A stretch of 64,000 nt of DNA from a bacterium (GTDB taxonomy: Bacteria; Electryoneota; JAOADG01). Each line of letters opens with the position of its first letter. Positions within the stretch are counted from its first letter, which is position 1. Below the pieces are notes generated by a model. It searched no databases. It had not been told where the DNA came from and was given only the letters and a program-made list of their open reading frames with translations. The DNA lies in NCBI GenBank assembly GCA_963681965.1, contig OY820579.1, positions 768,001 to 832,000 on the forward strand. Direction: 5' to 3'. Position numbers and translations under genes: made by a program. This document shows positions 1 through 64,000 of the stretch, piece by piece.

Positions 1-42
1 TTGGGAAACAAGAAGAAAAGAGAGTAAAATGGATATTCGCAT
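1..42 (-). CDS. 5' end of a probable exported protein (MRISILLSFLLVSQ...), runs off the window edge
   Basis: ATG at 42 on the minus strand, preceded by a GGGAGG RBS; hydrophobic signal-peptide-like start; absent from the ORF track because truncated. Confidence 0.6.
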   Translation of the reverse strand, partial: MRISILLSFLLVSQ

Positions 43-219
43 AGATCCTCCCGATCGGGAAAGTGAAGTGTGTGTTATCACACTTGATAAGGTTGTACGA
101 AATCCGACAGGTAAGTGTGAGCCAATAATTGCATTTCCGAAACACAAAGTGCTCTGAAAATGTGTATTGACCTTGAATAATGCTTGGATGTATTTCGATT
201 TTCCGTTAGTTTATAGCCT

Positions 220-1671
220 ATGACCGATACTCCGACACCGACCCCGGAAGCGATCCAGACGTTGCTCAAAGAAGGATCGCAACACCGTTCCGAAGGGCAC
301 TTTGAGGAAGCGCGGATGCGTTTTCTCGCTGCCCGCGAAGCTGCGGAAGGATTGTATAATGTCGCAATGGTATCGGAAGCCTCATTGTCACTTGGCAGGC
401 TGTTTGCCGAGCGCGGCGATTTCGATTCCGCATTCACGAATTTATCGCGAGCACTTGACGGATTTCGATCGATTGCCAATATTCAACGAATTGGTCTATC
501 CCTCCTTTCACTCGGGAATATCTTTCGGATTAAAGGCAACTACGAAGAAGCGATTCAACATTTCAACGAAGCGCTAGAGCATTTTCATGCTTCGAAAGAC
601 CGCAGTAATGTTGCCAACATTACCGCCAACTTTGCGCTGATTGCGCTGGCAATCGGCGATTTCAATAAATCCATTCAACAATTTGAACAAGCGATTGCCA
701 TCGCCCGGGAAATTAACTCCCCCTCGATGGAGATGTCGTTTACCGTAGGATATGTCAAAGTTCTTCAAGAATGCGGACGCTCCGAAGAAGCATTGGAGAA
801 GAGTGAATACTCCTTGAACTTGGCGCGGCAATATGGTGATAAACGTGAAATTGCCAATGCCCTGGGTGGTGTCGGCTATGTCGCACTTGAAAACAATCAA
901 TGGCAGCGGTCACTCGATGCGTTTCGCGAATCGCTTGAGCTTATGCGTGAGGTCGGGTCTGATTGGTTAACAGCAATCACGCTGAACAATATCGGTGTGG
1001 TTTTAAAAGCGGTTGGCGATGCCGGTGAGGCACAAAAATCTTTTCTAGAAGCGTTGAAAATCCATCGACAAATCGGAGCGCAAAACGGTGCTGCACATAC
1101 ATTAATGTCGCTTGGTGAGATTGCATTTTGTGACGGTCGCCCTGAAGAAGCATATCATTTGATCCACGAATCGCTCGAATTATCGCGAAACCTCAAATTG
1201 CAGTATCTGATTAACGTCGGCACCTCGGCACTGGCACTGATTGCCTATAGCCAGGAAGATTACGGTCAGGCAATGCTATTGTACGAATCGCTGTTAACGC
1301 AAATCGATCCTGCCAATAATCTCGCATTGTTGCTGGAATCGTACGGATTTCTTTCGCTGATTTGTATCCGCGAAAATAAACTTGCGAAAGCCGAATCCTA
1401 TTTAGGGAAAGCCATCGTCGCTACAACCGAATATCGAACCAGTGAAGCCGCACCAATATTGGCGTTGGCACAATTGGAATTGTCGCTGATGCAAAATTCG
1501 CCCGACGCGGTATCGCAAGCACTGTCAAGTTACACAACTGTCTATCAATATCGCACCAACAATCATATCGGTCGCTTGAATTTCGGTGGCTTCTACGTGG
1601 AAATGTTACAGAAACGCCTTTTGTCGTTAGGCATGACCGAAGACGATCTTTCGCGAACCGGGAAGCGCTAG
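220..1671 (+). CDS. Tetratricopeptide repeat protein
   Basis: Many TPR-like repeats (LLSLGNIFRIKGNYEEAIQHFNEAL, TLNNIGVVLKAVGDAGEAQKSFLEAL). Confidence 0.85.
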   Translation: MTDTPTPTPEAIQTLLKEGSQHRSEGHFEEARMRFLAAREAAEGLYNVAMVSEASLSLGRLFAERGDFDSAFTNLSRALDGFRSIANIQRIGLSLLSLGNIFRIKGNYEEAIQHFNEALEHFHASKDRSNVANITANFALIALAIGDFNKSIQQFEQAIAIAREINSPSMEMSFTVGYVKVLQECGRSEEALEKSEYSLNLARQYGDKREIANALGGVGYVALENNQWQRSLDAFRESLELMREVGSDWLTAITLNNIGVVLKAVGDAGEAQKSFLEALKIHRQIGAQNGAAHTLMSLGEIAFCDGRPEEAYHLIHESLELSRNLKLQYLINVGTSALALIAYSQEDYGQAMLLYESLLTQIDPANNLALLLESYGFLSLICIRENKLAKAESYLGKAIVATTEYRTSEAAPILALAQLELSLMQNSPDAVSQALSSYTTVYQYRTNNHIGRLNFGGFYVEMLQKRLLSLGMTEDDLSRTGKR

Positions 1672-1716
1672 CACAGTGTTGTTATTACGGCTAGACCCAC
1701 TTATTCAGAGATTGAG

Positions 1717-2133
1717 ATGGCAGCGAAACAGAATCTGGTAGAATGGTCCGACCAATTCTCCGTACACATTGCAGCAATCGATGAGGAACATAAACATCTA
1801 TTCGATTTATTGAATATTGTCAACTCGGCAATTGTCTATGGCAAAGGAAAAGAGATCCTCGAGTATGCGCTAACGGAATTGATAATCTATACTGAATTAC
1901 ATTTTCAGCACGAAGAAGCCGCGATGGAAAAATATGGATACCCAGGATTGGCGATGCATCGCATCGAACACAAGCATTTGATCGATCAGGTTCATGGATA
2001 TATAAAGAAGTATCATGACGGAATACTCGGCGTCACCGAATTCACGATCTTTATCAAAGGGTGGTTGATTAACCACATCGAGCGCGACGATTTACACTTC
2101 GGTAATTACTTGCTAGGAAAAGGCGTTGTTTAA
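1717..2133 (+). CDS. Bacteriohemerythrin (single domain)
   Basis: W..IDEEH, HFQHEE, HRIEH and WLINHIERDD di-iron ligand pattern intact. Confidence 0.92.
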   Translation: MAAKQNLVEWSDQFSVHIAAIDEEHKHLFDLLNIVNSAIVYGKGKEILEYALTELIIYTELHFQHEEAAMEKYGYPGLAMHRIEHKHLIDQVHGYIKKYHDGILGVTEFTIFIKGWLINHIERDDLHFGNYLLGKGVV

Positions 2134-2184
2134 CTGAGTATTCGATCGTATTCTCCAACTGTGACGATCGCGTGATAAATAGAA

Positions 2185-2211
2185 AAAGCGCACCTTCGAA
2201 GGGTGCGCTTT
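2185..2211. terminator. Bidirectional intrinsic terminator
   Basis: AAAGCGCACC-TTCGAAG-GGTGCGCTTT hairpin between convergent genes. Confidence 0.8.
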
Positions 2212-2234
2212 GTTCTTGAATATCGATTCTAGCA

Positions 2235-3149
2235 CTAGGAAACGACTTTGTATAAAAGACCCCAGATATTCGCTTTGTAGACGTCGTCGGCACGATGAAC
2301 AGAGTTATCGGCAAGGAAGTCGACATACAGCAATCGCTTGGATAATTCGGTCATTGTCGGAATATACGCGACCACTTCCCACGTTCCGGTGGTTGGTGAA
2401 TGGAAGGGTAGTCGTTGGTAAGCGTGATTGCCGTTCGGATAATAATGAATTTGTCCATAATACGAATCGGTACTGGTAGTCGTGACGCGAAGCATCAGCG
2501 AATCGCCGCGCTGAAAGTTCGGAAGATTATCGCTAGTCTGCCAGAAATTGACGGCATCGGTAACGATGGAGCCTGTCTGCGTCCAATCCGAAGTCCCGTT
2601 ACCCTTTCGGAACCACGTCACCGAAGCGATGTATGGCGAAGTGACAGATTCCGTTATAGCCGTCATCGTGGTTACAGCGACTAATTTCCAATTATGAGCA
2701 CGGTGAAATGTTTTTCCGATTCGGATGTAACTAGCTTTCTGTAAATAGGCATCGCGATACGGTTTATCGATTGTATCGGTTGCGGTAACCAATCGCAATA
2801 CCCCGGCGATGGTCCAGTTAACTTCCACCGAGGCGGTGTCTTCAGTCGAGTTGTAGGTTGTTGAAATGGTCTTCGAAACGACACGCATATGGATGCGTCC
2901 CCATTTGACAGGAACGATCGTAGTATCGGTACCAGTGGCGCTGGTATCGTCGCCGACTGATAAAATACCGTCGGAACCACCGATGTCACCCGCCGAAAAC
3001 GAAGAACTGTCTTCATTGGCGATTAATTCGCTGATTTGCTGGGTGTCGCTTCCCGGTGAAGCCGTTGGGCTGGTTGAATTTTTCGAACAACCATAGCCTA
3101 ATATGAGTAAGCCGAGTAGGCATACTACAATAAGTCGTTGAAATCGCAT
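2235..3149 (-). CDS. Hypothetical lipoprotein
   Basis: Signal peptide with lipobox-like LGYGC, then a Ser/Thr-rich linker; GGAG RBS. Confidence 0.75.
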   Translation of the reverse strand: MRFQRLIVVCLLGLLILGYGCSKNSTSPTASPGSDTQQISELIANEDSSSFSAGDIGGSDGILSVGDDTSATGTDTTIVPVKWGRIHMRVVSKTISTTYNSTEDTASVEVNWTIAGVLRLVTATDTIDKPYRDAYLQKASYIRIGKTFHRAHNWKLVAVTTMTAITESVTSPYIASVTWFRKGNGTSDWTQTGSIVTDAVNFWQTSDNLPNFQRGDSLMLRVTTTSTDSYYGQIHYYPNGNHAYQRLPFHSPTTGTWEVVAYIPTMTELSKRLLYVDFLADNSVHRADDVYKANIWGLLYKVVS

Positions 3150-3320
3150 AGTGATCTCCCCTCTACAAACAAATACATGCTATCAAATGCGGTCACTATT
3201 GAATCGACACCTGTACTGCGGGGAAGATTAATACCGGAAATTAATTAGTGATAGTATGTAATTATCAATAATGATTTTAATGAATTAGTGCGTCTAATTA
3301 AATGCTAAACTGCGTATTGG

Positions 3321-3548
3321 CTACAATTTGTTACGTATTAGTAAGTATGTGTTCAAAAGCAACAACAACATGAGTACGAGATATGAAACGATTTCAATTC
3401 TGGTTCCTTGAAAGTTTTCGTTGTAGCCATTGTACAAGATCCAACAAAACAGTACTAAATTGCCTGTAATCGCTATTTTGCGGAGGATGGGACGAATTGA
3501 ATTTTCCGACAACATGTTTACACTCACCGGTTGTGAAAAAATATTCAC
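3321..3548 (-). CDS. Small two-TM membrane protein
   Basis: Two hydrophobic segments; exact start uncertain. Confidence 0.55.
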   Translation of the reverse strand: MNIFSQPVSVNMLSENSIRPILRKIAITGNLVLFCWILYNGYNENFQGTRIEIVSYLVLMLLLLLNTYLLIRNKL

Positions 3549-3598
3549 GGATTAATGTCGCTTTCTGTCACGAAATTTAAAATTGTGATAATTAGGTA

Positions 3599-3997
3599 AT
3601 GGAGATGAAAATGGAACGGATTACCCCCAATTCTATTGCTGAGTATATCGCCGGGTTTCCGGAACCGGTACGTAGTATCTTGGCGCGGATTCGAATTGCG
3701 ATCGGTAAAGCGGCACCGGCAGCAGAAGAAACCATCAGTTATCAAATGCCGGCGTTTTCGCAGAATGGAATCCTGGTCTACTTCGCTGCCTGCAAACATC
3801 ACATCGGGTTTTATCCCACGGCATCCGGTATGGCTGCTTTCCAGAATGAATTATCGCAATATCCAAGTTCCAAGGGGGCGGTGAGATTTCCACTAGATCA
3901 ACCGATTCCTTATGGGCTGATTCGTAAAATTGTCCAATACCGGGTGAAGGAAAATCTAGAAAAGTCTTCGACCAAAGCGAAAAAACGAAAAGCATAA
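3599..3997 (+). CDS. DUF1801 / YdhG-like (iron chaperone) family protein
   Basis: SIAEYIAGFP, APAAEETISYQMPAF, HIGFYP and FPLDQPIP motifs. Confidence 0.88.
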   Translation: MEMKMERITPNSIAEYIAGFPEPVRSILARIRIAIGKAAPAAEETISYQMPAFSQNGILVYFAACKHHIGFYPTASGMAAFQNELSQYPSSKGAVRFPLDQPIPYGLIRKIVQYRVKENLEKSSTKAKKRKA

Positions 3998-4029
3998 CGA
4001 TCGGCGACAATCGAATAGAATTTGAATAA

Positions 4030-4641
4030 TTATTTCTCGATCAGGTATCGAACGATCGGTCGATGATTCGAACGGCGGGCAACCTCGACGAATCCGACCC
4101 GGGTGAATGCGGGTAAGAGACCCGAGAACACAAATGGAGCGGGGAGGGCAGTGGTATAATCGTTTGGATACGCCTCGACGATTTTCGCCCCGTGAGATTT
4201 GGCATAATCTACTGCTGCTACGATTAATTTGCTCGAGACCCCTTTTCCACGATAAGCTTTCGTGATGAAAAAGCAGACAATCGACCATACCAGTTGATCG
4301 TCGATTGGCGCAAAGATCCGTGATCGCTGTAAAGTAGAAAATGCCTCGCGCGGTGCAATGGCACACCATCCGATTGCTTCCGAGCCATGACAGATGAGGA
4401 TGCCGACCGGATGCTTAGCATCGACGAGTAGTTTCATCGCAGACCGGTTATTATCCCCGCGATTGGCATCGAATTCGCGCTTCGATAGTCGCCAATGCAT
4501 ACACCAGCAGCCACTGCAGGCACCTCGTGCACCAAACAGCCGACAGAAATCTTCCCAGCGCTCACTTGTTAAAGCGTGATTAGTCAAGTCTGATTCGGTT
4601 ATCGAAATGAGTTGCTGCGATTCTGTCATTGGCGTTTTCAT
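4030..4641 (-). CDS. GNAT family N-acetyltransferase
   Basis: GCWCMHWR, WSIVCFFI and YRGKGVSSKLI acetyl-CoA-binding motif. Confidence 0.88.
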   Translation of the reverse strand: MKTPMTESQQLISITESDLTNHALTSERWEDFCRLFGARGACSGCWCMHWRLSKREFDANRGDNNRSAMKLLVDAKHPVGILICHGSEAIGWCAIAPREAFSTLQRSRIFAPIDDQLVWSIVCFFITKAYRGKGVSSKLIVAAVDYAKSHGAKIVEAYPNDYTTALPAPFVFSGLLPAFTRVGFVEVARRSNHRPIVRYLIEK

Positions 4642-4687
4642 CGGTTTTCGTCACAAGACCCGAGATTATCGAATACTACAAATTAGC

Positions 4688-5599
4688 TTACGCTAGTCTA
4701 AATTCATAACAGGAAATTTCACACTTTTTTTTGTATCCTAGCGTTTCAAGCGATTGTGCCAAGGGAAAGTTCAGTGTGTCGATATCCCCGATAATTTGCT
4801 CACTTCCTGCAGTAAGCAATATTTCCGTTCCCTTGTGCAATAGTTCAAGCCCGTATCCTTTCCCGCGTTCTTGGGGAACGACCCCGAGATAGTTTATTGC
4901 GCCTAATTTTGGTGAAAAAATTTGTGGTACCACCAAACCAACGGGAATATTGTCAGGCGCTATCCCGATCTGCCATAATTCGGGGCGATAATCCAAATCT
5001 TTCAGAATATTAAAGTAGCTTTCTGCTGCCCGATAGGTCCCTAAATTCTTCATATTCATTAAATCGCCACGGTCAAGCGTATTTGTCGTCACATTCTCGA
5101 TAAGTGTAATAAAAAAATCATTACTAAGTTGTAAAAGCGATTGATAGATCAGCGTGCCGCCAATTTCAGGTAGCGCGTGATGAGAAGAAAAATCGAAGCG
5201 CCACTTCTCCTGAAAGCAACACATCCCTGCAGCTTCCAAACATGCGCGTCTTATGATCGCGTTGTCATCAGTAGACTCGATCCGTGCTTCAATATGTTTT
5301 ACCGAATGACGACCTAACGCGTTGAAGCTAGCGATCAAAATCCGACTTCCAATTTCGCGACTTCCTGCGGTTGTCGGGAGTAACAAATCCCAAAGCGCTA
5401 CTTCTTCCGGCAGCGACGGAAAGAGCAAATAAACCGCACCGCCAACAAAATTACTATCCTCCTCGGCAACAAAACAATATTCCGGAGAACTCCTCTGATC
5501 GATCCAGAGTGTCTGAAGTTTCGATTGAAGATTTGCAGGTGATGGCGATAGTTGTGCGAACTTCGCCAAATCATTCTGCTTAATGGTCCTAACGAGCAT
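4688..5599 (-). CDS. Tandem-domain GNAT family acetyltransferase
   Basis: C-terminal YLGVVPQERGKGYG motif A; degenerate N-terminal GNAT domain. Confidence 0.8.
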   Translation of the reverse strand: MLVRTIKQNDLAKFAQLSPSPANLQSKLQTLWIDQRSSPEYCFVAEEDSNFVGGAVYLLFPSLPEEVALWDLLLPTTAGSREIGSRILIASFNALGRHSVKHIEARIESTDDNAIIRRACLEAAGMCCFQEKWRFDFSSHHALPEIGGTLIYQSLLQLSNDFFITLIENVTTNTLDRGDLMNMKNLGTYRAAESYFNILKDLDYRPELWQIGIAPDNIPVGLVVPQIFSPKLGAINYLGVVPQERGKGYGLELLHKGTEILLTAGSEQIIGDIDTLNFPLAQSLETLGYKKKCEISCYEFRLA

Positions 5600-5679
5600 C
5601 TAATCGTCTCGATCGCGAAGCGTGTACTTCCATTTTTTTTTGCGGCTCTCAGTTAAAATCCTTGACTGGCAAGTATTGG

Positions 5680-5717
5680 AAAAAAAGCAACCACCCCACT
5701 TTGCTGAGGTGGTTGCT
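5680..5717 (-). terminator. Intrinsic terminator
   Basis: AGCAACCACC...GGTGGTTGCT stem with U-tract on the minus strand, just after the 5738 stop. Confidence 0.75.
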
Positions 5718-5737
5718 GTCGAAGATAAAAAAAATCT

Positions 5738-7780
5738 TTACTTACTCAAGGTCATCTTCTTTGCACTCTTGAAACTACCGGTCTCAAGTTGATAAAAGTA
5801 CATCCCCGGTGGTAGACTACTTGCATCAAACACAACCCGATAAGTATTCGGTTTTTGAAATTGATTCACCAATGTCGCAACTTCGCGACCAAGTACATCG
5901 TGAATTGTCAGATGAACCATCTCGGCGTTTTTAATCCCATAGGTAATTCTAGTACTCGGATTGAATGGATTGGGATAATTTTGAGCTAAGGAATACTTGA
6001 GAGGAAGTATCCCTAGTGCCGCAGCAGATGGTGTGGCTGAAGCAACCAGCGAGTGAATACTTTCGGATCCGTCGAATGCAATATCAACGATGTGATAATA
6101 ATAAGTGATCTCATTTTGGACGCGGCGATCCGAGTACGTATAATCATGCGAATTTGCACATGTTCCGTTGCCGGGAATCTGAACAATTAATTCGCCTTGA
6201 ATATTGCGCTCATGAGATCGGTATAGGTTGAAATGGTGATTGTTATATTCAGATTCGGTTCTCCACCTCAGATTCACTCTCGAGTCGCCACCAACAGCGA
6301 TAAATGACGTCATTTCTACCGGAAGAGTTCCACCACCACCGAGTACCCAAGTTGAGAAGTTGGTTACATTCAATATCTGTGCCCGGTACACATTCGGAGT
6401 ACCAGCTTGAAACAGAGTAACAGCGGCGACATAAGAATGTTCTAGCATCCCCGTCGTACTATTGAAGCTTGTACTGGGCAAATTTGAGGGAACAACAAGA
6501 GGAAGCAATCCTGCGGGAATTTGGTCGTCGGTAAAGTACAAATCGAGTGTTGCCGAGTAATTGGCTCCTCCGGTTAATTCAATATTCCAGAATCTGCCGA
6601 TCGTTAAGTTTGCTGGAATCGGTTGTGTGATTATCGGTGGAACCGTTGATGTATATGATAGCGAAACTTGTGTAGGGTTGCCGGATGCATTCAGAGGAAA
6701 ATCAATAACAACTGGAGGTAGATTTCCCGTTTGCGGATCAGGTGGAAATGATGGTGACCATGGTGAACTGTCGCCCGAACCGGTCTCTGTTTGATTCATG
6801 GAATAATCGGCAACAATTCGCGTTGTCGTTCGCGTGCATGAGGCAGTTACCAAAGGATTTGATTGTGAGGCTGCTTGCAAGGTAAAGCCATCCGTTGCAC
6901 TCGTTGCGCCGTGCGGAATGGAAACTTCCACCCATATCGAAAAATTACCGCTTGCAGAAATTGGTCCGACAGTTGAAATTAGATTTCCACCGACTCCGTC
7001 CATTATACGACTGTTCCAACTATTCCCCGACAAGGTCAAGTTATATGAATCACTACTGCCACCAGAGTTTGATCCATTGAACTGGTAATTGACGATCGTT
7101 CCGCCGTAACCTGAACTGTTCGCGGTAATCGGCGCCATCGAAACCCCAGCCGTCGAATAGGAGAACTTCGCTTCGGTAATTGTCTGGTATACCCAGACCG
7201 TATTTGACAGAGGAATTGTCGAGCCGGCAATATTTATTGCGCATCGCCAAGGTCCGCTATTCACTGTCGTTGCCCACATTGTTCTTCCAGCTGCCCGCGC
7301 TCCTTCCCAGATGCAGATCACCATCAGATTGCTGCTTCCGCCGTTGTAAACAAACGAACCACCATTCTGATTAAAAGTGAACGTCTGGTAACCGGTGGTG
7401 TTGTTAATGTTTTGGGTCGTGGAACGGTAAACGAGAGTTGCACCGGAAAGTAACGTCGACCAATTAGGATTGGATGAAAAATTGGTCACTGTTGTTTCTT
7501 TTACATAGATGTTAAGAGTTGAATTATTAGTGGTTAATCCCGATCCAGAAAGAATGCGCCAAGAGATGTCGGTGAGTGTTAACGGAAAAGAAACGCTCCC
7601 AAATTCCGAAGGATAGTAAATATTTGCAGAATTGGAAAAGGTCTCGGAAGAGTAATTCGACACGGATATTGGAGGTACTTGTTGACCGGTCGATCCGGGG
7701 CATACTGTTACAGTTGCACTTAAAGCCGCATACGAAAAAAATGCCATCACAAGAATAAAATAAATGAGTTTGTGTTTCAT
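5738..7780 (-). CDS. Secreted protein with FN3-like domain and T9SS type A / FlgD-Ig-like C-terminal sorting domain
   Basis: Signal peptide; LPVEMTSF...LRWRTESE module; LAQNYPNPFNPST...KKMTLSK C-terminus. Confidence 0.85.
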   Translation of the reverse strand: MKHKLIYFILVMAFFSYAALSATVTVCPGSTGQQVPPISVSNYSSETFSNSANIYYPSEFGSVSFPLTLTDISWRILSGSGLTTNNSTLNIYVKETTVTNFSSNPNWSTLLSGATLVYRSTTQNINNTTGYQTFTFNQNGGSFVYNGGSSNLMVICIWEGARAAGRTMWATTVNSGPWRCAINIAGSTIPLSNTVWVYQTITEAKFSYSTAGVSMAPITANSSGYGGTIVNYQFNGSNSGGSSDSYNLTLSGNSWNSRIMDGVGGNLISTVGPISASGNFSIWVEVSIPHGATSATDGFTLQAASQSNPLVTASCTRTTTRIVADYSMNQTETGSGDSSPWSPSFPPDPQTGNLPPVVIDFPLNASGNPTQVSLSYTSTVPPIITQPIPANLTIGRFWNIELTGGANYSATLDLYFTDDQIPAGLLPLVVPSNLPSTSFNSTTGMLEHSYVAAVTLFQAGTPNVYRAQILNVTNFSTWVLGGGGTLPVEMTSFIAVGGDSRVNLRWRTESEYNNHHFNLYRSHERNIQGELIVQIPGNGTCANSHDYTYSDRRVQNEITYYYHIVDIAFDGSESIHSLVASATPSAAALGILPLKYSLAQNYPNPFNPSTRITYGIKNAEMVHLTIHDVLGREVATLVNQFQKPNTYRVVFDASSLPPGMYFYQLETGSFKSAKKMTLSK

Positions 7781-8551
7781 TTACATTCTCCCAATTGGTA
7801 TGATGGAGCTATTGAATCAAACGTTTGACCTCATAGTGAACAACATTCAGTGAATAAGTAAGGATATTAGACTGGTGGAGTCGTCGGGTGAGTGCGTGCA
7901 ACTAGAAATTAGAATAAAGGGCAACATCCCACAAGTAAAATCTAGCTTTTTGTGAAAATATTCGTCGCTAGAGATACAAACTGGGCGGCATGTGTTCAAT
8001 TATTGTAAGTTGTTGTAATTGTAATTTATTGCCCATGAACGCTAGAGAAGTATACTAAATTCCTAATCGGTAACTTCTGTTTTCACCGGTTAAAAAAAGG
8101 AAAAAAGCAGAAAATATTCCGAAGACATTGTGCCATGAAGCGAGTAAGGAACATTAAATGCGAGTGTGATATTAGCTAAAAAAGACAATTCGCGACATGA
8201 ACTAGAAGTACGAAGCGATCATTAAGCTCGCTTCAAATTTCAGGAAACCTTCCACGAGAAATTTTAGTAGACTAGCGAATTCGATACTAATGTTAATCTG
8301 CTATATTGCCTCATCAAACAATAATGCTGGTGTGAGAAAATCTGGCAATAGATCTTCAGAATTGACTATGACTAGCCGTTGTTAATGGGTAAGGTTAGAG
8401 AAAACGCTGAAACCCAATAATTAACCGTTACCCGACACTAACCGTAAAGTGTTGGATAATTAGAAAAAAGATTGAATGGATCTTGTTTCGGGCGGAAAGC
8501 ACAACCAAATTCGTACTTTTGAGTAGTGCATCATCCCGATAAGGAGGTAAA

Positions 8552-8998
8552 ATGCCAATTTCTTTCCCGCAGCCCTATCTTCACGATCACCCGCCGGTAG
8601 CGAATGTCAACGATTTGTTTCTTGAGAAATTGACGCTGGGACAAAAGGCGGCTGATCGCATTGCACAGATTGTCGGTTCGTGGACATTCATCATCGTTCA
8701 ATCCTGTGTGTTATTTGTTTGGGCAGTATTGAATATTGTTGCTTGGACAAACCATTGGGATCCGTATCCATTTATTCTGATGAATCTTTTCCTGTCTCTG
8801 CAGGCGGCTTACACCGCTCCGATGTTGATGATGAGTCAAAATCGGTTAGCGATGAAGGACCGACTTGAGGCGCACAATGATTTCTTGATCAATCAAAAGG
8901 CTGAACAGGAAGTGCGCATCATCCTCGATCATCTCACCGCACAGGATTCCGCGATTGAGGAGATTCTATTGAAACTGGTGGATAAAGAAAAGAAATAG
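8552..8998 (+). CDS. DUF1003 membrane protein
   Basis: GSWTFI, WDPYPFILMNLFLS and AAYTAPMLMMSQNR signature; AAGGAGG RBS. Confidence 0.92.
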   Translation: MPISFPQPYLHDHPPVANVNDLFLEKLTLGQKAADRIAQIVGSWTFIIVQSCVLFVWAVLNIVAWTNHWDPYPFILMNLFLSLQAAYTAPMLMMSQNRLAMKDRLEAHNDFLINQKAEQEVRIILDHLTAQDSAIEEILLKLVDKEKK

Positions 8999-9093
8999 CT
9001 GCTATTCACACGAGATCAGACATTATGTTCGGAACGTGTATTGCATCATTTTGTATGGTCTGGGCTTAATTAATAGTCGAAAGAGAATTGGTT

Positions 9094-9161
9094 AAGACAG
9101 GGTATCAGGGTAATCCAAAAATCCTTGTATCGTGCGGAGTCTCGCGGAGATTCGAACTCTC
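9094..9161 (-). repeat. Degenerate copy of tRNA-Ser 3' end + terminator (array site, decayed hairpin)
   Basis: gggtatcagggtaatccaaaaatcctt..gtgcggag..ggagattcgaactctc aligns to 28174-28235. Confidence 0.75.
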
Positions 9162-9516
9162 AGTGCAGATAAACCATACTTCGTACTAATAAACTACAGT
9201 GATCTATCACTAGTCAACGTTCAAGTAATCAAGATATTCTGCTTTCAGATATCTAAAACTACAATCATCGAATTGGACACTTGACATAAAATTTCCCTTA
9301 ATCAGATGGAAAAATCCGAATTTGTATCTAATTTGAGACAGTAACTTGGTCGGGAACCCGTATCGATTCATGCTTACTGATTTCGCCGATAACTTCACAC
9401 ACTTCTTTCGAACCGTTCCAACATTCGATCGTAGCGTAAAAAAATGTGCATTTGGAAAACATCCGTTGATACTCTTTGCCAGTTTAGTTTAATAGAAATT
9501 GGAATGGAGGGTTGTT

Positions 9517-10689
9517 ATGCGGTCGGTATTTTTCATTATTCTCATTGTTCTGATAACCTCTTCTGAATTGCCCGCGCAGCACTGGGTAATGCAAACTTCT
9601 CCCAATCGAACCCGGTTGAATCGAGTTGCATTTGTCGATACAAGTAATGGCTGGGCGGTTGGCAACTCGGGGTTGATTATCCATACCTCGAATCATGGTA
9701 TCAGTTGGAATATCCAAACCAGCAATACCCCAAAGACGCTGCGAGATCTAGCATTCGTTAGTCCATCAACCGGATGGGTAGTCGGCGACAGTGGTTTGAT
9801 CTTACACACTACCGACAGCGGGAATAGTTGGAATCCGCAGATTAGCGGCACATTGAATTTTCTCAATGGTGTGGATTTTGTCGATTCGCTATACGGGTGG
9901 ACAGTCGGTACGAGTTGGATCGGAGATACGACCAGTGTAATATTGCATACCACCGATGGTGGCAATGTTTGGTCTCGACAATTCTGCGGTTCCGTCGATG
10001 CACTCACTTCCATTCAATTCATCGACCGCGACCATGGTTGGATGTCGCACGATCGTGGTGCCGTGTATCGAACCCAGAATGGCGGCAGCACCTGGCGGGG
10101 TTGCTTTATCGAATGGTCGCTTTTCATGTCGTTGTACCAAGTATCGATGGTCGATTGCGATCATGGTTGGGTTGTGGGTGGCAATGGCGGTATGGTTTTA
10201 CACTCATTCAATGTCGATAGTATCTGGCGTCGCCAACCGAGTGGGATGCTGTATTATTTTTCGGGAGTTGCTAGTATCGACACCAATACTTGCTGGGTGG
10301 TTGGCGAAAATGGCAACATCCGGCACACGCTGAATGGCGGAACCACTTGGCTTCGAGACACGATCGGCATAACAAGAAATATTCGCGGAGTATCTTTTAT
10401 CGATGCGATGAATGGTTGGGCGGTCGGGGACAGTGGAACGATTTTATACTACCATCGTGCTCCGCTGCAAGTCCCTCAGAATTTTACGATCGCAGCCGAT
10501 ACACCGGCAGTAAATCTTAGCTGGTCGGCGGTTCCGGGGGCGGGAATCCAGTATAATATTTATCGTGAAGACGTGCCCTATCACTCATTTCATACTTTGG
10601 TGGGAACGACTTCGGATACGACTTACTTAGACTTAATACAGCCCGCAACGACTTGTCACTATTATGTTGTTCGAGCATATGCACCGTGA
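9517..10689 (+). CDS. YCF48/BNR-repeat beta-propeller secreted protein with C-terminal FN3-like domain
   Basis: Repeats GWAVG..G.ILHTTDGG..W; signal peptide; GGAGG RBS before ATG 9517. Confidence 0.88.
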   Translation: MRSVFFIILIVLITSSELPAQHWVMQTSPNRTRLNRVAFVDTSNGWAVGNSGLIIHTSNHGISWNIQTSNTPKTLRDLAFVSPSTGWVVGDSGLILHTTDSGNSWNPQISGTLNFLNGVDFVDSLYGWTVGTSWIGDTTSVILHTTDGGNVWSRQFCGSVDALTSIQFIDRDHGWMSHDRGAVYRTQNGGSTWRGCFIEWSLFMSLYQVSMVDCDHGWVVGGNGGMVLHSFNVDSIWRRQPSGMLYYFSGVASIDTNTCWVVGENGNIRHTLNGGTTWLRDTIGITRNIRGVSFIDAMNGWAVGDSGTILYYHRAPLQVPQNFTIAADTPAVNLSWSAVPGAGIQYNIYREDVPYHSFHTLVGTTSDTTYLDLIQPATTCHYYVVRAYAP

Positions 10690-10757
10690 GAGACTGTCTG
10701 TTTTAATTGAACAAGATTCGGAAGTGGAGTGAAAAAATTATAGAAAAATTGGATGAA

Positions 10758-11210
10758 TCAGTGTGGCGATACGGTCGGGGATCGACCGGAAATTTGATTC
10801 CGAGAACGTTTCACCGCTCTCTTGGTTTTTGTGTTTCGTTTTGGTGTGGTGTTGAAGAGATAGTGTATGGGAATTCCCAATCCCTCATGAAGTTTCGCAA
10901 TCATCATCTTGCTGAGATTTCGATGACCGGACAACACTTCATAAACCCTGCTACGTGAACCGATAAATGGTTCCAAGTCGCGATTGGTTAATCCTTGCTG
11001 TTCCATAACAAATTTGATCAGGTCGACGGGACTCACATTGACCGTTTTTAGCGAGCTGTGTTCATCATCATAACGTTGCATCAGAACGGCAATCAGTTCT
11101 ATGGTATCTGCTTCCGGCGAATTGGGTAGTGGATTGAGTGCAATCAAGCGATCCAGCTCGACGAGTGCCGCCTGATACTCTTCCGGGGTTTTAATTAGTT
11201 TCAGCACCAT
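10758..11210 (-). CDS. higA: HigA-family HTH antitoxin
   Basis: IKTPEEYQAAL, PVDLIKFVMEQQGL and IGSRSRVYEVLSG..LS..MI.KLH motifs; directly downstream of higB. Confidence 0.88.
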   Translation of the reverse strand: MVLKLIKTPEEYQAALVELDRLIALNPLPNSPEADTIELIAVLMQRYDDEHSSLKTVNVSPVDLIKFVMEQQGLTNRDLEPFIGSRSRVYEVLSGHRNLSKMMIAKLHEGLGIPIHYLFNTTPKRNTKTKRAVKRSRNQISGRSPTVSPH

Positions 11211-11218
11211 TTCGATGG

Positions 11219-11506
11219 TTACTCCAAGCGCAGTTTGTCGTACTCGGCATGAGTGCCGATCCAAACAATCCGAACGACATTTGCCACGTAGATCGCTTGC
11301 ACAATCAATCGATGTTTATTACCGCGAACATTGAAAATGACCCGATTATCGTGTAGAAAACTCGCTGTTGCAAAGCGCTGTTTGATTTCATGGCTAGTTT
11401 TCCATTTGGCTTCCGAAACCAGCAACACCCAAGCTTTCAGCGCAACTGCCGCATCGGGATGTGATCTTGCATATTGATCGAGTATTGTTCGGTTCGCGAT
11501 CAGCAT
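11219..11506 (-). CDS. higB: HigB-family toxin (mRNA interferase)
   Basis: RVIFNVRGNKHRLI...WIGTHAEYDK signature. Confidence 0.92.
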   Translation of the reverse strand: MLIANRTILDQYARSHPDAAVALKAWVLLVSEAKWKTSHEIKQRFATASFLHDNRVIFNVRGNKHRLIVQAIYVANVVRIVWIGTHAEYDKLRLE

Positions 11507-11520
11507 AATCTAATATACGG

Positions 11521-11539
11521 TGTTCCCATATTGGGAACA
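11521..11539. promoter_or_regulatory. Putative HigA operator palindrome
   Basis: TGTTCCCA-TAT-TGGGAACA inverted repeat ~15 bp upstream of higB; type II TA operons are typically autorepressed. Confidence 0.65.
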
Positions 11540-11553
11540 AGTCGGTTTCAGTC

Positions 11554-11592
11554 AAAAAAGAAACCGTGTTTCAGAACAACACCCTGAAACCC
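11554..11592 (-). repeat. Degenerate copy of tRNA-Ser terminator/core site (array site)
   Basis: gtgtttcagaa-caaca-ccctgaaaccc at 11566-11592 with an upstream A-tract. Confidence 0.65.
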
Positions 11593-11649
11593 AGTTTTAT
11601 TCTTATGATTGATTTCAAGAAACGCACGACGTTCACCCACCACCCCTCC

Positions 11650-12573
11650 TTATCCCATCATCGGCAGGAGTTGTTCGATCCGATTGATCGCTGCAGCTTC
11701 GATCTGTTGCGCTTCCTTCAGCAGCTCTATCTTCTTTTCGCTAGATATTGACTTGTCGCTGACCTGATACAAGGCTTCGGCGATTTGCGTGTAATCCGCG
11801 ATAAAAGGTTCCGTGACTGCGGCAAACAGCGGATACTTCGTGCCGATTTCCTGAAAATACTTCACTGCGAGTTTTCGACTTTCGGTCCACACCATTCCGT
11901 TCCACCAGTTTCCATGCTCGCTACCGTGACCGGACTCGACCCCTTTGATCCAGTTGGCATATGCGCCACTTCCAGTCGCATAGGGTGCATGTGAATACTT
12001 TTGCGGGTTGCGATGGAAATCGACTGCCAGCTTGAGGCTATCGCGGATCACGGTGAGTTCTTTGGCAGGCGTTGCTTTCGCAAACGAGAAGAACTCGACG
12101 TGACATTCGTCTTTTATTTCCTCCCAACTACCGAACGTCAGATGCGCCGGTGGAAAATCGGTCACTTGCGGCGCCCACGGCTGTGCGGTCAAGAAACCGG
12201 TGTCGTCGTACCCGGTGATCAGTTGATGCTCCATATTGCTGAGTGAACAAGGGATTCCCTGATCGAGCTTTTCAATCAACAGCGCGTCGAGTTGTTGCCG
12301 TTCTTCCAACGAATTGTTCATCGTATACGATCCGTGGACGGACATCACGATCCCGAGGTTCTCGATCCGCCGAATTGTTTCGCGCATATCCCAGCAGTAC
12401 GGTCCGCTGGGACAAATCTCCTCATGCACATTCATCAGAAACGCGAATCCGCTGCCACCAAACAACCAGGGGGTACTGACCTCGATCTTGAAATAATCGC
12501 TGACACCATGCAGTACTCCGATCAACGTGGAACAATAAGGTGGCATCGTAAGATTTGGTAGGTTTTTTGTCAT
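11650..12573 (-). CDS. Hypothetical protein, possibly BtrH-N / papain-like fold
   Basis: Long ORF with GAGG RBS; EHQLITGYDD resembles C39/BtrH-like motifs (inference). Confidence 0.6.
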   Translation of the reverse strand: MTKNLPNLTMPPYCSTLIGVLHGVSDYFKIEVSTPWLFGGSGFAFLMNVHEEICPSGPYCWDMRETIRRIENLGIVMSVHGSYTMNNSLEERQQLDALLIEKLDQGIPCSLSNMEHQLITGYDDTGFLTAQPWAPQVTDFPPAHLTFGSWEEIKDECHVEFFSFAKATPAKELTVIRDSLKLAVDFHRNPQKYSHAPYATGSGAYANWIKGVESGHGSEHGNWWNGMVWTESRKLAVKYFQEIGTKYPLFAAVTEPFIADYTQIAEALYQVSDKSISSEKKIELLKEAQQIEAAAINRIEQLLPMMG

Positions 12574-12656
12574 GACGGTTTCCTCGGTATGATTACTTTA
12601 TAAAATAACTAATCGCGATAAAAGACTCAACCTGTGAAATACGATTCTCATCAAAA

Positions 12657-13643
12657 TTACTGCGGTGGACTAACCAAAGTGATTACGACATTTCCTTTTT
12701 TGTGTCCAAGGTCGACATAGCGATGCGCTTCAGCAATTTGCTCTAACGGGTATCGTCGATCGATCACGGCTCGATATTTACTCTGTTCGAATAAATCCTT
12801 CAGGATACTTAGATCGGATATTTTTTCGCTGTGCGAACGTAAACCGGTTGCGTGAAATTTTGCTTTCTTGCTTCCGGCAATCGAGGTCATTAGGACACTT
12901 ACTATCATTCCGAATGATATCCCTGCCTCGAGAAAAATCCCATTCGCTTCCAATGAACGTTTGCACTGCGAAAAAGAAATCTTGCCCACAGTATCGAAGA
13001 TGATGTGGTATTTCTCACCACTCTTGCTAAAATCTTCTTTGGTATAGTCGATCACTTTATCCGCGCCGATGGATTTAACCAACTCCAGATTTGTTCCACT
13101 ACACACTCCCGTGACTTCCGCGCCGAAGAATTTGGCTAGTTGCACGGCGGCAGTGCCGACACTACCGGAAGCGCCATAAATTAGAACCTTTTGCCCACTC
13201 TGGATTTTTCCCTTATCTCGCAAAAAAGGCAATGCGGTTAAGACACCATCGACGCTGGCAGCAGCTTCTTCAAAAGAAATGCTGACGGGCTTAATAGTAA
13301 GTTCGCCGTTTTCAGGTAGACAGATGTATTCTGCATTGGCGCCAAATTTGGGACCGGTAGATCCGAAAACTTGGTCGCCGTTTTTGAAACGGGTCACATT
13401 ACTTCCAATTGCAACGATCTCACCGCCGAACTCTTCGCCAAGAGTATTCAATTTTGGTTTTGTGAAACCCATAAATAATCTTGAGATAAATGGCTTTCCC
13501 TGTCGGAAAATACATTCAGTGGCTGTGACTGTTGTTGCGTGAATTTTTATCAACACTTCGTTGGGCTTCGGAGTTGGTTGATCCACTTCGCGGATCTGGA
13601 TGACATCTGGTGACCCATACTTGGTGACTATCGCTATTTTCAT
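12657..13643 (-). CDS. NAD(P)-dependent alcohol dehydrogenase-like MDR family oxidoreductase
   Basis: GQKVLIYGASGSVGTAAVQLAK, VIDRRYPLEQI and GHKKGNVVI. Confidence 0.92.
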   Translation of the reverse strand: MKIAIVTKYGSPDVIQIREVDQPTPKPNEVLIKIHATTVTATECIFRQGKPFISRLFMGFTKPKLNTLGEEFGGEIVAIGSNVTRFKNGDQVFGSTGPKFGANAEYICLPENGELTIKPVSISFEEAAASVDGVLTALPFLRDKGKIQSGQKVLIYGASGSVGTAAVQLAKFFGAEVTGVCSGTNLELVKSIGADKVIDYTKEDFSKSGEKYHIIFDTVGKISFSQCKRSLEANGIFLEAGISFGMIVSVLMTSIAGSKKAKFHATGLRSHSEKISDLSILKDLFEQSKYRAVIDRRYPLEQIAEAHRYVDLGHKKGNVVITLVSPPQ

Positions 13644-13789
13644 GCCGCTATTTTTCCAAATTAGAAGTATTCAGGAGACGACTATTCTCGCACCGGATTC
13701 ATTTTGCTAAGTCGATGATTTGTATTTTGATACTGTAAGTTAAGTGGAGTTAATAAACTGGTTGGTTGCACTACTTCTCCTCGTATTCT

Positions 13790-13857
13790 AAATGGATTGC
13801 AGGGATAAGTCCTGAAACCCCTCAAAATCTGGAGCGGAGGTCTTCTAGGATTGAGAA
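13790..13857 (-). repeat. Degenerate copy of tRNA-Ser 3' end + terminator (array site)
   Basis: ggattgcaggg-ataag-tcctgaaaccc..atctggagcggagg versus native atctggtgcggaga. Confidence 0.75.
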
Positions 13858-13891
13858 TTTTCAGTAGATTGAGGTCATTCCTTCGGTATGT

Positions 13892-14803
13892 TTACAAGCC
13901 CAAAGCTTCTAAGATCGGCTTCTCATATTCACCATCTTCTCCCGGATAACGTAAATTCTGCGCGCCATTGTCAACGGCAATCTGGCGAAGGATACTCTCT
14001 CCTGCCGGCATTGATCGTGGTTCGATCGAATAAACAGGGTCTGCAAACGCTTCCTCAGGATCGATAATCATCCAACCATTCGAATGGTACATCGCGATAA
14101 TATCCTTAAGGAAAAACGCGTTAATTTGGTTGTGATGTAACAGAAGGATGTGCTTAACCGATCTGCCGAGATACTTTTGTGACAGACTGTCGTAGAAGAC
14201 TGAGCGATTCCAAAGGTGATTAAGATAGGCGGTTTTTAATTTCTGTAGATCATAATCAGGAGTTTGTGTGAGACGCTTTACCATCCAATCGTCATAGAAC
14301 CAATCGCTGGCGTCAATCGAGACGGGCGCTGATCGGTAATCAATCGACTTCATAAATTGGCGGAATTGATCGCGTTTATCGAGTGTGTTTCCCTCTTTCA
14401 AGTAAGTAAATCGGAAGAGTTTCCGGTACCCATAAAGCTTCGAGATGGCAGAATCGCAACCGAGTACTTCCTTTTCGTAATCCTCAAGTGACACTTTTTG
14501 GCTGTTAAAGTACGGGTGATGCACCGTGTGATTTCCGATCAGATGTCCCTCGATACCCCATTGCCGGATCAATTTCATTTGCAGAGCGCCACCGTTCCGG
14601 ATAGTAACGAATAAAATGGCTTTTACACTGTCGGCATGAAGTTGCGAAAGAATGGCATTATTCCGGGCAGTGACGGAGACGCCTGCGCGATCCGCCATTA
14701 GGGGTCCGTCGTCAAAAGTGAATGCGATGGATCGAGCAGATACGGATGAACAAATACAGATACAGGTTACAAGAGCACATACCGAATGGAGGAAAAATCG
14801 CAT
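13892..14803 (-). CDS. Polysaccharide deacetylase (NodB/CE4) family, exported
   Basis: AFTFDDGP, GNHTVHH and LLLH motifs; signal peptide. Confidence 0.9.
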   Translation of the reverse strand: MRFFLHSVCALVTCICICSSVSARSIAFTFDDGPLMADRAGVSVTARNNAILSQLHADSVKAILFVTIRNGGALQMKLIRQWGIEGHLIGNHTVHHPYFNSQKVSLEDYEKEVLGCDSAISKLYGYRKLFRFTYLKEGNTLDKRDQFRQFMKSIDYRSAPVSIDASDWFYDDWMVKRLTQTPDYDLQKLKTAYLNHLWNRSVFYDSLSQKYLGRSVKHILLLHHNQINAFFLKDIIAMYHSNGWMIIDPEEAFADPVYSIEPRSMPAGESILRQIAVDNGAQNLRYPGEDGEYEKPILEALGL

Positions 14804-15180
14804 TGAATTCTCACGCTAATCGAATATTAATGATCACTGGTAAGATAATGAAGTCAGATTGCGAATTAAACATTATTCAGAAATTAAGTTAAACCGATCC
14901 AGCACTACTAGAAGCGAATGCACGTTGAGGTAGAAAAAAATCTTAATCCGATTTAATCGTCACTCCGATCTCGCTTTGCGTTAATGATCGAGTTGTTTTT
15001 CCGACGGCAACATCTGCCTTTGCCGAGATTCGGTCTCTAACAATAAATACTGCATTGGTATCTGTGCCCTTTCGATCCAATCGCTCGCGTATCCCATCAG
15101 TATCTCCCTCCTTATCTTAAATTCTGACTAAATTTTTGGGATTGTGAATCGGAGGGGGCAACTCAAGAGGGAAGACTGGA

Positions 15181-16299
15181 TCAAGACTGTTCAATCAGTT
15201 TTGGAAGTGTTATTGATACAGTTGTTCCTTGCCCTATCTGACTTTTAATTACTAAACTCCCTTGATATAGCTCCGTTAGTTCGCGAGCAATAACTAAACC
15301 CAACCCTAAACCCTGCTGTTCAAACGTTTCACGATCGAATTGATTAAATGAATTGACGCATTCTATTTGTTCAGGTAGCATGCCTCGTCCGACATCTGAA
15401 ACCTGTATTAATATAGTATTTCCTAAATCATGAGTTGTTACAACAACCATCGATGAAGTATTAGAGAATTTTAACGCGTTATCTAGAATTTCTTCAAGTA
15501 TTTTTTTTAAATGAATTGATGAAATCCGTAGAATGTAATCCTGAATAATTAGCCTTATGTCATTCGGGCGTTGATATTGTTTCATCAAAGACGTTGAAAT
15601 TGTCGTTATTATGTCGATCAACGAAGTCAATCCATCAGATATTAAATTCTCAACGCAAATAGTATTCAATTTCCAGTAATAAAGTTGATTCATTAATAGA
15701 ACATTCTCTAACATATGAAGAAGTCGCTGACCAGACCGATAAATCCGATTACCAAATTTTGGAATATCATCTGATGGAATATTGTTAACCTGCATCATAA
15801 CTTGAGCATACCCAAGAATCGAGCTAAGGGGAGTCCGAAACTCATGGGGAAGCGTGTAGAAGATCATATTCCTAACTTCTTTGAACTGAACGTCATAATA
15901 ATCCTGTAGAGAGTCCCTTTTTTTTAACTGTGTTGCCACACAATCAACAAGCTCCTGCACAGTCAGTGGTTTTATCAGGTAATCGTCCGCACCTAAGTAC
16001 ATTCCATGTCGAATTTCATGTTTCTCTCCGCGGCTTGTAAGGAACACAAACGGGATATTGTCGAAATAGTGTTTCTCTTTTAGCTTTTTCAAGAACGAAT
16101 AACCATCCATTATAGGCATGCTGATATCACACAGAATCATTTTCGGGTTTGAGGCGTCTAATCGCTCCAACCCTTCCTCTCCATTCTGGGCTTGGATGAT
16201 TTTATACCCAGCAAACTCAAGTGTTTGAACGATAAGTTGACGCGTCTCATCTTCATCGTCAACGACAAGAATCAACGATTTTTCACTGACTGGTTTCAT
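15181..16299 (-). CDS. Hybrid response regulator / histidine kinase
   Basis: N-terminal REC (ILVVDDE, ILCDISMP, YLIKP); H-box LPHEFRTPL; LDNALKFS and GLGLGL; start taken at MKPVSEK. Confidence 0.9.
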   Translation of the reverse strand: MKPVSEKSLILVVDDEDETRQLIVQTLEFAGYKIIQAQNGEEGLERLDASNPKMILCDISMPIMDGYSFLKKLKEKHYFDNIPFVFLTSRGEKHEIRHGMYLGADDYLIKPLTVQELVDCVATQLKKRDSLQDYYDVQFKEVRNMIFYTLPHEFRTPLSSILGYAQVMMQVNNIPSDDIPKFGNRIYRSGQRLLHMLENVLLMNQLYYWKLNTICVENLISDGLTSLIDIITTISTSLMKQYQRPNDIRLIIQDYILRISSIHLKKILEEILDNALKFSNTSSMVVVTTHDLGNTILIQVSDVGRGMLPEQIECVNSFNQFDRETFEQQGLGLGLVIARELTELYQGSLVIKSQIGQGTTVSITLPKLIEQS

Positions 16300-16410
16300 T
16301 ACTTGAACTCCAAATTGCCATGAAATTCCAATGACCATATTTACGTGTAAAGTCGCTGCGATCTTCTATTTCCGGACAGGAATTTCGCAAACCTGTGTGT
16401 CATATCATCT

Positions 16411-16830
16411 TCATGGAACGAGATGGCACTCGCCCTTGTGTTTATTGTAAGCGATGTGCGCATCATTGATAGCCTGTAACAACTCTTTACATGCAAAAGG
16501 CTTCTTTAAAAAATAAAAGATATGACTTAGATTTATAGCTTTAGTTAGAACGTTGTAATCTGCAATTCCGGAGATAACCACACGAATGACATTGGGATAT
16601 TCGACACGAACTTTTTGTAAAAGTTCGACTCCATCCATGCCGGGCATATGAAAGTCGCTTATAATGATCTCAAAGGGGCTCTCGGATAAAATTTTCAGAG
16701 CCGCAGTTCCGTCAGCAGCAAAGGATGCTTCCAACTTTTCGATTTCAGCGAAACCACGATACAATTGCAAGAATATCTCTTCATCATCGACAAAGAGAAC
16801 TTTCGGGGTCGTGTTTGTTTCACTCATCAT
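16411..16830 (-). CDS. Single-domain response regulator
   Basis: VLFVDDE, IISDFHMPGMDG, FLKKPF. Confidence 0.9.
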   Translation of the reverse strand: MMSETNTTPKVLFVDDEEIFLQLYRGFAEIEKLEASFAADGTAALKILSESPFEIIISDFHMPGMDGVELLQKVRVEYPNVIRVVISGIADYNVLTKAINLSHIFYFLKKPFACKELLQAINDAHIAYNKHKGECHLVP

Positions 16831-16934
16831 ATTGACCTCAGTGGTATTTCAACATCTCCATTGCGAACTCGGAGCAAATCAACCATTCGTTGCTTTTGTG
16901 AAAACAAAATGAGTCCTTTGCCCAAATATGACAA

Positions 16935-17294
16935 TTATTTATATTGATCGAGCACATTAAACAGATCTCGAAGGTTAAACGGCTTCGGTAATAGATGTTC
17001 AACAGTCCCATTTTGAACTGCCTCGACAACTTCAGGCGATCCTTCGAAGCCGGTTGCTAGAATCCGTTTTATTCCTGGGAAGCTCAATTTCACATAGGCT
17101 AACAGCTCGGTTCCCGTCATATCTGACATGTTATGATCCGCCACAATTACATCGATTTTATTTTCTTGCAGCGTCGTCACTGCTTTTTTACACTCCGATT
17201 CGAAGTAAGCGTGTAAATTGAACGAACTAGCGTATGTTCGATAAAAGTTAAGCATGATGTCTTCATCGTCTACGAATAAAATGCTCTCGCTCAT
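16935..17294 (-). CDS. Single-domain response regulator
   Basis: ILFVDDE, IVADHNMSDMTG, LPKPF. Confidence 0.88.
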   Translation of the reverse strand: MSESILFVDDEDIMLNFYRTYASSFNLHAYFESECKKAVTTLQENKIDVIVADHNMSDMTGTELLAYVKLSFPGIKRILATGFEGSPEVVEAVQNGTVEHLLPKPFNLRDLFNVLDQYK

Positions 17295-17298
17295 TTCG

Positions 17299-20103
17299 CT
17301 ATCTCCTTACCGGCTCGATCGAAAAGTTGACGGGTAATACACTTTCAGGTAACACTACTGTAAAAGTAGTTTCACCCGGAACCGAGGAAATATTCAACTT
17401 TCCACCGTGCTTATTTAGTATCTGTTTGATCGAGTAAATTCCCAACCCAGTGCCGCTACCATGTCCTTTGGCAGTTTCATCCTGTCCCTTGGTTGTATAA
17501 AAAGGTTCTCCTAATCTTGCTAAAGCGTCAGGTAATATCCCACAACCGTTATCATGCACTGAGAACCAAACTGTTTTCTCAGATTCCGTTTTACCACTCG
17601 AAATATTTATCACCCGATGTTTGATATTAAAAAGAGCATCGCGTGCATTGCTTACCAAGTTCAGAAAACACTGCCCGATCTCACTACCTTTAGCATGTAC
17701 GTGTAGCGGAGAATCGTGTAGAGATACCGTGAACTGAATGTTGTGCTTCAAATCGAGATCAGCTTTTAGAAGTGCGGTATCAGTCATTATAATCTGATTC
17801 AAATCTACGATTCCAGACGAATCTTTGCTGTTAATGAGATGGTACTGCATAATCTCGTTGATAATTTCCTCAATTCGTGTCGTTCCCAACAGTATATTAT
17901 CAAGACCGGATAGTGTTTGCTCGATGGAGGAACGATGTCCGTTAGTTTGTGAAGTTGTAGATTCAAGTTGGCTATTCAAGGTCAATTGCATCAGTGAAGC
18001 CTGCATCGTGATAATCCCAAGCGGCGAACGCAAATTGTGAGTAATTCCTGATGCGAGCAGTCCAACCTGAGATAGGTGGAACTGTTTGTTCAATTCCTGT
18101 TCGAGTCGTATTCGTTGAGTAGTAAGCTGTTTCAGTTCAGTGATGTCATCGATGCTGGATAGAATTAATTGTTCGTTGTTTATCTTCACGATCTGGGCGG
18201 AAAAGAGGCATGTAATATTTCTCCCTCCCTTAACTTTGAAAACCACTTCCCGACCAACAATAGCATTACCTGCCCGAAGTGTTTCAACGATGCGTTTTCG
18301 TTCTTCTGTATCGACCCACAAATCCAATCCTAATGAAGAATTTCCAAACACCTCCTCTTTCGAGTATCCAGTAATCTTGTAGAACGCGTCGTTTACTTCG
18401 ATAAATTTACTAGTCTCAGGGTGTGTGATTGCGATGGCATAGGGCGAAGTTTGAAATGCCTTGGAGTACCTCTCTTCACTTTGGCGAAGTAAAGCATCGG
18501 AGTGTTTAAGCTCTCTAATCGCATTCATTCTTATCGAAATATCTCGGATGTTACATTGAATGACCTTTTTATTGTTGACCAGATAAACATTACTGACAAA
18601 TTCCACATCAATTGTTCGCTTGTCAGCGGTTTCAAGTGGCATATTCTCGTAACGGACATATTCATTTTGTTGCAGTTCCATGAAGTTCTCTTGATTGGCG
18701 ATTATATCCTTAAAGAATCCCAGCTCCCAAACTCTTTTGCCGAGAAATACTTCGTGCGAAAAACCAAGTAAGTCAACAAGGAATTGATTCACATCTACGA
18801 TCATTCCAGTTTCAGCATCGAGGATCAAAATTCCATCCTTCGCACTCTCAAAGAGACGTCGGTATTGATTTTCTGAAATTCGAAGTGCTTTTTCTGCAAC
18901 CACTCGCTCCGTGATATTGCGGATATTGCATTGAATCACCTTCTTGTTGTCTACGAGATAGACATTACTGACGAACTCGACTTCGATTTTCCGACCGTCA
19001 ACGGTTTCTAGCGGCATGTTCTCATACCGAACATATTCCTTCTGTTGCAGTTCCAGGAAATTTACTTCGTTTGCGATTAAATCCTTGAAGAAGCCCAGCT
19101 CCCAAATCTTTTTTCCGAGAAACGCCTCATGGGTGTATCCCAGAAGCTCCATCAAGTATGGATTTACGTCTTCAATCATGCCTGTTTCAGAATCGAGTAT
19201 CAGGATTCCATCCTTCGCGCTTTCAAATAACCGTCGATACTTAACCTCAGAAGCACGAAGAGCTACTTCTACTAGATTGCGATTTGTGATATCGCGAAAG
19301 ATGATGCATGTCTTTTCTTGACCTTGGCTTGATTTATAGATCACGGAAGTTACTTCTGCTTCGAAGGTTTCACCGTTACCACGTAAGAGAGTCAATTCCT
19401 CTCTGAATCTCCCGGTCTTTTCTCTTTTTGCCAAAGCGGATGCGAGTCTGGGATCGGACTGATCAACGAGCCCTTTCCGGTTATCCTTGCATATTTCTGC
19501 CTCTGTTCGCATTAAAATTCGACAAGCGGCGGGATTGGCAGTAATAACATTCCCGTCAACTGTCGTCTCTAAAATGGCATCGTCGCTTGATTCGAAAATC
19601 ATCCGAAAGCGCTCCTCGCTTTCGCGAAGCGAATCTTCCATTATCTTGCGTTCGATCAATTCTTCGGTCATTTGCTGGTTAGCCTGTATCAGCTCAGTTG
19701 ATTTTTCTTCAAGTGCGACTCTTACTTGGCTTAGTTGAAGTTGAATTTTTACCCGTGCCAACAACTCCTTGGTTCGGAAGGGTTTTGATACGTAGTCTAC
19801 TGCGCCGAGTCGAAATCCATCAATCCACTCTTGCGGTTCGGCAATGGCACTAATCATTATGATTGGAATGGCTTTGGTCTTTTCCTGGGCTTTGAGCTGT
19901 CGACATACCTCAAGACCACTCATATCTTGCATTCGGATGTCCAGCAATATGAGATCCGGGAGATGCGATGCAATTGAAGTTAATGCCAACTCGCCACTAT
20001 CTGCGGGCAATACATGATACCCTTCCAAGGTTAAAACCTTTACAAGAAGCGCCAACGAATCTGTCATGCCGTCTACAGCGAGAATAATTGGTTTACTTTG
20101 CAT
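17299..20103 (-). CDS. Hybrid REC - 4xPAS - histidine kinase
   Basis: REC (LILLD, YVSKPF); four PAS S-boxes; H-box ITHNLRSPL; LNLVSNARDA, DNGCG and GTGLG boxes. Confidence 0.92.
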   Translation of the reverse strand: MQSKPIILAVDGMTDSLALLVKVLTLEGYHVLPADSGELALTSIASHLPDLILLDIRMQDMSGLEVCRQLKAQEKTKAIPIIMISAIAEPQEWIDGFRLGAVDYVSKPFRTKELLARVKIQLQLSQVRVALEEKSTELIQANQQMTEELIERKIMEDSLRESEERFRMIFESSDDAILETTVDGNVITANPAACRILMRTEAEICKDNRKGLVDQSDPRLASALAKREKTGRFREELTLLRGNGETFEAEVTSVIYKSSQGQEKTCIIFRDITNRNLVEVALRASEVKYRRLFESAKDGILILDSETGMIEDVNPYLMELLGYTHEAFLGKKIWELGFFKDLIANEVNFLELQQKEYVRYENMPLETVDGRKIEVEFVSNVYLVDNKKVIQCNIRNITERVVAEKALRISENQYRRLFESAKDGILILDAETGMIVDVNQFLVDLLGFSHEVFLGKRVWELGFFKDIIANQENFMELQQNEYVRYENMPLETADKRTIDVEFVSNVYLVNNKKVIQCNIRDISIRMNAIRELKHSDALLRQSEERYSKAFQTSPYAIAITHPETSKFIEVNDAFYKITGYSKEEVFGNSSLGLDLWVDTEERKRIVETLRAGNAIVGREVVFKVKGGRNITCLFSAQIVKINNEQLILSSIDDITELKQLTTQRIRLEQELNKQFHLSQVGLLASGITHNLRSPLGIITMQASLMQLTLNSQLESTTSQTNGHRSSIEQTLSGLDNILLGTTRIEEIINEIMQYHLINSKDSSGIVDLNQIIMTDTALLKADLDLKHNIQFTVSLHDSPLHVHAKGSEIGQCFLNLVSNARDALFNIKHRVINISSGKTESEKTVWFSVHDNGCGILPDALARLGEPFYTTKGQDETAKGHGSGTGLGIYSIKQILNKHGGKLNISSVPGETTFTVVLPESVLPVNFSIEPVRR

Positions 20104-20736
20104 GAGATTTATCCTTTAAATGTACAGATTGGAGATGATATGGCTTTAGGAATTCAGAATTTTTGAATACAGTAGTTGTTTCGACAGTTGGTGAAGATCA
20201 CTGCCTAATTCTGGATTTACTTTCATTATTCTTTCGATCACTCCAGCGATTCTAGTTACCACTAGACAGCATCCCAGTGACCCATGCGGCATACATTGCA
20301 ACAATCACAACAGCCAGGTAGAATGTTACCCCAATAATGCGAGTTTCTAATACGTCCAGAACGTACTTCCGGACTAAAATTTCCAACACCAGCGCAAGAA
20401 AAAGTATGTCTGCATTCCGGAGTACTTTCCTTCATAGAAGGTGCACTTCACTTGTCATCGAGTAAACTCTATCGGTCGTGTGGTTGTGACTATTGCTTTT
20501 CGACAGTCAATTCATCCTAACAATCGGATTCATATCAAGTAAAAAAGATGGTTCTGGGACAGGGGAGTAACTGGAAGTTAGGTTTATCGCGAAACCCAAT
20601 TGCAACTCGGTCGAAGGACGGTTTAGAATAAACTATACACTATCATCAAAGTGATACGAGACTTTTACTGCTTTTGGGGAGAGTACGTGTGATTGGGGGA
20701 ACCGACTAGATTGTTACAGTTGTCACCGCACGATGA

Positions 20737-21021
20737 CTACTTGATATCTTTCATCGATAGTGCCAATGAAACAATGATTATGACGGCGAAGACGATTTGC
20801 AGCTTTTTGTTCAGTCTGGGATTTCGGTCTTCTAGAAACGCGTAACCTAATGACATCGATGTAAAACCAATAAAGCCTATTGCCGGCAGATACGATTTAT
20901 CGACAAGACTAAATATTGCCATCGCAAGAAAGAAAATTACACCACAAATGTAGATGATTTTTCCCACTTTGGATTTCTCGATATCCTGTTTCCAGATCGA
21001 TTGTTTTTCCATCTTTTCCAT
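20737..21021 (-). CDS. Small three-TM membrane protein
   Basis: GGAG RBS; three hydrophobic segments. Confidence 0.65.
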   Translation of the reverse strand: MEKMEKQSIWKQDIEKSKVGKIIYICGVIFFLAMAIFSLVDKSYLPAIGFIGFTSMSLGYAFLEDRNPRLNKKLQIVFAVIIIVSLALSMKDIK

Positions 21022-21136
21022 AATGGCTCCCGATTATTCAGACACGTTCATGCATTGTTCAATATAATAAATCGATCGATTTGGAACCATAAATTCGAAT
21101 TTACTTGACAATTCTGTTCGACCGATACCAATCAAC

Positions 21137-21204
21137 AAAAAGGGTTTCGGGACAATATCCTGAAACCCTTATGCATTGCGGAGATTGGTGGATTCTGGTT
21201 TCGG
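21137..21204 (-). repeat. Degenerate copy of tRNA-Ser 3' end + terminator (array site)
   Basis: aaaaa-gggtttcggga-caata-tcctgaaaccc-ttat..tgcggagattggtggattc. Confidence 0.88.
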
Positions 21205-21207
21205 TCG

Positions 21208-22281
21208 CTACTTGGTCAAGATCATTTTCTTGGTAGTCGTAAAGTTACGAGTCGACAACGTGTAAAAGTAGTTACCGGTCGGCAGACCGGTCGCATTGAA
21301 CTCAACTTTATAGGTGTTGGGCGTGTGAATGCCGTTCACGAGTTCTGCGACCGATTGACCCGTTTCATTGAATACCGACAGCTTCACTAGACCAGTCTCG
21401 TGGATGCTGTAGGTAATGCTGGTGGACGGGTTGAAAGGGTTGGGGTAATTCTGAGCCAGATTGTATTTGATCGGGATTTCACCCAGCGCCTTGACTGCTG
21501 GCGTCGCATTGATGACAAATCGACTCATTTTTTCGATACCATCAAGCGATACGTCGGCAATACGATAATAATAAGTGGTTCCATTGATAACGCGAGTGTC
21601 TTCGAAGGAATATTCATTGGGTGTGGAAGATGTGCCATGTCCAGTCACCTGCGTAAGCAATTCGCCGGTTGCATCTGCAGTGGTTGAGCGATAGAGGTTG
21701 AAATGCGCGTTGTTGATTTCGGTCTCGGTTCGCCAGCGGAGCATGACTTGGTGATCGGCACCCACGGCAGTAAACGACGTCATTTCTACCGGAAGCACAT
21801 TGTTGTTGAATTCGAGCTCCGCTAAATGAAATGTACCTGAATAATAGGTGCCGGTCGATAGCTTGATTTCCCAGATGCCGTTCGGATTTACACCATTGAA
21901 AAGAAAATTCAAATTGCCACCGGTGTTGTAGAATCCGGTAAACGGACTTGCGCCGGCATTCATCGCTATCGGAGAACCGTCCCAAAACACGGTATTCGTC
22001 AGATTTACTCCATTAGACAAATTCAGGACTACTTGTTCGGCACGACCCGGCGCTTTAATCAGTAGCGTCAACTGTCCGATCTGATCGTAGGTCACGTTCA
22101 GTCGGACTTTCAAACTGGTGATTGCCGTGATTGGCGTCGAGACGTTGACGAAGACATGTCCCATGTTGTAAGTACGGATCTGGTCGGATGCGGTTGAACT
22201 GAACATCGGTGTAAAAGATGCAGCCATCGCAATTGTACTGCTGAAAAGCACGGCAAGTATCGCAAATCTAACAAGCTTCAT
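21208..22281 (-). CDS. Secreted protein: proprotein-convertase P-domain-like + FN3-like + C-terminal sorting domain
   Basis: LKVRLNVTY..IGQLTLLIKAPG, NPNGIWEIKL, LPVEMTSF, LAQNYPNPFNPST. Confidence 0.82.
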   Translation of the reverse strand: MKLVRFAILAVLFSSTIAMAASFTPMFSSTASDQIRTYNMGHVFVNVSTPITAITSLKVRLNVTYDQIGQLTLLIKAPGRAEQVVLNLSNGVNLTNTVFWDGSPIAMNAGASPFTGFYNTGGNLNFLFNGVNPNGIWEIKLSTGTYYSGTFHLAELEFNNNVLPVEMTSFTAVGADHQVMLRWRTETEINNAHFNLYRSTTADATGELLTQVTGHGTSSTPNEYSFEDTRVINGTTYYYRIADVSLDGIEKMSRFVINATPAVKALGEIPIKYNLAQNYPNPFNPSTSITYSIHETGLVKLSVFNETGQSVAELVNGIHTPNTYKVEFNATGLPTGNYFYTLSTRNFTTTKKMILTK

Positions 22282-22379
22282 AATTGCTCCTCTAGGTTGT
22301 TCGGTTGAATTTAAGATCGTCGGTTATTACTTATATCGATTCAATCGGCTGGGAGCTTTATTGAGGTTGGTAAAACCAC

Positions 22380-22453
22380 AAAAAAAAGGCTTCAGGACGA
22401 TATCCTGAAACCAATTAACAATGCGGAGAGACTTCCGGGGATTCGAATCTTGG
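22380..22453 (-). repeat. Degenerate copy of tRNA-Ser 3' end + terminator (array site)
   Basis: aaaaaa-aggcttcagga-cgata-tcctgaaacca..tgcggagag-acttcc-ggggattcgaatc. Confidence 0.9.
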
Positions 22454-22462
22454 TTGGCGAAA

Positions 22463-22942
22463 TTATTCCCCGTTGAACGCTCGCTCGAGCACGGCAATAT
22501 CCAATTTTTTCATCGGGAACATCGCTTGTGCCATTCGATTCACTTTCTGTGGATCGGGATCGCTGAACATTTCACCCAGTTGGTGTGGGACGATCTGCCA
22601 CGACAAACCGAACCGATCGATCAACCAGCCGCATTGACTCTCTTGACCACCGTCGGCAGTCAGCTTGTTCCACAATTCATCGATTTCTGCCTGCGAATCG
22701 CACTCGACATGGAGTGAAAATGCTTCGTTCAATTTGTAATGCGGACCGCCATCGATTGCCATATAGGTCACCCCGTCCAACTCGAACAGTGCCGTGAGCA
22801 CTTTCCCCTTCATCTCCGGCATGAAGTCACCATAACGCGTGATCGATATGATGCGGGAATTTTGGAACAGCGATACATAGAAATTGATCGCTTCTTCGGC
22901 GTTACGGTCGAACCAGAGAAAGGGGGTAATTTTCTGTTTCAT
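22463..22942 (-). CDS. VOC family protein (PhnB / 3-demethylubiquinone-9 3-methyltransferase-like)
   Basis: KITPFLWFD..AEEAINFY and CGWLIDRFGLSWQIVP. Confidence 0.92.
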   Translation of the reverse strand: MKQKITPFLWFDRNAEEAINFYVSLFQNSRIISITRYGDFMPEMKGKVLTALFELDGVTYMAIDGGPHYKLNEAFSLHVECDSQAEIDELWNKLTADGGQESQCGWLIDRFGLSWQIVPHQLGEMFSDPDPQKVNRMAQAMFPMKKLDIAVLERAFNGE

Positions 22943-23288
22943 GGTAAGCATTCCAGTTAGATGATTGAAAAAATGTAATACGATATATTCGGAAAGCAGA
23001 CAAACCAGTTTGCGCTATCTCGATCACTGCCATTTGTGATTTTAGTTCAGTATTAATATATAAGTGGTTATTAAAGCTTATATTGCGCACATTATTACAT
23101 CAAAACCAAATACCTTAAACGTTTTATTGCCAGAAAGCCAAAATTTAACTAAATTAGTTAATGCTTAACTGAATTTGAAGAAAAAAGATAAAATATAATC
23201 ACTATAACCAAACTTGTTTAATAAATTTAGATGGCATTGCCGCGCATTTAAACAAAATAAAGAGAGCTTAACTGTTTTAGAGGTAAAG

Positions 23289-24815
23289 ATGAACGATTTA
23301 ACTCTTGCCGATGAATCAACCAGACCGTTAGGTTATGTGGCACTCTGCCATCGATACCAGATCGATCCGGTAACCTTGTGGCACGAATCGTTTGTGTCCC
23401 GAAGTGGAGTACATAGTAAGCTTGATCATGATGATAAGATAACAGAGATCTTTCCGTTACAGTACGATCCGGGGGATCGGGATTGCGACCAACTTGCATT
23501 CGCTCTGAAATATGATGGTGTGAATCTCGCCCTTCTGACTCAACTTTTTGCGAGAATGCCAGTATCCGAGCTGGTTGCGTACATACAAGAAACACCGCTC
23601 GGCAAGTTTCGTCGGCAGATCTGGTACTTCTATGAGTTTCTAACGGGAAACCGGCTCCCAATCGATGATCTGCCACCACGAGGCGGGTATGTTGACTTAC
23701 TCGATCCAGAGGTGTATTACACGATCTCGCCAACCACCCCAATCCGTCGTCAACGTATCAACGAGAATTTGCTCGGAGATCGCCGGTTCTGTCCGATCAT
23801 TCGCAAATCGGATACGTTAAAGAAGCACAATGATACGGATTTCCGCAAGAAGATGGACGAAATTGTTGCTCAATATCCCAAAGATCTACTCACCCGGGCG
23901 ATGAGCTACTCGTTTACAAAAGAAACAAAATCATCGTTCGAATTGGAAAAAATCACCCCTTCGGTTCCGAAAACGGAGCGGTTCGTTGCACTTCTGCTTG
24001 ATGCCGAGCGGGTAGATTATTGTGTGAAGAGTCAACTGATCGAATTGCAAAATCGAATCGTCGACAATCGATATCGACAAACGGATTATCGTAGCGATCA
24101 GAACTACATCGGTGAGATAATCGATTCTGGTCGCGAACGAGTACATTATGTCTGTCCCAAGCCGGCGCATATTCATGAGCTTATGGCTGGTCTTCTCACT
24201 AGTCATTTGCGACTAGAGAAGGGAGGTGTACCCCCTATCGTACATGCGGCGATCGTTGCCTTTGGTTTTGTTTATCTGCACCCCTTCGACGATGGCAATG
24301 GTCGTATTCACCGCTTTCTAATCCATAATGTGTTAGCCCGGCGCGGCATTACTCCACCGGGTATGATCTTTCCCATTTCCGCGGTGCTGGTAAACAATAA
24401 ACACGATTACGATCATGCCTTGGAAGTACTCTCGAAACCGATCATGAGTGTCGTCGATTACAAGTTGGATGAAGATGGGTGTATGAGTGTTGAAAACGAC
24501 ATCTCGTATTTCTATCGTTACATGGACCTTACGGTCCAAACCGAGTATCTGCATCGTTTCATACAGATTGCGATCGAATGTGAGGTAGTACAGGAGTTGG
24601 CATTTCTCGTAAATTACGATGTCGTCAAGGAACGCATTCAGGATGTTGTGGATATGCCTGAACGTAAGCTCAATCTGTTTATCAGAATTTGCCGCGAGAA
24701 TCGTGGTCGCTTGTCGAAAGCGAAGCGTAATGATCACTTCGACGAGCTGAGCGACGAAGATGTCGCGAAGTTAGAGGCAATTATACGCGAAGGTTTTACC
24801 GTAGAGGAAATGTAA
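23289..24815 (+). CDS. Fic family protein
   Basis: Canonical HPFDDGNGRIHR motif; start placed at ATG 23289 after a GAGG RBS. Confidence 0.9.
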   Translation: MNDLTLADESTRPLGYVALCHRYQIDPVTLWHESFVSRSGVHSKLDHDDKITEIFPLQYDPGDRDCDQLAFALKYDGVNLALLTQLFARMPVSELVAYIQETPLGKFRRQIWYFYEFLTGNRLPIDDLPPRGGYVDLLDPEVYYTISPTTPIRRQRINENLLGDRRFCPIIRKSDTLKKHNDTDFRKKMDEIVAQYPKDLLTRAMSYSFTKETKSSFELEKITPSVPKTERFVALLLDAERVDYCVKSQLIELQNRIVDNRYRQTDYRSDQNYIGEIIDSGRERVHYVCPKPAHIHELMAGLLTSHLRLEKGGVPPIVHAAIVAFGFVYLHPFDDGNGRIHRFLIHNVLARRGITPPGMIFPISAVLVNNKHDYDHALEVLSKPIMSVVDYKLDEDGCMSVENDISYFYRYMDLTVQTEYLHRFIQIAIECEVVQELAFLVNYDVVKERIQDVVDMPERKLNLFIRICRENRGRLSKAKRNDHFDELSDEDVAKLEAIIREGFTVEEM

Positions 24816-24934
24816 AAAAATGGGTGAGTGTCGTCTCACCAGCTCTAATTTTGCCGCGTGATGTGGTCGAATTACTGACCGTCCTTCAATGCGACCCTTT
24901 CTGATAGTAAATCTGTAAGTAGTATCCTAAACAC

Positions 24935-24970
24935 AAAAAAGGGCTTCAGGAACCGGTCCTGAAACCCTTG
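24935..24970 (-). repeat. Copy of tRNA-Ser terminator/core site (array site); probably also a terminator between convergent genes
   Basis: aaaaaa-gggcttcagga-accgg-tcctgaaaccc-tt; arms identical to the native copy at 28174-28200. Confidence 0.9.
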
Positions 24971-24994
24971 TACGACGAAGCATCATCGACGAAT

Positions 24995-25423
24995 TCACGA
25001 GTCGGTGGATGACCTGTTTGCATACTTGCGATACGCCTCGCGCCCCTCGGAATTCCACCAGGCATCATATCCCTTCCAATCCTCGATCTCGTCGTCGTCG
25101 CCATTACCGCGGCGGGACGGTTTGTGAATTGAGATACCCGGTGCCTCGATACTCACTTCTTCATGATCGCAACACTCGTGTTTGTGTTTCCATTTACCGT
25201 GGTGATTCATGCTGCCGAACAGGAATCTGCCCAGTATCATCAAACCGAATGCCTGCCAATAGGTGATTTGCTTCAGCGCGAACAGATCCGGCATCAGCCA
25301 GTTCCACAACCACATCACCACGAATCCGAATACCAATGCGAAAATCACTGCGGCGAAGACTCCACCGACTACTTTCACCGCGAATCGCGGCTTGTGGCGA
25401 TGTACATGAATATGAGCGTTCAT
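24995..25423 (-). CDS. ECF-associated small membrane protein
   Basis: VVMWLWNWLMP..F.L..ITYWQA.GL.IL.R.LFG; ATGA overlap with the upstream sigma stop fixes the start at 25423. Confidence 0.75.
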   Translation of the reverse strand: MNAHIHVHRHKPRFAVKVVGGVFAAVIFALVFGFVVMWLWNWLMPDLFALKQITYWQAFGLMILGRFLFGSMNHHGKWKHKHECCDHEEVSIEAPGISIHKPSRRGNGDDDEIEDWKGYDAWWNSEGREAYRKYANRSSTDS

Positions 25424-25977
25424 TTTGTTTGATCCTCTTCGATTAAATCTGCCAATGCTTTTTGTAACGACGCCTCTGCCCGGTGTTTGCGCGAGAGCAG
25501 GGTCCCGATGGGGATGTGCCACAACTCCGACAATTCCCGGAACGCATACCCATCCAATTCCGTCGCAACCCAAACGGCACGTTGTTTGGGCTCCAACTGA
25601 TCCAGTGCCGCCACCAATCGTCGTTGGGTCTCCCGCTGATTCAGTACCGTTTGCATATCGTACTGCAATGCGGGATGCGTCTCCTCCAGCGAAGGCTTGC
25701 CTTCCGGGGGAACTTGGCTTAATGAGACTTGGTGCTTCCGATGACGGAGATAGTCGATTGTCCGAAATTGAATCGATCGGTAGATGTATGCGCCGAGGTT
25801 TTCGATTCGTTCACCGATATCTACCTGATTGAAGAGATCGATCATCAAGCCGCTGACAATGTCCTCGACTTCCATCGTCGACAAAGATTCATACTTCGCC
25901 CGGAATGTTTTCACCAGCTTCTGATATTGGTTGCTGAAGAATTGGCTAAGGTTGTTGTGTTGTTCTTGTTTGGTCAT
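25420..25977 (-). CDS. ECF RNA polymerase sigma-70 factor
   Basis: Region 2 (EDIVS..M..LF, AYIYRSI..RTIDYLR) and region 4 (L...QRAVW..ELDG..F.ELS....IPIGTLLSRKHRA). Confidence 0.88.
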   Translation of the reverse strand: MTKQEQHNNLSQFFSNQYQKLVKTFRAKYESLSTMEVEDIVSGLMIDLFNQVDIGERIENLGAYIYRSIQFRTIDYLRHRKHQVSLSQVPPEGKPSLEETHPALQYDMQTVLNQRETQRRLVAALDQLEPKQRAVWVATELDGYAFRELSELWHIPIGTLLSRKHRAEASLQKALADLIEEDQTK

Positions 25978-26009
25978 GTCTCGGTTATGATCTCATCCTC
26001 TATCGGTAT

Positions 26010-26035
26010 GACGAATCAGCGAGGGTATTTATTGC
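26010..26035 (-). promoter_or_regulatory. Candidate autoregulatory ECF promoter
   Basis: GCAATA-N16-CGTC on the minus strand, ~35 bp upstream of the sigma gene. Confidence 0.45.
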
Positions 26036-26165
26036 ATCAGAGATTTTACTGAAGTTAGGATAAAAAACAGCGTGGGAGAACTAGCGTCGGTGCTTCGAAG
26101 TAACTCGCGCGCATGGGGAGATAGAAATCTCGATTCATTTTGGCGGAATAATTAGTTGACAACGA

Positions 26166-26224
26166 CCTAAAAAAAGGACTTCAGGACACGATCTTGGAAC
26201 TCTGATCCGGTATGGATATTCGCG
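26166..26224 (-). repeat. Decayed copy of tRNA-Ser 3' end + terminator (array site)
   Basis: cctaaaaaaa-ggacttcagga-cacga-tcttggaactc-tgatccggtatggata, colinear with native cctaaaaaa-gggcttcagga-taatt-tcctgaaaccc-ttatctggtgcggaga. Confidence 0.8.
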
Positions 26225-26351
26225 ATGTGTTCCGTTTCGGGTATCTGGCATTTTTAAAAACCATATTGATATAACAAACGAATATAACTTATATTACGTA
26301 CGTTATTTCAGGGTTTTTATCCACAACCAAACATCAGTCTATGGAGGGTTC

Positions 26352-26993
26352 ATGAGAAAATTAGCTATGTTGGTCGTTCTGTTCACAATTGCAATGACCG
26401 CAATGACAGCTAACGCTAAAATCGGTTTCGACGTTGGACTTCGTCTTAGTTCGCTGGGATACGGTGTCGAAGTCAGTAAAACGGTTTTTAAGAAATTAGA
26501 CACCCGTGCCACGTTCCAACTGGGAAGTTATCAAACGGATGGCACGATCGAATCGAAAGAGTTGAAGTACGACACGAAGTTTAATTTGTCGTCGTGGAGT
26601 CTCTTGGCCGATTATCACGTTTTTGGGGGCAACTTCTTTACCACTGTCGGCGTGATCGGTAATGGTAATAAGATCGACGCTACAGTGGGCCCATCCGCAT
26701 CGCGTCGGATCGGTAGCCGAACTTATACAGCCACAGAGCAGGGATCACTGACCGCGAATATCACGTGGCCTTCGATGGCCCCTTACGTTGGTGTCGGCTT
26801 TGGCGGACAACAGTCAAATGAGGGTCATTGGCGATTCGAGTTGGGTGCGATGTTTCAAGGTTCTCCCAAAGTCAGCATGAGTGGTACCGGAATGATTGCA
26901 CCGTCCGCCGCTAACGCTCCCACTTTGGAAGACGATCTCGCCGGCGCCAAGACTTGGCTTGTCACAAGTATCAGCTACCGGTTCAGCCTCTAA
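26352..26993 (+). CDS. Outer-membrane beta-barrel protein (probably 8-stranded)
   Basis: Signal peptide; amphipathic strands (SSLGYGVEVS, APYVGVGFG); C-terminal ISYRFSL. Confidence 0.75.
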   Translation: MRKLAMLVVLFTIAMTAMTANAKIGFDVGLRLSSLGYGVEVSKTVFKKLDTRATFQLGSYQTDGTIESKELKYDTKFNLSSWSLLADYHVFGGNFFTTVGVIGNGNKIDATVGPSASRRIGSRTYTATEQGSLTANITWPSMAPYVGVGFGGQQSNEGHWRFELGAMFQGSPKVSMSGTGMIAPSAANAPTLEDDLAGAKTWLVTSISYRFSL

Positions 26994-27014
26994 GCTTGGA
27001 AAGGAACAATACAC

Positions 27015-28085
27015 ATGAAAACGAAAAAAATAACTCTGCTGTTTACTCTGGTGGGTGCGTTGTTGCTCCTCGCGATGGGCTGCTCGGTTAAGAATCCCAA
27101 CGACAGCTTCAATCTCCTGGTGGAAGGCTCTTTTGAAAAAGCGATTATGGATAGCCTTCAGACGTCTGCTACCGGCTTGGATACAACACTCGTAACGAAT
27201 CAGCGGCTGATTGGGACAAGTTCATCAGACGAAACAAATGCTACGGGCGTTATCGTCGTTCCACTGTCAATGACTTTAGCACGAAGCATTGCAGCTCTTC
27301 TTCACAGTGGTAGTAGTTTAATACAAATCATTAGCGGTTCTGTTATTAACAATTCGACCAATTCTTTAGACTTCTTTGTGTACTTGGATACGAGCAGTAC
27401 GTATGGTACCGGGATTTCAGCTCGCACGAGTTCGAAAATTTGTAGCTTACACGTGAATGTGGGTACTTCAAGTGAAATGCTTGAAAATGGGACGTATTTT
27501 AATACTACTTTCAACTCGTCAATGCTGGGTAGTAGGAACAACCCGCGCCTTGTGTTTCTGTACCTTGTGGTGATTGGAAACCCAACTGCGGATCTCACAA
27601 TTGAAACGATGCGTTTAACAGTACCACCAAATATTGCTGTTATCGGTAACGTAACTCCCAATGATGTGAGTCAATACACACTGGAGGACTTGTCTGAGAT
27701 CGGGTTGGGTGGTACAATTAGGGCAGGTGCTGGTTCTGCGAACAATGTTGACTCACTTCTCGTTACCTTTGCCTGCAAATCGGGCACTGGTACCGATACG
27801 ACGATAACCGGTTTAACAACGATTGGATCTGTCATAGCTCGCCGTACAGACTACACAACCAATGGTTTCATTGTATCAATCGATTCACTCTCGAGTCAAA
27901 TCCTCGGTAACGCTACGGGAAGGGCTGCATTGATGGCACGCTTTCGGGAGTTATTCCCCCCCACAAGTCTTGGGAGTTTCTTCCGGGTTGACATCACTGC
28001 TTACCACAGAAACTCGTCTCAAGTGATGCCTTTTCATGTCAACGATCTTCGCATTATCACGAATGCACAGGTTAGGCGAAACTAA
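27015..28085 (+). CDS. Hypothetical lipoprotein
   Basis: Lipobox LAMGC; AAGGA RBS; co-oriented with the OMP gene. Confidence 0.75.
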   Translation: MKTKKITLLFTLVGALLLLAMGCSVKNPNDSFNLLVEGSFEKAIMDSLQTSATGLDTTLVTNQRLIGTSSSDETNATGVIVVPLSMTLARSIAALLHSGSSLIQIISGSVINNSTNSLDFFVYLDTSSTYGTGISARTSSKICSLHVNVGTSSEMLENGTYFNTTFNSSMLGSRNNPRLVFLYLVVIGNPTADLTIETMRLTVPPNIAVIGNVTPNDVSQYTLEDLSEIGLGGTIRAGAGSANNVDSLLVTFACKSGTGTDTTITGLTTIGSVIARRTDYTTNGFIVSIDSLSSQILGNATGRAALMARFRELFPPTSLGSFFRVDITAYHRNSSQVMPFHVNDLRIITNAQVRRN

Positions 28086-28108
28086 CGGAACCCACCTATA
28101 ATCGTGAA

Positions 28109-28137
28109 GCGGGTCGGAGATACTCCGACCCGTTTTC
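28109..28137 (+). terminator. Intrinsic terminator
   Basis: GCGGGTCGGAG-ATA-CTCCGACCCGT-TTTC. Confidence 0.75.
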
Positions 28138-28167
28138 ATTGAAAACTCGATCTTATTTTTACGCCCT

Positions 28168-28200
28168 AAAAAAGGGCTTCAGGATAATTTCCTGAAACCC
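28168..28200 (-). terminator. tRNA operon terminator; prototype of the dispersed repeat
   Basis: GGGUUUCAGGA-N5-UCCUGAAGCCC-UUUUUU on the minus transcript, 10 nt after tRNA-Ser(GGA). Confidence 0.88.
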
Positions 28201-28210
28201 TTATCTGGTG

Positions 28211-28297
28211 CGGAGAGTGGGGGATTCGAACCCTCGGTACGGTTTCCCGTACGCACGCCTTCCAAGCGTGTGCCTTAAACCACTCGGCCAACTCTCC
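28211..28297 (-). tRNA. tRNA-Ser(GGA)
   Basis: GGAGAGT acceptor stem; CACGC-TTGGAAG-GCGTG anticodon arm; long variable arm; GGTTCGAATCC T-arm; G discriminator. Confidence 0.96.
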
Positions 28298-28302
28298 AAT
28301 AC

Positions 28303-28414
28303 GGGTGTTGGGTGGTAGGTGGTGGGTGATGGGAAAAAGAAAAAAAGGGGGATCGGTATCAGTCACCCGACACCTATCACCCACACCACAGAACCTACAA
28401 CCTACTACCTATCC
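28303..28414. repeat. Inverted heptamer-repeat element (GT-rich and CA-rich arms) in a tRNA spacer
   Basis: GGGTGTT GGGTGGT AGGTGGT GGGTGAT GGG ... ACCCGAC ACCTATC ACCCAC.. ACCTACA ACCTACT ACCTA. Confidence 0.75.
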
Positions 28415-28419
28415 TAAAG

Positions 28420-28508
<89 letters not shown>

Positions 28509-28513
28509 AAATC

Positions 28514-28643
28514 GGGGAATGGGGGATAGGGGGTGGTGATTAGGAAAAAGATAAAGAGGAAAACCGGAAGATAACATCGTATCTTAACATGTTTTCGTTG
28601 GATTATCTTTGTCCCGAAACCGAAACCCTAAGCCCTAATACCC
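28514..28643. repeat. Second inverted heptamer-repeat element in a tRNA spacer
   Basis: GGGGAAT GGGGGAT AGGGGGT GGTGATT AGG ... CCCGAAA CCGAAAC CCTAAGC CCTAATA CCC. Confidence 0.65.
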
Positions 28644-28654
28644 AGCTTGTTGCG

Positions 28655-28738
28655 CGGAGGAGGAGGGACTCGAACCCCCATGCGCTTTCACGCGGCGGTT
28701 TTCAAGACCGCTGCCTTACCAATTAGGACTACTCCTCC
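28655..28738 (-). tRNA. tRNA-Ser(TGA)
   Basis: GGAGGAG acceptor; GCGGT-CTTGAAA-ACCGC anticodon arm; variable arm; GGTTCGAGTCC. Confidence 0.95.
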
Positions 28739-28747
28739 AAGCGTTCT

Positions 28748-28776
28748 AAGTTAGAAGGTCGAATCGGCAAAGTCAA
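28748..28776 (-). promoter_or_regulatory. Sigma-70 promoter for the tRNA-Ser cluster
   Basis: TTGACT-N17-TAACTT, ending ~10 nt upstream of tRNA-Ser(TGA). Confidence 0.6.
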
Positions 28777-28833
28777 CACGACAGGGATTGGGTGTTGGGT
28801 GGTAGGTGATGGGTGGTTGGAGAAAGATACAAG

Positions 28834-29253
28834 ATGATCGTTCAGAATTTTAAAGAATTGCGCGTCTGGCAGGCTGCGATGGACTTGGCTGAAGCGATTT
28901 ATCGCGTGACAAACACCTTTCCGGGGACCGAACAATTCGGTCTCAGTCAACAAATGCGCCGATCGGCAATATCCGTCCCATCCAATATTTCAGAAGGCTT
29001 CGTCAGAGAACATTTGAAAGAGTACATTCACTTTTTGTCAATCGCACAAGGATCTTTGGCGGAACTAGAAACCCAACTCCAATTGTCTCACCGAGTTTGT
29101 TTTATCAATGATACTGATTTTGAAAATATTAGCATTAAAATCGAGATGTTAGCCAAACAACTTAGATCTCAGCGAAAAGCGCTGTCGAAGAAATCGACCA
29201 ATCAGGACGTTTCTTTAACCCATAACCCACAACCCACAACCCACGACCTATGA
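28834..29253 (+). CDS. Four-helix-bundle protein (23S rRNA IVP / bAvd-like family)
   Basis: FKELRVWQ.AMDL, FP..EQFGLSQQMRRSAISVPSNISEG and FLSIAQGSLAELETQL; flanked by inverted heptamer repeats. Confidence 0.92.
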   Translation: MIVQNFKELRVWQAAMDLAEAIYRVTNTFPGTEQFGLSQQMRRSAISVPSNISEGFVREHLKEYIHFLSIAQGSLAELETQLQLSHRVCFINDTDFENISIKIEMLAKQLRSQRKALSKKSTNQDVSLTHNPQPTTHDL

Positions 29254-30515
29254 TCCTTACCAGATACCTACTCAAAGAGCATATCGCGCCATTCTTCTAT
29301 TCGCTGGCGCTAATCGTGTTCATCTTCGTTCTGAACCTGCTTTTCCAAATGCTGGGCAAGGTGGTCGGCAAGGGACTCGATATGATGGTGATTCTCGAGT
29401 TCTTTGCACTCAACCTCGCGTGGATCGCCTCGCTCGCCATCCCGATGTCGGTACTTGTCAGTGTATTGATGGCGTTTGCCCGGTTCTCCGCCGATATGGA
29501 GATTACCGCGCTGCGCGCTGCCGGCGTGTCGTTATTCCGCTTGTTGCGTCCGGTGTTGATTGCCGGATTCGTGGTTGCGCTCGGGTTGGTCTATTTCAAT
29601 GGTTGGATGTTACCACAATTCAATTACCGCCTCAAAGAGCTGAACAATGCAATCTCGCGCAAACGACCGATACTAGCGCTAGAACCAGGCGTATTCAATT
29701 TCGATCTTGGTCGATTTGTCATGCTTGCCGATTCGATCAGCAATAAAGACAATAAAATGATGTCGCTGTTGATTTCCGACGAGAGTCAACCCGATAAAAA
29801 TGTCACGATTCGCGCCGATCACGGAACCTTGAAATTCTCGGCAGAAGCCCGCGCCTTTTTGTTCACGATGGTGAATGGCGAAATGCATCGCTACAAATGG
29901 CGCACCCCGTTGAATTATGAAATCACGAAATACGACAGTGCCATCGTAAAAATCGAAGCGCCGGGAGCGCTATTCGAACGCTCGGAATCGCAATACCGCT
30001 CGGATCGCGAGTTGACAATTCCAATGATGATGCAACGCCGGAAGGATATTATCGCTGCCGGGAATCCCGAGCCAAAGGTATGGAATTCGTTGATTGTCGA
30101 GATCCACAAAAAGTTTTCGATTCCGGCTGCCTGCATTCTGTTCGTGCTGATCGCAGTACCGCTTGGTGCACGACTTCAGCGTGGTGGCATCGGTTTGTCG
30201 GCGGGAGCAAGTACTTTCTTCTTCCTGATCTACTGGGTGTTTCTGATTGGCGGCGAGGATTATGCCGATCGGGGATTGCTTGCGCCGTGGCTGGCAATGT
30301 GGTTGCCGAATATCTTAATGGGAATCATCGGTATTGGACTGATGGTGACTACGGTGAAGCAGGGTACGGCACTGAAACTTGTTCCATCGTTCTTGCATCG
30401 AAAACGAACCGAAGCGGAAATCGAGAAAGACGAAACATTCGATCGTGAGACGGCGGAACGTCTGCTGCGTGCGGCGAAAGAGCGCGAAAAACCAACCGAT
30501 GGAGCGGCGAAATGA
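29250..30515 (+). CDS. lptF: LPS export ABC transporter permease LptF
   Basis: ILTRYLLKE, EITALRAAGVS and EIHKKFSIPAAC motifs; paired with lptG. Confidence 0.88.
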   Translation: MILTRYLLKEHIAPFFYSLALIVFIFVLNLLFQMLGKVVGKGLDMMVILEFFALNLAWIASLAIPMSVLVSVLMAFARFSADMEITALRAAGVSLFRLLRPVLIAGFVVALGLVYFNGWMLPQFNYRLKELNNAISRKRPILALEPGVFNFDLGRFVMLADSISNKDNKMMSLLISDESQPDKNVTIRADHGTLKFSAEARAFLFTMVNGEMHRYKWRTPLNYEITKYDSAIVKIEAPGALFERSESQYRSDRELTIPMMMQRRKDIIAAGNPEPKVWNSLIVEIHKKFSIPAACILFVLIAVPLGARLQRGGIGLSAGASTFFFLIYWVFLIGGEDYADRGLLAPWLAMWLPNILMGIIGIGLMVTTVKQGTALKLVPSFLHRKRTEAEIEKDETFDRETAERLLRAAKEREKPTDGAAK

Positions 30516-31591
30516 CAATTCTTACCCGGTTCCTGTTCGGTCGCTTTATTCGCATTCTACTGTTTGCATTGGCTGCCGCAGTTGTGGTTTTTTTGGTGGT
30601 AGACCTTATCGAGAATATGGATAAATTCCTCGATAAAAACGTTGCTCCAACGATTATTTTCGAATACTACTATCTTTACATCCCGTACATTGCCTACCTC
30701 GTATTTCCCGTGGCGATGATTCTGGCAACGCTGTCGACGATCGGCGGATTGATCAATACCCACGAACTAGTCGCGATGCGTGCATCCGGCGTTTCACTGT
30801 GGTGGGTATCGGTACGGCTGATTGCATTGAGCATTGTCATTGCAATCGGATTGTTCTGGTTCGGCGAATACCTGATGCCGAAATTGAATCAACAGCGCAT
30901 GGAAATCTGGCGCGTTCAAGTAAAGAAGTTGCCGAAGAAGTCGACGGTACGTTCCGACCGAATCTATATGCTTGAGGGTCAAGGGCGTTTCTTTCATCTT
31001 GAGCAGTGGAACGAGATCACGAATATCGGTTTGCGACCGACTGTTCAGATTGCCGAGGGAAACACACTCCTCGAGCGGATCGACGCCGAAAAAGCGCATT
31101 GGGACACGACGACCGGCTGGACATTTTCAAATGGTGTCACCCGACGGTGGGAAAACGGAGTTGAAAAAGTTGAACCGTTCCTCGATAAAAAAATGCCCGG
31201 AATGACGTTGACACCCGTTTCATTTTCCGATCTTTCGGTACGTCCGGAAGAGATGGGTTTTGACGATCTGAAACGCTTTATACAGCGGTTGAATGAAACC
31301 GGTAGCGAAACGACGCGCTGGATGGTGGAGTTGTGGAGCAAGTTGGCTGCCGCTGCGGCAGCGATTGTGATTGTATTGCTTGGCGTCCCGATCGCTGCAG
31401 TCCAACGGCGCAGTGGAGTCATTCTCTCATTTGGAATCGGACTATTTGTCAGCTTTGTGTTTTACGGCATGATTCAAATTGCGAAGATCTATGGCTACTC
31501 CGGGCAACTCTCGCCATTTATCTCGTCGTGGCTGGCGAATTTTGTTTTTGCAATTGTCGGCATCTTTATGTTGGCACGGGTCCGAAAGTAA
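30512..31591 (+). CDS. lptG: LPS export ABC transporter permease LptG
   Basis: ELVAMRASGVS, PEEMGFDDL and LSPFISSWLAN; ATGA overlap with lptF. Confidence 0.88.
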   Translation: MTILTRFLFGRFIRILLFALAAAVVVFLVVDLIENMDKFLDKNVAPTIIFEYYYLYIPYIAYLVFPVAMILATLSTIGGLINTHELVAMRASGVSLWWVSVRLIALSIVIAIGLFWFGEYLMPKLNQQRMEIWRVQVKKLPKKSTVRSDRIYMLEGQGRFFHLEQWNEITNIGLRPTVQIAEGNTLLERIDAEKAHWDTTTGWTFSNGVTRRWENGVEKVEPFLDKKMPGMTLTPVSFSDLSVRPEEMGFDDLKRFIQRLNETGSETTRWMVELWSKLAAAAAAIVIVLLGVPIAAVQRRSGVILSFGIGLFVSFVFYGMIQIAKIYGYSGQLSPFISSWLANFVFAIVGIFMLARVRK

Positions 31592-31620
31592 TAGGCGATT
31601 ATCAATGATTTCAGTGAGCG

Positions 31621-31650
31621 AAAAAGGGGCAACATTCGTTGCCCCTTCTT
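31621..31650. terminator. Bidirectional terminator
   Basis: AAGGGGCAAC-ATTC-GTTGCCCCTT between convergent lptG and hup. Confidence 0.8.
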
Positions 31651-31673
31651 ATTGATTGCAAGATGTAAAAGCC

Positions 31674-31955
31674 TTACTTGCCCTTCGCAACCATCGTCTT
31701 GAATGCCTTGCCTGCGACAAAGCGGGGGACTTTCTTCTTCGGAATGTTGATTTCTTTGCCGGTCTGCGGATTGCGACCTTTGCGCGCTTTGCGCTCGGCC
31801 ATACTGTATGTTCCGAAACCAACCAAAGTCACTTCCTTGCCCTTCGCTACTTCCTTTTCAACGGAGCCGATGAAGGCATTGAGGCACTCTTCTGCTTGCT
31901 TCTTGCTGACGTCTGCTGCGGTGGCAATCGCGGCGACCAATTCTGCTTTATTCAT
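31674..31955 (-). CDS. hup: DNA-binding protein HU
   Basis: MNKAELV...VTLVGFGT...RKGRNPQTGKEI; GAGGAGG RBS. Confidence 0.95.
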   Translation of the reverse strand: MNKAELVAAIATAADVSKKQAEECLNAFIGSVEKEVAKGKEVTLVGFGTYSMAERKARKGRNPQTGKEINIPKKKVPRFVAGKAFKTMVAKGK

Positions 31956-32216
31956 TATTCCTCCTCTTTTTGATGACATCGTTGTCGGTTGCTTGTCCCG
32001 TGAGGGCTCTCGGGGCACGTAGCAACCGTTTTATCTTGACGCGCGCCCTACTTCAACGAAAGATAACGTTTGAATTCTCCATGTCAAGAGGCTCAAGGCT
32101 TGTACAGTGGGTTCTCAGGGGCTTTCTTAAGACGCGGAATTATGCGATATTACTTCCGAGACCTGTTACCGGGATTTAACGAATCTGTATAACACAATAT
32201 ATTTATTCGGATTATA

Positions 32217-33512
32217 ATGATTATTAGCCGTCGATATCTCGTCGCAACTGTCGTTTGCTGGCTCTTTTGGGTCGCAATCGCCAGTGCCGTCGATAGCCCC
32301 TCAGAGGCGGCTGATAAGCAGATTCGACGACTCCGCGAGGAAATTGCCCGGATCGAAGCCGAGATTACCCGAGCCGGAAAAAGTGAGGTAACCCTTCAAC
32401 AGCGCGTCTCCGACTTGGAACGAAAGATTGCACTCAAAGAAAAACTGACCGATGAATTGAACAGTTTGTTAAAGCGATACAATCGCGATTTGAAAGTGAA
32501 GACGCGCCGTGTCGACGATCTGTCGCAGCAGTTGGATTACACCACGAGTCGCGCGCAGACCGTTCAGAAACGCGTGTTGCAACTTCGCGAACAAGCACGG
32601 GTGCAGGCGCTCCAGCGTTACATGTATCAGCGCAAACCGATATGGATGTATCTGCTTGCCGGCGAGAGTCTCAGCGAAGTTTTGCGGAAAATCCGGATGT
32701 ACTCTTTCTTGCAACGCTGCGAACATCGGGTTGTCGCAGAACTATCAACGGAAGTAAAGGGGTACTTGAATACGCAGCAGGATCTTTCCGAGTTGCACGG
32801 ACAATTGGCGGCATCGGTCGATGCCGGTCGTAGAAAAATTAAGCTGACGAAACAGCAACAGCGCGAGGCGGAAGCGGCTCAGCGACAACTAGCGTCGGAA
32901 CGCGAGCAACAACGCAACAAACTGGCACAGGTTCATACCGACAAGGCGAAACTCGAACGCGATTTGCAGGAACAAAAAGCGGCGCTCGACGAAATTCAAC
33001 GATTGATAGCGAAAAATATCGCCAATCGCGAACGATGGAAATCGGAACAGACGAATAAAGAAAGTGGCGGCGGTAAGAAATCGACTACCACCGAATGGCA
33101 CACTCCCAGCGGTGTCGCAACACGCGGAACACTATCATGGCCATCGAGTGGAGCGGTAACGACCCGTTTCGGTTGGCATCAGGGGGGGGCATACGGCACG
33201 ACCACCGAGAGTCCCGGTATTGAAATACAAGCGGCGCCCGGCACTCCGGCTCGGGCTGCGGCAAATGGTGTGGTTGCCGAGGTGACGTGGTTGCGTGGAT
33301 TCGGTACAACGGTTATTTTGGAACACGTCGACGGTACCTACACCGTTTATTCGCGCTTGGGTTCGTCAACGGTAACGCCGAATACCGTAGTGAAGCGAGG
33401 TCAAGTACTCGGTGCGGTGGCAGCTAGCAATCAGGACGAATCGACACTTCATTTCGAAGTTTGGAATCGCGGCAAGAAACAAGACCCGATCAATTGGTTG
33501 GAACGGCGATGA
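32217..33512 (+). CDS. envC: EnvC-like murein hydrolase activator (coiled coil + degenerate M23 domain)
   Basis: Signal peptide; long coiled coil; LSWP..G, GFGTTVILEH and LHFEV motifs, with the HxxxD zinc motif altered. Confidence 0.78.
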   Translation: MIISRRYLVATVVCWLFWVAIASAVDSPSEAADKQIRRLREEIARIEAEITRAGKSEVTLQQRVSDLERKIALKEKLTDELNSLLKRYNRDLKVKTRRVDDLSQQLDYTTSRAQTVQKRVLQLREQARVQALQRYMYQRKPIWMYLLAGESLSEVLRKIRMYSFLQRCEHRVVAELSTEVKGYLNTQQDLSELHGQLAASVDAGRRKIKLTKQQQREAEAAQRQLASEREQQRNKLAQVHTDKAKLERDLQEQKAALDEIQRLIAKNIANRERWKSEQTNKESGGGKKSTTTEWHTPSGVATRGTLSWPSSGAVTTRFGWHQGGAYGTTTESPGIEIQAAPGTPARAAANGVVAEVTWLRGFGTTVILEHVDGTYTVYSRLGSSTVTPNTVVKRGQVLGAVAASNQDESTLHFEVWNRGKKQDPINWLERR

Positions 33513-34915
33513 GCGAAAATCTCACTCTGTTTGAAGAAGAACCATCGGACAAACCGGCACGGAAAGCGAAAAAGCGCAAAGTACCGGATGCCGAAGGATC
33601 GCTCTTTGCCGAATTGGATCAACCGGAAACCACGACCGAAGAAGTCGACGAGGAACCGCGGGAAATTGTTCGACATACGCCGAAATTCGCATTGGAATTG
33701 GTGCGTCCGGACAACATGCCACCATTTCTTGATCGGGTATGGGGTCAGGATCGACCGAAGAAAATCTTACAACGGTTGATCTCCGAAAACCATCTTCCCC
33801 ACGCGCTGTTGCTGTATGGTCCCGACGGAATCGGTAAGCAGAATCTAGCCCTTGAATTGGCGCGGCATTTGAATTGCGAGTGGGGACCGATGAATGCGTG
33901 CGGTATTTGCGCTTCCTGTCTTCAATTCGAATCGCTGCAAGTCAGTTCGTTGTTTCTGGCATTTCCGACCAAAGCGAATGATGGCGAAATCGACAAAAAA
34001 GAACAACTCGAAAATGGCGATACGCGCATAACCCGACGTTACTCGCAGAAAACCGAAGAAGAAATCGCCACAGCGATCACCGAAACAACGAAAGATGTTT
34101 GGACCCCCTTGCAAGTACCTGGGGCAACCAATGTGCGGGTAATTTCAATCCGGTTTCTCCGGCAATGGGCACAATACGGCACATGGCTGGGTAAGGGACG
34201 GAAAGTTGCAATCATCGCGCAAGCGCATCGCATGAACGAAGAAACGTCGAATGCGCTATTGAAAGTATTGGAAGAACCGCCGCCGGATACTTTATTGATT
34301 CTGTTGACGAAATCGCCGGAAGATTTATTGCCGACAATTCAATCACGCTGTCAATCGATTCGGATGGAACCGCTATCAGTGGAACTGATTACGGAAAAAT
34401 TGATGACGCTTCCGGTTGCAGAGTTGTCGCGAACCGAACGGTTATCGCACGACGAAGCCGAAGAGATTGCGATTTTATCGGAAGGAAATTTCGTCCGGGC
34501 GCGGGAAATGGCGAATAGCGACGCGTTGGTTAAAACCGATATGGCAATCGAATTTCTGGTCGGGTGCGTATCCAGCAAGCAACGTCGCGATTTATTGCAA
34601 CGGGTCGAGACGATGGCACGCGGTCGCAATATCGATGAATTGGAAAAATTCTTAATCCGAGTCGTACTATTTTTACGCGACGCGCTTCGACTACGTCTGC
34701 ATACCGGCGAAGGCTATCCCGCCGGATTGCTGGTACGTGGCGATGCACTGCTGGACCGGTTGCGCAAATTTGTCCAATTCACGAAACAAAGCGATCTTGC
34801 CGCAGCGATCGAAGAAGTATTGCGTACGCATGATATTTTGAAACGTCGCAATCCGCAGACCATGTTGTTGTTGCATGCGATGTCGTATCGGCTGAACCGA
34901 ATTTTATCGACCTGA
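33509..34915 (+). CDS. holB: DNA polymerase III subunit delta-prime
   Basis: PHALLLYGPDGIGK, C..(ACGICASC) zinc module, NALLKVLEEPP and LLPTIQSRC; upstream of metG. Confidence 0.88.
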   Translation: MSENLTLFEEEPSDKPARKAKKRKVPDAEGSLFAELDQPETTTEEVDEEPREIVRHTPKFALELVRPDNMPPFLDRVWGQDRPKKILQRLISENHLPHALLLYGPDGIGKQNLALELARHLNCEWGPMNACGICASCLQFESLQVSSLFLAFPTKANDGEIDKKEQLENGDTRITRRYSQKTEEEIATAITETTKDVWTPLQVPGATNVRVISIRFLRQWAQYGTWLGKGRKVAIIAQAHRMNEETSNALLKVLEEPPPDTLLILLTKSPEDLLPTIQSRCQSIRMEPLSVELITEKLMTLPVAELSRTERLSHDEAEEIAILSEGNFVRAREMANSDALVKTDMAIEFLVGCVSSKQRRDLLQRVETMARGRNIDELEKFLIRVVLFLRDALRLRLHTGEGYPAGLLVRGDALLDRLRKFVQFTKQSDLAAAIEEVLRTHDILKRRNPQTMLLLHAMSYRLNRILST

Positions 34916-34945
34916 TCACCCGTATTGATTCGTACCAATTTGATA

Positions 34946-34973
34946 AACGGGTGGTTCGCGAACCACCCGTTAC
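34946..34973. repeat. REP-like palindrome
   Basis: AACGGGTGGTTCGCGAACCACCCGTT perfect palindrome with GTAA on the minus strand. Confidence 0.5.
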
Positions 34974-35033
34974 CGTTATATATTAGTAAACCGCGATCAG
35001 ATGTACTGATCGGAATCGATCCAAGGATTTATC

Positions 35034-37031
35034 ATGTCCGCAGAACCGAAGAAATTTTTCGTCACGACGCCGATTTATTATGTCAACGACGAGCCGCATA
35101 TTGGTCACGCCTACACGACGTTGATTGCCGATATTTTTACGCGCTATCACAAGCTGATGGGCTACGACACCCGCTTTCTAACAGGCACCGACGAGCACGG
35201 TCAAAAAGTGGAACAATCGGCTAAGAAACGTGGTATTCCCGCGCAACAGCATTGTGACGAAATGTCGGGACGCTACCAGAAATTGTGGAAGATCCTCGGC
35301 TACGAATACGATCGGTTTATTCGCACGACCGATCCGGATCATGTGGCATTTGTTTCGAAGATGCTGCAACAACTCTGGGACACCGGTGAAATCTACGCCG
35401 ATGAGTACGAAGGGTTGTATTACGTATCGGACGAAATCTTTGTCAGCGAAGAGGAAGCGGAAAAAATTCGCGCCGAAAAACCGACGGCGGAAATCGTTCC
35501 AATCAAAGAAAAAAGTTACTTCTTCCGGATGAGTAGACATGTCGAATGGTTGAAGCAGTATATCGTCGATCATCCGACGTTCATTCAACCCGATTTCCGG
35601 CGCAATGAAGTACTCGGCTTTTTGAATCAGGACGCCGGTGTGAAAGACCTGTGTATTTCACGCCCGAAATCGCGCTTGGAGTGGGGTATCGAACTACCAT
35701 TCGACAAAGACTATGTTTGTTATGTCTGGGTCGATGCGTTGTTGAATTACGTCTCCGGCGCAATCGATAAAGACACCGGTAAAAACTATTGGCCCGCCGA
35801 TCTGCATTTAATCGGCAAGGATATTTTGACGACGCACTGCGTCTATTGGCCAACGCTGCTACATGCACTGAAGCTCGATTTACCGAAAATGATTTTCGCT
35901 CATGGCTGGTGGCTGGTCGGTGGCGAAAAAATGTCTAAGTCGGTGGGGAATGTGCTGAAACCGCTCGACCTGATTGAGAAGTTGGGTGGAATCGACAATG
36001 GTGGAATCGATGCGATGCGGCATCTGCTTACGCGCGGAATGACGCTCGGAAACGACGCAATTCTCACCGAAGACCGGATGAAAGCAATTGTCAATGGCGA
36101 GTTGGCGAACGATTTCGGCAATCTGCTTTCGCGCGTGGCGAAATTGTGCAACAACACGATTCCGGAAGTCGAGGCGACGAATTTATCACCGGAAACGGCA
36201 TCGTCCGGAAACGAATCGGGGATCGAAATATTGCATGCGGCAATCGATAATCTGAAAATATTATTCGATGCATCGGACGAAGATTGGTTTGGCGGTAAAC
36301 TGGAACAGCTTTGGCAGGATGTATGGAGTATCGTTGCCAGTTCGAATAAATATTTCGATACGGCGAAACCGTGGGCGCTAATCAAGGCGAATGATCCCGC
36401 CGGCGGAGAAGTATTGCGCACTTGCCTAGAAGTATTGCGCGTTGCGGCGCTGGAACTCTATCCGGTGATGCCGGGCAAGATGGCTGAATTGCGTGTGATT
36501 CTTGGTCAAACACCGATTCCCGAACCGATTGAGTTTCACGAGAATGTCTGGCTAGTCGATAACGCAAAAATCGGATTGACGAAACCGCTGTTTCCACGAA
36601 TCGATTTCGATAAAGCGTTTGCTGTTGCTGAAATAACCGCGAAACCGGAAAAACCGGAAGTGCCGAAACCAGCACCAACTGCGGTGGTCGGTGAGGACGG
36701 GCTGATCACCATCGATGAAGTGAAAAAAGTCGAATTGATTGTCGCGCAGATACTAACAGCACAGCGGGTTGAAGGAACAACGAAACTGTTGCAACTCCAA
36801 CTCGACGATGGGCATGGTGTGGATGCGCCGCGCCAGATCATCGCGGGAATTGCGGAACACTACGCTCCCGACGATTTAATCGGTCGAAAAATTGTGATTG
36901 TCGCGAATCTGAAACCGGCGAAATTGAAAGGGGTTCTCTCGAACGGAATGTTACTTGCCGCGAAAGCCGGTGGAAAACTGGTGCTGGTAACGATTGCCGC
37001 CGATATCGCGAACGGTGCTTCGGTGGGGTAA
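35034..37031 (+). CDS. metG: Methionine--tRNA ligase with C-terminal tRNA-binding OB domain
   Basis: TTPIYYVN..PHIGHAY, LTGTDEHG, KMSKS and VANLKPAKL.G..SNGM. Confidence 0.97.
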   Translation: MSAEPKKFFVTTPIYYVNDEPHIGHAYTTLIADIFTRYHKLMGYDTRFLTGTDEHGQKVEQSAKKRGIPAQQHCDEMSGRYQKLWKILGYEYDRFIRTTDPDHVAFVSKMLQQLWDTGEIYADEYEGLYYVSDEIFVSEEEAEKIRAEKPTAEIVPIKEKSYFFRMSRHVEWLKQYIVDHPTFIQPDFRRNEVLGFLNQDAGVKDLCISRPKSRLEWGIELPFDKDYVCYVWVDALLNYVSGAIDKDTGKNYWPADLHLIGKDILTTHCVYWPTLLHALKLDLPKMIFAHGWWLVGGEKMSKSVGNVLKPLDLIEKLGGIDNGGIDAMRHLLTRGMTLGNDAILTEDRMKAIVNGELANDFGNLLSRVAKLCNNTIPEVEATNLSPETASSGNESGIEILHAAIDNLKILFDASDEDWFGGKLEQLWQDVWSIVASSNKYFDTAKPWALIKANDPAGGEVLRTCLEVLRVAALELYPVMPGKMAELRVILGQTPIPEPIEFHENVWLVDNAKIGLTKPLFPRIDFDKAFAVAEITAKPEKPEVPKPAPTAVVGEDGLITIDEVKKVELIVAQILTAQRVEGTTKLLQLQLDDGHGVDAPRQIIAGIAEHYAPDDLIGRKIVIVANLKPAKLKGVLSNGMLLAAKAGGKLVLVTIAADIANGASVG

Positions 37032-37057
37032 AAAGCGGTTAATGGTGTTAGTTATTG

Positions 37058-37091
37058 GAAGGCAGGGTTTCGATCCTGCCTTCATTTTTTT
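37058..37091 (+). terminator. metG terminator
   Basis: GAAGGCAGG-GTTTCGAT-CCTGCCTTC-ATTTTTTT. Confidence 0.8.
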
Positions 37092-37114
37092 GTAGCCGCA
37101 GGCTTCAGCCTGCG
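37092..37114 (+). repeat. GTAG-type REP-like element
   Basis: GTAG-C-CGCAGGC-TTCA-GCCTGCG. Confidence 0.5.
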
Positions 37115-37183
37115 TTCTATTCTATAGTTCCGTTCGTTTGCAAATTCAAAGCAATTTGCCTAATAAATCGCTTAATCAGAACA

Positions 37184-38302
37184 TCACCACTCGTGATACT
37201 GGAACGTCTCCGGCATTGTACAGCGCGTGGTATCGGTAGTAATCAGGAACGTCCATCGTTCGGGAACAATCGCTTCGTGCAGAAGAGTACGGAACTCGGC
37301 AGTGTCGCTCGACAAGGTGGGAGTAAGATAGAGCTTGGACAGACAATAATCGTATAGCTTGCGGTCACGGCTGCGTGGTCCAACTCGAGTGTCGGTTGAA
37401 ATCGGAATAAAAGGACTCGCCAATAAATCATTCCACGCCATATTGATTTGCCGGAGGAGCATTTGCGTCTCTTCGGCAGGTCCACGTACGGCACACCAGA
37501 GCCATTGCGGTGCCAAGGGGGGATACAATCCCACCCGACAGTCGGAAACTCCGACTTCGTTTTTGGTTAAAAACCGATTCAAAGTTTGTTCAAGGCGCTC
37601 ATCGGCAATAAACATTCGCAATGCATTTGCACTGTTTCCCGATGACGCGGGAGTACGCTGAAACATCACGATGTCAACACTCTCGCTGGCACGATGTCGG
37701 TGCCAGAGGCGAGGAAGCGTATCTGGTGGCGGGGTTCGATACAAAGAGTTTTTTCCGGTCCAGTCGCTACATGCCGATTTCACCAACTCCCATAATGCAT
37801 CGATCGGTTGCGAACCATTCACGGCAAAAATAATATCGGATGGTTGCGGAACGATGGTTGTGGCTTTTTGGTTTCCATAAAACCATTGCGGTGCCGGAAG
37901 CAGATCGGTATTCGCATCGGGAAAGTTGCGCAGCCACTTTGTCTGTTTGATTGCCGATACCAGATCGGGTAATGCCATTGGATCGTCTTCCAATGCGGCA
38001 CGGAGTTCCAAAATCGGTGATTCGAGCGTGGGGATCGCATACAACACTCGAAACGGTGACGTCTGGCTCCATTGTCGCGATACATCGAACCAACTCTGTT
38101 CGTACCCTTCCACCAAGCGAATGGGCAGGATCAAACCAATCGTGGTTGATGAGTGCATCCCGTCGCTGGCAACGACGACGCGCATCCCATTCGACAACAC
38201 CCCTTCGGCATATTTCGATGATGATGGATCCGCCGTAGCGAGTATGCTACAAGACAAGAACAAAAAAGAAATAATGAGGATTCGATGATACCGGTAGGTC
38301 AT
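37184..38302 (-). CDS. Exported protein, divergent M16 peptidase-like (no HXXEH)
   Basis: Signal peptide; LSNGMRVVV typical of M16 N-termini; IIFAVNG; ATGA overlap with the upstream gene. Confidence 0.55.
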   Translation of the reverse strand: MTYRYHRILIISFLFLSCSILATADPSSSKYAEGVLSNGMRVVVASDGMHSSTTIGLILPIRLVEGYEQSWFDVSRQWSQTSPFRVLYAIPTLESPILELRAALEDDPMALPDLVSAIKQTKWLRNFPDANTDLLPAPQWFYGNQKATTIVPQPSDIIFAVNGSQPIDALWELVKSACSDWTGKNSLYRTPPPDTLPRLWHRHRASESVDIVMFQRTPASSGNSANALRMFIADERLEQTLNRFLTKNEVGVSDCRVGLYPPLAPQWLWCAVRGPAEETQMLLRQINMAWNDLLASPFIPISTDTRVGPRSRDRKLYDYCLSKLYLTPTLSSDTAEFRTLLHEAIVPERWTFLITTDTTRCTMPETFQYHEW

Positions 38303-39552
38303 TTTCGCATCCCCGTCGCTTGTTTTTGCCATGCACGTGCCCACTCTGCTTCGGGGGTGGTTTCAAAGGCGCTCATGCGATCGTCGATAGCAAACCAGCG
38401 TTGCCAACCATCGCATGTCATGGCGATCGCCAGCCGATCGGCTGCGGTCTCCGGTTGATCCAGATCCAACTGCAACTTGCCGATCCACTGCTTGCGGCGG
38501 ATATCTGCTGAGAGATTAGTATCAAGTGCGGTAATTGGTACTTCGATTGAATGAAAGCAGGCACAATCCATGCGGAGTGCGGTTTGGTGGTCGGTTTCCA
38601 TTCCTCCACTCACCCATGCCAGCATCACATCGCGATTGCGTACCGGTAGTGAGATCTTTACCTTGTAATTGACGCTCGGTTGTAAGAATGGTGAAAAACC
38701 GCGTTCAGTAGTCGCTTGGGGTGAAGCCAAATGCCAAGTCGACCAATACAAATTTGCCAGCGTTATTGCCTCGTTGCCGTCAATCGCACCAACCGCAGCG
38801 ATACCGATCGATGCATGTTGGAGTAACATCTGCCAATACTCATCCAAACGACCATCGACTACTGGCATCGTTCCGATATTTCCAGACTGAACAAAGTAAC
38901 TGGTATTGAACCCAAAGTCGGGATACCCTTGATTGATCCTTTGTCGCAGTACCCACTCGTCGATCCAGACCGGGTTTTCGAATTGTTCACGCAGGTACGG
39001 CAGGAACGCATCCAGTGTGTTTGGCGTTAGTCGATAGCGGATGATCGTTGCGGTACCGAGCGATTGTGCTTTTTCATGGCACCAAACCGAAGGTATGGAA
39101 AGCTTCCGTTTAACGGATACGGTTTTCTCCTCTAAAAGCCGCTCGTGATCGGAGTAAATCGCGAAATTGTTTGTATTTTTAATATCGTCGGTACCATCTT
39201 CTTCAATCAAATGATTTAAGAGACTGTCGCGTTCCTGTAAAAAGCTTATACCGATCTGTTCGGTAACCATATTTCGCGGCAGGGAAGCGTTCCAGAGCTG
39301 AGCGCATAATTGTGGCAAGCGCTCGCCGTAACGGGCGAGTTCCGGTTCGTCGAATCGAACGATGACCGAGATAACCAAGTCTTCTTGTTCGGGGCGCGAC
39401 CATACGACCATTCTCGGTTCTAGACCGATTTCACGTTCGTAAAGATCGCTCTCGATATTGGGAAGCGTTTGTGCGATCGTCGCTGAAACGAACAAGCCGA
39501 GTATCGCGGTAGTAAGCGATAGGAAGCTAGATTTGAGTACTATTAGTTTCAT
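38299..39552 (-). CDS. Exported hypothetical protein, possibly divergent M16-like
   Basis: Signal peptide; IAAVGAID...AITLANLYWSTW resembles the M16 inactive-domain motif. Confidence 0.5.
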   Translation of the reverse strand: MKLIVLKSSFLSLTTAILGLFVSATIAQTLPNIESDLYEREIGLEPRMVVWSRPEQEDLVISVIVRFDEPELARYGERLPQLCAQLWNASLPRNMVTEQIGISFLQERDSLLNHLIEEDGTDDIKNTNNFAIYSDHERLLEEKTVSVKRKLSIPSVWCHEKAQSLGTATIIRYRLTPNTLDAFLPYLREQFENPVWIDEWVLRQRINQGYPDFGFNTSYFVQSGNIGTMPVVDGRLDEYWQMLLQHASIGIAAVGAIDGNEAITLANLYWSTWHLASPQATTERGFSPFLQPSVNYKVKISLPVRNRDVMLAWVSGGMETDHQTALRMDCACFHSIEVPITALDTNLSADIRRKQWIGKLQLDLDQPETAADRLAIAMTCDGWQRWFAIDDRMSAFETTPEAEWARAWQKQATGMRK

Positions 39553-39575
39553 TTTCACGGTAAGAGGCAACAACT

Positions 39576-40160
39576 ATGATAATAAGATACGGATTATTTT
39601 TAACGGCTGCAGTGATCGTACTCTCAGCGTACGGTTCGGCGATTGCTGCCGACACTGAACCGCCGTCGTCGATACTGAAAGAGGGAAAATGTCTCGTAAC
39701 GAAGGAAAGCGCGAGTAAATACCCGGATTGGGTCGTATGCAACAAATCCAGCGATGGCACCTGGAACGTGTTTATTGGAATGAAGACCTTTTTAGCATAC
39801 GTCAATGAACCGGAAAAGTACATTGGATCGAAGGTGCGACATTCCGGAACCGTGTTGATCAAAGACCACAAAACCCATAAGTGGATTTCGGCGCTGTTTG
39901 CATATTTTGTTGTCGGCGAAAAAATTATAGGACCGTTTGGGCGCGATGCTGTGGCGTTCGCGGAAAAAGAAGATGCCGAAAATTATCAGAAAAAAGTCGG
40001 AGGAGTGGCGGTTTTAAGAATGATGGATCTGCGCAAATCGGTGTTGGCATTTTTAAACAACTCCAAGCCGGATACCGCCGATGCCGATTCGGTAATTGTA
40101 CCCAAAGTCATCGATATCAAAAACGCACCCCGATCCGGAACACCTTCCAATCCTCATTAA
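39576..40160 (+). CDS. NosL-family protein (degenerate)
   Basis: IKDH.T.KWISA..AYFVVG..I.GPFG...VAFA..EDA..Y....GG matches the NosL pattern. Confidence 0.72.
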   Translation: MIIRYGLFLTAAVIVLSAYGSAIAADTEPPSSILKEGKCLVTKESASKYPDWVVCNKSSDGTWNVFIGMKTFLAYVNEPEKYIGSKVRHSGTVLIKDHKTHKWISALFAYFVVGEKIIGPFGRDAVAFAEKEDAENYQKKVGGVAVLRMMDLRKSVLAFLNNSKPDTADADSVIVPKVIDIKNAPRSGTPSNPH

Positions 40161-40571
40161 TCCTTTTTGGATTTTATTCATCAAATCGGAGTGCATTGTG
40201 CTCCGATTTTAATTTATTTTGATAAGATGTTGATTTTTTCAAAATTGAAGAATATTTCACATTTTTTGGCGGTTTCTATTGCATTTACTTTCTATTGCAA
40301 CTAGATTTCAATAAAGCCGCAATTTGCTGCGGTTCTTGTTCGCGTTTCTGTTTTTAACCAGATACGACAAAACATCAGGCAACTGGTAATAGAAATCCAT
40401 CGCGACCGAGGCAGCTGGGGGAGTTGCCAATAAGTCGTTTGGGTAATCAATACTCTCCTCCGAGAAATATCGTCTCTTAGAGTAAGCTGTGATAAAGTAT
40501 TGAAAATTCGATGAATTTGGTTTTGGGTGCAAAGTAAGAACACAAATACAATCATTTTTGGTGTGTTTCGC

Positions 40572-40640
40572 TTGACAATTCCTACCGGTTTAGTGTATTA
40601 TGCCGTCGAACACCGGAACAAGTAGGTCTTTCCAAACGTA
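40572..40640 (+). promoter_or_regulatory. Tandem sigma-70 and ECF-type promoters of the ECF sigma gene
   Basis: TTGACA-N18-TATTAT (40572-40601) and GGAAC-N17-CGTA (40615-40640). Confidence 0.6.
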
Positions 40641-40665
40641 ATCAGACTACCAGTAGGAGTATAAA

Positions 40666-41343
40666 ATGAAAATGTCAGCCGCATTAAAAGCCAGTGCAAC
40701 CACTCTTGATTTCCCGGTAATCAGCCAAAAGCCGATGGGTGGAGTGTTACAGTGGAGTGAAGTAAAAGAGGCAGAAGATAGTTTGTTGATCGAACGATCG
40801 ATGGCAGGCGACGCTTTGGCATTTCATACGTTGGTGGAACGATATCGCACCCGCGTCGCGGCAATTGCCTATCAGATCATCGGTAATTACGAAGATGCGC
40901 GCGATGTTTCGCAAGAAGTTTTCGTAAAACTATTTCGCAGTCTAAATACTTTTGATGCCGACAAGAAATTTTTTACTTGGTTGTACCGCATGACTGTGAA
41001 CGCGAGTATCGATTTTCTACGGTCGCGCCGAAAACGTAATCTTGAAAACAGTATCGAAGACCAACCGGAGTATTATCAGGAAACGATCGCTCATCCTGAT
41101 GGCGACGGTTTTGCACGGTTTGAATCGAATGAATTGACGAATCTGTTCCGCGAAATCGCGGATCGATTAAATCCCAATCAGCGAACTGCGTTTGTCTTGT
41201 GCGATTTGGAAGGTTTTACACCGGCGGAAGCGGCAAACATTATGGGATGTCCGAAAGTAACCTTGCGATGGTATTTGCACGAAGCCCGGAAACGGATTCG
41301 GAATGAAATGGTAAAGCAATACCCGGAATACGTTCGGAATTAG
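40666..41343 (+). CDS. ECF sigma factor (RpoE/SigW-like)
   Basis: GD..AF..LVERY, EDARDVSQEVFVK, FFTWLYRMTVN.SID and region-4 HTH. Confidence 0.92.
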   Translation: MKMSAALKASATTLDFPVISQKPMGGVLQWSEVKEAEDSLLIERSMAGDALAFHTLVERYRTRVAAIAYQIIGNYEDARDVSQEVFVKLFRSLNTFDADKKFFTWLYRMTVNASIDFLRSRRKRNLENSIEDQPEYYQETIAHPDGDGFARFESNELTNLFREIADRLNPNQRTAFVLCDLEGFTPAEAANIMGCPKVTLRWYLHEARKRIRNEMVKQYPEYVRN

Positions 41344-41391
41344 CATTTCTAGCTACTATCCCGGAGGGGAGGATTGTAGCGATTGAAAGCG

Positions 41392-41427
41392 AATACGGCA
41401 GGCGTTTACGTCTGCCGTATTTCTTTT
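41392..41427 (+). terminator. Hairpin/terminator between sigma and anti-sigma genes
   Basis: AATACGGCAGGCG-TTTA-CGTCTGCCGTATT-TCTTTT. Confidence 0.6.
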
Positions 41428-41487
41428 AGCATCTGTCTGCTCATTTTCATAAATTCTATCGTATCACACATAGAACAAGAGTAGAGG

Positions 41488-41958
41488 TTGTTTTTGAATT
41501 GTAGTGAAGTGAATACGCTAGTGCTGGAAGCCATATCTGGATCGTTGGATGACGTTCGACGGAGAGCCTTCGAACAACATTTGGACCAGTGCGAACCGTG
41601 TCGGGAAATGGTTGCTTGTAAACGTATTCACAACCATCACCTCAAAGAACAGCGTGAGTATCAATCCCAAGACGACTTCTGGCAAGGATTTCATAAAAAA
41701 ATATCGCGTGACATCAATCAACCGGAAACATTACCCGAACGATTCGATCGCTGGCGCTTGACTAACTTTCCGGCAGCATTTTGTCAATTCAGTACACTCG
41801 GGTTGTTGAAAGTCGTTTTGCTGGGCTTGATGGTAACGCTTTCGATTTTGCTGTTTCGCGATGAAACCGAGCTGTCGCACGCACAAGATCCGGTGGTGAT
41901 CAGTGTCGAACGCGATTCTACCGGAACTCCGCTCTATCAGGCGCTGCCCGCAAAATGA
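41488..41958 (+). CDS. Zinc-binding (zf-HC2/ZAS) membrane anti-sigma factor
   Basis: N-terminal NC...HLDQCEPC motif, one TM segment; TTG start with GAGG RBS. Confidence 0.82.
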   Translation: MFLNCSEVNTLVLEAISGSLDDVRRRAFEQHLDQCEPCREMVACKRIHNHHLKEQREYQSQDDFWQGFHKKISRDINQPETLPERFDRWRLTNFPAAFCQFSTLGLLKVVLLGLMVTLSILLFRDETELSHAQDPVVISVERDSTGTPLYQALPAK

Positions 41959-42974
41959 CGCAATCCAATCGCTCCCATTTGGCACTCTGTTGCCTGTTGA
42001 TACTCCAATTTTCATTCATCGGATGCTCTCGGTCATCGAAAACATTGGTTGAAATGGATCGCGAAATGCGTTCGCTGGCGATGATACTTTCACCATCGAT
42101 TGTTGTGTTACAACCGATAACCGATAATGGTGAACAGGCTGGCTTAATCGGATCGGCAGTATCGATCGGTAAACACGGGGAGTTGCTAACAACCGCGTCA
42201 ATTCTGAGTGATGGGCGCCCATTGCAAGCATTATTATCGAACGGAGTGACAGTCCCGGTAACACTTGTTGGAGCGGACTGGGAAGCAAATCTGGCATTGT
42301 TGAAATTGGAAACCGGTATTACCGTTCCCGAAGTAGCGCTAGTGGGTCCGTCGGAAATTTCGGTCGGTCAACTGGGATTTTTGATTGGTACTGCTCCGAT
42401 GGTGCAAGGCGCGTTCATTACCTACGGCACGATGGCGATCAGCTCGTTAGGTGGCGACGACCCATATAACGACCGCCTCTTCGCTTTAATGTCCACGAGT
42501 ATGTTGGCTCGTCCCGGATCGCCGGTATTCAATACTTCGGGTCAAATCATCGGTATGATCGACGGTCGGATGCAAGTGCCGAACGGAGGCTGCTGGAGCG
42601 TTATTCCGTTGCGCTCAATTCGAAAATTACTTCCATTGCTTGAACTTGGTGGAGGGGTTCCGCGGGGATTTTTAGGAATCATACCCGGGAAATTGGCTGA
42701 AACGAATAGCGGTGTAGGAATAACTGTCGCCGCGATCGAACCGAATTCGCCGGCAGAAGCCAATGGATTAAAGGCGGGCGACATCATTTTCGAAGTCGAC
42801 AATGTGCGAATGGCGCATGTCTCGAGTTTGCGGATTGCGATCACTTCGAAACCAAATTCGAATATAACCTTGAAGTACTTGCGTACGGGTCAAGTAAATA
42901 CAATCACTGTCAAACCAGAAAGCCGCGTTATTACAGCTAACGATGCAACCCGCAACCCGAACCGGAAGTTATAG
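41955..42974 (+). CDS. HtrA/DegS-like trypsin-fold + PDZ lipoprotein, catalytic triad degenerate
   Basis: GSAVSI, VGAD, PVFNTSGQIIG, RGFLGI and SPAEANGLKAGDII; lipobox FIGC. Confidence 0.82.
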   Translation: MTQSNRSHLALCCLLILQFSFIGCSRSSKTLVEMDREMRSLAMILSPSIVVLQPITDNGEQAGLIGSAVSIGKHGELLTTASILSDGRPLQALLSNGVTVPVTLVGADWEANLALLKLETGITVPEVALVGPSEISVGQLGFLIGTAPMVQGAFITYGTMAISSLGGDDPYNDRLFALMSTSMLARPGSPVFNTSGQIIGMIDGRMQVPNGGCWSVIPLRSIRKLLPLLELGGGVPRGFLGIIPGKLAETNSGVGITVAAIEPNSPAEANGLKAGDIIFEVDNVRMAHVSSLRIAITSKPNSNITLKYLRTGQVNTITVKPESRVITANDATRNPNRKL

Positions 42975-43039
42975 CAGTACGATCGGTCTCTCGATACGCT
43001 TACGCGACTTTCGAATTTATTTCCCATTGGAATTATGCT

Positions 43040-44530
43040 ATGAATACTTCAACCTCACCGTTACCGGATCCGGAATTTATTAAACGTACACTTAGTTCCG
43101 AACCGGGTGCAGAACCGCAAATTGCCGGTACAAAAGAAGAATCGCCGTATCATAAACACCCGATCGAACCAACCAAATTCTCGATTACTCCGCTGGAATT
43201 GGAAGCGCATCTCAATCAATTTGTCATCGGTCAAAAAGATGCGGTGTCGATGCTCGCCACGAAAATTGCCACGCATTACAACCGCATGCGGCTCGAAAGT
43301 ACGCATCCGGAAATGCCACACATCGTCGGAAATATCAAACCGAATGTGATTTTAATCGGTCCGACTGGAGTCGGTAAAACCTATATCGTGAAGTTGATTG
43401 CCGATTACATAAAAGTTCCGTTCGTCAAGGGCGATGCAACCAAATTCAGTGAAACCGGTTACGTCGGCGGCGACGTCGAGGACTTGATCCGCGAATTGGT
43501 TCACGTCGCCGGCGGTAACATCGCTACAGCGGAACGGGGTATTGTTTATATCGATGAAATCGATAAGATTGCCGCGGCACAAAATGTTGTCGGTCTCGAT
43601 GTCTCGCGTACCGGTGTGCAACGGAATCTCTTGAAGATCATGGAAGAGACCGAAGTCGATATGAAAGTGCCGCACGACATCGCCTCCCAAATGGAAGCGG
43701 TGATTGAATTGCAGCGTACCGGAAAAGCCGAGCGCAAGATCGTAAATACGCGAAACATTCTGTTCATTGTCAGTGGTGCGTTTTCGCATCTGGATGAAAT
43801 TGTGCTTAAACGGTTGCGGGGCGGTACGATTGGTTTCGGCAAACAGCTTGGCGAGGCTATGGATGGATATCAGTGGGCGAAACATCTTGCTTCGCAGGAT
43901 TTGATCAATTACGGGTTCGAGACTGAATTTGTCGGACGATTGCCGGTTTTGGTGAAGATGCAACAGTTGACCGTTGACGACCTGTATCAAATACTAAAAT
44001 CGCCGACCGGATCGGTGATGCAGGGCAAAAAACGGGATTTTCAGGCGTACGAAATCGATCTCGATTTTTCCGATGAAGCGTTAATGATGTTAGCCGAACA
44101 AGCCGCTACCGAGGGAACCGGCGCACGCGGAATCTTAGCGGTGATGGAACGATTATTATTGCCGTTTGAGAAAATGTTACCGGGTCGAGTTAACCAATTC
44201 ACCGTAACAAAAGAGACGATCGAACAACCTGAAAATGAATTGAAACGAATTTTGGAACAGGCGGCGATCAAACAATTTCAGTACGAGATGATGGTAGAAA
44301 CGGGAATTGCCTTCCGGTTGCCGGATGAAACTGCGCGCTGGGCACACAATCAGGCAACCACCGAGAGCGTCGAGGTGGTAACGCTACTCAAAGAACGTTT
44401 GAAGAACTACCCCTACGGTCTTAAATTGATGGGATTATCCGAATTCGAAGTACCAGTCGCCGCGTTGGAGCAACCGCAGGAATATTTGGATGCGAAAATC
44501 AAGCTATCGTTTGCGGTAAAGAAGGATTAG
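43040..44530 (+). CDS. ClpX-like AAA+ ATPase lacking the N-terminal zinc-binding domain
   Basis: VIGQ, GPTGVGKT, ETGYVG.DVE, IVYIDEIDK, IGFG loop, EFVGRLPV, GARG. Confidence 0.88.
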   Translation: MNTSTSPLPDPEFIKRTLSSEPGAEPQIAGTKEESPYHKHPIEPTKFSITPLELEAHLNQFVIGQKDAVSMLATKIATHYNRMRLESTHPEMPHIVGNIKPNVILIGPTGVGKTYIVKLIADYIKVPFVKGDATKFSETGYVGGDVEDLIRELVHVAGGNIATAERGIVYIDEIDKIAAAQNVVGLDVSRTGVQRNLLKIMEETEVDMKVPHDIASQMEAVIELQRTGKAERKIVNTRNILFIVSGAFSHLDEIVLKRLRGGTIGFGKQLGEAMDGYQWAKHLASQDLINYGFETEFVGRLPVLVKMQQLTVDDLYQILKSPTGSVMQGKKRDFQAYEIDLDFSDEALMMLAEQAATEGTGARGILAVMERLLLPFEKMLPGRVNQFTVTKETIEQPENELKRILEQAAIKQFQYEMMVETGIAFRLPDETARWAHNQATTESVEVVTLLKERLKNYPYGLKLMGLSEFEVPVAALEQPQEYLDAKIKLSFAVKKD

Positions 44531-44532
44531 TT

Positions 44533-44739
44533 ATGTCGAAAACATCGTTATCGATTAAAGGTATGACTTGCGACCATTGTAAAGCCGCCGTTGAACGTGC
44601 GCTGGGAAAAGTACCCGGTGTTGTCACCGTTTCGGTCGATCGAATTGCCGGCTCCGCCGAATTGGATATCGGCGACAATGATGTTCCCCGGGAAAACTTG
44701 ATCGCTGCAATCGAAAAAGCCGGTTTCGAGGCGAAGTAA
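44533..44739 (+). CDS. copZ: Heavy-metal-associated (CopZ-like) chaperone
   Basis: GMTCDHC motif; 68 aa. Confidence 0.85.
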   Translation: MSKTSLSIKGMTCDHCKAAVERALGKVPGVVTVSVDRIAGSAELDIGDNDVPRENLIAAIEKAGFEAK

Positions 44740-44795
44740 ATCACCATTCATTTACAATTCTGGATACTATTGAACCATCTACTTTTGAGGTAATC

Positions 44796-45896
44796 ATGCC
44801 CGCTAAATTATCGCCACTTTGTCGTCCGACAGTAGGAACCATTACCCCTTACGAACCGGGAAAACCAATCTCCGAAGTACAACGTGAATACGGTGTGACC
44901 GATGTTGTGAAATTGGCATCGAATGAAAACCCACTCGGACCGTCGCCGAAAGCGATGGCGGCTGTTCAGGCGGCAATTGCGGAATTGAATCGGTATCCCG
45001 ATGGCGCCGGATATTTTTTAAAAGAGAAATTGGCGCTGGTTCACAATGTTCCCTCGAATTGGTTAGTATTGGGCAATGGTTCGACCGAGTTGGTGGAATT
45101 GGTGACCGAAGCATTTATCAACGAAGGTGAAGAAGCGGTTATCGGCAAATACGAATTCTTCAAGTATCGGATTGCGATGCAGATAATGAATGGTGTCGTG
45201 CGTTGGGTCGATATGCCGAATTTGGGATACGATGCCGAAGCGATGATTGCCGCCATAACCGATCGCACGAAATTGTTGTTTATTGCCAATCCGAACAATC
45301 CAACCGGCACACTGATGTCTCGCGATCAGGTAGCATGGCTGATGGATCATGTACCTCCGCATGTGATCGTGATTTTTGACGAAGCTTACTACGAATATCG
45401 CAATCCCGAAACTTACCCCGACACCATGCCGTATGTCCGGGAAGGGCGCAATGTCGTCATCTTCCGGACGTTTTCGAAAGCCTATGGCATCGCTGGATTG
45501 CGCACCGGGTATGCGATCACGACACCGGAAATTGCACAGGCGATGAATACCGTTCGGGAAGCGTTTAACGTAAATTCGTTGGGTCAGATCGCTGCCGCGG
45601 CAGCACTCGACGATGTCGAATTTTTAAGACAAGGCATTGCGTTGAATTCGGCAGGAAAGAGCGTCTATTATCGCGAATTGGCAAAATTGGGACTTGAATT
45701 TGTCCCGACTGAGGCAAATTTTATCTTGGTGAAAACGCCCCTCCCCGGACGCAAGTTATTCCATGAATTACTGAAGCGCGGTGTTGTCGTTCGACCGGTT
45801 GATGGTTACGATTTAGCGGAATACGTTCGGGTTTCAGTCGGTTTACCGGAGGAAAACGCTAAATTCTTTGCCGCAATTGCCGACGTACTTCATTGA
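44796..45896 (+). CDS. hisC: Histidinol-phosphate aminotransferase
   Basis: YEPGKP, KLASNENP, NPNNPTG, DEAY, RTFSKAYG.AGLR.GY. Confidence 0.93.
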   Translation: MPAKLSPLCRPTVGTITPYEPGKPISEVQREYGVTDVVKLASNENPLGPSPKAMAAVQAAIAELNRYPDGAGYFLKEKLALVHNVPSNWLVLGNGSTELVELVTEAFINEGEEAVIGKYEFFKYRIAMQIMNGVVRWVDMPNLGYDAEAMIAAITDRTKLLFIANPNNPTGTLMSRDQVAWLMDHVPPHVIVIFDEAYYEYRNPETYPDTMPYVREGRNVVIFRTFSKAYGIAGLRTGYAITTPEIAQAMNTVREAFNVNSLGQIAAAAALDDVEFLRQGIALNSAGKSVYYRELAKLGLEFVPTEANFILVKTPLPGRKLFHELLKRGVVVRPVDGYDLAEYVRVSVGLPEENAKFFAAIADVLH

Positions 45897-45926
45897 TCAA
45901 AAGCGGCTAAATACTCTCTGAAGAGG

Positions 45927-45952
45927 AACGCAGGCGATTGCCTGCGTTTTTT
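45927..45952 (+). terminator. Intrinsic terminator
   Basis: AACGCAGGC-GATT-GCCTGCGTT-TTTT. Confidence 0.82.
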
Positions 45953-46204
45953 ACTAGTTGAAATTAGAGTTCCATAACGATATATTCATGACTTCAAATT
46001 CGAACGTTTCTCGTGTATGAATATGAAATTATGAAATTCAGAGATTATTTTTTGTTAGTCTATTACCGATATATATAATAATAGTGCTTTTGAAACATCC
46101 AATTATCGAACGACCTGTTTCAACAATCGGTCATATCTAGTTAGGATAACGACTTATCAATGGCGTAATTTATTGGGTAAGCTTTTGATTCTATTTTATA
46201 TCAG

Positions 46205-46963
46205 GTGAATGTGCAAAACGGCTTATTATTAACCTCAGACACCGATTTGGTGCGTTATATCGGTCAAGCTACCGCCGGCTCGGACTGTGTGTTGCGCGTC
46301 CGAAATTCCGCCGAGAGTTTTGTGGCTGAAGTGTCGCACCGGTTGGTCGATTGGGTGGCTATTGATTTTTCCGAAGACAGCAGTGCCCGTCGAATGCTGT
46401 TTAATCGGGTACCACGCGTTACGAACAAAATTGCGATTCTCGCAAGCGATCCGGATCAAACTCTCCAGTCGTTCACTGGTTCGAATTTTACGGTAATTCA
46501 GCGCAAACTTCCCTATCATCAACTTCGCACGGCATTGGGTATTACCGGATCCTACTTTGTTCCGGTTGTAAGCAATGTGAGTGGGTTGGTGGTGATTGCG
46601 GATAAAGAGAATTCGTTTACTGCTCGATTGGCGAATGACCTGATGACGCTAGGATTCGAAGTACTATTACCTAAACATGCGGTAGAAGCTGTCAGACTGG
46701 TGCGTGAACGGCACCCCAGCAGTGTGATAATTGGCTTTAATGCGTTTTCTACACCGGGATCGGAAATCTGTCGCGCCATTCGACGGATCGGAATGAAACC
46801 GGAACCCAAATTGTATGTAACCACCGACCTCGTGACCAACGAAAAAAACGTCGAAGCGCTTGCTGCCGGTGCCGAAGTACTATATGGCTACTCCTTGGAT
46901 AACAGCGATCTGATTGGAAAAATTATTACCAACGCGCAATCCGAAGCAGATAGGTCAGACTAA
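46205..46963 (+). CDS. Protein with two degenerate receiver-like domains
   Basis: VVIAD..., GFEV....AVEAV.LV....P..VIIG, GSEICRAIR and ALAAGAE patterns. Confidence 0.65.
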   Translation: MNVQNGLLLTSDTDLVRYIGQATAGSDCVLRVRNSAESFVAEVSHRLVDWVAIDFSEDSSARRMLFNRVPRVTNKIAILASDPDQTLQSFTGSNFTVIQRKLPYHQLRTALGITGSYFVPVVSNVSGLVVIADKENSFTARLANDLMTLGFEVLLPKHAVEAVRLVRERHPSSVIIGFNAFSTPGSEICRAIRRIGMKPEPKLYVTTDLVTNEKNVEALAAGAEVLYGYSLDNSDLIGKIITNAQSEADRSD

Positions 46964-46965
46964 CA

Positions 46966-48144
46966 ATGCGGTTGCTTCGAATCGATGAAATACCGGAAAA
47001 CACACCACTCGGACAATCGATTTTCGACGAGCGAGGACATTTGTTGCTTGGTGAAGGATATCCCTTGCGACAATACGAACTCTCGCGAATTCGATCGTTG
47101 GGCTACGATATTCTGTATGTAAATACTCCCGAAAGCGAAAAGGTAACCATTGTTCCGGTGTTGTCGGCACGAGTCGATTCGCAATTGCACAAGTTATTGT
47201 TCGAGCAATTCGATCAAATTTCATCTGCAATTAAATCGGTAAAACTACCCCCTGAAAAAATCGCCACAGATTTTGATAACATCCCCGAATTAAGAGAAGT
47301 ATTGAATATCAATAACGCCGTAATGGGGTCGCGGTTACTGATCGAGGAACTCGAGCTGAAGGGGATGGAACCGCTTGACATGCTCTTGCTGAAAGGGAAG
47401 ATCAACTATCTTCGCGATCACTCGATCAACACCGCAATCATGTCGGTTTTACTCGGATATCGCTTCGGTTTACGGCGCAACGATCTGATTGAAATTTCGC
47501 TGGCTGCCATGATGCATTGCTGTGGCTTGCTGTTCATACCGCAATTTATCGGACGCGACGAAATCACTTTCACCGATTCCGAGTGGCAACAGTATCAACT
47601 TTATCCGACACTTTCCGAACGGTGTATCGGAGCGTCGACGGATCGTTTTTTCCGGGCTCGTCGCGCGATTCTCGAACACCGTGAGAAGCAGGATGGAACC
47701 GGTTTCCCCTGCAAGATTCGCGGTGCCAACCGGAAACCGAATTTTCAAGATACCAACGGTCATGAATTCATTTACCCGATGGCGGAGATTATTGCGGTTG
47801 CTGCGGCATTCGATGAATACGTCGGTCGCGGTTTCGGTCTCCCGATGTCGCTGGAAGAAGCCGGATTGAATATTATCGCTCGAATCGGTCACGATTTGAA
47901 TACTGGAATCGTCGAAACGTGGCTCAATACCTGTTCGATATTCCCGCCGGGAGTTACAATTCGGGTGATTCGGTGCGACGACAAACAATTGGTTGGCGGC
48001 TTGGGAATTATTCAAAAATCCAATTGGGATAAACCACATCACCCCCGAGTTGTTATGTTGCAGGATGGTCAGGGTAAACGACTCGATCAACTCGAAGCCG
48101 ACTTTGCCAAATTTTCCATTTCTCAAATTCGGATGATTTTATAA
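46966..48144 (+). CDS. HD-GYP-like protein, catalytic motifs degenerate
   Basis: DHSINTA, MHCCG, EHREKQDGTGFP, IIAVAAAFD, IFPPG. Confidence 0.78.
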   Translation: MRLLRIDEIPENTPLGQSIFDERGHLLLGEGYPLRQYELSRIRSLGYDILYVNTPESEKVTIVPVLSARVDSQLHKLLFEQFDQISSAIKSVKLPPEKIATDFDNIPELREVLNINNAVMGSRLLIEELELKGMEPLDMLLLKGKINYLRDHSINTAIMSVLLGYRFGLRRNDLIEISLAAMMHCCGLLFIPQFIGRDEITFTDSEWQQYQLYPTLSERCIGASTDRFFRARRAILEHREKQDGTGFPCKIRGANRKPNFQDTNGHEFIYPMAEIIAVAAAFDEYVGRGFGLPMSLEEAGLNIIARIGHDLNTGIVETWLNTCSIFPPGVTIRVIRCDDKQLVGGLGIIQKSNWDKPHHPRVVMLQDGQGKRLDQLEADFAKFSISQIRMIL

Positions 48145-48272
48145 CTCCGCTTATTTGCAAGACTTCGATTACTTCAATTCGCCCCAGTTTTACAAATCCG
48201 ATAGCGTGGTGTAAATTCGTGCTATCTCGAAAAAATCAGTAGAGATATCGTTTATTGAGGTTGTAACCCACA

Positions 48273-49802
48273 ATGGCAAATCATCTTGATCGATGCGGCG
48301 GGATTCTGCTACATCCAACATCCTTACCAGGCGAGTACGGTGTCGGCGATATCGGTCCGCAAGCATACCGGTTTGTTGACTGGCTGGTTACTGCCAACTG
48401 CCGGGTGTGGCAAGTACTGCCGTTGAATCCTCCGGGGTATGGCAACTCGCCGTATGCCAGTCTTTCCGCTTTTGCTGCCAATCCACTACTGATCTCGCCG
48501 GAGTTGCTTCGTGACTGGGAACTCGTAACGATCAACGATCTTGCACTAGCTCAATTACCGGAAGGTCGGTGCGATTTTGTCTTAGCGGCTGATGCAAAAC
48601 GCCGGTTACTCGATACCGCTTACCGACGATTTAGTATCAGTAGTAATTTCGAAATATTGCGTAAAGAATTTACCCGGTATCGTGAACAACAGCGATCGTG
48701 GCTCGACGGATGGTGCGCTTATCGCAGCTTGAAAACGCTGTATGGCGGACGACATTGGCGCGATTGGCAAGTAACTCCAGTAACTGCTACAGCAGCGTTG
48801 GAGTCACTCACTAGTCAAATCGAACAAATCGCATTCGAACAATTTCTATTCGATCGACAGTGGGCATTGTTGCGGGATTATGCCGCCGAAAGAGGAATTC
48901 GCATCATCGGCGATATGCCGCTATTTGTTGCCGACGATTCCGCCGATACGTGGTTGCAGCGCGATTTATTCACTTACGGCGAAGATGGTTTTCCAACACA
49001 AGTTGCTGGTGTTCCGCCGGACTATTTTTCCGAAACGGGACAACTATGGGGTAACCCGCAATATCTTTGGGAGAATCACCAACGCGATGGTTTTCAGTGG
49101 TGGATCGATCGCATCAAACGCGTCTTGCAACACACCGACATCGTTCGAATCGATCATTTCCGTGGGCTTGCAGCGAGCTGGAGTGTGGCTGCCGGAGCGC
49201 AAAATGCGATCAAGGGAACGTGGGTCAAAGCCCCCGGTAAAGAACTGCTGGAAGCGGTAAACAATGCATTGGGAGCGGTTCCGCTGATTGCCGAAGATCT
49301 CGGATTGATTACTCCGGATGTTGCCGAATTGCGCGATCGGTTTGCGTTGCCGGGCATGAAAGTATTGCACTTTGCCTGGGGTGCAGATGCCTTTGCCGAT
49401 TTTCTACCACACATGTATGAGCGGAATTGCTTGGTTTACACCTGTACGCACGACAACAATACGACGGTGGGTTGGTACAAGCAGGACGCTACCGAATATG
49501 AAAAGGATCATCTCCGCCGCTATCTCGGCGTATCTGGCGATGATATCGCTTGGGATCTGATTCGAGCGGCTTGGCGATCAGTAGCGACTGTTGCAATCGT
49601 TCCGATTCAGGATGTGCTGGTGCTTGGCGGAGAACACCGGATGAATTTACCGGGTACCGATTCCGATAATTGGAATTGGCGGTTGCTTACAGGACAACTC
49701 GACGAATCGTATGCGATGGGATTAGGTGAATTAACGGAACTCTACGGTCGAACGCCGGAACCGGCATCGTCGAAAATTATCCCGGAAAAATATCCCTTGT
49801 AA
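48273..49802 (+). CDS. malQ: 4-alpha-glucanotransferase (GH77)
   Basis: GILLHPTSLP, WQVLPLNP, GVPPDYFSETGQLWGNP, RIDHFRG, IAEDLG, THDNNT. Confidence 0.96.
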   Translation: MANHLDRCGGILLHPTSLPGEYGVGDIGPQAYRFVDWLVTANCRVWQVLPLNPPGYGNSPYASLSAFAANPLLISPELLRDWELVTINDLALAQLPEGRCDFVLAADAKRRLLDTAYRRFSISSNFEILRKEFTRYREQQRSWLDGWCAYRSLKTLYGGRHWRDWQVTPVTATAALESLTSQIEQIAFEQFLFDRQWALLRDYAAERGIRIIGDMPLFVADDSADTWLQRDLFTYGEDGFPTQVAGVPPDYFSETGQLWGNPQYLWENHQRDGFQWWIDRIKRVLQHTDIVRIDHFRGLAASWSVAAGAQNAIKGTWVKAPGKELLEAVNNALGAVPLIAEDLGLITPDVAELRDRFALPGMKVLHFAWGADAFADFLPHMYERNCLVYTCTHDNNTTVGWYKQDATEYEKDHLRRYLGVSGDDIAWDLIRAAWRSVATVAIVPIQDVLVLGGEHRMNLPGTDSDNWNWRLLTGQLDESYAMGLGELTELYGRTPEPASSKIIPEKYPL

Positions 49803-49821
49803 ATGGTGACGGCATGATAAG

Positions 49822-49852
49822 AAAAAAGGGCGCATTCAGTATGCGCCCTTTT
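49822..49852. terminator. Bidirectional terminator
   Basis: AAAAGGGCGCAT-TCAGT-ATGCGCCCTTTT. Confidence 0.85.
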
Positions 49853-49872
49853 GAATTTCTTGAACGAAAAAA

Positions 49873-50592
49873 CTAGTGCATGCCGATTGCTTCGCTGTTT
49901 GCCGGAACGGCTTTTGAAATCCACGATTTAATCGCTTCGCGTTGCGCTTTGATCGATTTGTCGGGACCGATTGCCTTAAAGAAATAGGGACCAGCAGCCG
50001 TTTCGACGATCGCTCCAAATAACCGGTATTGCGGTTTTTCGGTTTGGCTTCCACCCATCATTGCATTGGCAACCATCTTTCCGGAGACTTCGGCAAAAGT
50101 AATATTTAGCTTGCCGGCAGAAGTACTTTTACTGGTATTTTTATCCTTCTGATCGGAAAATTGACCAAACCATCGTTCGATGTTGGCATCGACTGTGCCC
50201 CCCTGCATTCCCAAATAGAACACGTAACATTCGGCTTCGTCCGGATCGGTACTTGTTTTCGGTAGCTTGTATTGGGCAATGCGCATATTCGATGATGGCG
50301 GTACTTTTTTCCAGCCACCGGGAAGCGCTTTTTCCAACTTATTTAAATCAATTCCCCCTTCGTTTGGTGCCGCGGGTGGCGGTGGAATCGCTTGACCCGA
50401 AGGCATTGCCTGACCACTCGCTGCTGGCGGTGGGGCATTCGGATCGATCGGAGGATGACCCGGAGGTAATTGTTGATTGCTCATCTGATCGGTTTGTTCT
50501 TTTACGATGAACTGCGAATCCTTTGCTTTTTTACAACCCATGAATGCTAACCCCATTAGCAACACGGAAATTAAAATCGTCCGAAACGTCAT
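49873..50592 (-). CDS. Hypothetical lipoprotein
   Basis: Lipobox FMGC; LPPGHPPI; GGTVDANIERWFGQF; YFFKAIGP; GGAG RBS before ATG 50592. Confidence 0.75.
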   Translation of the reverse strand: MTFRTILISVLLMGLAFMGCKKAKDSQFIVKEQTDQMSNQQLPPGHPPIDPNAPPPAASGQAMPSGQAIPPPPAAPNEGGIDLNKLEKALPGGWKKVPPSSNMRIAQYKLPKTSTDPDEAECYVFYLGMQGGTVDANIERWFGQFSDQKDKNTSKSTSAGKLNITFAEVSGKMVANAMMGGSQTEKPQYRLFGAIVETAAGPYFFKAIGPDKSIKAQREAIKSWISKAVPANSEAIGMH

Positions 50593-50891
50593 GCTCGCTC
50601 CCCAATAGCGGTTTGATTTTAGTCTAGCGGTGTTTCCCGCCTGACGATAGTACGAAAAAATGCTCAAAAAATGAAGTGCAAACATCCGAAAAATTCATCC
50701 TCGGCTCTTCGGGATGAATTTCACCAACATATACTCAAATACTTGCGTACTCATAATGAAGCATATGCTCACAACTTAATAGGAATTCAAAATCGGTGTT
50801 TGTATATTGTCATTTCGAAAATTGCCGCTGGATCTGAAGCATTCCAGTAACATCGAAATGAATATTGGGAAGCTAATAAAAGTATCGGAGT

Positions 50892-51377
50892 ATGTCCATG
50901 TTGGAAATCGGCAGCAAGGGTGAATATGGAACGCGCGCCATGGTTTATTTGGCACGTCGCTACGGGCGCGGCTCGACATCGCTTACCGCAATTTCGGAAG
51001 AACAGAATATTCCTCGTCGCTATCTCGAGCAGTTGATCTCGACGCTACGAAATAGTGGTTTTGTACGTGCGACTCGCGGTGCCGCCGGCGGTTACGAGCT
51101 GGCTCGTCACCCTTCGGAAATCAATCTCTACGAAATCGTTTCCGCACTCGAAGGACCATTGATGATTCAGGATTGCATCAATGGGTCGAATAAGTGCTGC
51201 ACTTTAATCGAAGAATGTGCCGTGCGCGACGTTTGGATTGGCATTCACAAACTGATTCATTCCTCGTTGAAAGCCGTAACCCTCGACGAGTTATCCAAGC
51301 GAACTTATCAGAAGAAGCAGGAACGCCTCTGGAACGGGTACACTTTTCCCGTTGAAGCAGCGAAGCCCAGCGTTTAA
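50892..51377 (+). CDS. Rrf2 family transcriptional regulator (IscR-like, Cys-rich)
   Basis: YG.RAM..LA, YLEQL...LR..G.V...RG..GGY.LAR and C....CC....C; heads the suf operon. Confidence 0.9.
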   Translation: MSMLEIGSKGEYGTRAMVYLARRYGRGSTSLTAISEEQNIPRRYLEQLISTLRNSGFVRATRGAAGGYELARHPSEINLYEIVSALEGPLMIQDCINGSNKCCTLIEECAVRDVWIGIHKLIHSSLKAVTLDELSKRTYQKKQERLWNGYTFPVEAAKPSV

Positions 51378-51442
51378 TTGGCGATTACTCTGCGATAAAC
51401 CCTCGACAGATTGTAATCGAATTACAACACGGCAGAACGACA

Positions 51443-51691
51443 ATGCTTGAAGTCAATTATCAAAAATCGATCGGTGGAACGGCTGCAGGAACTGTGCATC
51501 GCTTTCTCTGTACGATATGGTTGCACGGAAAGATGCATCAGGCGTTGCTCGATTTGATCGCGTTGGAAAACGGCTCGATCGAGCGGTACGCACCCGGAAA
51601 GTTGCTCCTCAACCACACCGATTATACCATCCCCGCAATGAATGCGGCAGTCAACATCTTGCGCAAACGATTGACGGAAGCACCAGCGTAA
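51443..51691 (+). CDS. Small hypothetical protein within the suf operon
   Basis: 82-aa ORF filling the Rrf2-sufC gap in operon orientation; weak RBS. Confidence 0.5.
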   Translation: MLEVNYQKSIGGTAAGTVHRFLCTIWLHGKMHQALLDLIALENGSIERYAPGKLLLNHTDYTIPAMNAAVNILRKRLTEAPA

Positions 51692-51749
51692 CCACGCTAA
51701 CCCGTCAGATCTTGTTTAAAAGACCATCAGCAAACGTCTTGAGAAAAAA

Positions 51750-52532
51750 ATGTCGAATTCACTCACTATCAATAATCTCCATGCTAAAATTGCTGGAACC
51801 GAAACCGAGATCCTGAAAGGGGTCAATCTGACGATTCGTCAGGGCGAGATTCACGCGTTAATGGGTCCGAATGGTGCTGGAAAAAGTACACTTAGCACCA
51901 CCATCATGGGTCATCCGACCTACGAAATTACTTCCGGATCACTCGATTGGTTGGGTCAAGATCTAACTGCGATGACCACTGACGAGCGTGCGCGCGCCGG
52001 AATATTTCTGGCGTTTCAATACCCGATCGAATTGGCTGGCGTTACCATGTTCAACTTCTTGCGTGCCAGCTACAATGCCTTGCATCCGGTGGCGGAAGGG
52101 GAAAAACAGGTCGGTGCCGTGATGTTCCATAAACGTATCCTGGACGGATTGAGTTTTCTCGAACTCGATAGCAGTTTTTCGCAGCGCTATTTGAACGACG
52201 GTTTTTCCGGTGGCGAGAAAAAACGGTGCGAAATGTTGCAGATGCTGATGTTGAAACCGAAACTGGCAATTATGGATGAAACCGATTCCGGTCTCGATAT
52301 TGACGCCTTGAAGATTGTCGCCAAGGGCGTCAATCAACTTCGTGGACCCGATTTCGGGGCGTTGGTGATTACACATTATCAGCGGTTGTTGGATTACATC
52401 AAACCGGATTTTGTACACGTTTTGATGGACGGTCGAATCGTTCGGTCGGGTGGTCCGGAACTGGCGATGGAATTGGAAGAGCGCGGTTACGATTGGCTGC
52501 GTGCCGAATCCGAGCAGGGAGTGTCCGCGTGA
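51750..52532 (+). CDS. sufC: Fe-S cluster assembly ATPase SufC
   Basis: [46 protein letters not shown]. Confidence 0.96.
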
Positions 52533-53947
52533 GTAGTGAAACCGGAAAAGAAGCGCTGCTCGAAGGAACGGAATCGTACAAGTACGGCTTCCATGACGAT
52601 CAAGCGCCGTTTTTTAAATCGGAAAAAGGGCTCTCCGAAGAAGTGGTGCGAATGATTTCCGCCCGCAAAGGCGAGCCGGAGTGGATGCTGGAATTTCGAC
52701 TGAACGCATACCGTGAATTCATGTCGAAGCCGATGCCAAATTGGGGCAGCCCTCATCTCCACGAAATAAATTTCGACGACATCTATTACTACATCAAACC
52801 GGCAGAACGTCAGGGCGATACTTGGGACGACATTCCGGCGTATATCAAGGACACATTCGATAAACTCGGCATTCCCGAAGCCGAAAAGCAAATGTTGGCA
52901 GGTGTCGGTGCACAGTACGATTCCGAAGTTGTTTACCACAATCTAAAGGATCAGTGGGAAAAGCTCGGCGTGACATTCCTCGATATGGATAGTGGTCTCC
53001 GCGAGCATCCCGAAATCGTAAAAGAATATTTTGGCAAGATTGTACCGCCATCGGACAATAAATTTGCCGCGCTCAACTCCTGTGTCTGGTCGGGTGGTAG
53101 TTTTGTATATGTCCCGAAAGGGGTACAAGTCGAAATTCCACTGCAGGCATATTTCCGAATTAATGCAAAAAACGCCGGACAATTCGAGCGCACATTGATT
53201 GTTGCCGAAGAAGGCAGCTTTGTCCACTATGTGGAAGGGTGTACCGCACCGACTTACTCTTCGGATTCGCTGCATAGCGCGGTAGTTGAAATTATCGTTA
53301 AAAAAGGGGCGCGGGTTCGCTACTCCACGATTCAAAATTGGTCGTACAACGTTTTCAATATCGTAACCAAACGTGCGATGGCATACGCCGATGCCCGAAT
53401 GGAATGGGTCGACGGCAATCTCGGTAGCAAATTGACTATGAAATATCCGGCAGTTTACCTCATGGAACCGGGCGCGCACGGCGAAATTCTTTCATTGGCA
53501 TTGGCTGGTCCCGGACAACATCAGGATGCCGGGATGAAGGTGATGCATTTTGCACCGCACACGACATCGAATGTGGTATCTAAATCCATTGCCAGAGGTG
53601 GTGGGCGATCCAGCTACCGAGGAATGGTGAAAATTGCCAAAGGGGCAAAACATTCCAAGAGCTTTACGCGATGCGATGCGCTCTTGGTCGACGATATTTC
53701 GCAATCCGACACCTACCCGGTGATGGATATTGCCGAGAACAGTGTCGAAGTAGGACACGAGGCAAGCGTCTCGAAGATGTCCTCCGATCAATTGTTTTAC
53801 CTGATGTCACGAGGCTTGAAACAGGAAGAGGCGGAAGCAATGATTATCGCCGGATTCATCGAACCGATTGCCCGGGAGCTGCCCATGGAGTATGCGCTCG
53901 AGCTAAATCGCTTAATTCAATTGCAAATGAGTGGGTCGGTCGGATGA
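52529..53947 (+). CDS. sufB: Fe-S cluster assembly protein SufB
   Basis: [42 protein letters not shown]; GTG start overlapping the sufC stop. Confidence 0.96.
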
Positions 53948-55287
53948 GCACTACAACCTTGGAACAGACAATCTGGCGACCCGATGAAATTGCGATCGGC
54001 TCGGCATTGAATGAACCCGACTGGGCGATGGATTATCGAAAAAACGCTGCGCGACAATTCGATGGATTACCGCACCCGACCAGTATCGACGAGCCATGGC
54101 GACGTACCGATCTTTCTTCGGTAAAATTCGAGAGCTTTTCCGGCAACTGGGATCCACTGGCTGGTGGCGAGATGGTGGAATCGTTGACGCCGCATGAGCG
54201 CTACCTCCGAGTTCATACCGGTCAGGGAACACAACCACCGCGAGGACATCTATTTCTTTCGGCGGCAGGTGTAACGACAGATATTCCGAATTTAACGGCG
54301 ATGCCGTTGGAACTGGCATTACAGCGATTGCCGCGCGCACAACTGGAGTCGTGGTTGAAGTTCGAACCACATGCCGGATATCATCCCAGTTTACACCGAT
54401 TTCAGGCAGCCGTTCACGCCTTCCGCAATGCCGGAACCTATCTTTATGTAGCTCCAAAAACAAAATTGATTTTACCGATCGGTGTGGTCGCAACGTTGTT
54501 TTCCGAAAACGGTGCACTCTATACCCACAATATCCTTCACATCGGTCGCGGTTCTACTATTGAAATTGCCGAAGAGTTCTTGTCCCCAGCCGATAAACGC
54601 GCTTTACTTTCATTATCATTTACCCGGATTATTGTGGAGCCGGAAGCAACGTTAAAATTGACGTCGTTACAGAATTTCGGCGCAGGCGCTTATCATTTCG
54701 GTACACATCACATTTCCCTGCATCGCGACGCGAATTTCGAATTGGTGTGGGGCGGATTCGGTTCACGGATTGCGAAATCTCGGATCTTTGTCGAATTGCT
54801 GGGTGAAAACTCCTCGGCGAAAATCGGTGGTTTTGTCGCCGGCGCTGGACGACAGCACTTGGATCACGATACAACGCAACATCATGTCGCCCGTAAAACC
54901 CAATCCGATCTGTTGTTCAAAGGGGTGGTGACTGGTCGTTCCCGAAGTTTGTATCAAGGAATGATTGTCGTCGATAAAACCGCGCAGAAGACCGATGCAT
55001 ATCAAAGTGTAAAACATCTGATCCTGTCGGAAACCGCACGGGTTGATGCACTGCCCGGACTGGAAATTCTCGCCGACGATGTACGATGCACGCACGGTGC
55101 AACAACGCGTCCCCTTGATGAAGAAGAACTCTACTACATGGCGTGCCGCGGTCTGTCGCGCGAACAGGCGCAAGAGTTATTGATTGAAGCGCATCTCGAA
55201 CCAATTCTTGCCCGGATACCGAATCGCGATCTGCAAGACCGCTGTCGCGATGCCGTCACGTTAAAACTGATGGGACATACGCTCTGA
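53944..55287 (+). CDS. sufD: Fe-S cluster assembly protein SufD
   Basis: [33 protein letters not shown]; ATGA overlap. Confidence 0.93.
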
Positions 55288-55601
55288 TGTGGACAACAGT
55301 CGCTAAACTGGAAGAACTAAACGAATATCAACCGCGGCGAGTTGTCGTCGATGGCGAAGGTTATGTGTTGTTTCAAAGCAATGAGCAGATTTATTGCTTA
55401 CAGGATCAATGCAGCCATGCCGAAGTCCCACTGTCGATGGGCACATTCGATCGGAAAAGCTGTACCGTGACGTGTCCTCAACACGGCGCTAAATTCGATG
55501 TCCGCGACGGCAAGGCGTTATCGATGCCGGCAGTATCGCCTGTATCGAAAATACCAGTTCAAATTGTGGATGGGTCGATTCAAATCGATGTTGAAGAGTA
55601 A
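55287..55601 (+). CDS. Rieske [2Fe-2S] ferredoxin
   Basis: CSH...L..G and CPQHG..FD motifs. Confidence 0.92.
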   Translation: MWTTVAKLEELNEYQPRRVVVDGEGYVLFQSNEQIYCLQDQCSHAEVPLSMGTFDRKSCTVTCPQHGAKFDVRDGKALSMPAVSPVSKIPVQIVDGSIQIDVEE

Positions 55602-55666
55602 ATAGCGAGTGCTGCCAAAGCTTCAAGACGATATCGGTTATTACTAACGCAAATTGCGAGCAAACC

Positions 55667-56926
55667 ATGTTTTCAACCGAACAACTACTACAAATTCGCG
55701 CCGATTTCCCGATTTTAACCAGTACATTTATCGGTGACAAACCGCTCGCATATCTCGACAATGCCGCATCGACTCAAAAACCGGAACCGGTGCTGAACAT
55801 CGTTCGCACGTTTCTGGAAACCTCTTATGCAAACATCCATCGCGGCGTATACGGTCTTTCGGTAGCCGCAACTGCAGCATACGACGATGCCCGCCACACG
55901 ATTGCGCAATTTATCAATGCTAAACACGATACCGAGATTGTCTTTACCCGCAACGCTACCGAAGCGGTCAATCTTGTTGCTTATGGCTTTGCCCGAAAAT
56001 ATTTGCACCCCGGCGATGAAATTGTTTTAACCGAATTGGAACACCATGCGAATTTGATCCCTTGGCAGCAGGCATGTTTTGCCAGTGGCGCTCGGATCGT
56101 TCCAGTCGAAATTGAGCCGGACGGAACGATCGATCCGGCAAAAGTCATCGCAAAATTCTCACCCCGAACAAAATTACTCGCGATCAGTGGTTGCTCGAAT
56201 GTCTTTGGTTCGATCACCGATCTTGCGCCGATTATTGCCGAAACAAAAAAACAACGGATCGTTGTGTTGGTCGATGCCGCTCAACTTGTTCCGCATCATC
56301 CGGTGGATGTACAGAAACTGGAATGCGATTTTCTGGTGGCGAGTGGTCACAAAATGCTGGCACCATCAGGTACCGGATTTTTATATGCTCGACGTGAATG
56401 GCTTGCACTGATGGATCCGATGTTGTTCGGTGGCGATATGATCAAAGAGGTGTGGATCGACCGAGCGACTTGGGCGGAAATCCCCAATAAATTCGAGGCG
56501 GGAACGCCCAATATCGAAGGTGCGATTGCAATCGCAGCCGCAGCGAAATACTTACAAGCAATTGGGTTGGATAAAATTCACGAACATTGTACCGAATTGG
56601 CGCGCGATGCGGCTAATAAGTTGTCGCAACTGCCCGGAGTGACGGTATATGGTTCGGATAACCGGAGTGGCATTGTTAGTTTCAATTGCGATCTGGTACA
56701 CTCGCACGATCTGGCGAGCTTGCTCGATCAGGATGGCGTTGCGATTCGCGCAGGACATCACTGTGCACAGCCATTAATGCGTAAAATGGGTGTTGCCGCC
56801 ACGGCGCGAGCATCGTTCTATCTTTACAATACCCCCGCGGAAGTCGATGCATTGGTTGCTGCAGTAGATCATGCGATCCGGTTTTTTAATGGTGCTCAAA
56901 CAATTTCAATCCCGAAAATTGCCTGA
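55667..56926 (+). CDS. sufS: SufS-family cysteine desulfurase
   Basis: YLDNAAS.QKP, EHHAN, SGHKM, FEAGTP, RAGHHCAQP. Confidence 0.95.
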   Translation: MFSTEQLLQIRADFPILTSTFIGDKPLAYLDNAASTQKPEPVLNIVRTFLETSYANIHRGVYGLSVAATAAYDDARHTIAQFINAKHDTEIVFTRNATEAVNLVAYGFARKYLHPGDEIVLTELEHHANLIPWQQACFASGARIVPVEIEPDGTIDPAKVIAKFSPRTKLLAISGCSNVFGSITDLAPIIAETKKQRIVVLVDAAQLVPHHPVDVQKLECDFLVASGHKMLAPSGTGFLYARREWLALMDPMLFGGDMIKEVWIDRATWAEIPNKFEAGTPNIEGAIAIAAAAKYLQAIGLDKIHEHCTELARDAANKLSQLPGVTVYGSDNRSGIVSFNCDLVHSHDLASLLDQDGVAIRAGHHCAQPLMRKMGVAATARASFYLYNTPAEVDALVAAVDHAIRFFNGAQTISIPKIA

Positions 56927-56944
56927 TTGAAGTTCGGTATCGCA

Positions 56945-59203
56945 CTATCGGATTAGCAGTAGTTTTCCCGTTACTTGATTTTCTCCGAGCTGAACTCTAA
57001 CCAGATAAATCCCCGACGATAAACCGACTGGTCGCCACGGAATTCGCATTCTGCCGGGCTGAACGCTGATTGTCCGCGATTCGATTTCGCGACCCTCAGC
57101 CGTAAAGAATTTGACGGTAGCCGATCCACTGGTTGGAAAGTCGCAGTTAATATTCGTCTCATTGTTGAATGGATTCGGATACACATTCGAGATCAGGAAT
57201 TTGTATGGAAGAACTGGTGCTGACGGTTCAGTTACACCGTCGCTAAGTTGAATCGCAAAGTCGGCATCGCTAGTGTCGCAGATCGTTGTATCGATATTTG
57301 GAAATACCCGGACGCGGGCATGTTCGGTAATCGGACCGGTAACGCGCCAAACCAATGTAGTGTTGATATCGTGACTGGCGTCGAGTAGCTCCCAATTATC
57401 GGATGGATAATTGCGATTCAATTCGATTCGCGCGGTACTATCGTATAAATTGGACGTCCACGAAATACCGATATTGCGTCCAATATTGTAACGCTGTCCA
57501 CCACTGGGTCGATCGACATGTATCGAAGCCGGTATGATTGAAAAATCGGTATAGCTCATTGCTGGAGCGCTGTTCGGATACTCAACAGACCGAATCCTTA
57601 TCCGGACGTGTGCAGCACTCGCACCGGATACCCGCCAAATTTCACTATTATCGTTTTGAACATCTTCGAAGATTGTTTGCCAGACACCAGTAGGATAATT
57701 ACGATTAATATCGATCGAAACACCACCTTCGGTGACAATTCGATTCCAGCGAATAGTCACTGTTGTGTGCAGTATTAACGACTCGCCTCCGGCAGGTGAA
57801 ACCATCCACATCATCGGTTCGGGATTGATCGACACGTTGGCAAACATCGTGTCGCTCGAGTTGGAGATTGAGGTAACGGCGACACTGGTAACCGATCCAT
57901 CGTACAATCGCGAATTGGGTGTGGATGCATCGGTATATGCGCGATTGTTCGACGTGCCGGGATAGGGATCACCGGCATCGGCGGCAGCGTTGTGCTCCAA
58001 ACTCCACCGACCATCGGCTTGTTCGAGAGCCACGAGATAATTTCCGCTATCCGGAGACTCTGGATACCAAGGGTTGTTTTCCGGTGTCCACCCATTTCGT
58101 TGCTGATCGTCGATGTGGTAGATCATCAAACCGTTACCGGGTAAGGTGCTATCGCTTCCGATACGTTGTCGGTTTTCCATCAGATAATATTGATTGAGGG
58201 TATCGCGGAGCCAACCATTGGGCAATATTCGATAGATCACGGGACTTCGTTCTACGCAGGGAATCGCGAGGTTCCATCGGGTAGTGGTGATGTTGATCGG
58301 ACGTACGAATCTCGCTTCCAAACGCGACCAAGCATCGGGATGAGCCGGCACCGCACCGCCGCCATTCCAAGAACCTCCGGACATCAGCGACCAATCGTCG
58401 ATACCACGCGATGAGTAGGTGTAGTCATAGAGATCTGGCAGCGACCACACCATGTGACCAACTTCGTGGGCGAAAGCACCAAGGTTATCGCAACTCTGTG
58501 TGCGCGAGTATTCACCGCAAAAAGTGAAGCGATCCGCGAGCAATTCATCAAAGCTGAGGAAACGATCATTTACCCAATCCATACAGGTCTTGAAGTCGTT
58601 ATTGCTTCCTGTAACCTGTGCCGTTTGTCCCGCGTGAATGATCATCACGCCGTCGATCGTTCCATCCAGATTATTATCGTAATCGCTGAAATCGATTAAA
58701 CTGTCGGCTACAGCCAGTGCGTCCTCAGCCAGTCGTGCAATGTTTTGAGGGTAAGGACCAAATCCATTTTGACCATTCGCGTAATAGCTGGATGGATGCG
58801 GCATACGCAGCCAACCCAGAGTGGAAGGAAGATTGTTGGTGACGATATGTAAATTATTGTACGATACCTCATCGTAATATTGTCGCAGTGTTCCTCTACT
58901 GGAGGAAAATAACAGGGTATCGTAAAACGATGCGTTGATTTGAGCCGGGCGATCGGAGAAGTCCACTAATATCGCGACCAGATAGAGACTCACTTCATCC
59001 GCAGCATTGGTTTGCAACACTGTTGTGTGATTTCGAAGGCGCATGTTTTCTTGAATCTGTGCTTCCCGCTCATGCTGCAAAAAATAGGGCGTTGCGATTT
59101 CGCCGGATCGAATTCGACGCAATAAATCCGGATGTGGCGGTGTAGCAAAACCAATCGAAATGAAGCAAAGAAAGAGTAACCAAATTATGCTGCGGGAAAT
59201 CAT
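56945..59203 (-). CDS. M6 family (immune inhibitor A-like) metalloprotease with C-terminal sorting domain
   Basis: ILVDFSD, FAHEVGH..LPDLYD, WSLMSGGSWNG, YYLMENRQ, YPNPFN. Confidence 0.92.
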   Translation of the reverse strand: MISRSIIWLLFLCFISIGFATPPHPDLLRRIRSGEIATPYFLQHEREAQIQENMRLRNHTTVLQTNAADEVSLYLVAILVDFSDRPAQINASFYDTLLFSSSRGTLRQYYDEVSYNNLHIVTNNLPSTLGWLRMPHPSSYYANGQNGFGPYPQNIARLAEDALAVADSLIDFSDYDNNLDGTIDGVMIIHAGQTAQVTGSNNDFKTCMDWVNDRFLSFDELLADRFTFCGEYSRTQSCDNLGAFAHEVGHMVWSLPDLYDYTYSSRGIDDWSLMSGGSWNGGGAVPAHPDAWSRLEARFVRPINITTTRWNLAIPCVERSPVIYRILPNGWLRDTLNQYYLMENRQRIGSDSTLPGNGLMIYHIDDQQRNGWTPENNPWYPESPDSGNYLVALEQADGRWSLEHNAAADAGDPYPGTSNNRAYTDASTPNSRLYDGSVTSVAVTSISNSSDTMFANVSINPEPMMWMVSPAGGESLILHTTVTIRWNRIVTEGGVSIDINRNYPTGVWQTIFEDVQNDNSEIWRVSGASAAHVRIRIRSVEYPNSAPAMSYTDFSIIPASIHVDRPSGGQRYNIGRNIGISWTSNLYDSTARIELNRNYPSDNWELLDASHDINTTLVWRVTGPITEHARVRVFPNIDTTICDTSDADFAIQLSDGVTEPSAPVLPYKFLISNVYPNPFNNETNINCDFPTSGSATVKFFTAEGREIESRTISVQPGRMRIPWRPVGLSSGIYLVRVQLGENQVTGKLLLIR

Positions 59204-59961
59204 CTGCCCCTCCGGCGAGTCTGTTGATCAATATCAATATAACTTAAGAAAAAACGTTTCGTAGGTGAGATTAGCTGTTTTCTTAATACAAATAGTGATT
59301 TTAATCGATCATCCAAGTTAAATGATGGATATCAGTCGTTCTGCCCGATCAACTCTCGAAGGTGTTGCTTTTATCACAAAAATCGCGAAAATCGAACCGA
59401 GAAACGATTGCATTGGAATCGTTTATGTAATCATCGATCTATTTTTAAAATACCGGGATCGAAAGCATTTTGTTAATTTATTAATTACTAAATAATTATA
59501 ATAATTATTAGTACCAGCTATTTTTTCCGAGCTTTTTCTATCAGAATTTCACATAACTACGCTATTGATTATTAAAATCTGGAGTGTGAGGACGAATTAA
59601 GCGAGTGAAAAAATATAATTGGATCATTGCGATATAATATTTATAAAAGATCACACTATTTACTTTCAATACAAGTGTTTCTAATTGTCTCCAAACATTA
59701 AGAAATCAGTCTTTTATACCGATACTCAGAGAGGAACCGGTGAAAAATATTCTTGCACCATATATTAGTCGGTCTATGATCTGATAAATTTCGTAAGCTA
59801 TTATAATACAACGTAGTATGTTTTTGAGCATTTCGACGGGCTTGCAAAATTTGCATTATTGGACATAATTAGTTGCTTGTTTTGCACGATCTTTCGTACT
59901 ATAGATAGTGAAAATCGCTATTTCGATTTTTGCCAACAAGAATGAGTAAAGAGGTCGAACG

Positions 59962-61413
59962 ATGAAACATCTGTTTCGATCCGGATTTCTCATTGTGATG
60001 CTTGGATTCTGCTTACCTCGGGGATTTGCCGGAGTCATTTCTGGGACAATATCTGGTTCGCTATCGGTTGCGGACTCGCCTTTCTTTGTGGACGGTGATA
60101 TCACTGTTCCGAGTGGGATGCGGTTAACAATCGATCCCGGCGTCAGTCTTGTCATGGGTGGTTCGGGAACTCGGATCAATATTGACGGCGAGTTGAAAAG
60201 TCTCGGTACTGCCGAAAACCCAGTAGTATTTCACGGCGCGGTCGTCGGATGCGATACGTTACCGTGGGATGGTATCCGTTTTGTTAATTGTACAACCCCC
60301 GAAGAATTAAATTTCACTTACATCTTAAACGCAAATAATCCAATCTATTCTCAGAGTTCATCGCTATCCCTTTCTAACTGCGCCATTTTCGGTAAAATTT
60401 CCTGTATTTCACTAGAATCATCCACAATTAATATTGATAGTACTTATCTCGATCTCAGAACCAATCAGATTCAAGCCAACGGCATCGACGCTCGATTTTC
60501 CAAAGTAATTGCCCGTCACGACACGATGTATATTTCTGCAAGTGGTATCGATCAACAAGCGAATGGTATTAAGGCGATTGGCGGTTTTGTAAATTGCAAT
60601 AATTCTCGAATTACAGTTCAGGCACAGAATATAAATGGGTTGTGGTTTTCACAACTCGACTCCGCTCGAATCGCGTTCAATATTTTCCGATTGGGATTAG
60701 ATGCTCGACGCGCATCCAATTGCAACGGCATTTATATGACAATGGTCGGATCAACCATTCGAATTTACAACAATACGTTTGCAATGAGTTCGCTGTTCGG
60801 ATCTAATGGAGTATATACGATCGACAATCGCGGCTCGGATATTCGCAACAACATTTTTATCGGACAAGTTGCTGGTTCGGGAATCGGAAATGGCGCATAC
60901 GATCGTCGATTGAGCTTTGCCAATTGGGATTACAATTTGTTGTATCATTTCTCAATGAATTACACCAATGCCCCATCTGGTCAACATGATTTAACCGGGC
61001 TGGATCCAATGCTTGATCCGGTAACCCTGATTCCCTGTTTGGGTTCTCCGGTAATTAACGCCGGTGATCCGACGTTACCCCACGACCCGGATAATTCAAC
61101 TGCCGATATGGGTGCTGTTCCCTATATTTTTAGTTCGGTGCGCGATAATCCGGCAATTCCATCTGCAATCGGATTGACCGCGTATCCCAATCCCTTTAAT
61201 GGAAATATCCGATTCACCGTGCCGACGTCCGGAAAAGTCGAATGGCGCGTGGTTGACCGGCTTGGTCGTACGGTTTCAAGCGGTATTGGCACCGGTATCG
61301 GCGGTGAGTTTAGTACGCAATGGCATCCGCAAGGGTTGTCGTCGGGATGGTACAATCTGGAAATTAAAACTGAAAAAGGATTTGCGCGTCGGACCCTTTG
61401 TTATCTTCGATAG
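59962..61413 (+). CDS. Secreted right-handed beta-helix protein with C-terminal sorting domain
   Basis: SPF.V.GDITVP.G..LTIDPGV, IYNNTF, IRNNIF, SP.INAGDP...DPD.S.ADMGA, YPNPFN. Confidence 0.85.
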   Translation: MKHLFRSGFLIVMLGFCLPRGFAGVISGTISGSLSVADSPFFVDGDITVPSGMRLTIDPGVSLVMGGSGTRINIDGELKSLGTAENPVVFHGAVVGCDTLPWDGIRFVNCTTPEELNFTYILNANNPIYSQSSSLSLSNCAIFGKISCISLESSTINIDSTYLDLRTNQIQANGIDARFSKVIARHDTMYISASGIDQQANGIKAIGGFVNCNNSRITVQAQNINGLWFSQLDSARIAFNIFRLGLDARRASNCNGIYMTMVGSTIRIYNNTFAMSSLFGSNGVYTIDNRGSDIRNNIFIGQVAGSGIGNGAYDRRLSFANWDYNLLYHFSMNYTNAPSGQHDLTGLDPMLDPVTLIPCLGSPVINAGDPTLPHDPDNSTADMGAVPYIFSSVRDNPAIPSAIGLTAYPNPFNGNIRFTVPTSGKVEWRVVDRLGRTVSSGIGTGIGGEFSTQWHPQGLSSGWYNLEIKTEKGFARRTLCYLR

Positions 61414-61432
61414 CAGAGGCGTGATCGAGAAT

Positions 61433-61465
61433 AACGGGCGAGCCAATGGTTCGCCCGTTGTTTTT
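61433..61465 (+). terminator. Intrinsic terminator (REP-like hairpin)
   Basis: AACGGGCGAGCCA-A-TGGTTCGCCCGTT-GTTTTT. Confidence 0.75.
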
Positions 61466-61655
61466 AGGGGCTTCCGGAGTATTGTCCCAATACTTGATTT
61501 GGGCTCTTTGGGAGTGAGTTTCGGAATAATCGATCAGAGTTCAACTAGTGATCGGTGTCTTTTCAAATAAAGCTTTCCGGTGAGGTAATTTATCGATCAA
61601 TTCTAGTTGGAAAGCTTGTCAAGACGCGAGTTACATACTATCTTCAGTGGGTAAA

Positions 61656-62645
61656 ATGAAACACATCCTACTTGCTGCAATCTTTTTGCTGCTAGCCGCT
61701 GGCTGCGGCACCCTAAACCGCGACAATCCGAATGATCCCGGTAGCGACCGTTATTATCCTTATGGCAGCATTACTCTTGTCGCATTGAATCGTACCGGAA
61801 CACCGCTGGCTAATGTCCAAGTTAGAGTTGACAATATCTACAGTAAAACCGGAATCGACGGTAAAGCGACAATCGATAATATTCGATCCGGACGTCATTC
61901 AATTTCGATGTGGTCTGCGGTTTATGACACAATACAGGATACGAATGTAACTGTCGTTCCGGGTTCGACAACCGAATTGCGAAAACAGATGAATGGTATC
62001 CCGGTGTTCGATTCCGTTTTTGCCGTTAGCGAATTGCTCCCAAGCGGATCGCTTATTGAAACGAAAATGCATTTTTATGCGAAAGTGCACGACATTGACT
62101 ATTGGGATGTTCTACGAGTATGGCTGCAAGTCGCGAATTTCGACTATGAATTGACCTACTCATCGCGTGATTCTGCGTGGGTATATACTGCCGATACGCT
62201 TAATAATGGACAACTGGTGTATGATGTCGTCGGATTGCCGATGCGTTTTAAGGCGGTCGACAATCCATCCTCATCCTCGCAACTAACGCCGGCTATTTCC
62301 TATTCCAAGACGGTTTCGATTGCCCGGGTGTTCAATCAGCAACCGTATCTGCGGATTGCTCCGGAACCAATGTCACGGTACAATTTTCTGGTGGCTTGGA
62401 GCGATAGCCCGCGTAACAATTTTTCTTATACCATGCGCATCAAACTTTTTTCATTAAGTGATGTACTGTTAACCAATTATGTCTGGGTGCGTAGCAATAT
62501 TCCCTCGATGCCGGATTCGGTTGAATCGAATCTGACCAGCAGTTTCAATCACGGTAATTATTGGTTGGTGCTGGAAGAAGTGGATGCCTTTGGAAATTAT
62601 AGTTCTGCAGACAAAATCAAAGTATCGATTCTTGATAATAGATGA
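61656..62645 (+). CDS. Lipoprotein with carboxypeptidase-regulatory-like (prealbumin-fold) domain
   Basis: Lipobox AAGC; RDNPNDP; G.PL.NV.V...T..DG..TI..I..G pattern. Confidence 0.75.
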   Translation: MKHILLAAIFLLLAAGCGTLNRDNPNDPGSDRYYPYGSITLVALNRTGTPLANVQVRVDNIYSKTGIDGKATIDNIRSGRHSISMWSAVYDTIQDTNVTVVPGSTTELRKQMNGIPVFDSVFAVSELLPSGSLIETKMHFYAKVHDIDYWDVLRVWLQVANFDYELTYSSRDSAWVYTADTLNNGQLVYDVVGLPMRFKAVDNPSSSSQLTPAISYSKTVSIARVFNQQPYLRIAPEPMSRYNFLVAWSDSPRNNFSYTMRIKLFSLSDVLLTNYVWVRSNIPSMPDSVESNLTSSFNHGNYWLVLEEVDAFGNYSSADKIKVSILDNR

Positions 62646-64000
62646 TGAGCGATGACAATATGATGCCTACTTCTGTACCACCCGTTCCCGACAATCAACT
62701 AGCGTTGCGGAGTGACCAGTTAAATTCGCTGCTGGAAATCAGCACACTGCTGAATGGAATCCACGATTTAAATGTGCTATTACCGAAAATTATGGATATG
62801 GCACTCGCACCGATCCAAGCTGAACGCGGTTTGATTGTACTGAAAGAAGGTACCGAATTTCGCGTCGCAGTCGCACGGTCCGTGCACGACGACGAAGGGG
62901 ATTTACTCGAGTATTCTTCATCGATCGTACGACGCGCAATGTCCGGGGAGGGCGCGATTCTCACGCACGACGCGCAAATCGATCCCCGGTTCAGCGGAGC
63001 GCAATCGGTGATTATGCAGCGCGTAACATCGGTGCTTTGCGTTCCCTTGATCGTGAAAGACCAGGTGGAGGGGGCAATTTATCTGGACTCCCGCCAAAAT
63101 CGAACGAAATTCACTCCAGAATCACTCGATTTCTTAAAGATTTTTGCCAACATTGCTGCGATATCGGTGCAGAACGCTCGCTTGGTTCAGGGATTGTCGT
63201 TGGAAAATGTTCGACTGCAAAGCGAAGTCGAGCGCACATACGCATTCAGTGAAATTATCGGCAACCATCCTCGAATGATCGAAACCTTCAAATTGATGGA
63301 TAAAATCAAAGACAGTAATATCTCGGTATTGATCGAAGGGGAAAGTGGAACCGGTAAAGAACTTGTTGCACGCGCTTTGCACTATTCGTCGATTCGCCGC
63401 AACAAACCATTCGTTGCACAGTTCTGCGGAAATTTATCGGAGAATCTGCTCGAATCCGAATTGTTCGGTCACCGGAAAGGGTCGTTTACCGGCGCGATCG
63501 CCGATAAAAAAGGGTTGCTGGAAATAGCCGATGGCGGTACTTTCTTCCTGGATGAAATTGCCGATATCTCACCGACGATTCAAGCCAAACTATTGCGGGT
63601 GATTCAAGATGGAATCGTTCGTCGGGTCGGTGATGTTACCGAACGGAAAGTCGATGTCAGAATCGTATCGGCGACCAATCGGTCGCTGAAAAAAGAGGTC
63701 GAGAAGGGTGCTTTTCGCGAGGATTTGTATTACCGCTTGAATGTTGTTTACATGCGTTTGCCGGCACTTCGCGAGCGGCGATCGGATATTCCGTTGCTGG
63801 TTCATCATTTACTTAAAAAATTCGCAACGCATAATGGCGACGAAAAGCCCAAACAGATCACGTCCGATGCAATGAAGCAACTCCTCGATTACGATTGGCC
63901 CGGAAATATTCGCGAACTTGGCAACACGATCGAGCGGTCATACGTGCTTTCGTCGCCAACGACCATTCGTGCCGAAGATTTATCGTTACCGCAACGCTCG
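62642..64000 (+). CDS. GAF-domain sigma-54-dependent transcriptional activator (3'-truncated by the window edge)
   Basis: Translated by eye from ATG 62642: GAF (AERG, SVLCVPL), GESGTGKELVARALH, ESELFGH.KGSFTGA, FLDEI, FREDLYYRLNV, WPGNIREL; absent from the ORF track. Confidence 0.93.
   Translation, partial: MMSDDNMMPTSVPPVPDNQLALRSDQLNSLLEISTLLNGIHDLNVLLPKIMDMALAPIQAERGLIVLKEGTEFRVAVARSVHDDEGDLLEYSSSIVRRAMSGEGAILTHDAQIDPRFSGAQSVIMQRVTSVLCVPLIVKDQVEGAIYLDSRQNRTKFTPESLDFLKIFANIAAISVQNARLVQGLSLENVRLQSEVERTYAFSEIIGNHPRMIETFKLMDKIKDSNISVLIEGESGTGKELVARALHYSSIRRNKPFVAQFCGNLSENLLESELFGHRKGSFTGAIADKKGLLEIADGGTFFLDEIADISPTIQAKLLRVIQDGIVRRVGDVTERKVDVRIVSATNRSLKKEVEKGAFREDLYYRLNVVYMRLPALRERRSDIPLLVHHLLKKFATHNGDEKPKQITSDAMKQLLDYDWPGNIRELGNTIERSYVLSSPTTIRAEDLSLPQRS

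What the first reader, a model, noticed from the sequence alone, without database searches (positions are those of the whole stretch)
9094..28297. tRNA-Ser-anchored, integrase-less gene-cassette array punctuated by degenerate copies of the tRNA 3' end + terminator
Seen: the sequence next to tRNA-Ser(GGA) (A6-GGGCTTCAGGA-N5-TCCTGAAACCC-TT-N6-TGCGGAGAG..GGATTCGAA, 28168-28230) recurs in the same orientation at ~26166, 24935, 22380, 21137, 13790, 11554 and 9094. Every copy is intergenic and at a module boundary. Units reading outward: OMP+lipoprotein (~2.0 kb), ECF+partner (~1.2), Fic+VOC (~2.5), P-domain secreted protein (~1.2), signalling cluster+deacetylase (~7.3), MDR+hypothetical (~2.2), HigBA+YCF48 (~2.4). 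I recognise no integrase, transposase or phage gene in any unit or elsewhere in the window. Established: integrative elements that target tRNA 3' ends displace a tRNA fragment at each insertion, and tandem islands exist, but such elements normally carry their own integrase and are larger. Inference: serial capture of minimal cassettes at one tRNA by a recombinase acting in trans, functionally like an integron but with a tRNA-derived site.
Basis: partly seen in the sequence, partly recalled or inferred. Interest (0 to 1): 0.92.

Follow-up and report, generated by a model that had tools for sequence, protein, structure and literature searches.

The report
Fossil island array behind tRNA-Ser
Behind one serine tRNA gene lie seven small gene blocks, each ending in a worn copy of the tRNA's tail and its terminator, which look like scars of repeated insertions by mobile elements that have since lost their integrases, a pattern already known from other bacteria.

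Summary
The tRNA-Ser(GGA) 3' end plus its terminator hairpin recurs 7 times, same strand, within 19 kb downstream of the tRNA and nowhere else in the 4.24-Mb genome. The copy at 11554 is the weakest, and the copies at 26166 and 24935 keep almost no tRNA part. No integrase gene or coding remnant lies in the window.

The integron-like reading is not supported. A same-family relative (G003) has a tyrosine integrase directly behind the same tRNA, followed by small integrase-less units bounded by 73-, 45- and ~32-nt tRNA pieces. G000 itself has four islands of this integrase family behind other tRNAs, with perfect 45-47-nt repeats. One has a decaying tandem copy whose integrase is being lost. One G000 copy keeps a worn integrase-leader motif. 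Ten of 79 genomes of the phylum carry partial tRNA-Ser(GGA) copies.

Best reading: a fossil array from serial site-specific integration. The hairpins were kept where they terminate a gene. Capture of integrase-less units in trans (CIME-like) is not excluded. The kind is known: Dehalococcoides ssrA islands and Prochlorococcus tycheposon islands.

The parts
28210..28297 (-). Intact tRNA-Ser(GGA), the attachment site that seeds the array
   Evidence: ARAGORN; Rfam tRNA at 51.1 bits
28419..28738 (-). tRNA-Ser(GCT) and tRNA-Ser(TGA) upstream of Ser(GGA). This side is syntenic with relatives.
28166..28204 (-). Spacer, 13-bp hairpin and T-run right after the live tRNA. This is the reference copy and a terminator (-20.5 kcal/mol).
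26250..28165 (+). Unit 1: two + strand ORFs (26352..26993, weak porin-like hit; 27015..28085, no family hit)
26162..26250 (-). Repeat copy 1. tRNA part 13/40, hairpin decayed (-2.7 kcal/mol). No co-directional gene reads into it.
25015..26160 (-). Unit 2: ECF sigma factor (25420..25977) and a 192-aa partner (24995..25573)
24927..25014 (-). Repeat copy 2. Perfect 13-bp hairpin (-20.5 kcal/mol); tRNA part unrecognisable (10/39).
24896..24919 (-). Worn integrase-leader double motif (CTTACAGATTTACTATCAGAAAGG) just after copy 2. It matches 21 of 24 bases of the post-hairpin motif of G003 fragment 2.
   Evidence: score z 8.3; 0 of 300 shuffles reach it; motif defined
22465..24895 (.). The latter is shared with the congener G001 (81% aa over 42 aa).
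22373..22462 (-). Repeat copy 3. tRNA part 25/41, hairpin -16.3 kcal/mol.
21215..22372 (-). Unit 4: one gene, a secreted protein with a T9SS sorting domain (21208..22281)
21128..21213 (-). Repeat copy 4. tRNA part 21/37, hairpin -16.7 kcal/mol.
13873..21127 (-). Unit 5: 94-aa ORF, PAS histidine kinase, two response regulators, a hybrid kinase and a polysaccharide deacetylase. GC 41.5%, 1st percentile of the genome.
13780..13872 (-). Repeat copy 5. tRNA part 18/40, hairpin -10.6 kcal/mol.
11634..13779 (-). Unit 6: MDR zinc-type dehydrogenase (12657..13643) and a 307-aa ORF with no family hit
11552..11633 (-). Repeat copy 6, the weakest. Hairpin only (-14.2 kcal/mol); tRNA part 7/43, about random.
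9172..11551 (.). Unit 7: HigB toxin (11219..11506, -), HTH antitoxin-like protein (10758..11264, -) and a YCF48-like BNR protein (9499..10689, +)
9086..9171 (-). Repeat copy 7, the most distal. tRNA part 26/39, hairpin decayed (-3.5 kcal/mol). No co-directional gene reads into it.

Best explanation
This is a fossil accretion array. Integrative elements of one related group inserted repeatedly, by site-specific recombination, into the 3' end of tRNA-Ser(GGA).

How it works:
- Each such element carries, in its attachment site, a copy of the tRNA's last ~45 nt, a spacer, a terminator hairpin, a short GCTAAY double motif and then a tyrosine integrase gene.
- Each insertion rebuilt the tRNA from the element's copy and pushed the previous tRNA tail plus hairpin further downstream. 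The repeats are therefore old attachment-site scars, and the newest unit lies next to the tRNA.
- The integrase genes were later lost and the tRNA pieces decayed.
- The hairpins survived where they act as transcription terminators for the gene that reads into them.
- In this genome the array is now fixed, ordinary chromosome carrying accessory genes.

Shown: the repeats and their restriction to this locus; the absence of integrase; integrase-bearing and integrase-less units at the same tRNA in relatives; the leader remnant.

Inferred: the order of events, the loss of integrases, and the terminator role.
For: 1. Locus-specific, same-strand repeats of tRNA tail plus hairpin.

2. G003 (same family) has, behind the same tRNA, an integrase (Phage_integrase E 4.8e-35). 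After it come a 73-nt perfect tRNA piece, mrr, a 45-nt perfect piece with the same spacer and hairpin as in G000, an NnrU-like gene, and a ~32-nt piece plus hairpin.

3. G000 has 7 paralogues of that integrase (36-51% identity).
- Four lie 70-100 nt behind tRNA-His, Arg(ACG), Arg(TCT) and Pro(GGG).
- Those four islands have perfect 45-47-nt direct repeats 5-31 kb away.
- All have the GCTAAY motif between tRNA and integrase.

4. A leader-motif remnant follows the hairpin of copy 24935. It matches 21 of 24 bases of the G003 fragment-2 motif (z 8.3, 0 of 300 shuffles). G003 fragments 2 and 3 show the same motif without an integrase.

5. Erosion can be seen directly. Distal to the Arg(ACG) island lie a degenerate tRNA piece, an intact leader and an integrase start with an in-frame stop.

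6. The tRNA cluster is a synteny break. Upstream genes are collinear in G001, G002 and G003, and the downstream genes of G003 are not.

7. G000 and its congener G001 share the glyoxalase-fold ('VOC') gene but differ in the units nearer the tRNA, as accretion at the tRNA predicts.

8. The site is a hotspot. Ten of 79 genomes of the phylum have internal partial 3' copies of this tRNA. G022, G059 and G067 have an integrase beside the tRNA or a piece of it.

9. Hairpin stability follows use.
- The 5 copies with a co-directional gene reading in fold at -10.6 to -20.5 kcal/mol.
- The 2 copies without such a gene fold at -2.7 and -3.5 kcal/mol.

10. The same model is published for other bacteria.
Against: - Not one of the 7 units keeps any integrase coding remnant. 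Random decay might be expected to leave some.
- Units are very small and tidy (1.1-2.5 kb, one of 7.3 kb). The first gene often starts about where the integrase would.
- In G003 the 979-nt mrr unit lies between a 73-nt and a 45-nt perfect repeat. It therefore looks young, yet it has no room for an integrase.
- G070 has a 2.7-kb integrase-less unit between two well-kept 54-56-nt pieces.
- The leader remnant is significant in only 1 of the 8 G000 copies, and a genome-wide profile scan did not recover it. Arm-type sites would also be needed by a unit moved in trans.
- Decay of the copies does not rise steadily with distance from the tRNA.
- Only unit 5 has clearly foreign GC content.
Confidence: 0.7

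Rival explanations
1. The units were integrase-less when captured. These would be small att-flanked modules (cis-mobilizable elements or satellites). An integrase supplied by a neighbouring or resident element excises them as circles from one array and inserts them at tRNA-Ser(GGA). The tRNA would then work as a cassette platform.
For: - 0 of 7 units in G000 has any integrase trace.
- G003 has a 979-nt mrr unit between perfect 73-nt and 45-nt repeats, next to an integrase-bearing element.
- G001's first unit is a single ~0.45-kb ORF between the hairpin and the next tRNA piece.
- G070 has a 2.7-kb integrase-less unit between two well-kept pieces.
- Every unit is flanked by two att-derived copies, which is what excision in trans needs.
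- McMurdie et al. raise the same possibility for the ssrA islands that lack an integration module (passages).
Against: - The tRNA parts of the G000 copies are 7/43 to 26/39 identical to the tRNA, against perfect 45-47-nt repeats in the genome's live islands.
- None of the 7 resident integrases of the family sits at a Ser tRNA.
- A leader remnant and a decaying integrase elsewhere in the genome show that integrase loss does happen.
- No close relative of the mrr unit was found elsewhere in the phylum: best 46% identity in 79 genomes. No unit has been seen to move.
Confidence: 0.2
2. The copies arose by local duplication or decay of a tRNA gene array, or by spread of a tRNA-derived miniature repeat, and not by insertion of foreign DNA.
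For: - Three Ser tRNA genes stand in tandem here.
- Most units have a GC content typical of the genome.
Against: - Only the 3' part of the tRNA recurs, always with the downstream spacer and hairpin. That is the signature of integration into a tRNA 3' end.
- Relatives show perfect 45-79-nt pieces with an integrase beside the tRNA.
- No copy occurs anywhere else in the genome.
Confidence: 0.04
3. The motif is a generic terminator or REP-type repeat found by chance near the tRNA.
For: It is a hairpin with a T-run, and three copies are picked up by a simple terminator scan.
Against: - Genome-wide it occurs only in these 19 kb, always on one strand.
- Four copies carry recognisable tRNA 3' sequence beside it.
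Confidence: 0.01

Closest known systems
Tandem ssrA-specific genomic islands of Dehalococcoides (McMurdie et al. 2011, PMC3146451; passages read)
   Same: - Several islands stand in tandem downstream of one small-RNA gene, bounded by direct repeats of its 3' end.
- Content is strain-specific and synteny breaks at the site.
- Only 16 of 31 islands have an integration module. The authors discuss the rest as cis-mobilizable or now fixed.
   Different: - There the integrase is a serine recombinase (DsiB, CcrB-like) and the repeat is 20 bp of tmRNA.
- Here the family is a tyrosine integrase and the repeat is ~45 nt of a tRNA plus a terminator hairpin.
- Here units are much smaller, all 7 lack an integrase, and the repeats are decayed.
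Tycheposon-seeded islands of Prochlorococcus (Hackl et al., bioRxiv 10.1101/2020.12.28.424599; passages read)
   Same: - The tRNA acts as a seed and a tyrosine recombinase sits next to it.
- Successive integrations push older elements into the island.
- Partial tRNAs and degenerate elements are scattered through the island.
   Different: - A different phylum.
- I did not test for the replication or packaging modules that define tycheposons.
- That paper reports fragmented integrases in the islands, and none is seen here.
Cis-mobilizable elements (CIMEs) and site-specific accretion in streptococci (recalled from memory; mentioned in the McMurdie passages; review PMC5704250 seen only in search listings)
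   Same: Integrase-less units flanked by att sites, standing in tandem with an integrase-bearing element. G003 looks like this.
   Different: CIMEs keep working attL and attR sites and have been shown to move with a helper. The G000 copies are decayed and no movement has been seen.
Integrons
   Same: An array of small units separated by hairpin-forming repeats in one orientation, at a fixed chromosomal site.
   Different: - No IntI-type integrase, attI or common promoter.
- The repeats are tRNA tail plus terminator, conserved in sequence.
- Genes lie on both strands, and units hold up to six genes.
- Each repeat would stop transcription rather than pass it on.

Membership tests
tRNA-targeted integrative island array (tandem accretion) | An intact tRNA at one end and direct repeats of its 3' part, in the same orientation, downstream | tested here: met
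   Four of 7 copies have recognisable tRNA sequence; all 7 have the hairpin.
tRNA-targeted integrative island array (tandem accretion) | A site-specific integrase in the element next to the tRNA | tested here: not met
   None in the window. Met in relatives at the same tRNA: G003, G022, G059 and G067.
tRNA-targeted integrative island array (tandem accretion) | Synteny break and variable content at the site among relatives | tested here: met
   Only 3 relatives of the family are held, and the contigs of 2 of them end at the tRNA cluster.
tRNA-targeted integrative island array (tandem accretion) | Foreign base composition of the units | tested here: inconclusive
   Only unit 5 is atypical (GC 41.5%, 1st percentile). 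The other six lie between the 19th and 74th percentile.
Cis-mobilizable element (CIME) | No integrase, but intact attL and attR able to recombine | tested here: not met
   Integrase is absent, but the att-derived tRNA parts are 7/43 to 26/39 identical to the tRNA. Units in G003 and G070 have well-kept repeats.
Cis-mobilizable element (CIME) | Excision or transfer with a helper element | not testable with these tools
   Only assembled contigs of 4 runs could be laid. They show no joints at the repeats, and contigs hide rare forms.
Integron | An IntI-type tyrosine recombinase with attI and a common promoter at the head of the array | tested here: not met
   No PF00589 match in the window (six-frame profile search). 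The head of the array is a tRNA gene.
Integron | attC sites: imperfect palindromes conserved in structure rather than sequence, separating mostly promoterless single ORFs of one orientation | tested here: not met
   The repeats share sequence (hairpin 20-25 of 29) and end in a T-run. ORFs lie on both strands and units hold 1-6 genes. No attC model was available to run.
Tycheposon | A tyrosine recombinase beside one of a set of island tRNAs, plus replication or packaging modules | not tested
   The integrase-bearing elements of G000 and G003 were not annotated beyond the integrase and its neighbours.

The most novel reading that the evidence does not exclude
In this small phylum tRNA-Ser(GGA) would serve as a capture platform for minimal, integrase-less 'promoter plus ORF' modules of 0.5-2.5 kb. 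Each module would carry only a tRNA-tail-plus-hairpin attachment site and would be moved in trans by a family of tRNA-targeting tyrosine integrases. That would be a tRNA-based counterpart of an integron, with the hairpin doubling as terminator and as part of the recombination site.
Probability: 0.12. Interest if true: 0.7.

Novelty: new member of a known kind. Interest (0 to 1): 0.35.

Why it matters
It is a clean, well-bounded example of how a tRNA gene seeds a flexible genome region. The lineage is little studied: a phylum with only 79 species genomes held here.

Three points go a little beyond the textbook picture:
- The whole tail-spacer-terminator module of the attachment site is copied at each insertion.
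- The terminators appear to be kept by selection after the elements die, which is why the scars are still visible.
- Very small integrase-less units recur in three families' worth of genomes (G000, G001, G003, G070).

For annotation, it flags about 19 kb of accessory genes as horizontally acquired. These include a Fic protein, HigBA, an ECF sigma pair and a two-component cluster. It does not open a new mechanism unless single-unit mobility is shown.

Tried and rejected
Generic REP or terminator: rejected. The motif is confined to this locus.

Known RNA family: none. Rfam at E up to 0.1 over 8500-29000 found only the three tRNAs. It also found RF04351 matches on the + strand across parts of two of them (Ser(GGA) and Ser(GCT)), which I take to be an artefact.

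Integrase remnants in the units: none found by tblastn or by a profile of 8 integrases against six-frame pieces.

Leader-motif profile scanned genome-wide: it did not recover the array copies at E up to 20. Only the restricted pairwise test was significant, for 1 of 8 copies against G003 fragment 2. A second score (G000 Pro-element leader against copy 9094, z 4.8) I did not follow up.

Public runs:
- 5 runs from 2 studies hold the stretch. I laid 4 of the 5.
- X1 and X2 each have a 33-kb contig identical over 8600-28239/28252. X4 and X5 have short identical pieces.
- No joint falls at a repeat. The joints listed lie in the PAS repeat, between tRNA genes of other organisms, or have short sides.
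- These are contigs, so this shows nothing about rare excision. Uncovered bins in X5 are low depth, not deletions.

Searches that gave nothing useful:
- Exact hairpin pattern in genome contigs: 20 loci. I checked 4 for tRNA genes (no Ser tRNA); from the record titles the rest look like chance matches in unrelated taxa.
- First metagenome pattern: 0 hits.
- Second metagenome pattern: 30 loci, of which 1 (L098) is a true relative, identical to G001.
- The search for related loci with the G003 integrase and with LptG returned only distant proteins.
- mrr unit of G003 in 79 genomes of the phylum: best 46% identity, so no test of cassette mobility was possible.

MDR gene beside a tRNA-Ser piece in G008: only 51% identical to the G000 MDR protein, so no evidence of a shared cassette.

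Search for degenerate pieces behind all 47 tRNAs with the 3' 50 nt alone: it finds only the young islands and misses even the Ser array, so it says nothing about old arrays elsewhere.

Alignment A2 from the CM search mixed in reverse-strand echoes and other tRNAs, so I did not count covariation on it. The compensatory changes I noted in hairpins of G001 and G003 are by eye.

Supplementary files of the two papers were not opened; they may list more island examples.

Full report
**What is there**

The window holds three serine tRNA genes on the minus strand. Ser(GGA), at 28210-28297, is the last in the direction of transcription. Directly after it come a 6-nt spacer, a 13-bp hairpin and a T-run. 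It folds at -20.5 kcal/mol.

Allowing two substitutions per arm, the hairpin matched 7 places in the 4.24-Mb genome on both strands. Five are in this locus and the two elsewhere are poor.

I also ran a leave-out test with an nhmmer profile built from only four copies. Apart from those copies and their reverse-strand echoes, its best hits in the whole genome were the left-out copies at 26167 (E 3.3e-5), 9098 (E 0.0057) and 13792 (E 0.041). All are on the same strand. The first unrelated hit scored E 0.27. The copy at 11560 scored only E 0.79.

The copies differ in quality:

| Copy | Identity of tRNA part to the live tRNA |
|---|---|
| 9094 | 26/39 |
| 22380 | 25/41 |
| 21137 | 21/37 |
| 13790 | 18/40 |
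| 26166 | 13/40 |
| 24935 | 10/39 |
| 11554 | 7/43 |

The hairpin part is 20-25 of 29 in all seven. All copies lie between ORFs. Rfam knows nothing here but the tRNAs.

**The units**

- ECF sigma factor
- Fic
- a PAS kinase with response regulators
- a polysaccharide deacetylase
- an MDR dehydrogenase
- HigB with an HTH protein
- a YCF48-like BNR protein

Two labels need correction. The 'P-domain' protein carries a T9SS sorting domain. The 'OMP + lipoprotein' pair is barely supported.

No integrase is present:
- 0 of 11 PF00589 matches of the genome lie in the window.
- 0 of 13 tblastn HSPs of the relative's integrase lie in the window.
- A profile of eight integrases against 2363 six-frame pieces of the window gave nothing better than E about 1.

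**What relatives show**

Upstream of the tRNA cluster, gene order is conserved in the three other genomes of the family. Downstream it is not.

In G003 (same family, another genus) the same tRNA is followed by, in order:
- a different hairpin
- a GCTAAT double motif
- a 340-aa tyrosine integrase (Phage_integrase E 4.8e-35)
- two more genes
- a 73-nt perfect piece of the tRNA
- a 979-nt unit holding only mrr
- a 45-nt perfect piece with the very spacer and hairpin seen in G000
- an NnrU-like gene
- a ~32-nt piece with a hairpin variant

The congener G001 could be read across a contig break thanks to an identical metagenome contig, L098. It has the tRNA with hairpin, then one ~0.45-kb ORF, then a worn tRNA piece with another hairpin. 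After that come a 448-aa gene and the glyoxalase-fold ('VOC') gene that G000 also has, at 81% aa identity over 42 residues. The units nearest the tRNA therefore differ between congeners while a more distal gene is shared. Insertion at the tRNA predicts exactly this.

In other families of the phylum:
- G022, G059 and G067 have an integrase beside this tRNA or a piece of it, with 56-79-nt repeats 21-45 kb apart.
- G070 has a 2.7-kb integrase-less unit between two 54-56-nt pieces, each with a hairpin.
- Over the 79 genomes held for the phylum, 10 show internal partial 3' copies of this tRNA at E up to 1e-6, with 2 more ambiguous. That search lists 150 rows and leaves out 11. The worn copies of G000 and G001 are too decayed to be found by it.

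**What the same genome shows elsewhere**

G000 has seven paralogues of the G003 integrase at 36-51% identity. Four sit 70-100 nt behind tRNA-His, Arg(ACG), Arg(TCT) and Pro(GGG). Their islands have perfect 45-47-nt repeats of the tRNA tail 5-31 kb away. All have two or three GCTAAY motifs between tRNA and integrase.

Distal to the Arg(ACG) island lies an older tandem copy. It has a degenerate tRNA piece, an intact leader and the first ~40 codons of the integrase with an in-frame stop. This is integrase loss caught in progress.

**Link to the array**

The sequence after the hairpin of copy 24935 (CTTACAGATTTACTATCAGAAAGG) matches 21 of 24 bases of the motif after G003 fragment 2. The score has z 8.3, and 0 of 300 shuffles reach it. 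That G003 motif aligns with the integrase leaders, and fragment 3 of G003 has a worn version too.

The repeated module is therefore tRNA tail, spacer, hairpin and leader, which is the tRNA-side junction of an integrase-bearing element. The other seven G000 copies (the live one at 28174 and six displaced) show no significant leader, and a genome-wide scan with a leader profile did not find the array.

**Why the hairpins persist**

Five copies have a gene on the same strand reading into them. They fold at -20.5, -16.3, -16.7, -10.6 and -14.2 kcal/mol. The two with no such gene (26166 and 9094) fold at -2.7 and -3.5.

Hairpin variants in G001 and G003 keep pairing through changes on both arms (by eye). 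This fits terminators kept by selection while the useless tRNA pieces decay. The sample is small, and I did not count covariation formally.

**Mobility now**

The tRNA parts are far from the perfect repeats of live islands. No resident integrase of the family sits at a Ser tRNA. Four public runs hold the region only as contigs. Two have a 33-kb contig identical to the window, and no joint falls at a repeat. Contigs cannot show rare events, so this settles nothing.

**Verdict**

The reading 'serial insertion at one tRNA, no integrase left' is right. The reading 'integron-like capture by a recombinase in trans' is not supported.

The most likely history is tandem accretion of related integrase-bearing elements followed by loss of the integrases (confidence 0.7).

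The rival is that some units were integrase-less when they arrived and moved as cis-mobilizable elements (about 0.2). The young, tiny units of G003 and G070 and the total lack of integrase debris keep it alive.

Both belong to a known kind:
- Tandem ssrA islands of Dehalococcoides, where 16 of 31 islands have an integration module and the rest are discussed as cis-mobilizable or fixed (passages of PMC3146451).
- tRNA-seeded islands of Prochlorococcus, with partial tRNAs and degenerate elements (passages of 10.1101/2020.12.28.424599).

I therefore file it as a new member of a known kind, with moderate-to-low interest.

Noticed in passing
G000:C1:2885436-2886590 (outside the window): The integrase closest to the G003 Ser-tRNA integrase (51% identity) follows only the 5' half of a tRNA-Pro(GGG). 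An intact tRNA-Pro(GGG) with a second integrase lies 17.9 kb further on. Its neighbour is 71% identical to the HsdR-like fragment of the G003 element.
   Followed up: partly
G000:C1:2154968-2155340 (outside the window): At the far end of the tRNA-Arg(ACG) island lie a native terminator and then a second, degenerate tRNA piece. An intact GCTAAC leader and an integrase start with an in-frame stop follow. This is a decaying tandem element.
   Followed up: yes
window 18539-19213: Two 300-nt direct repeats (76% identity, 375 nt apart) inside the PAS histidine kinase gene, i.e. duplicated PAS domains. Contigs of public runs show skips and back-joins here.
   Followed up: no
window 28284-28348, 28483-28559, 28764-28813: Each of the three Ser tRNA genes is preceded by a related G-rich stretch (GGTGGKWRGKGGT...). 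A 35-nt exact copy of 28303-28337 occurs at G000:C1:3661503-3661537. The region downstream of tRNA-Thr(CGT) shares a ~25-nt repeat with about 15 places in the genome.
   Followed up: no
window 28211-28253 and 28420-28473 (+): Rfam RF04351 (plastid psbI-rps4 3'UTR) matches the strand opposite the Ser tRNAs, below its gathering score. It probably matches because that family overlaps a plastid trnS.
   Followed up: no
L061 (G008:C1) 9011-10295: In another family, tRNA-Ser(GCT) is followed by a single MDR dehydrogenase gene and then the 3' 53-57 nt of a tRNA-Ser(GGA) with no 5' half. The MDR protein is 51% identical to the one in unit 6 of the window.
   Followed up: partly
L111 (G070:C1) 15495-18286: A 2.7-kb unit of four small ORFs, without an integrase, lies between two 54-56-nt tRNA-Ser(GGA) pieces. 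The first carries the same spacer and hairpin as the live tRNA of G022. No full tRNA lies within the first 32 kb of the contig.
   Followed up: partly
G001:C6, G002:C3, L098 and contigs of runs X1/X2: Assemblies repeatedly break at or just behind the Ser tRNA cluster. G001 and G002 contigs end there, the 668-kb metagenome contig seems to end about 1.4 kb past the tRNA, and the 33-kb contigs end inside the tRNA. This fits a repeat-rich or strain-variable spot.
   Followed up: no
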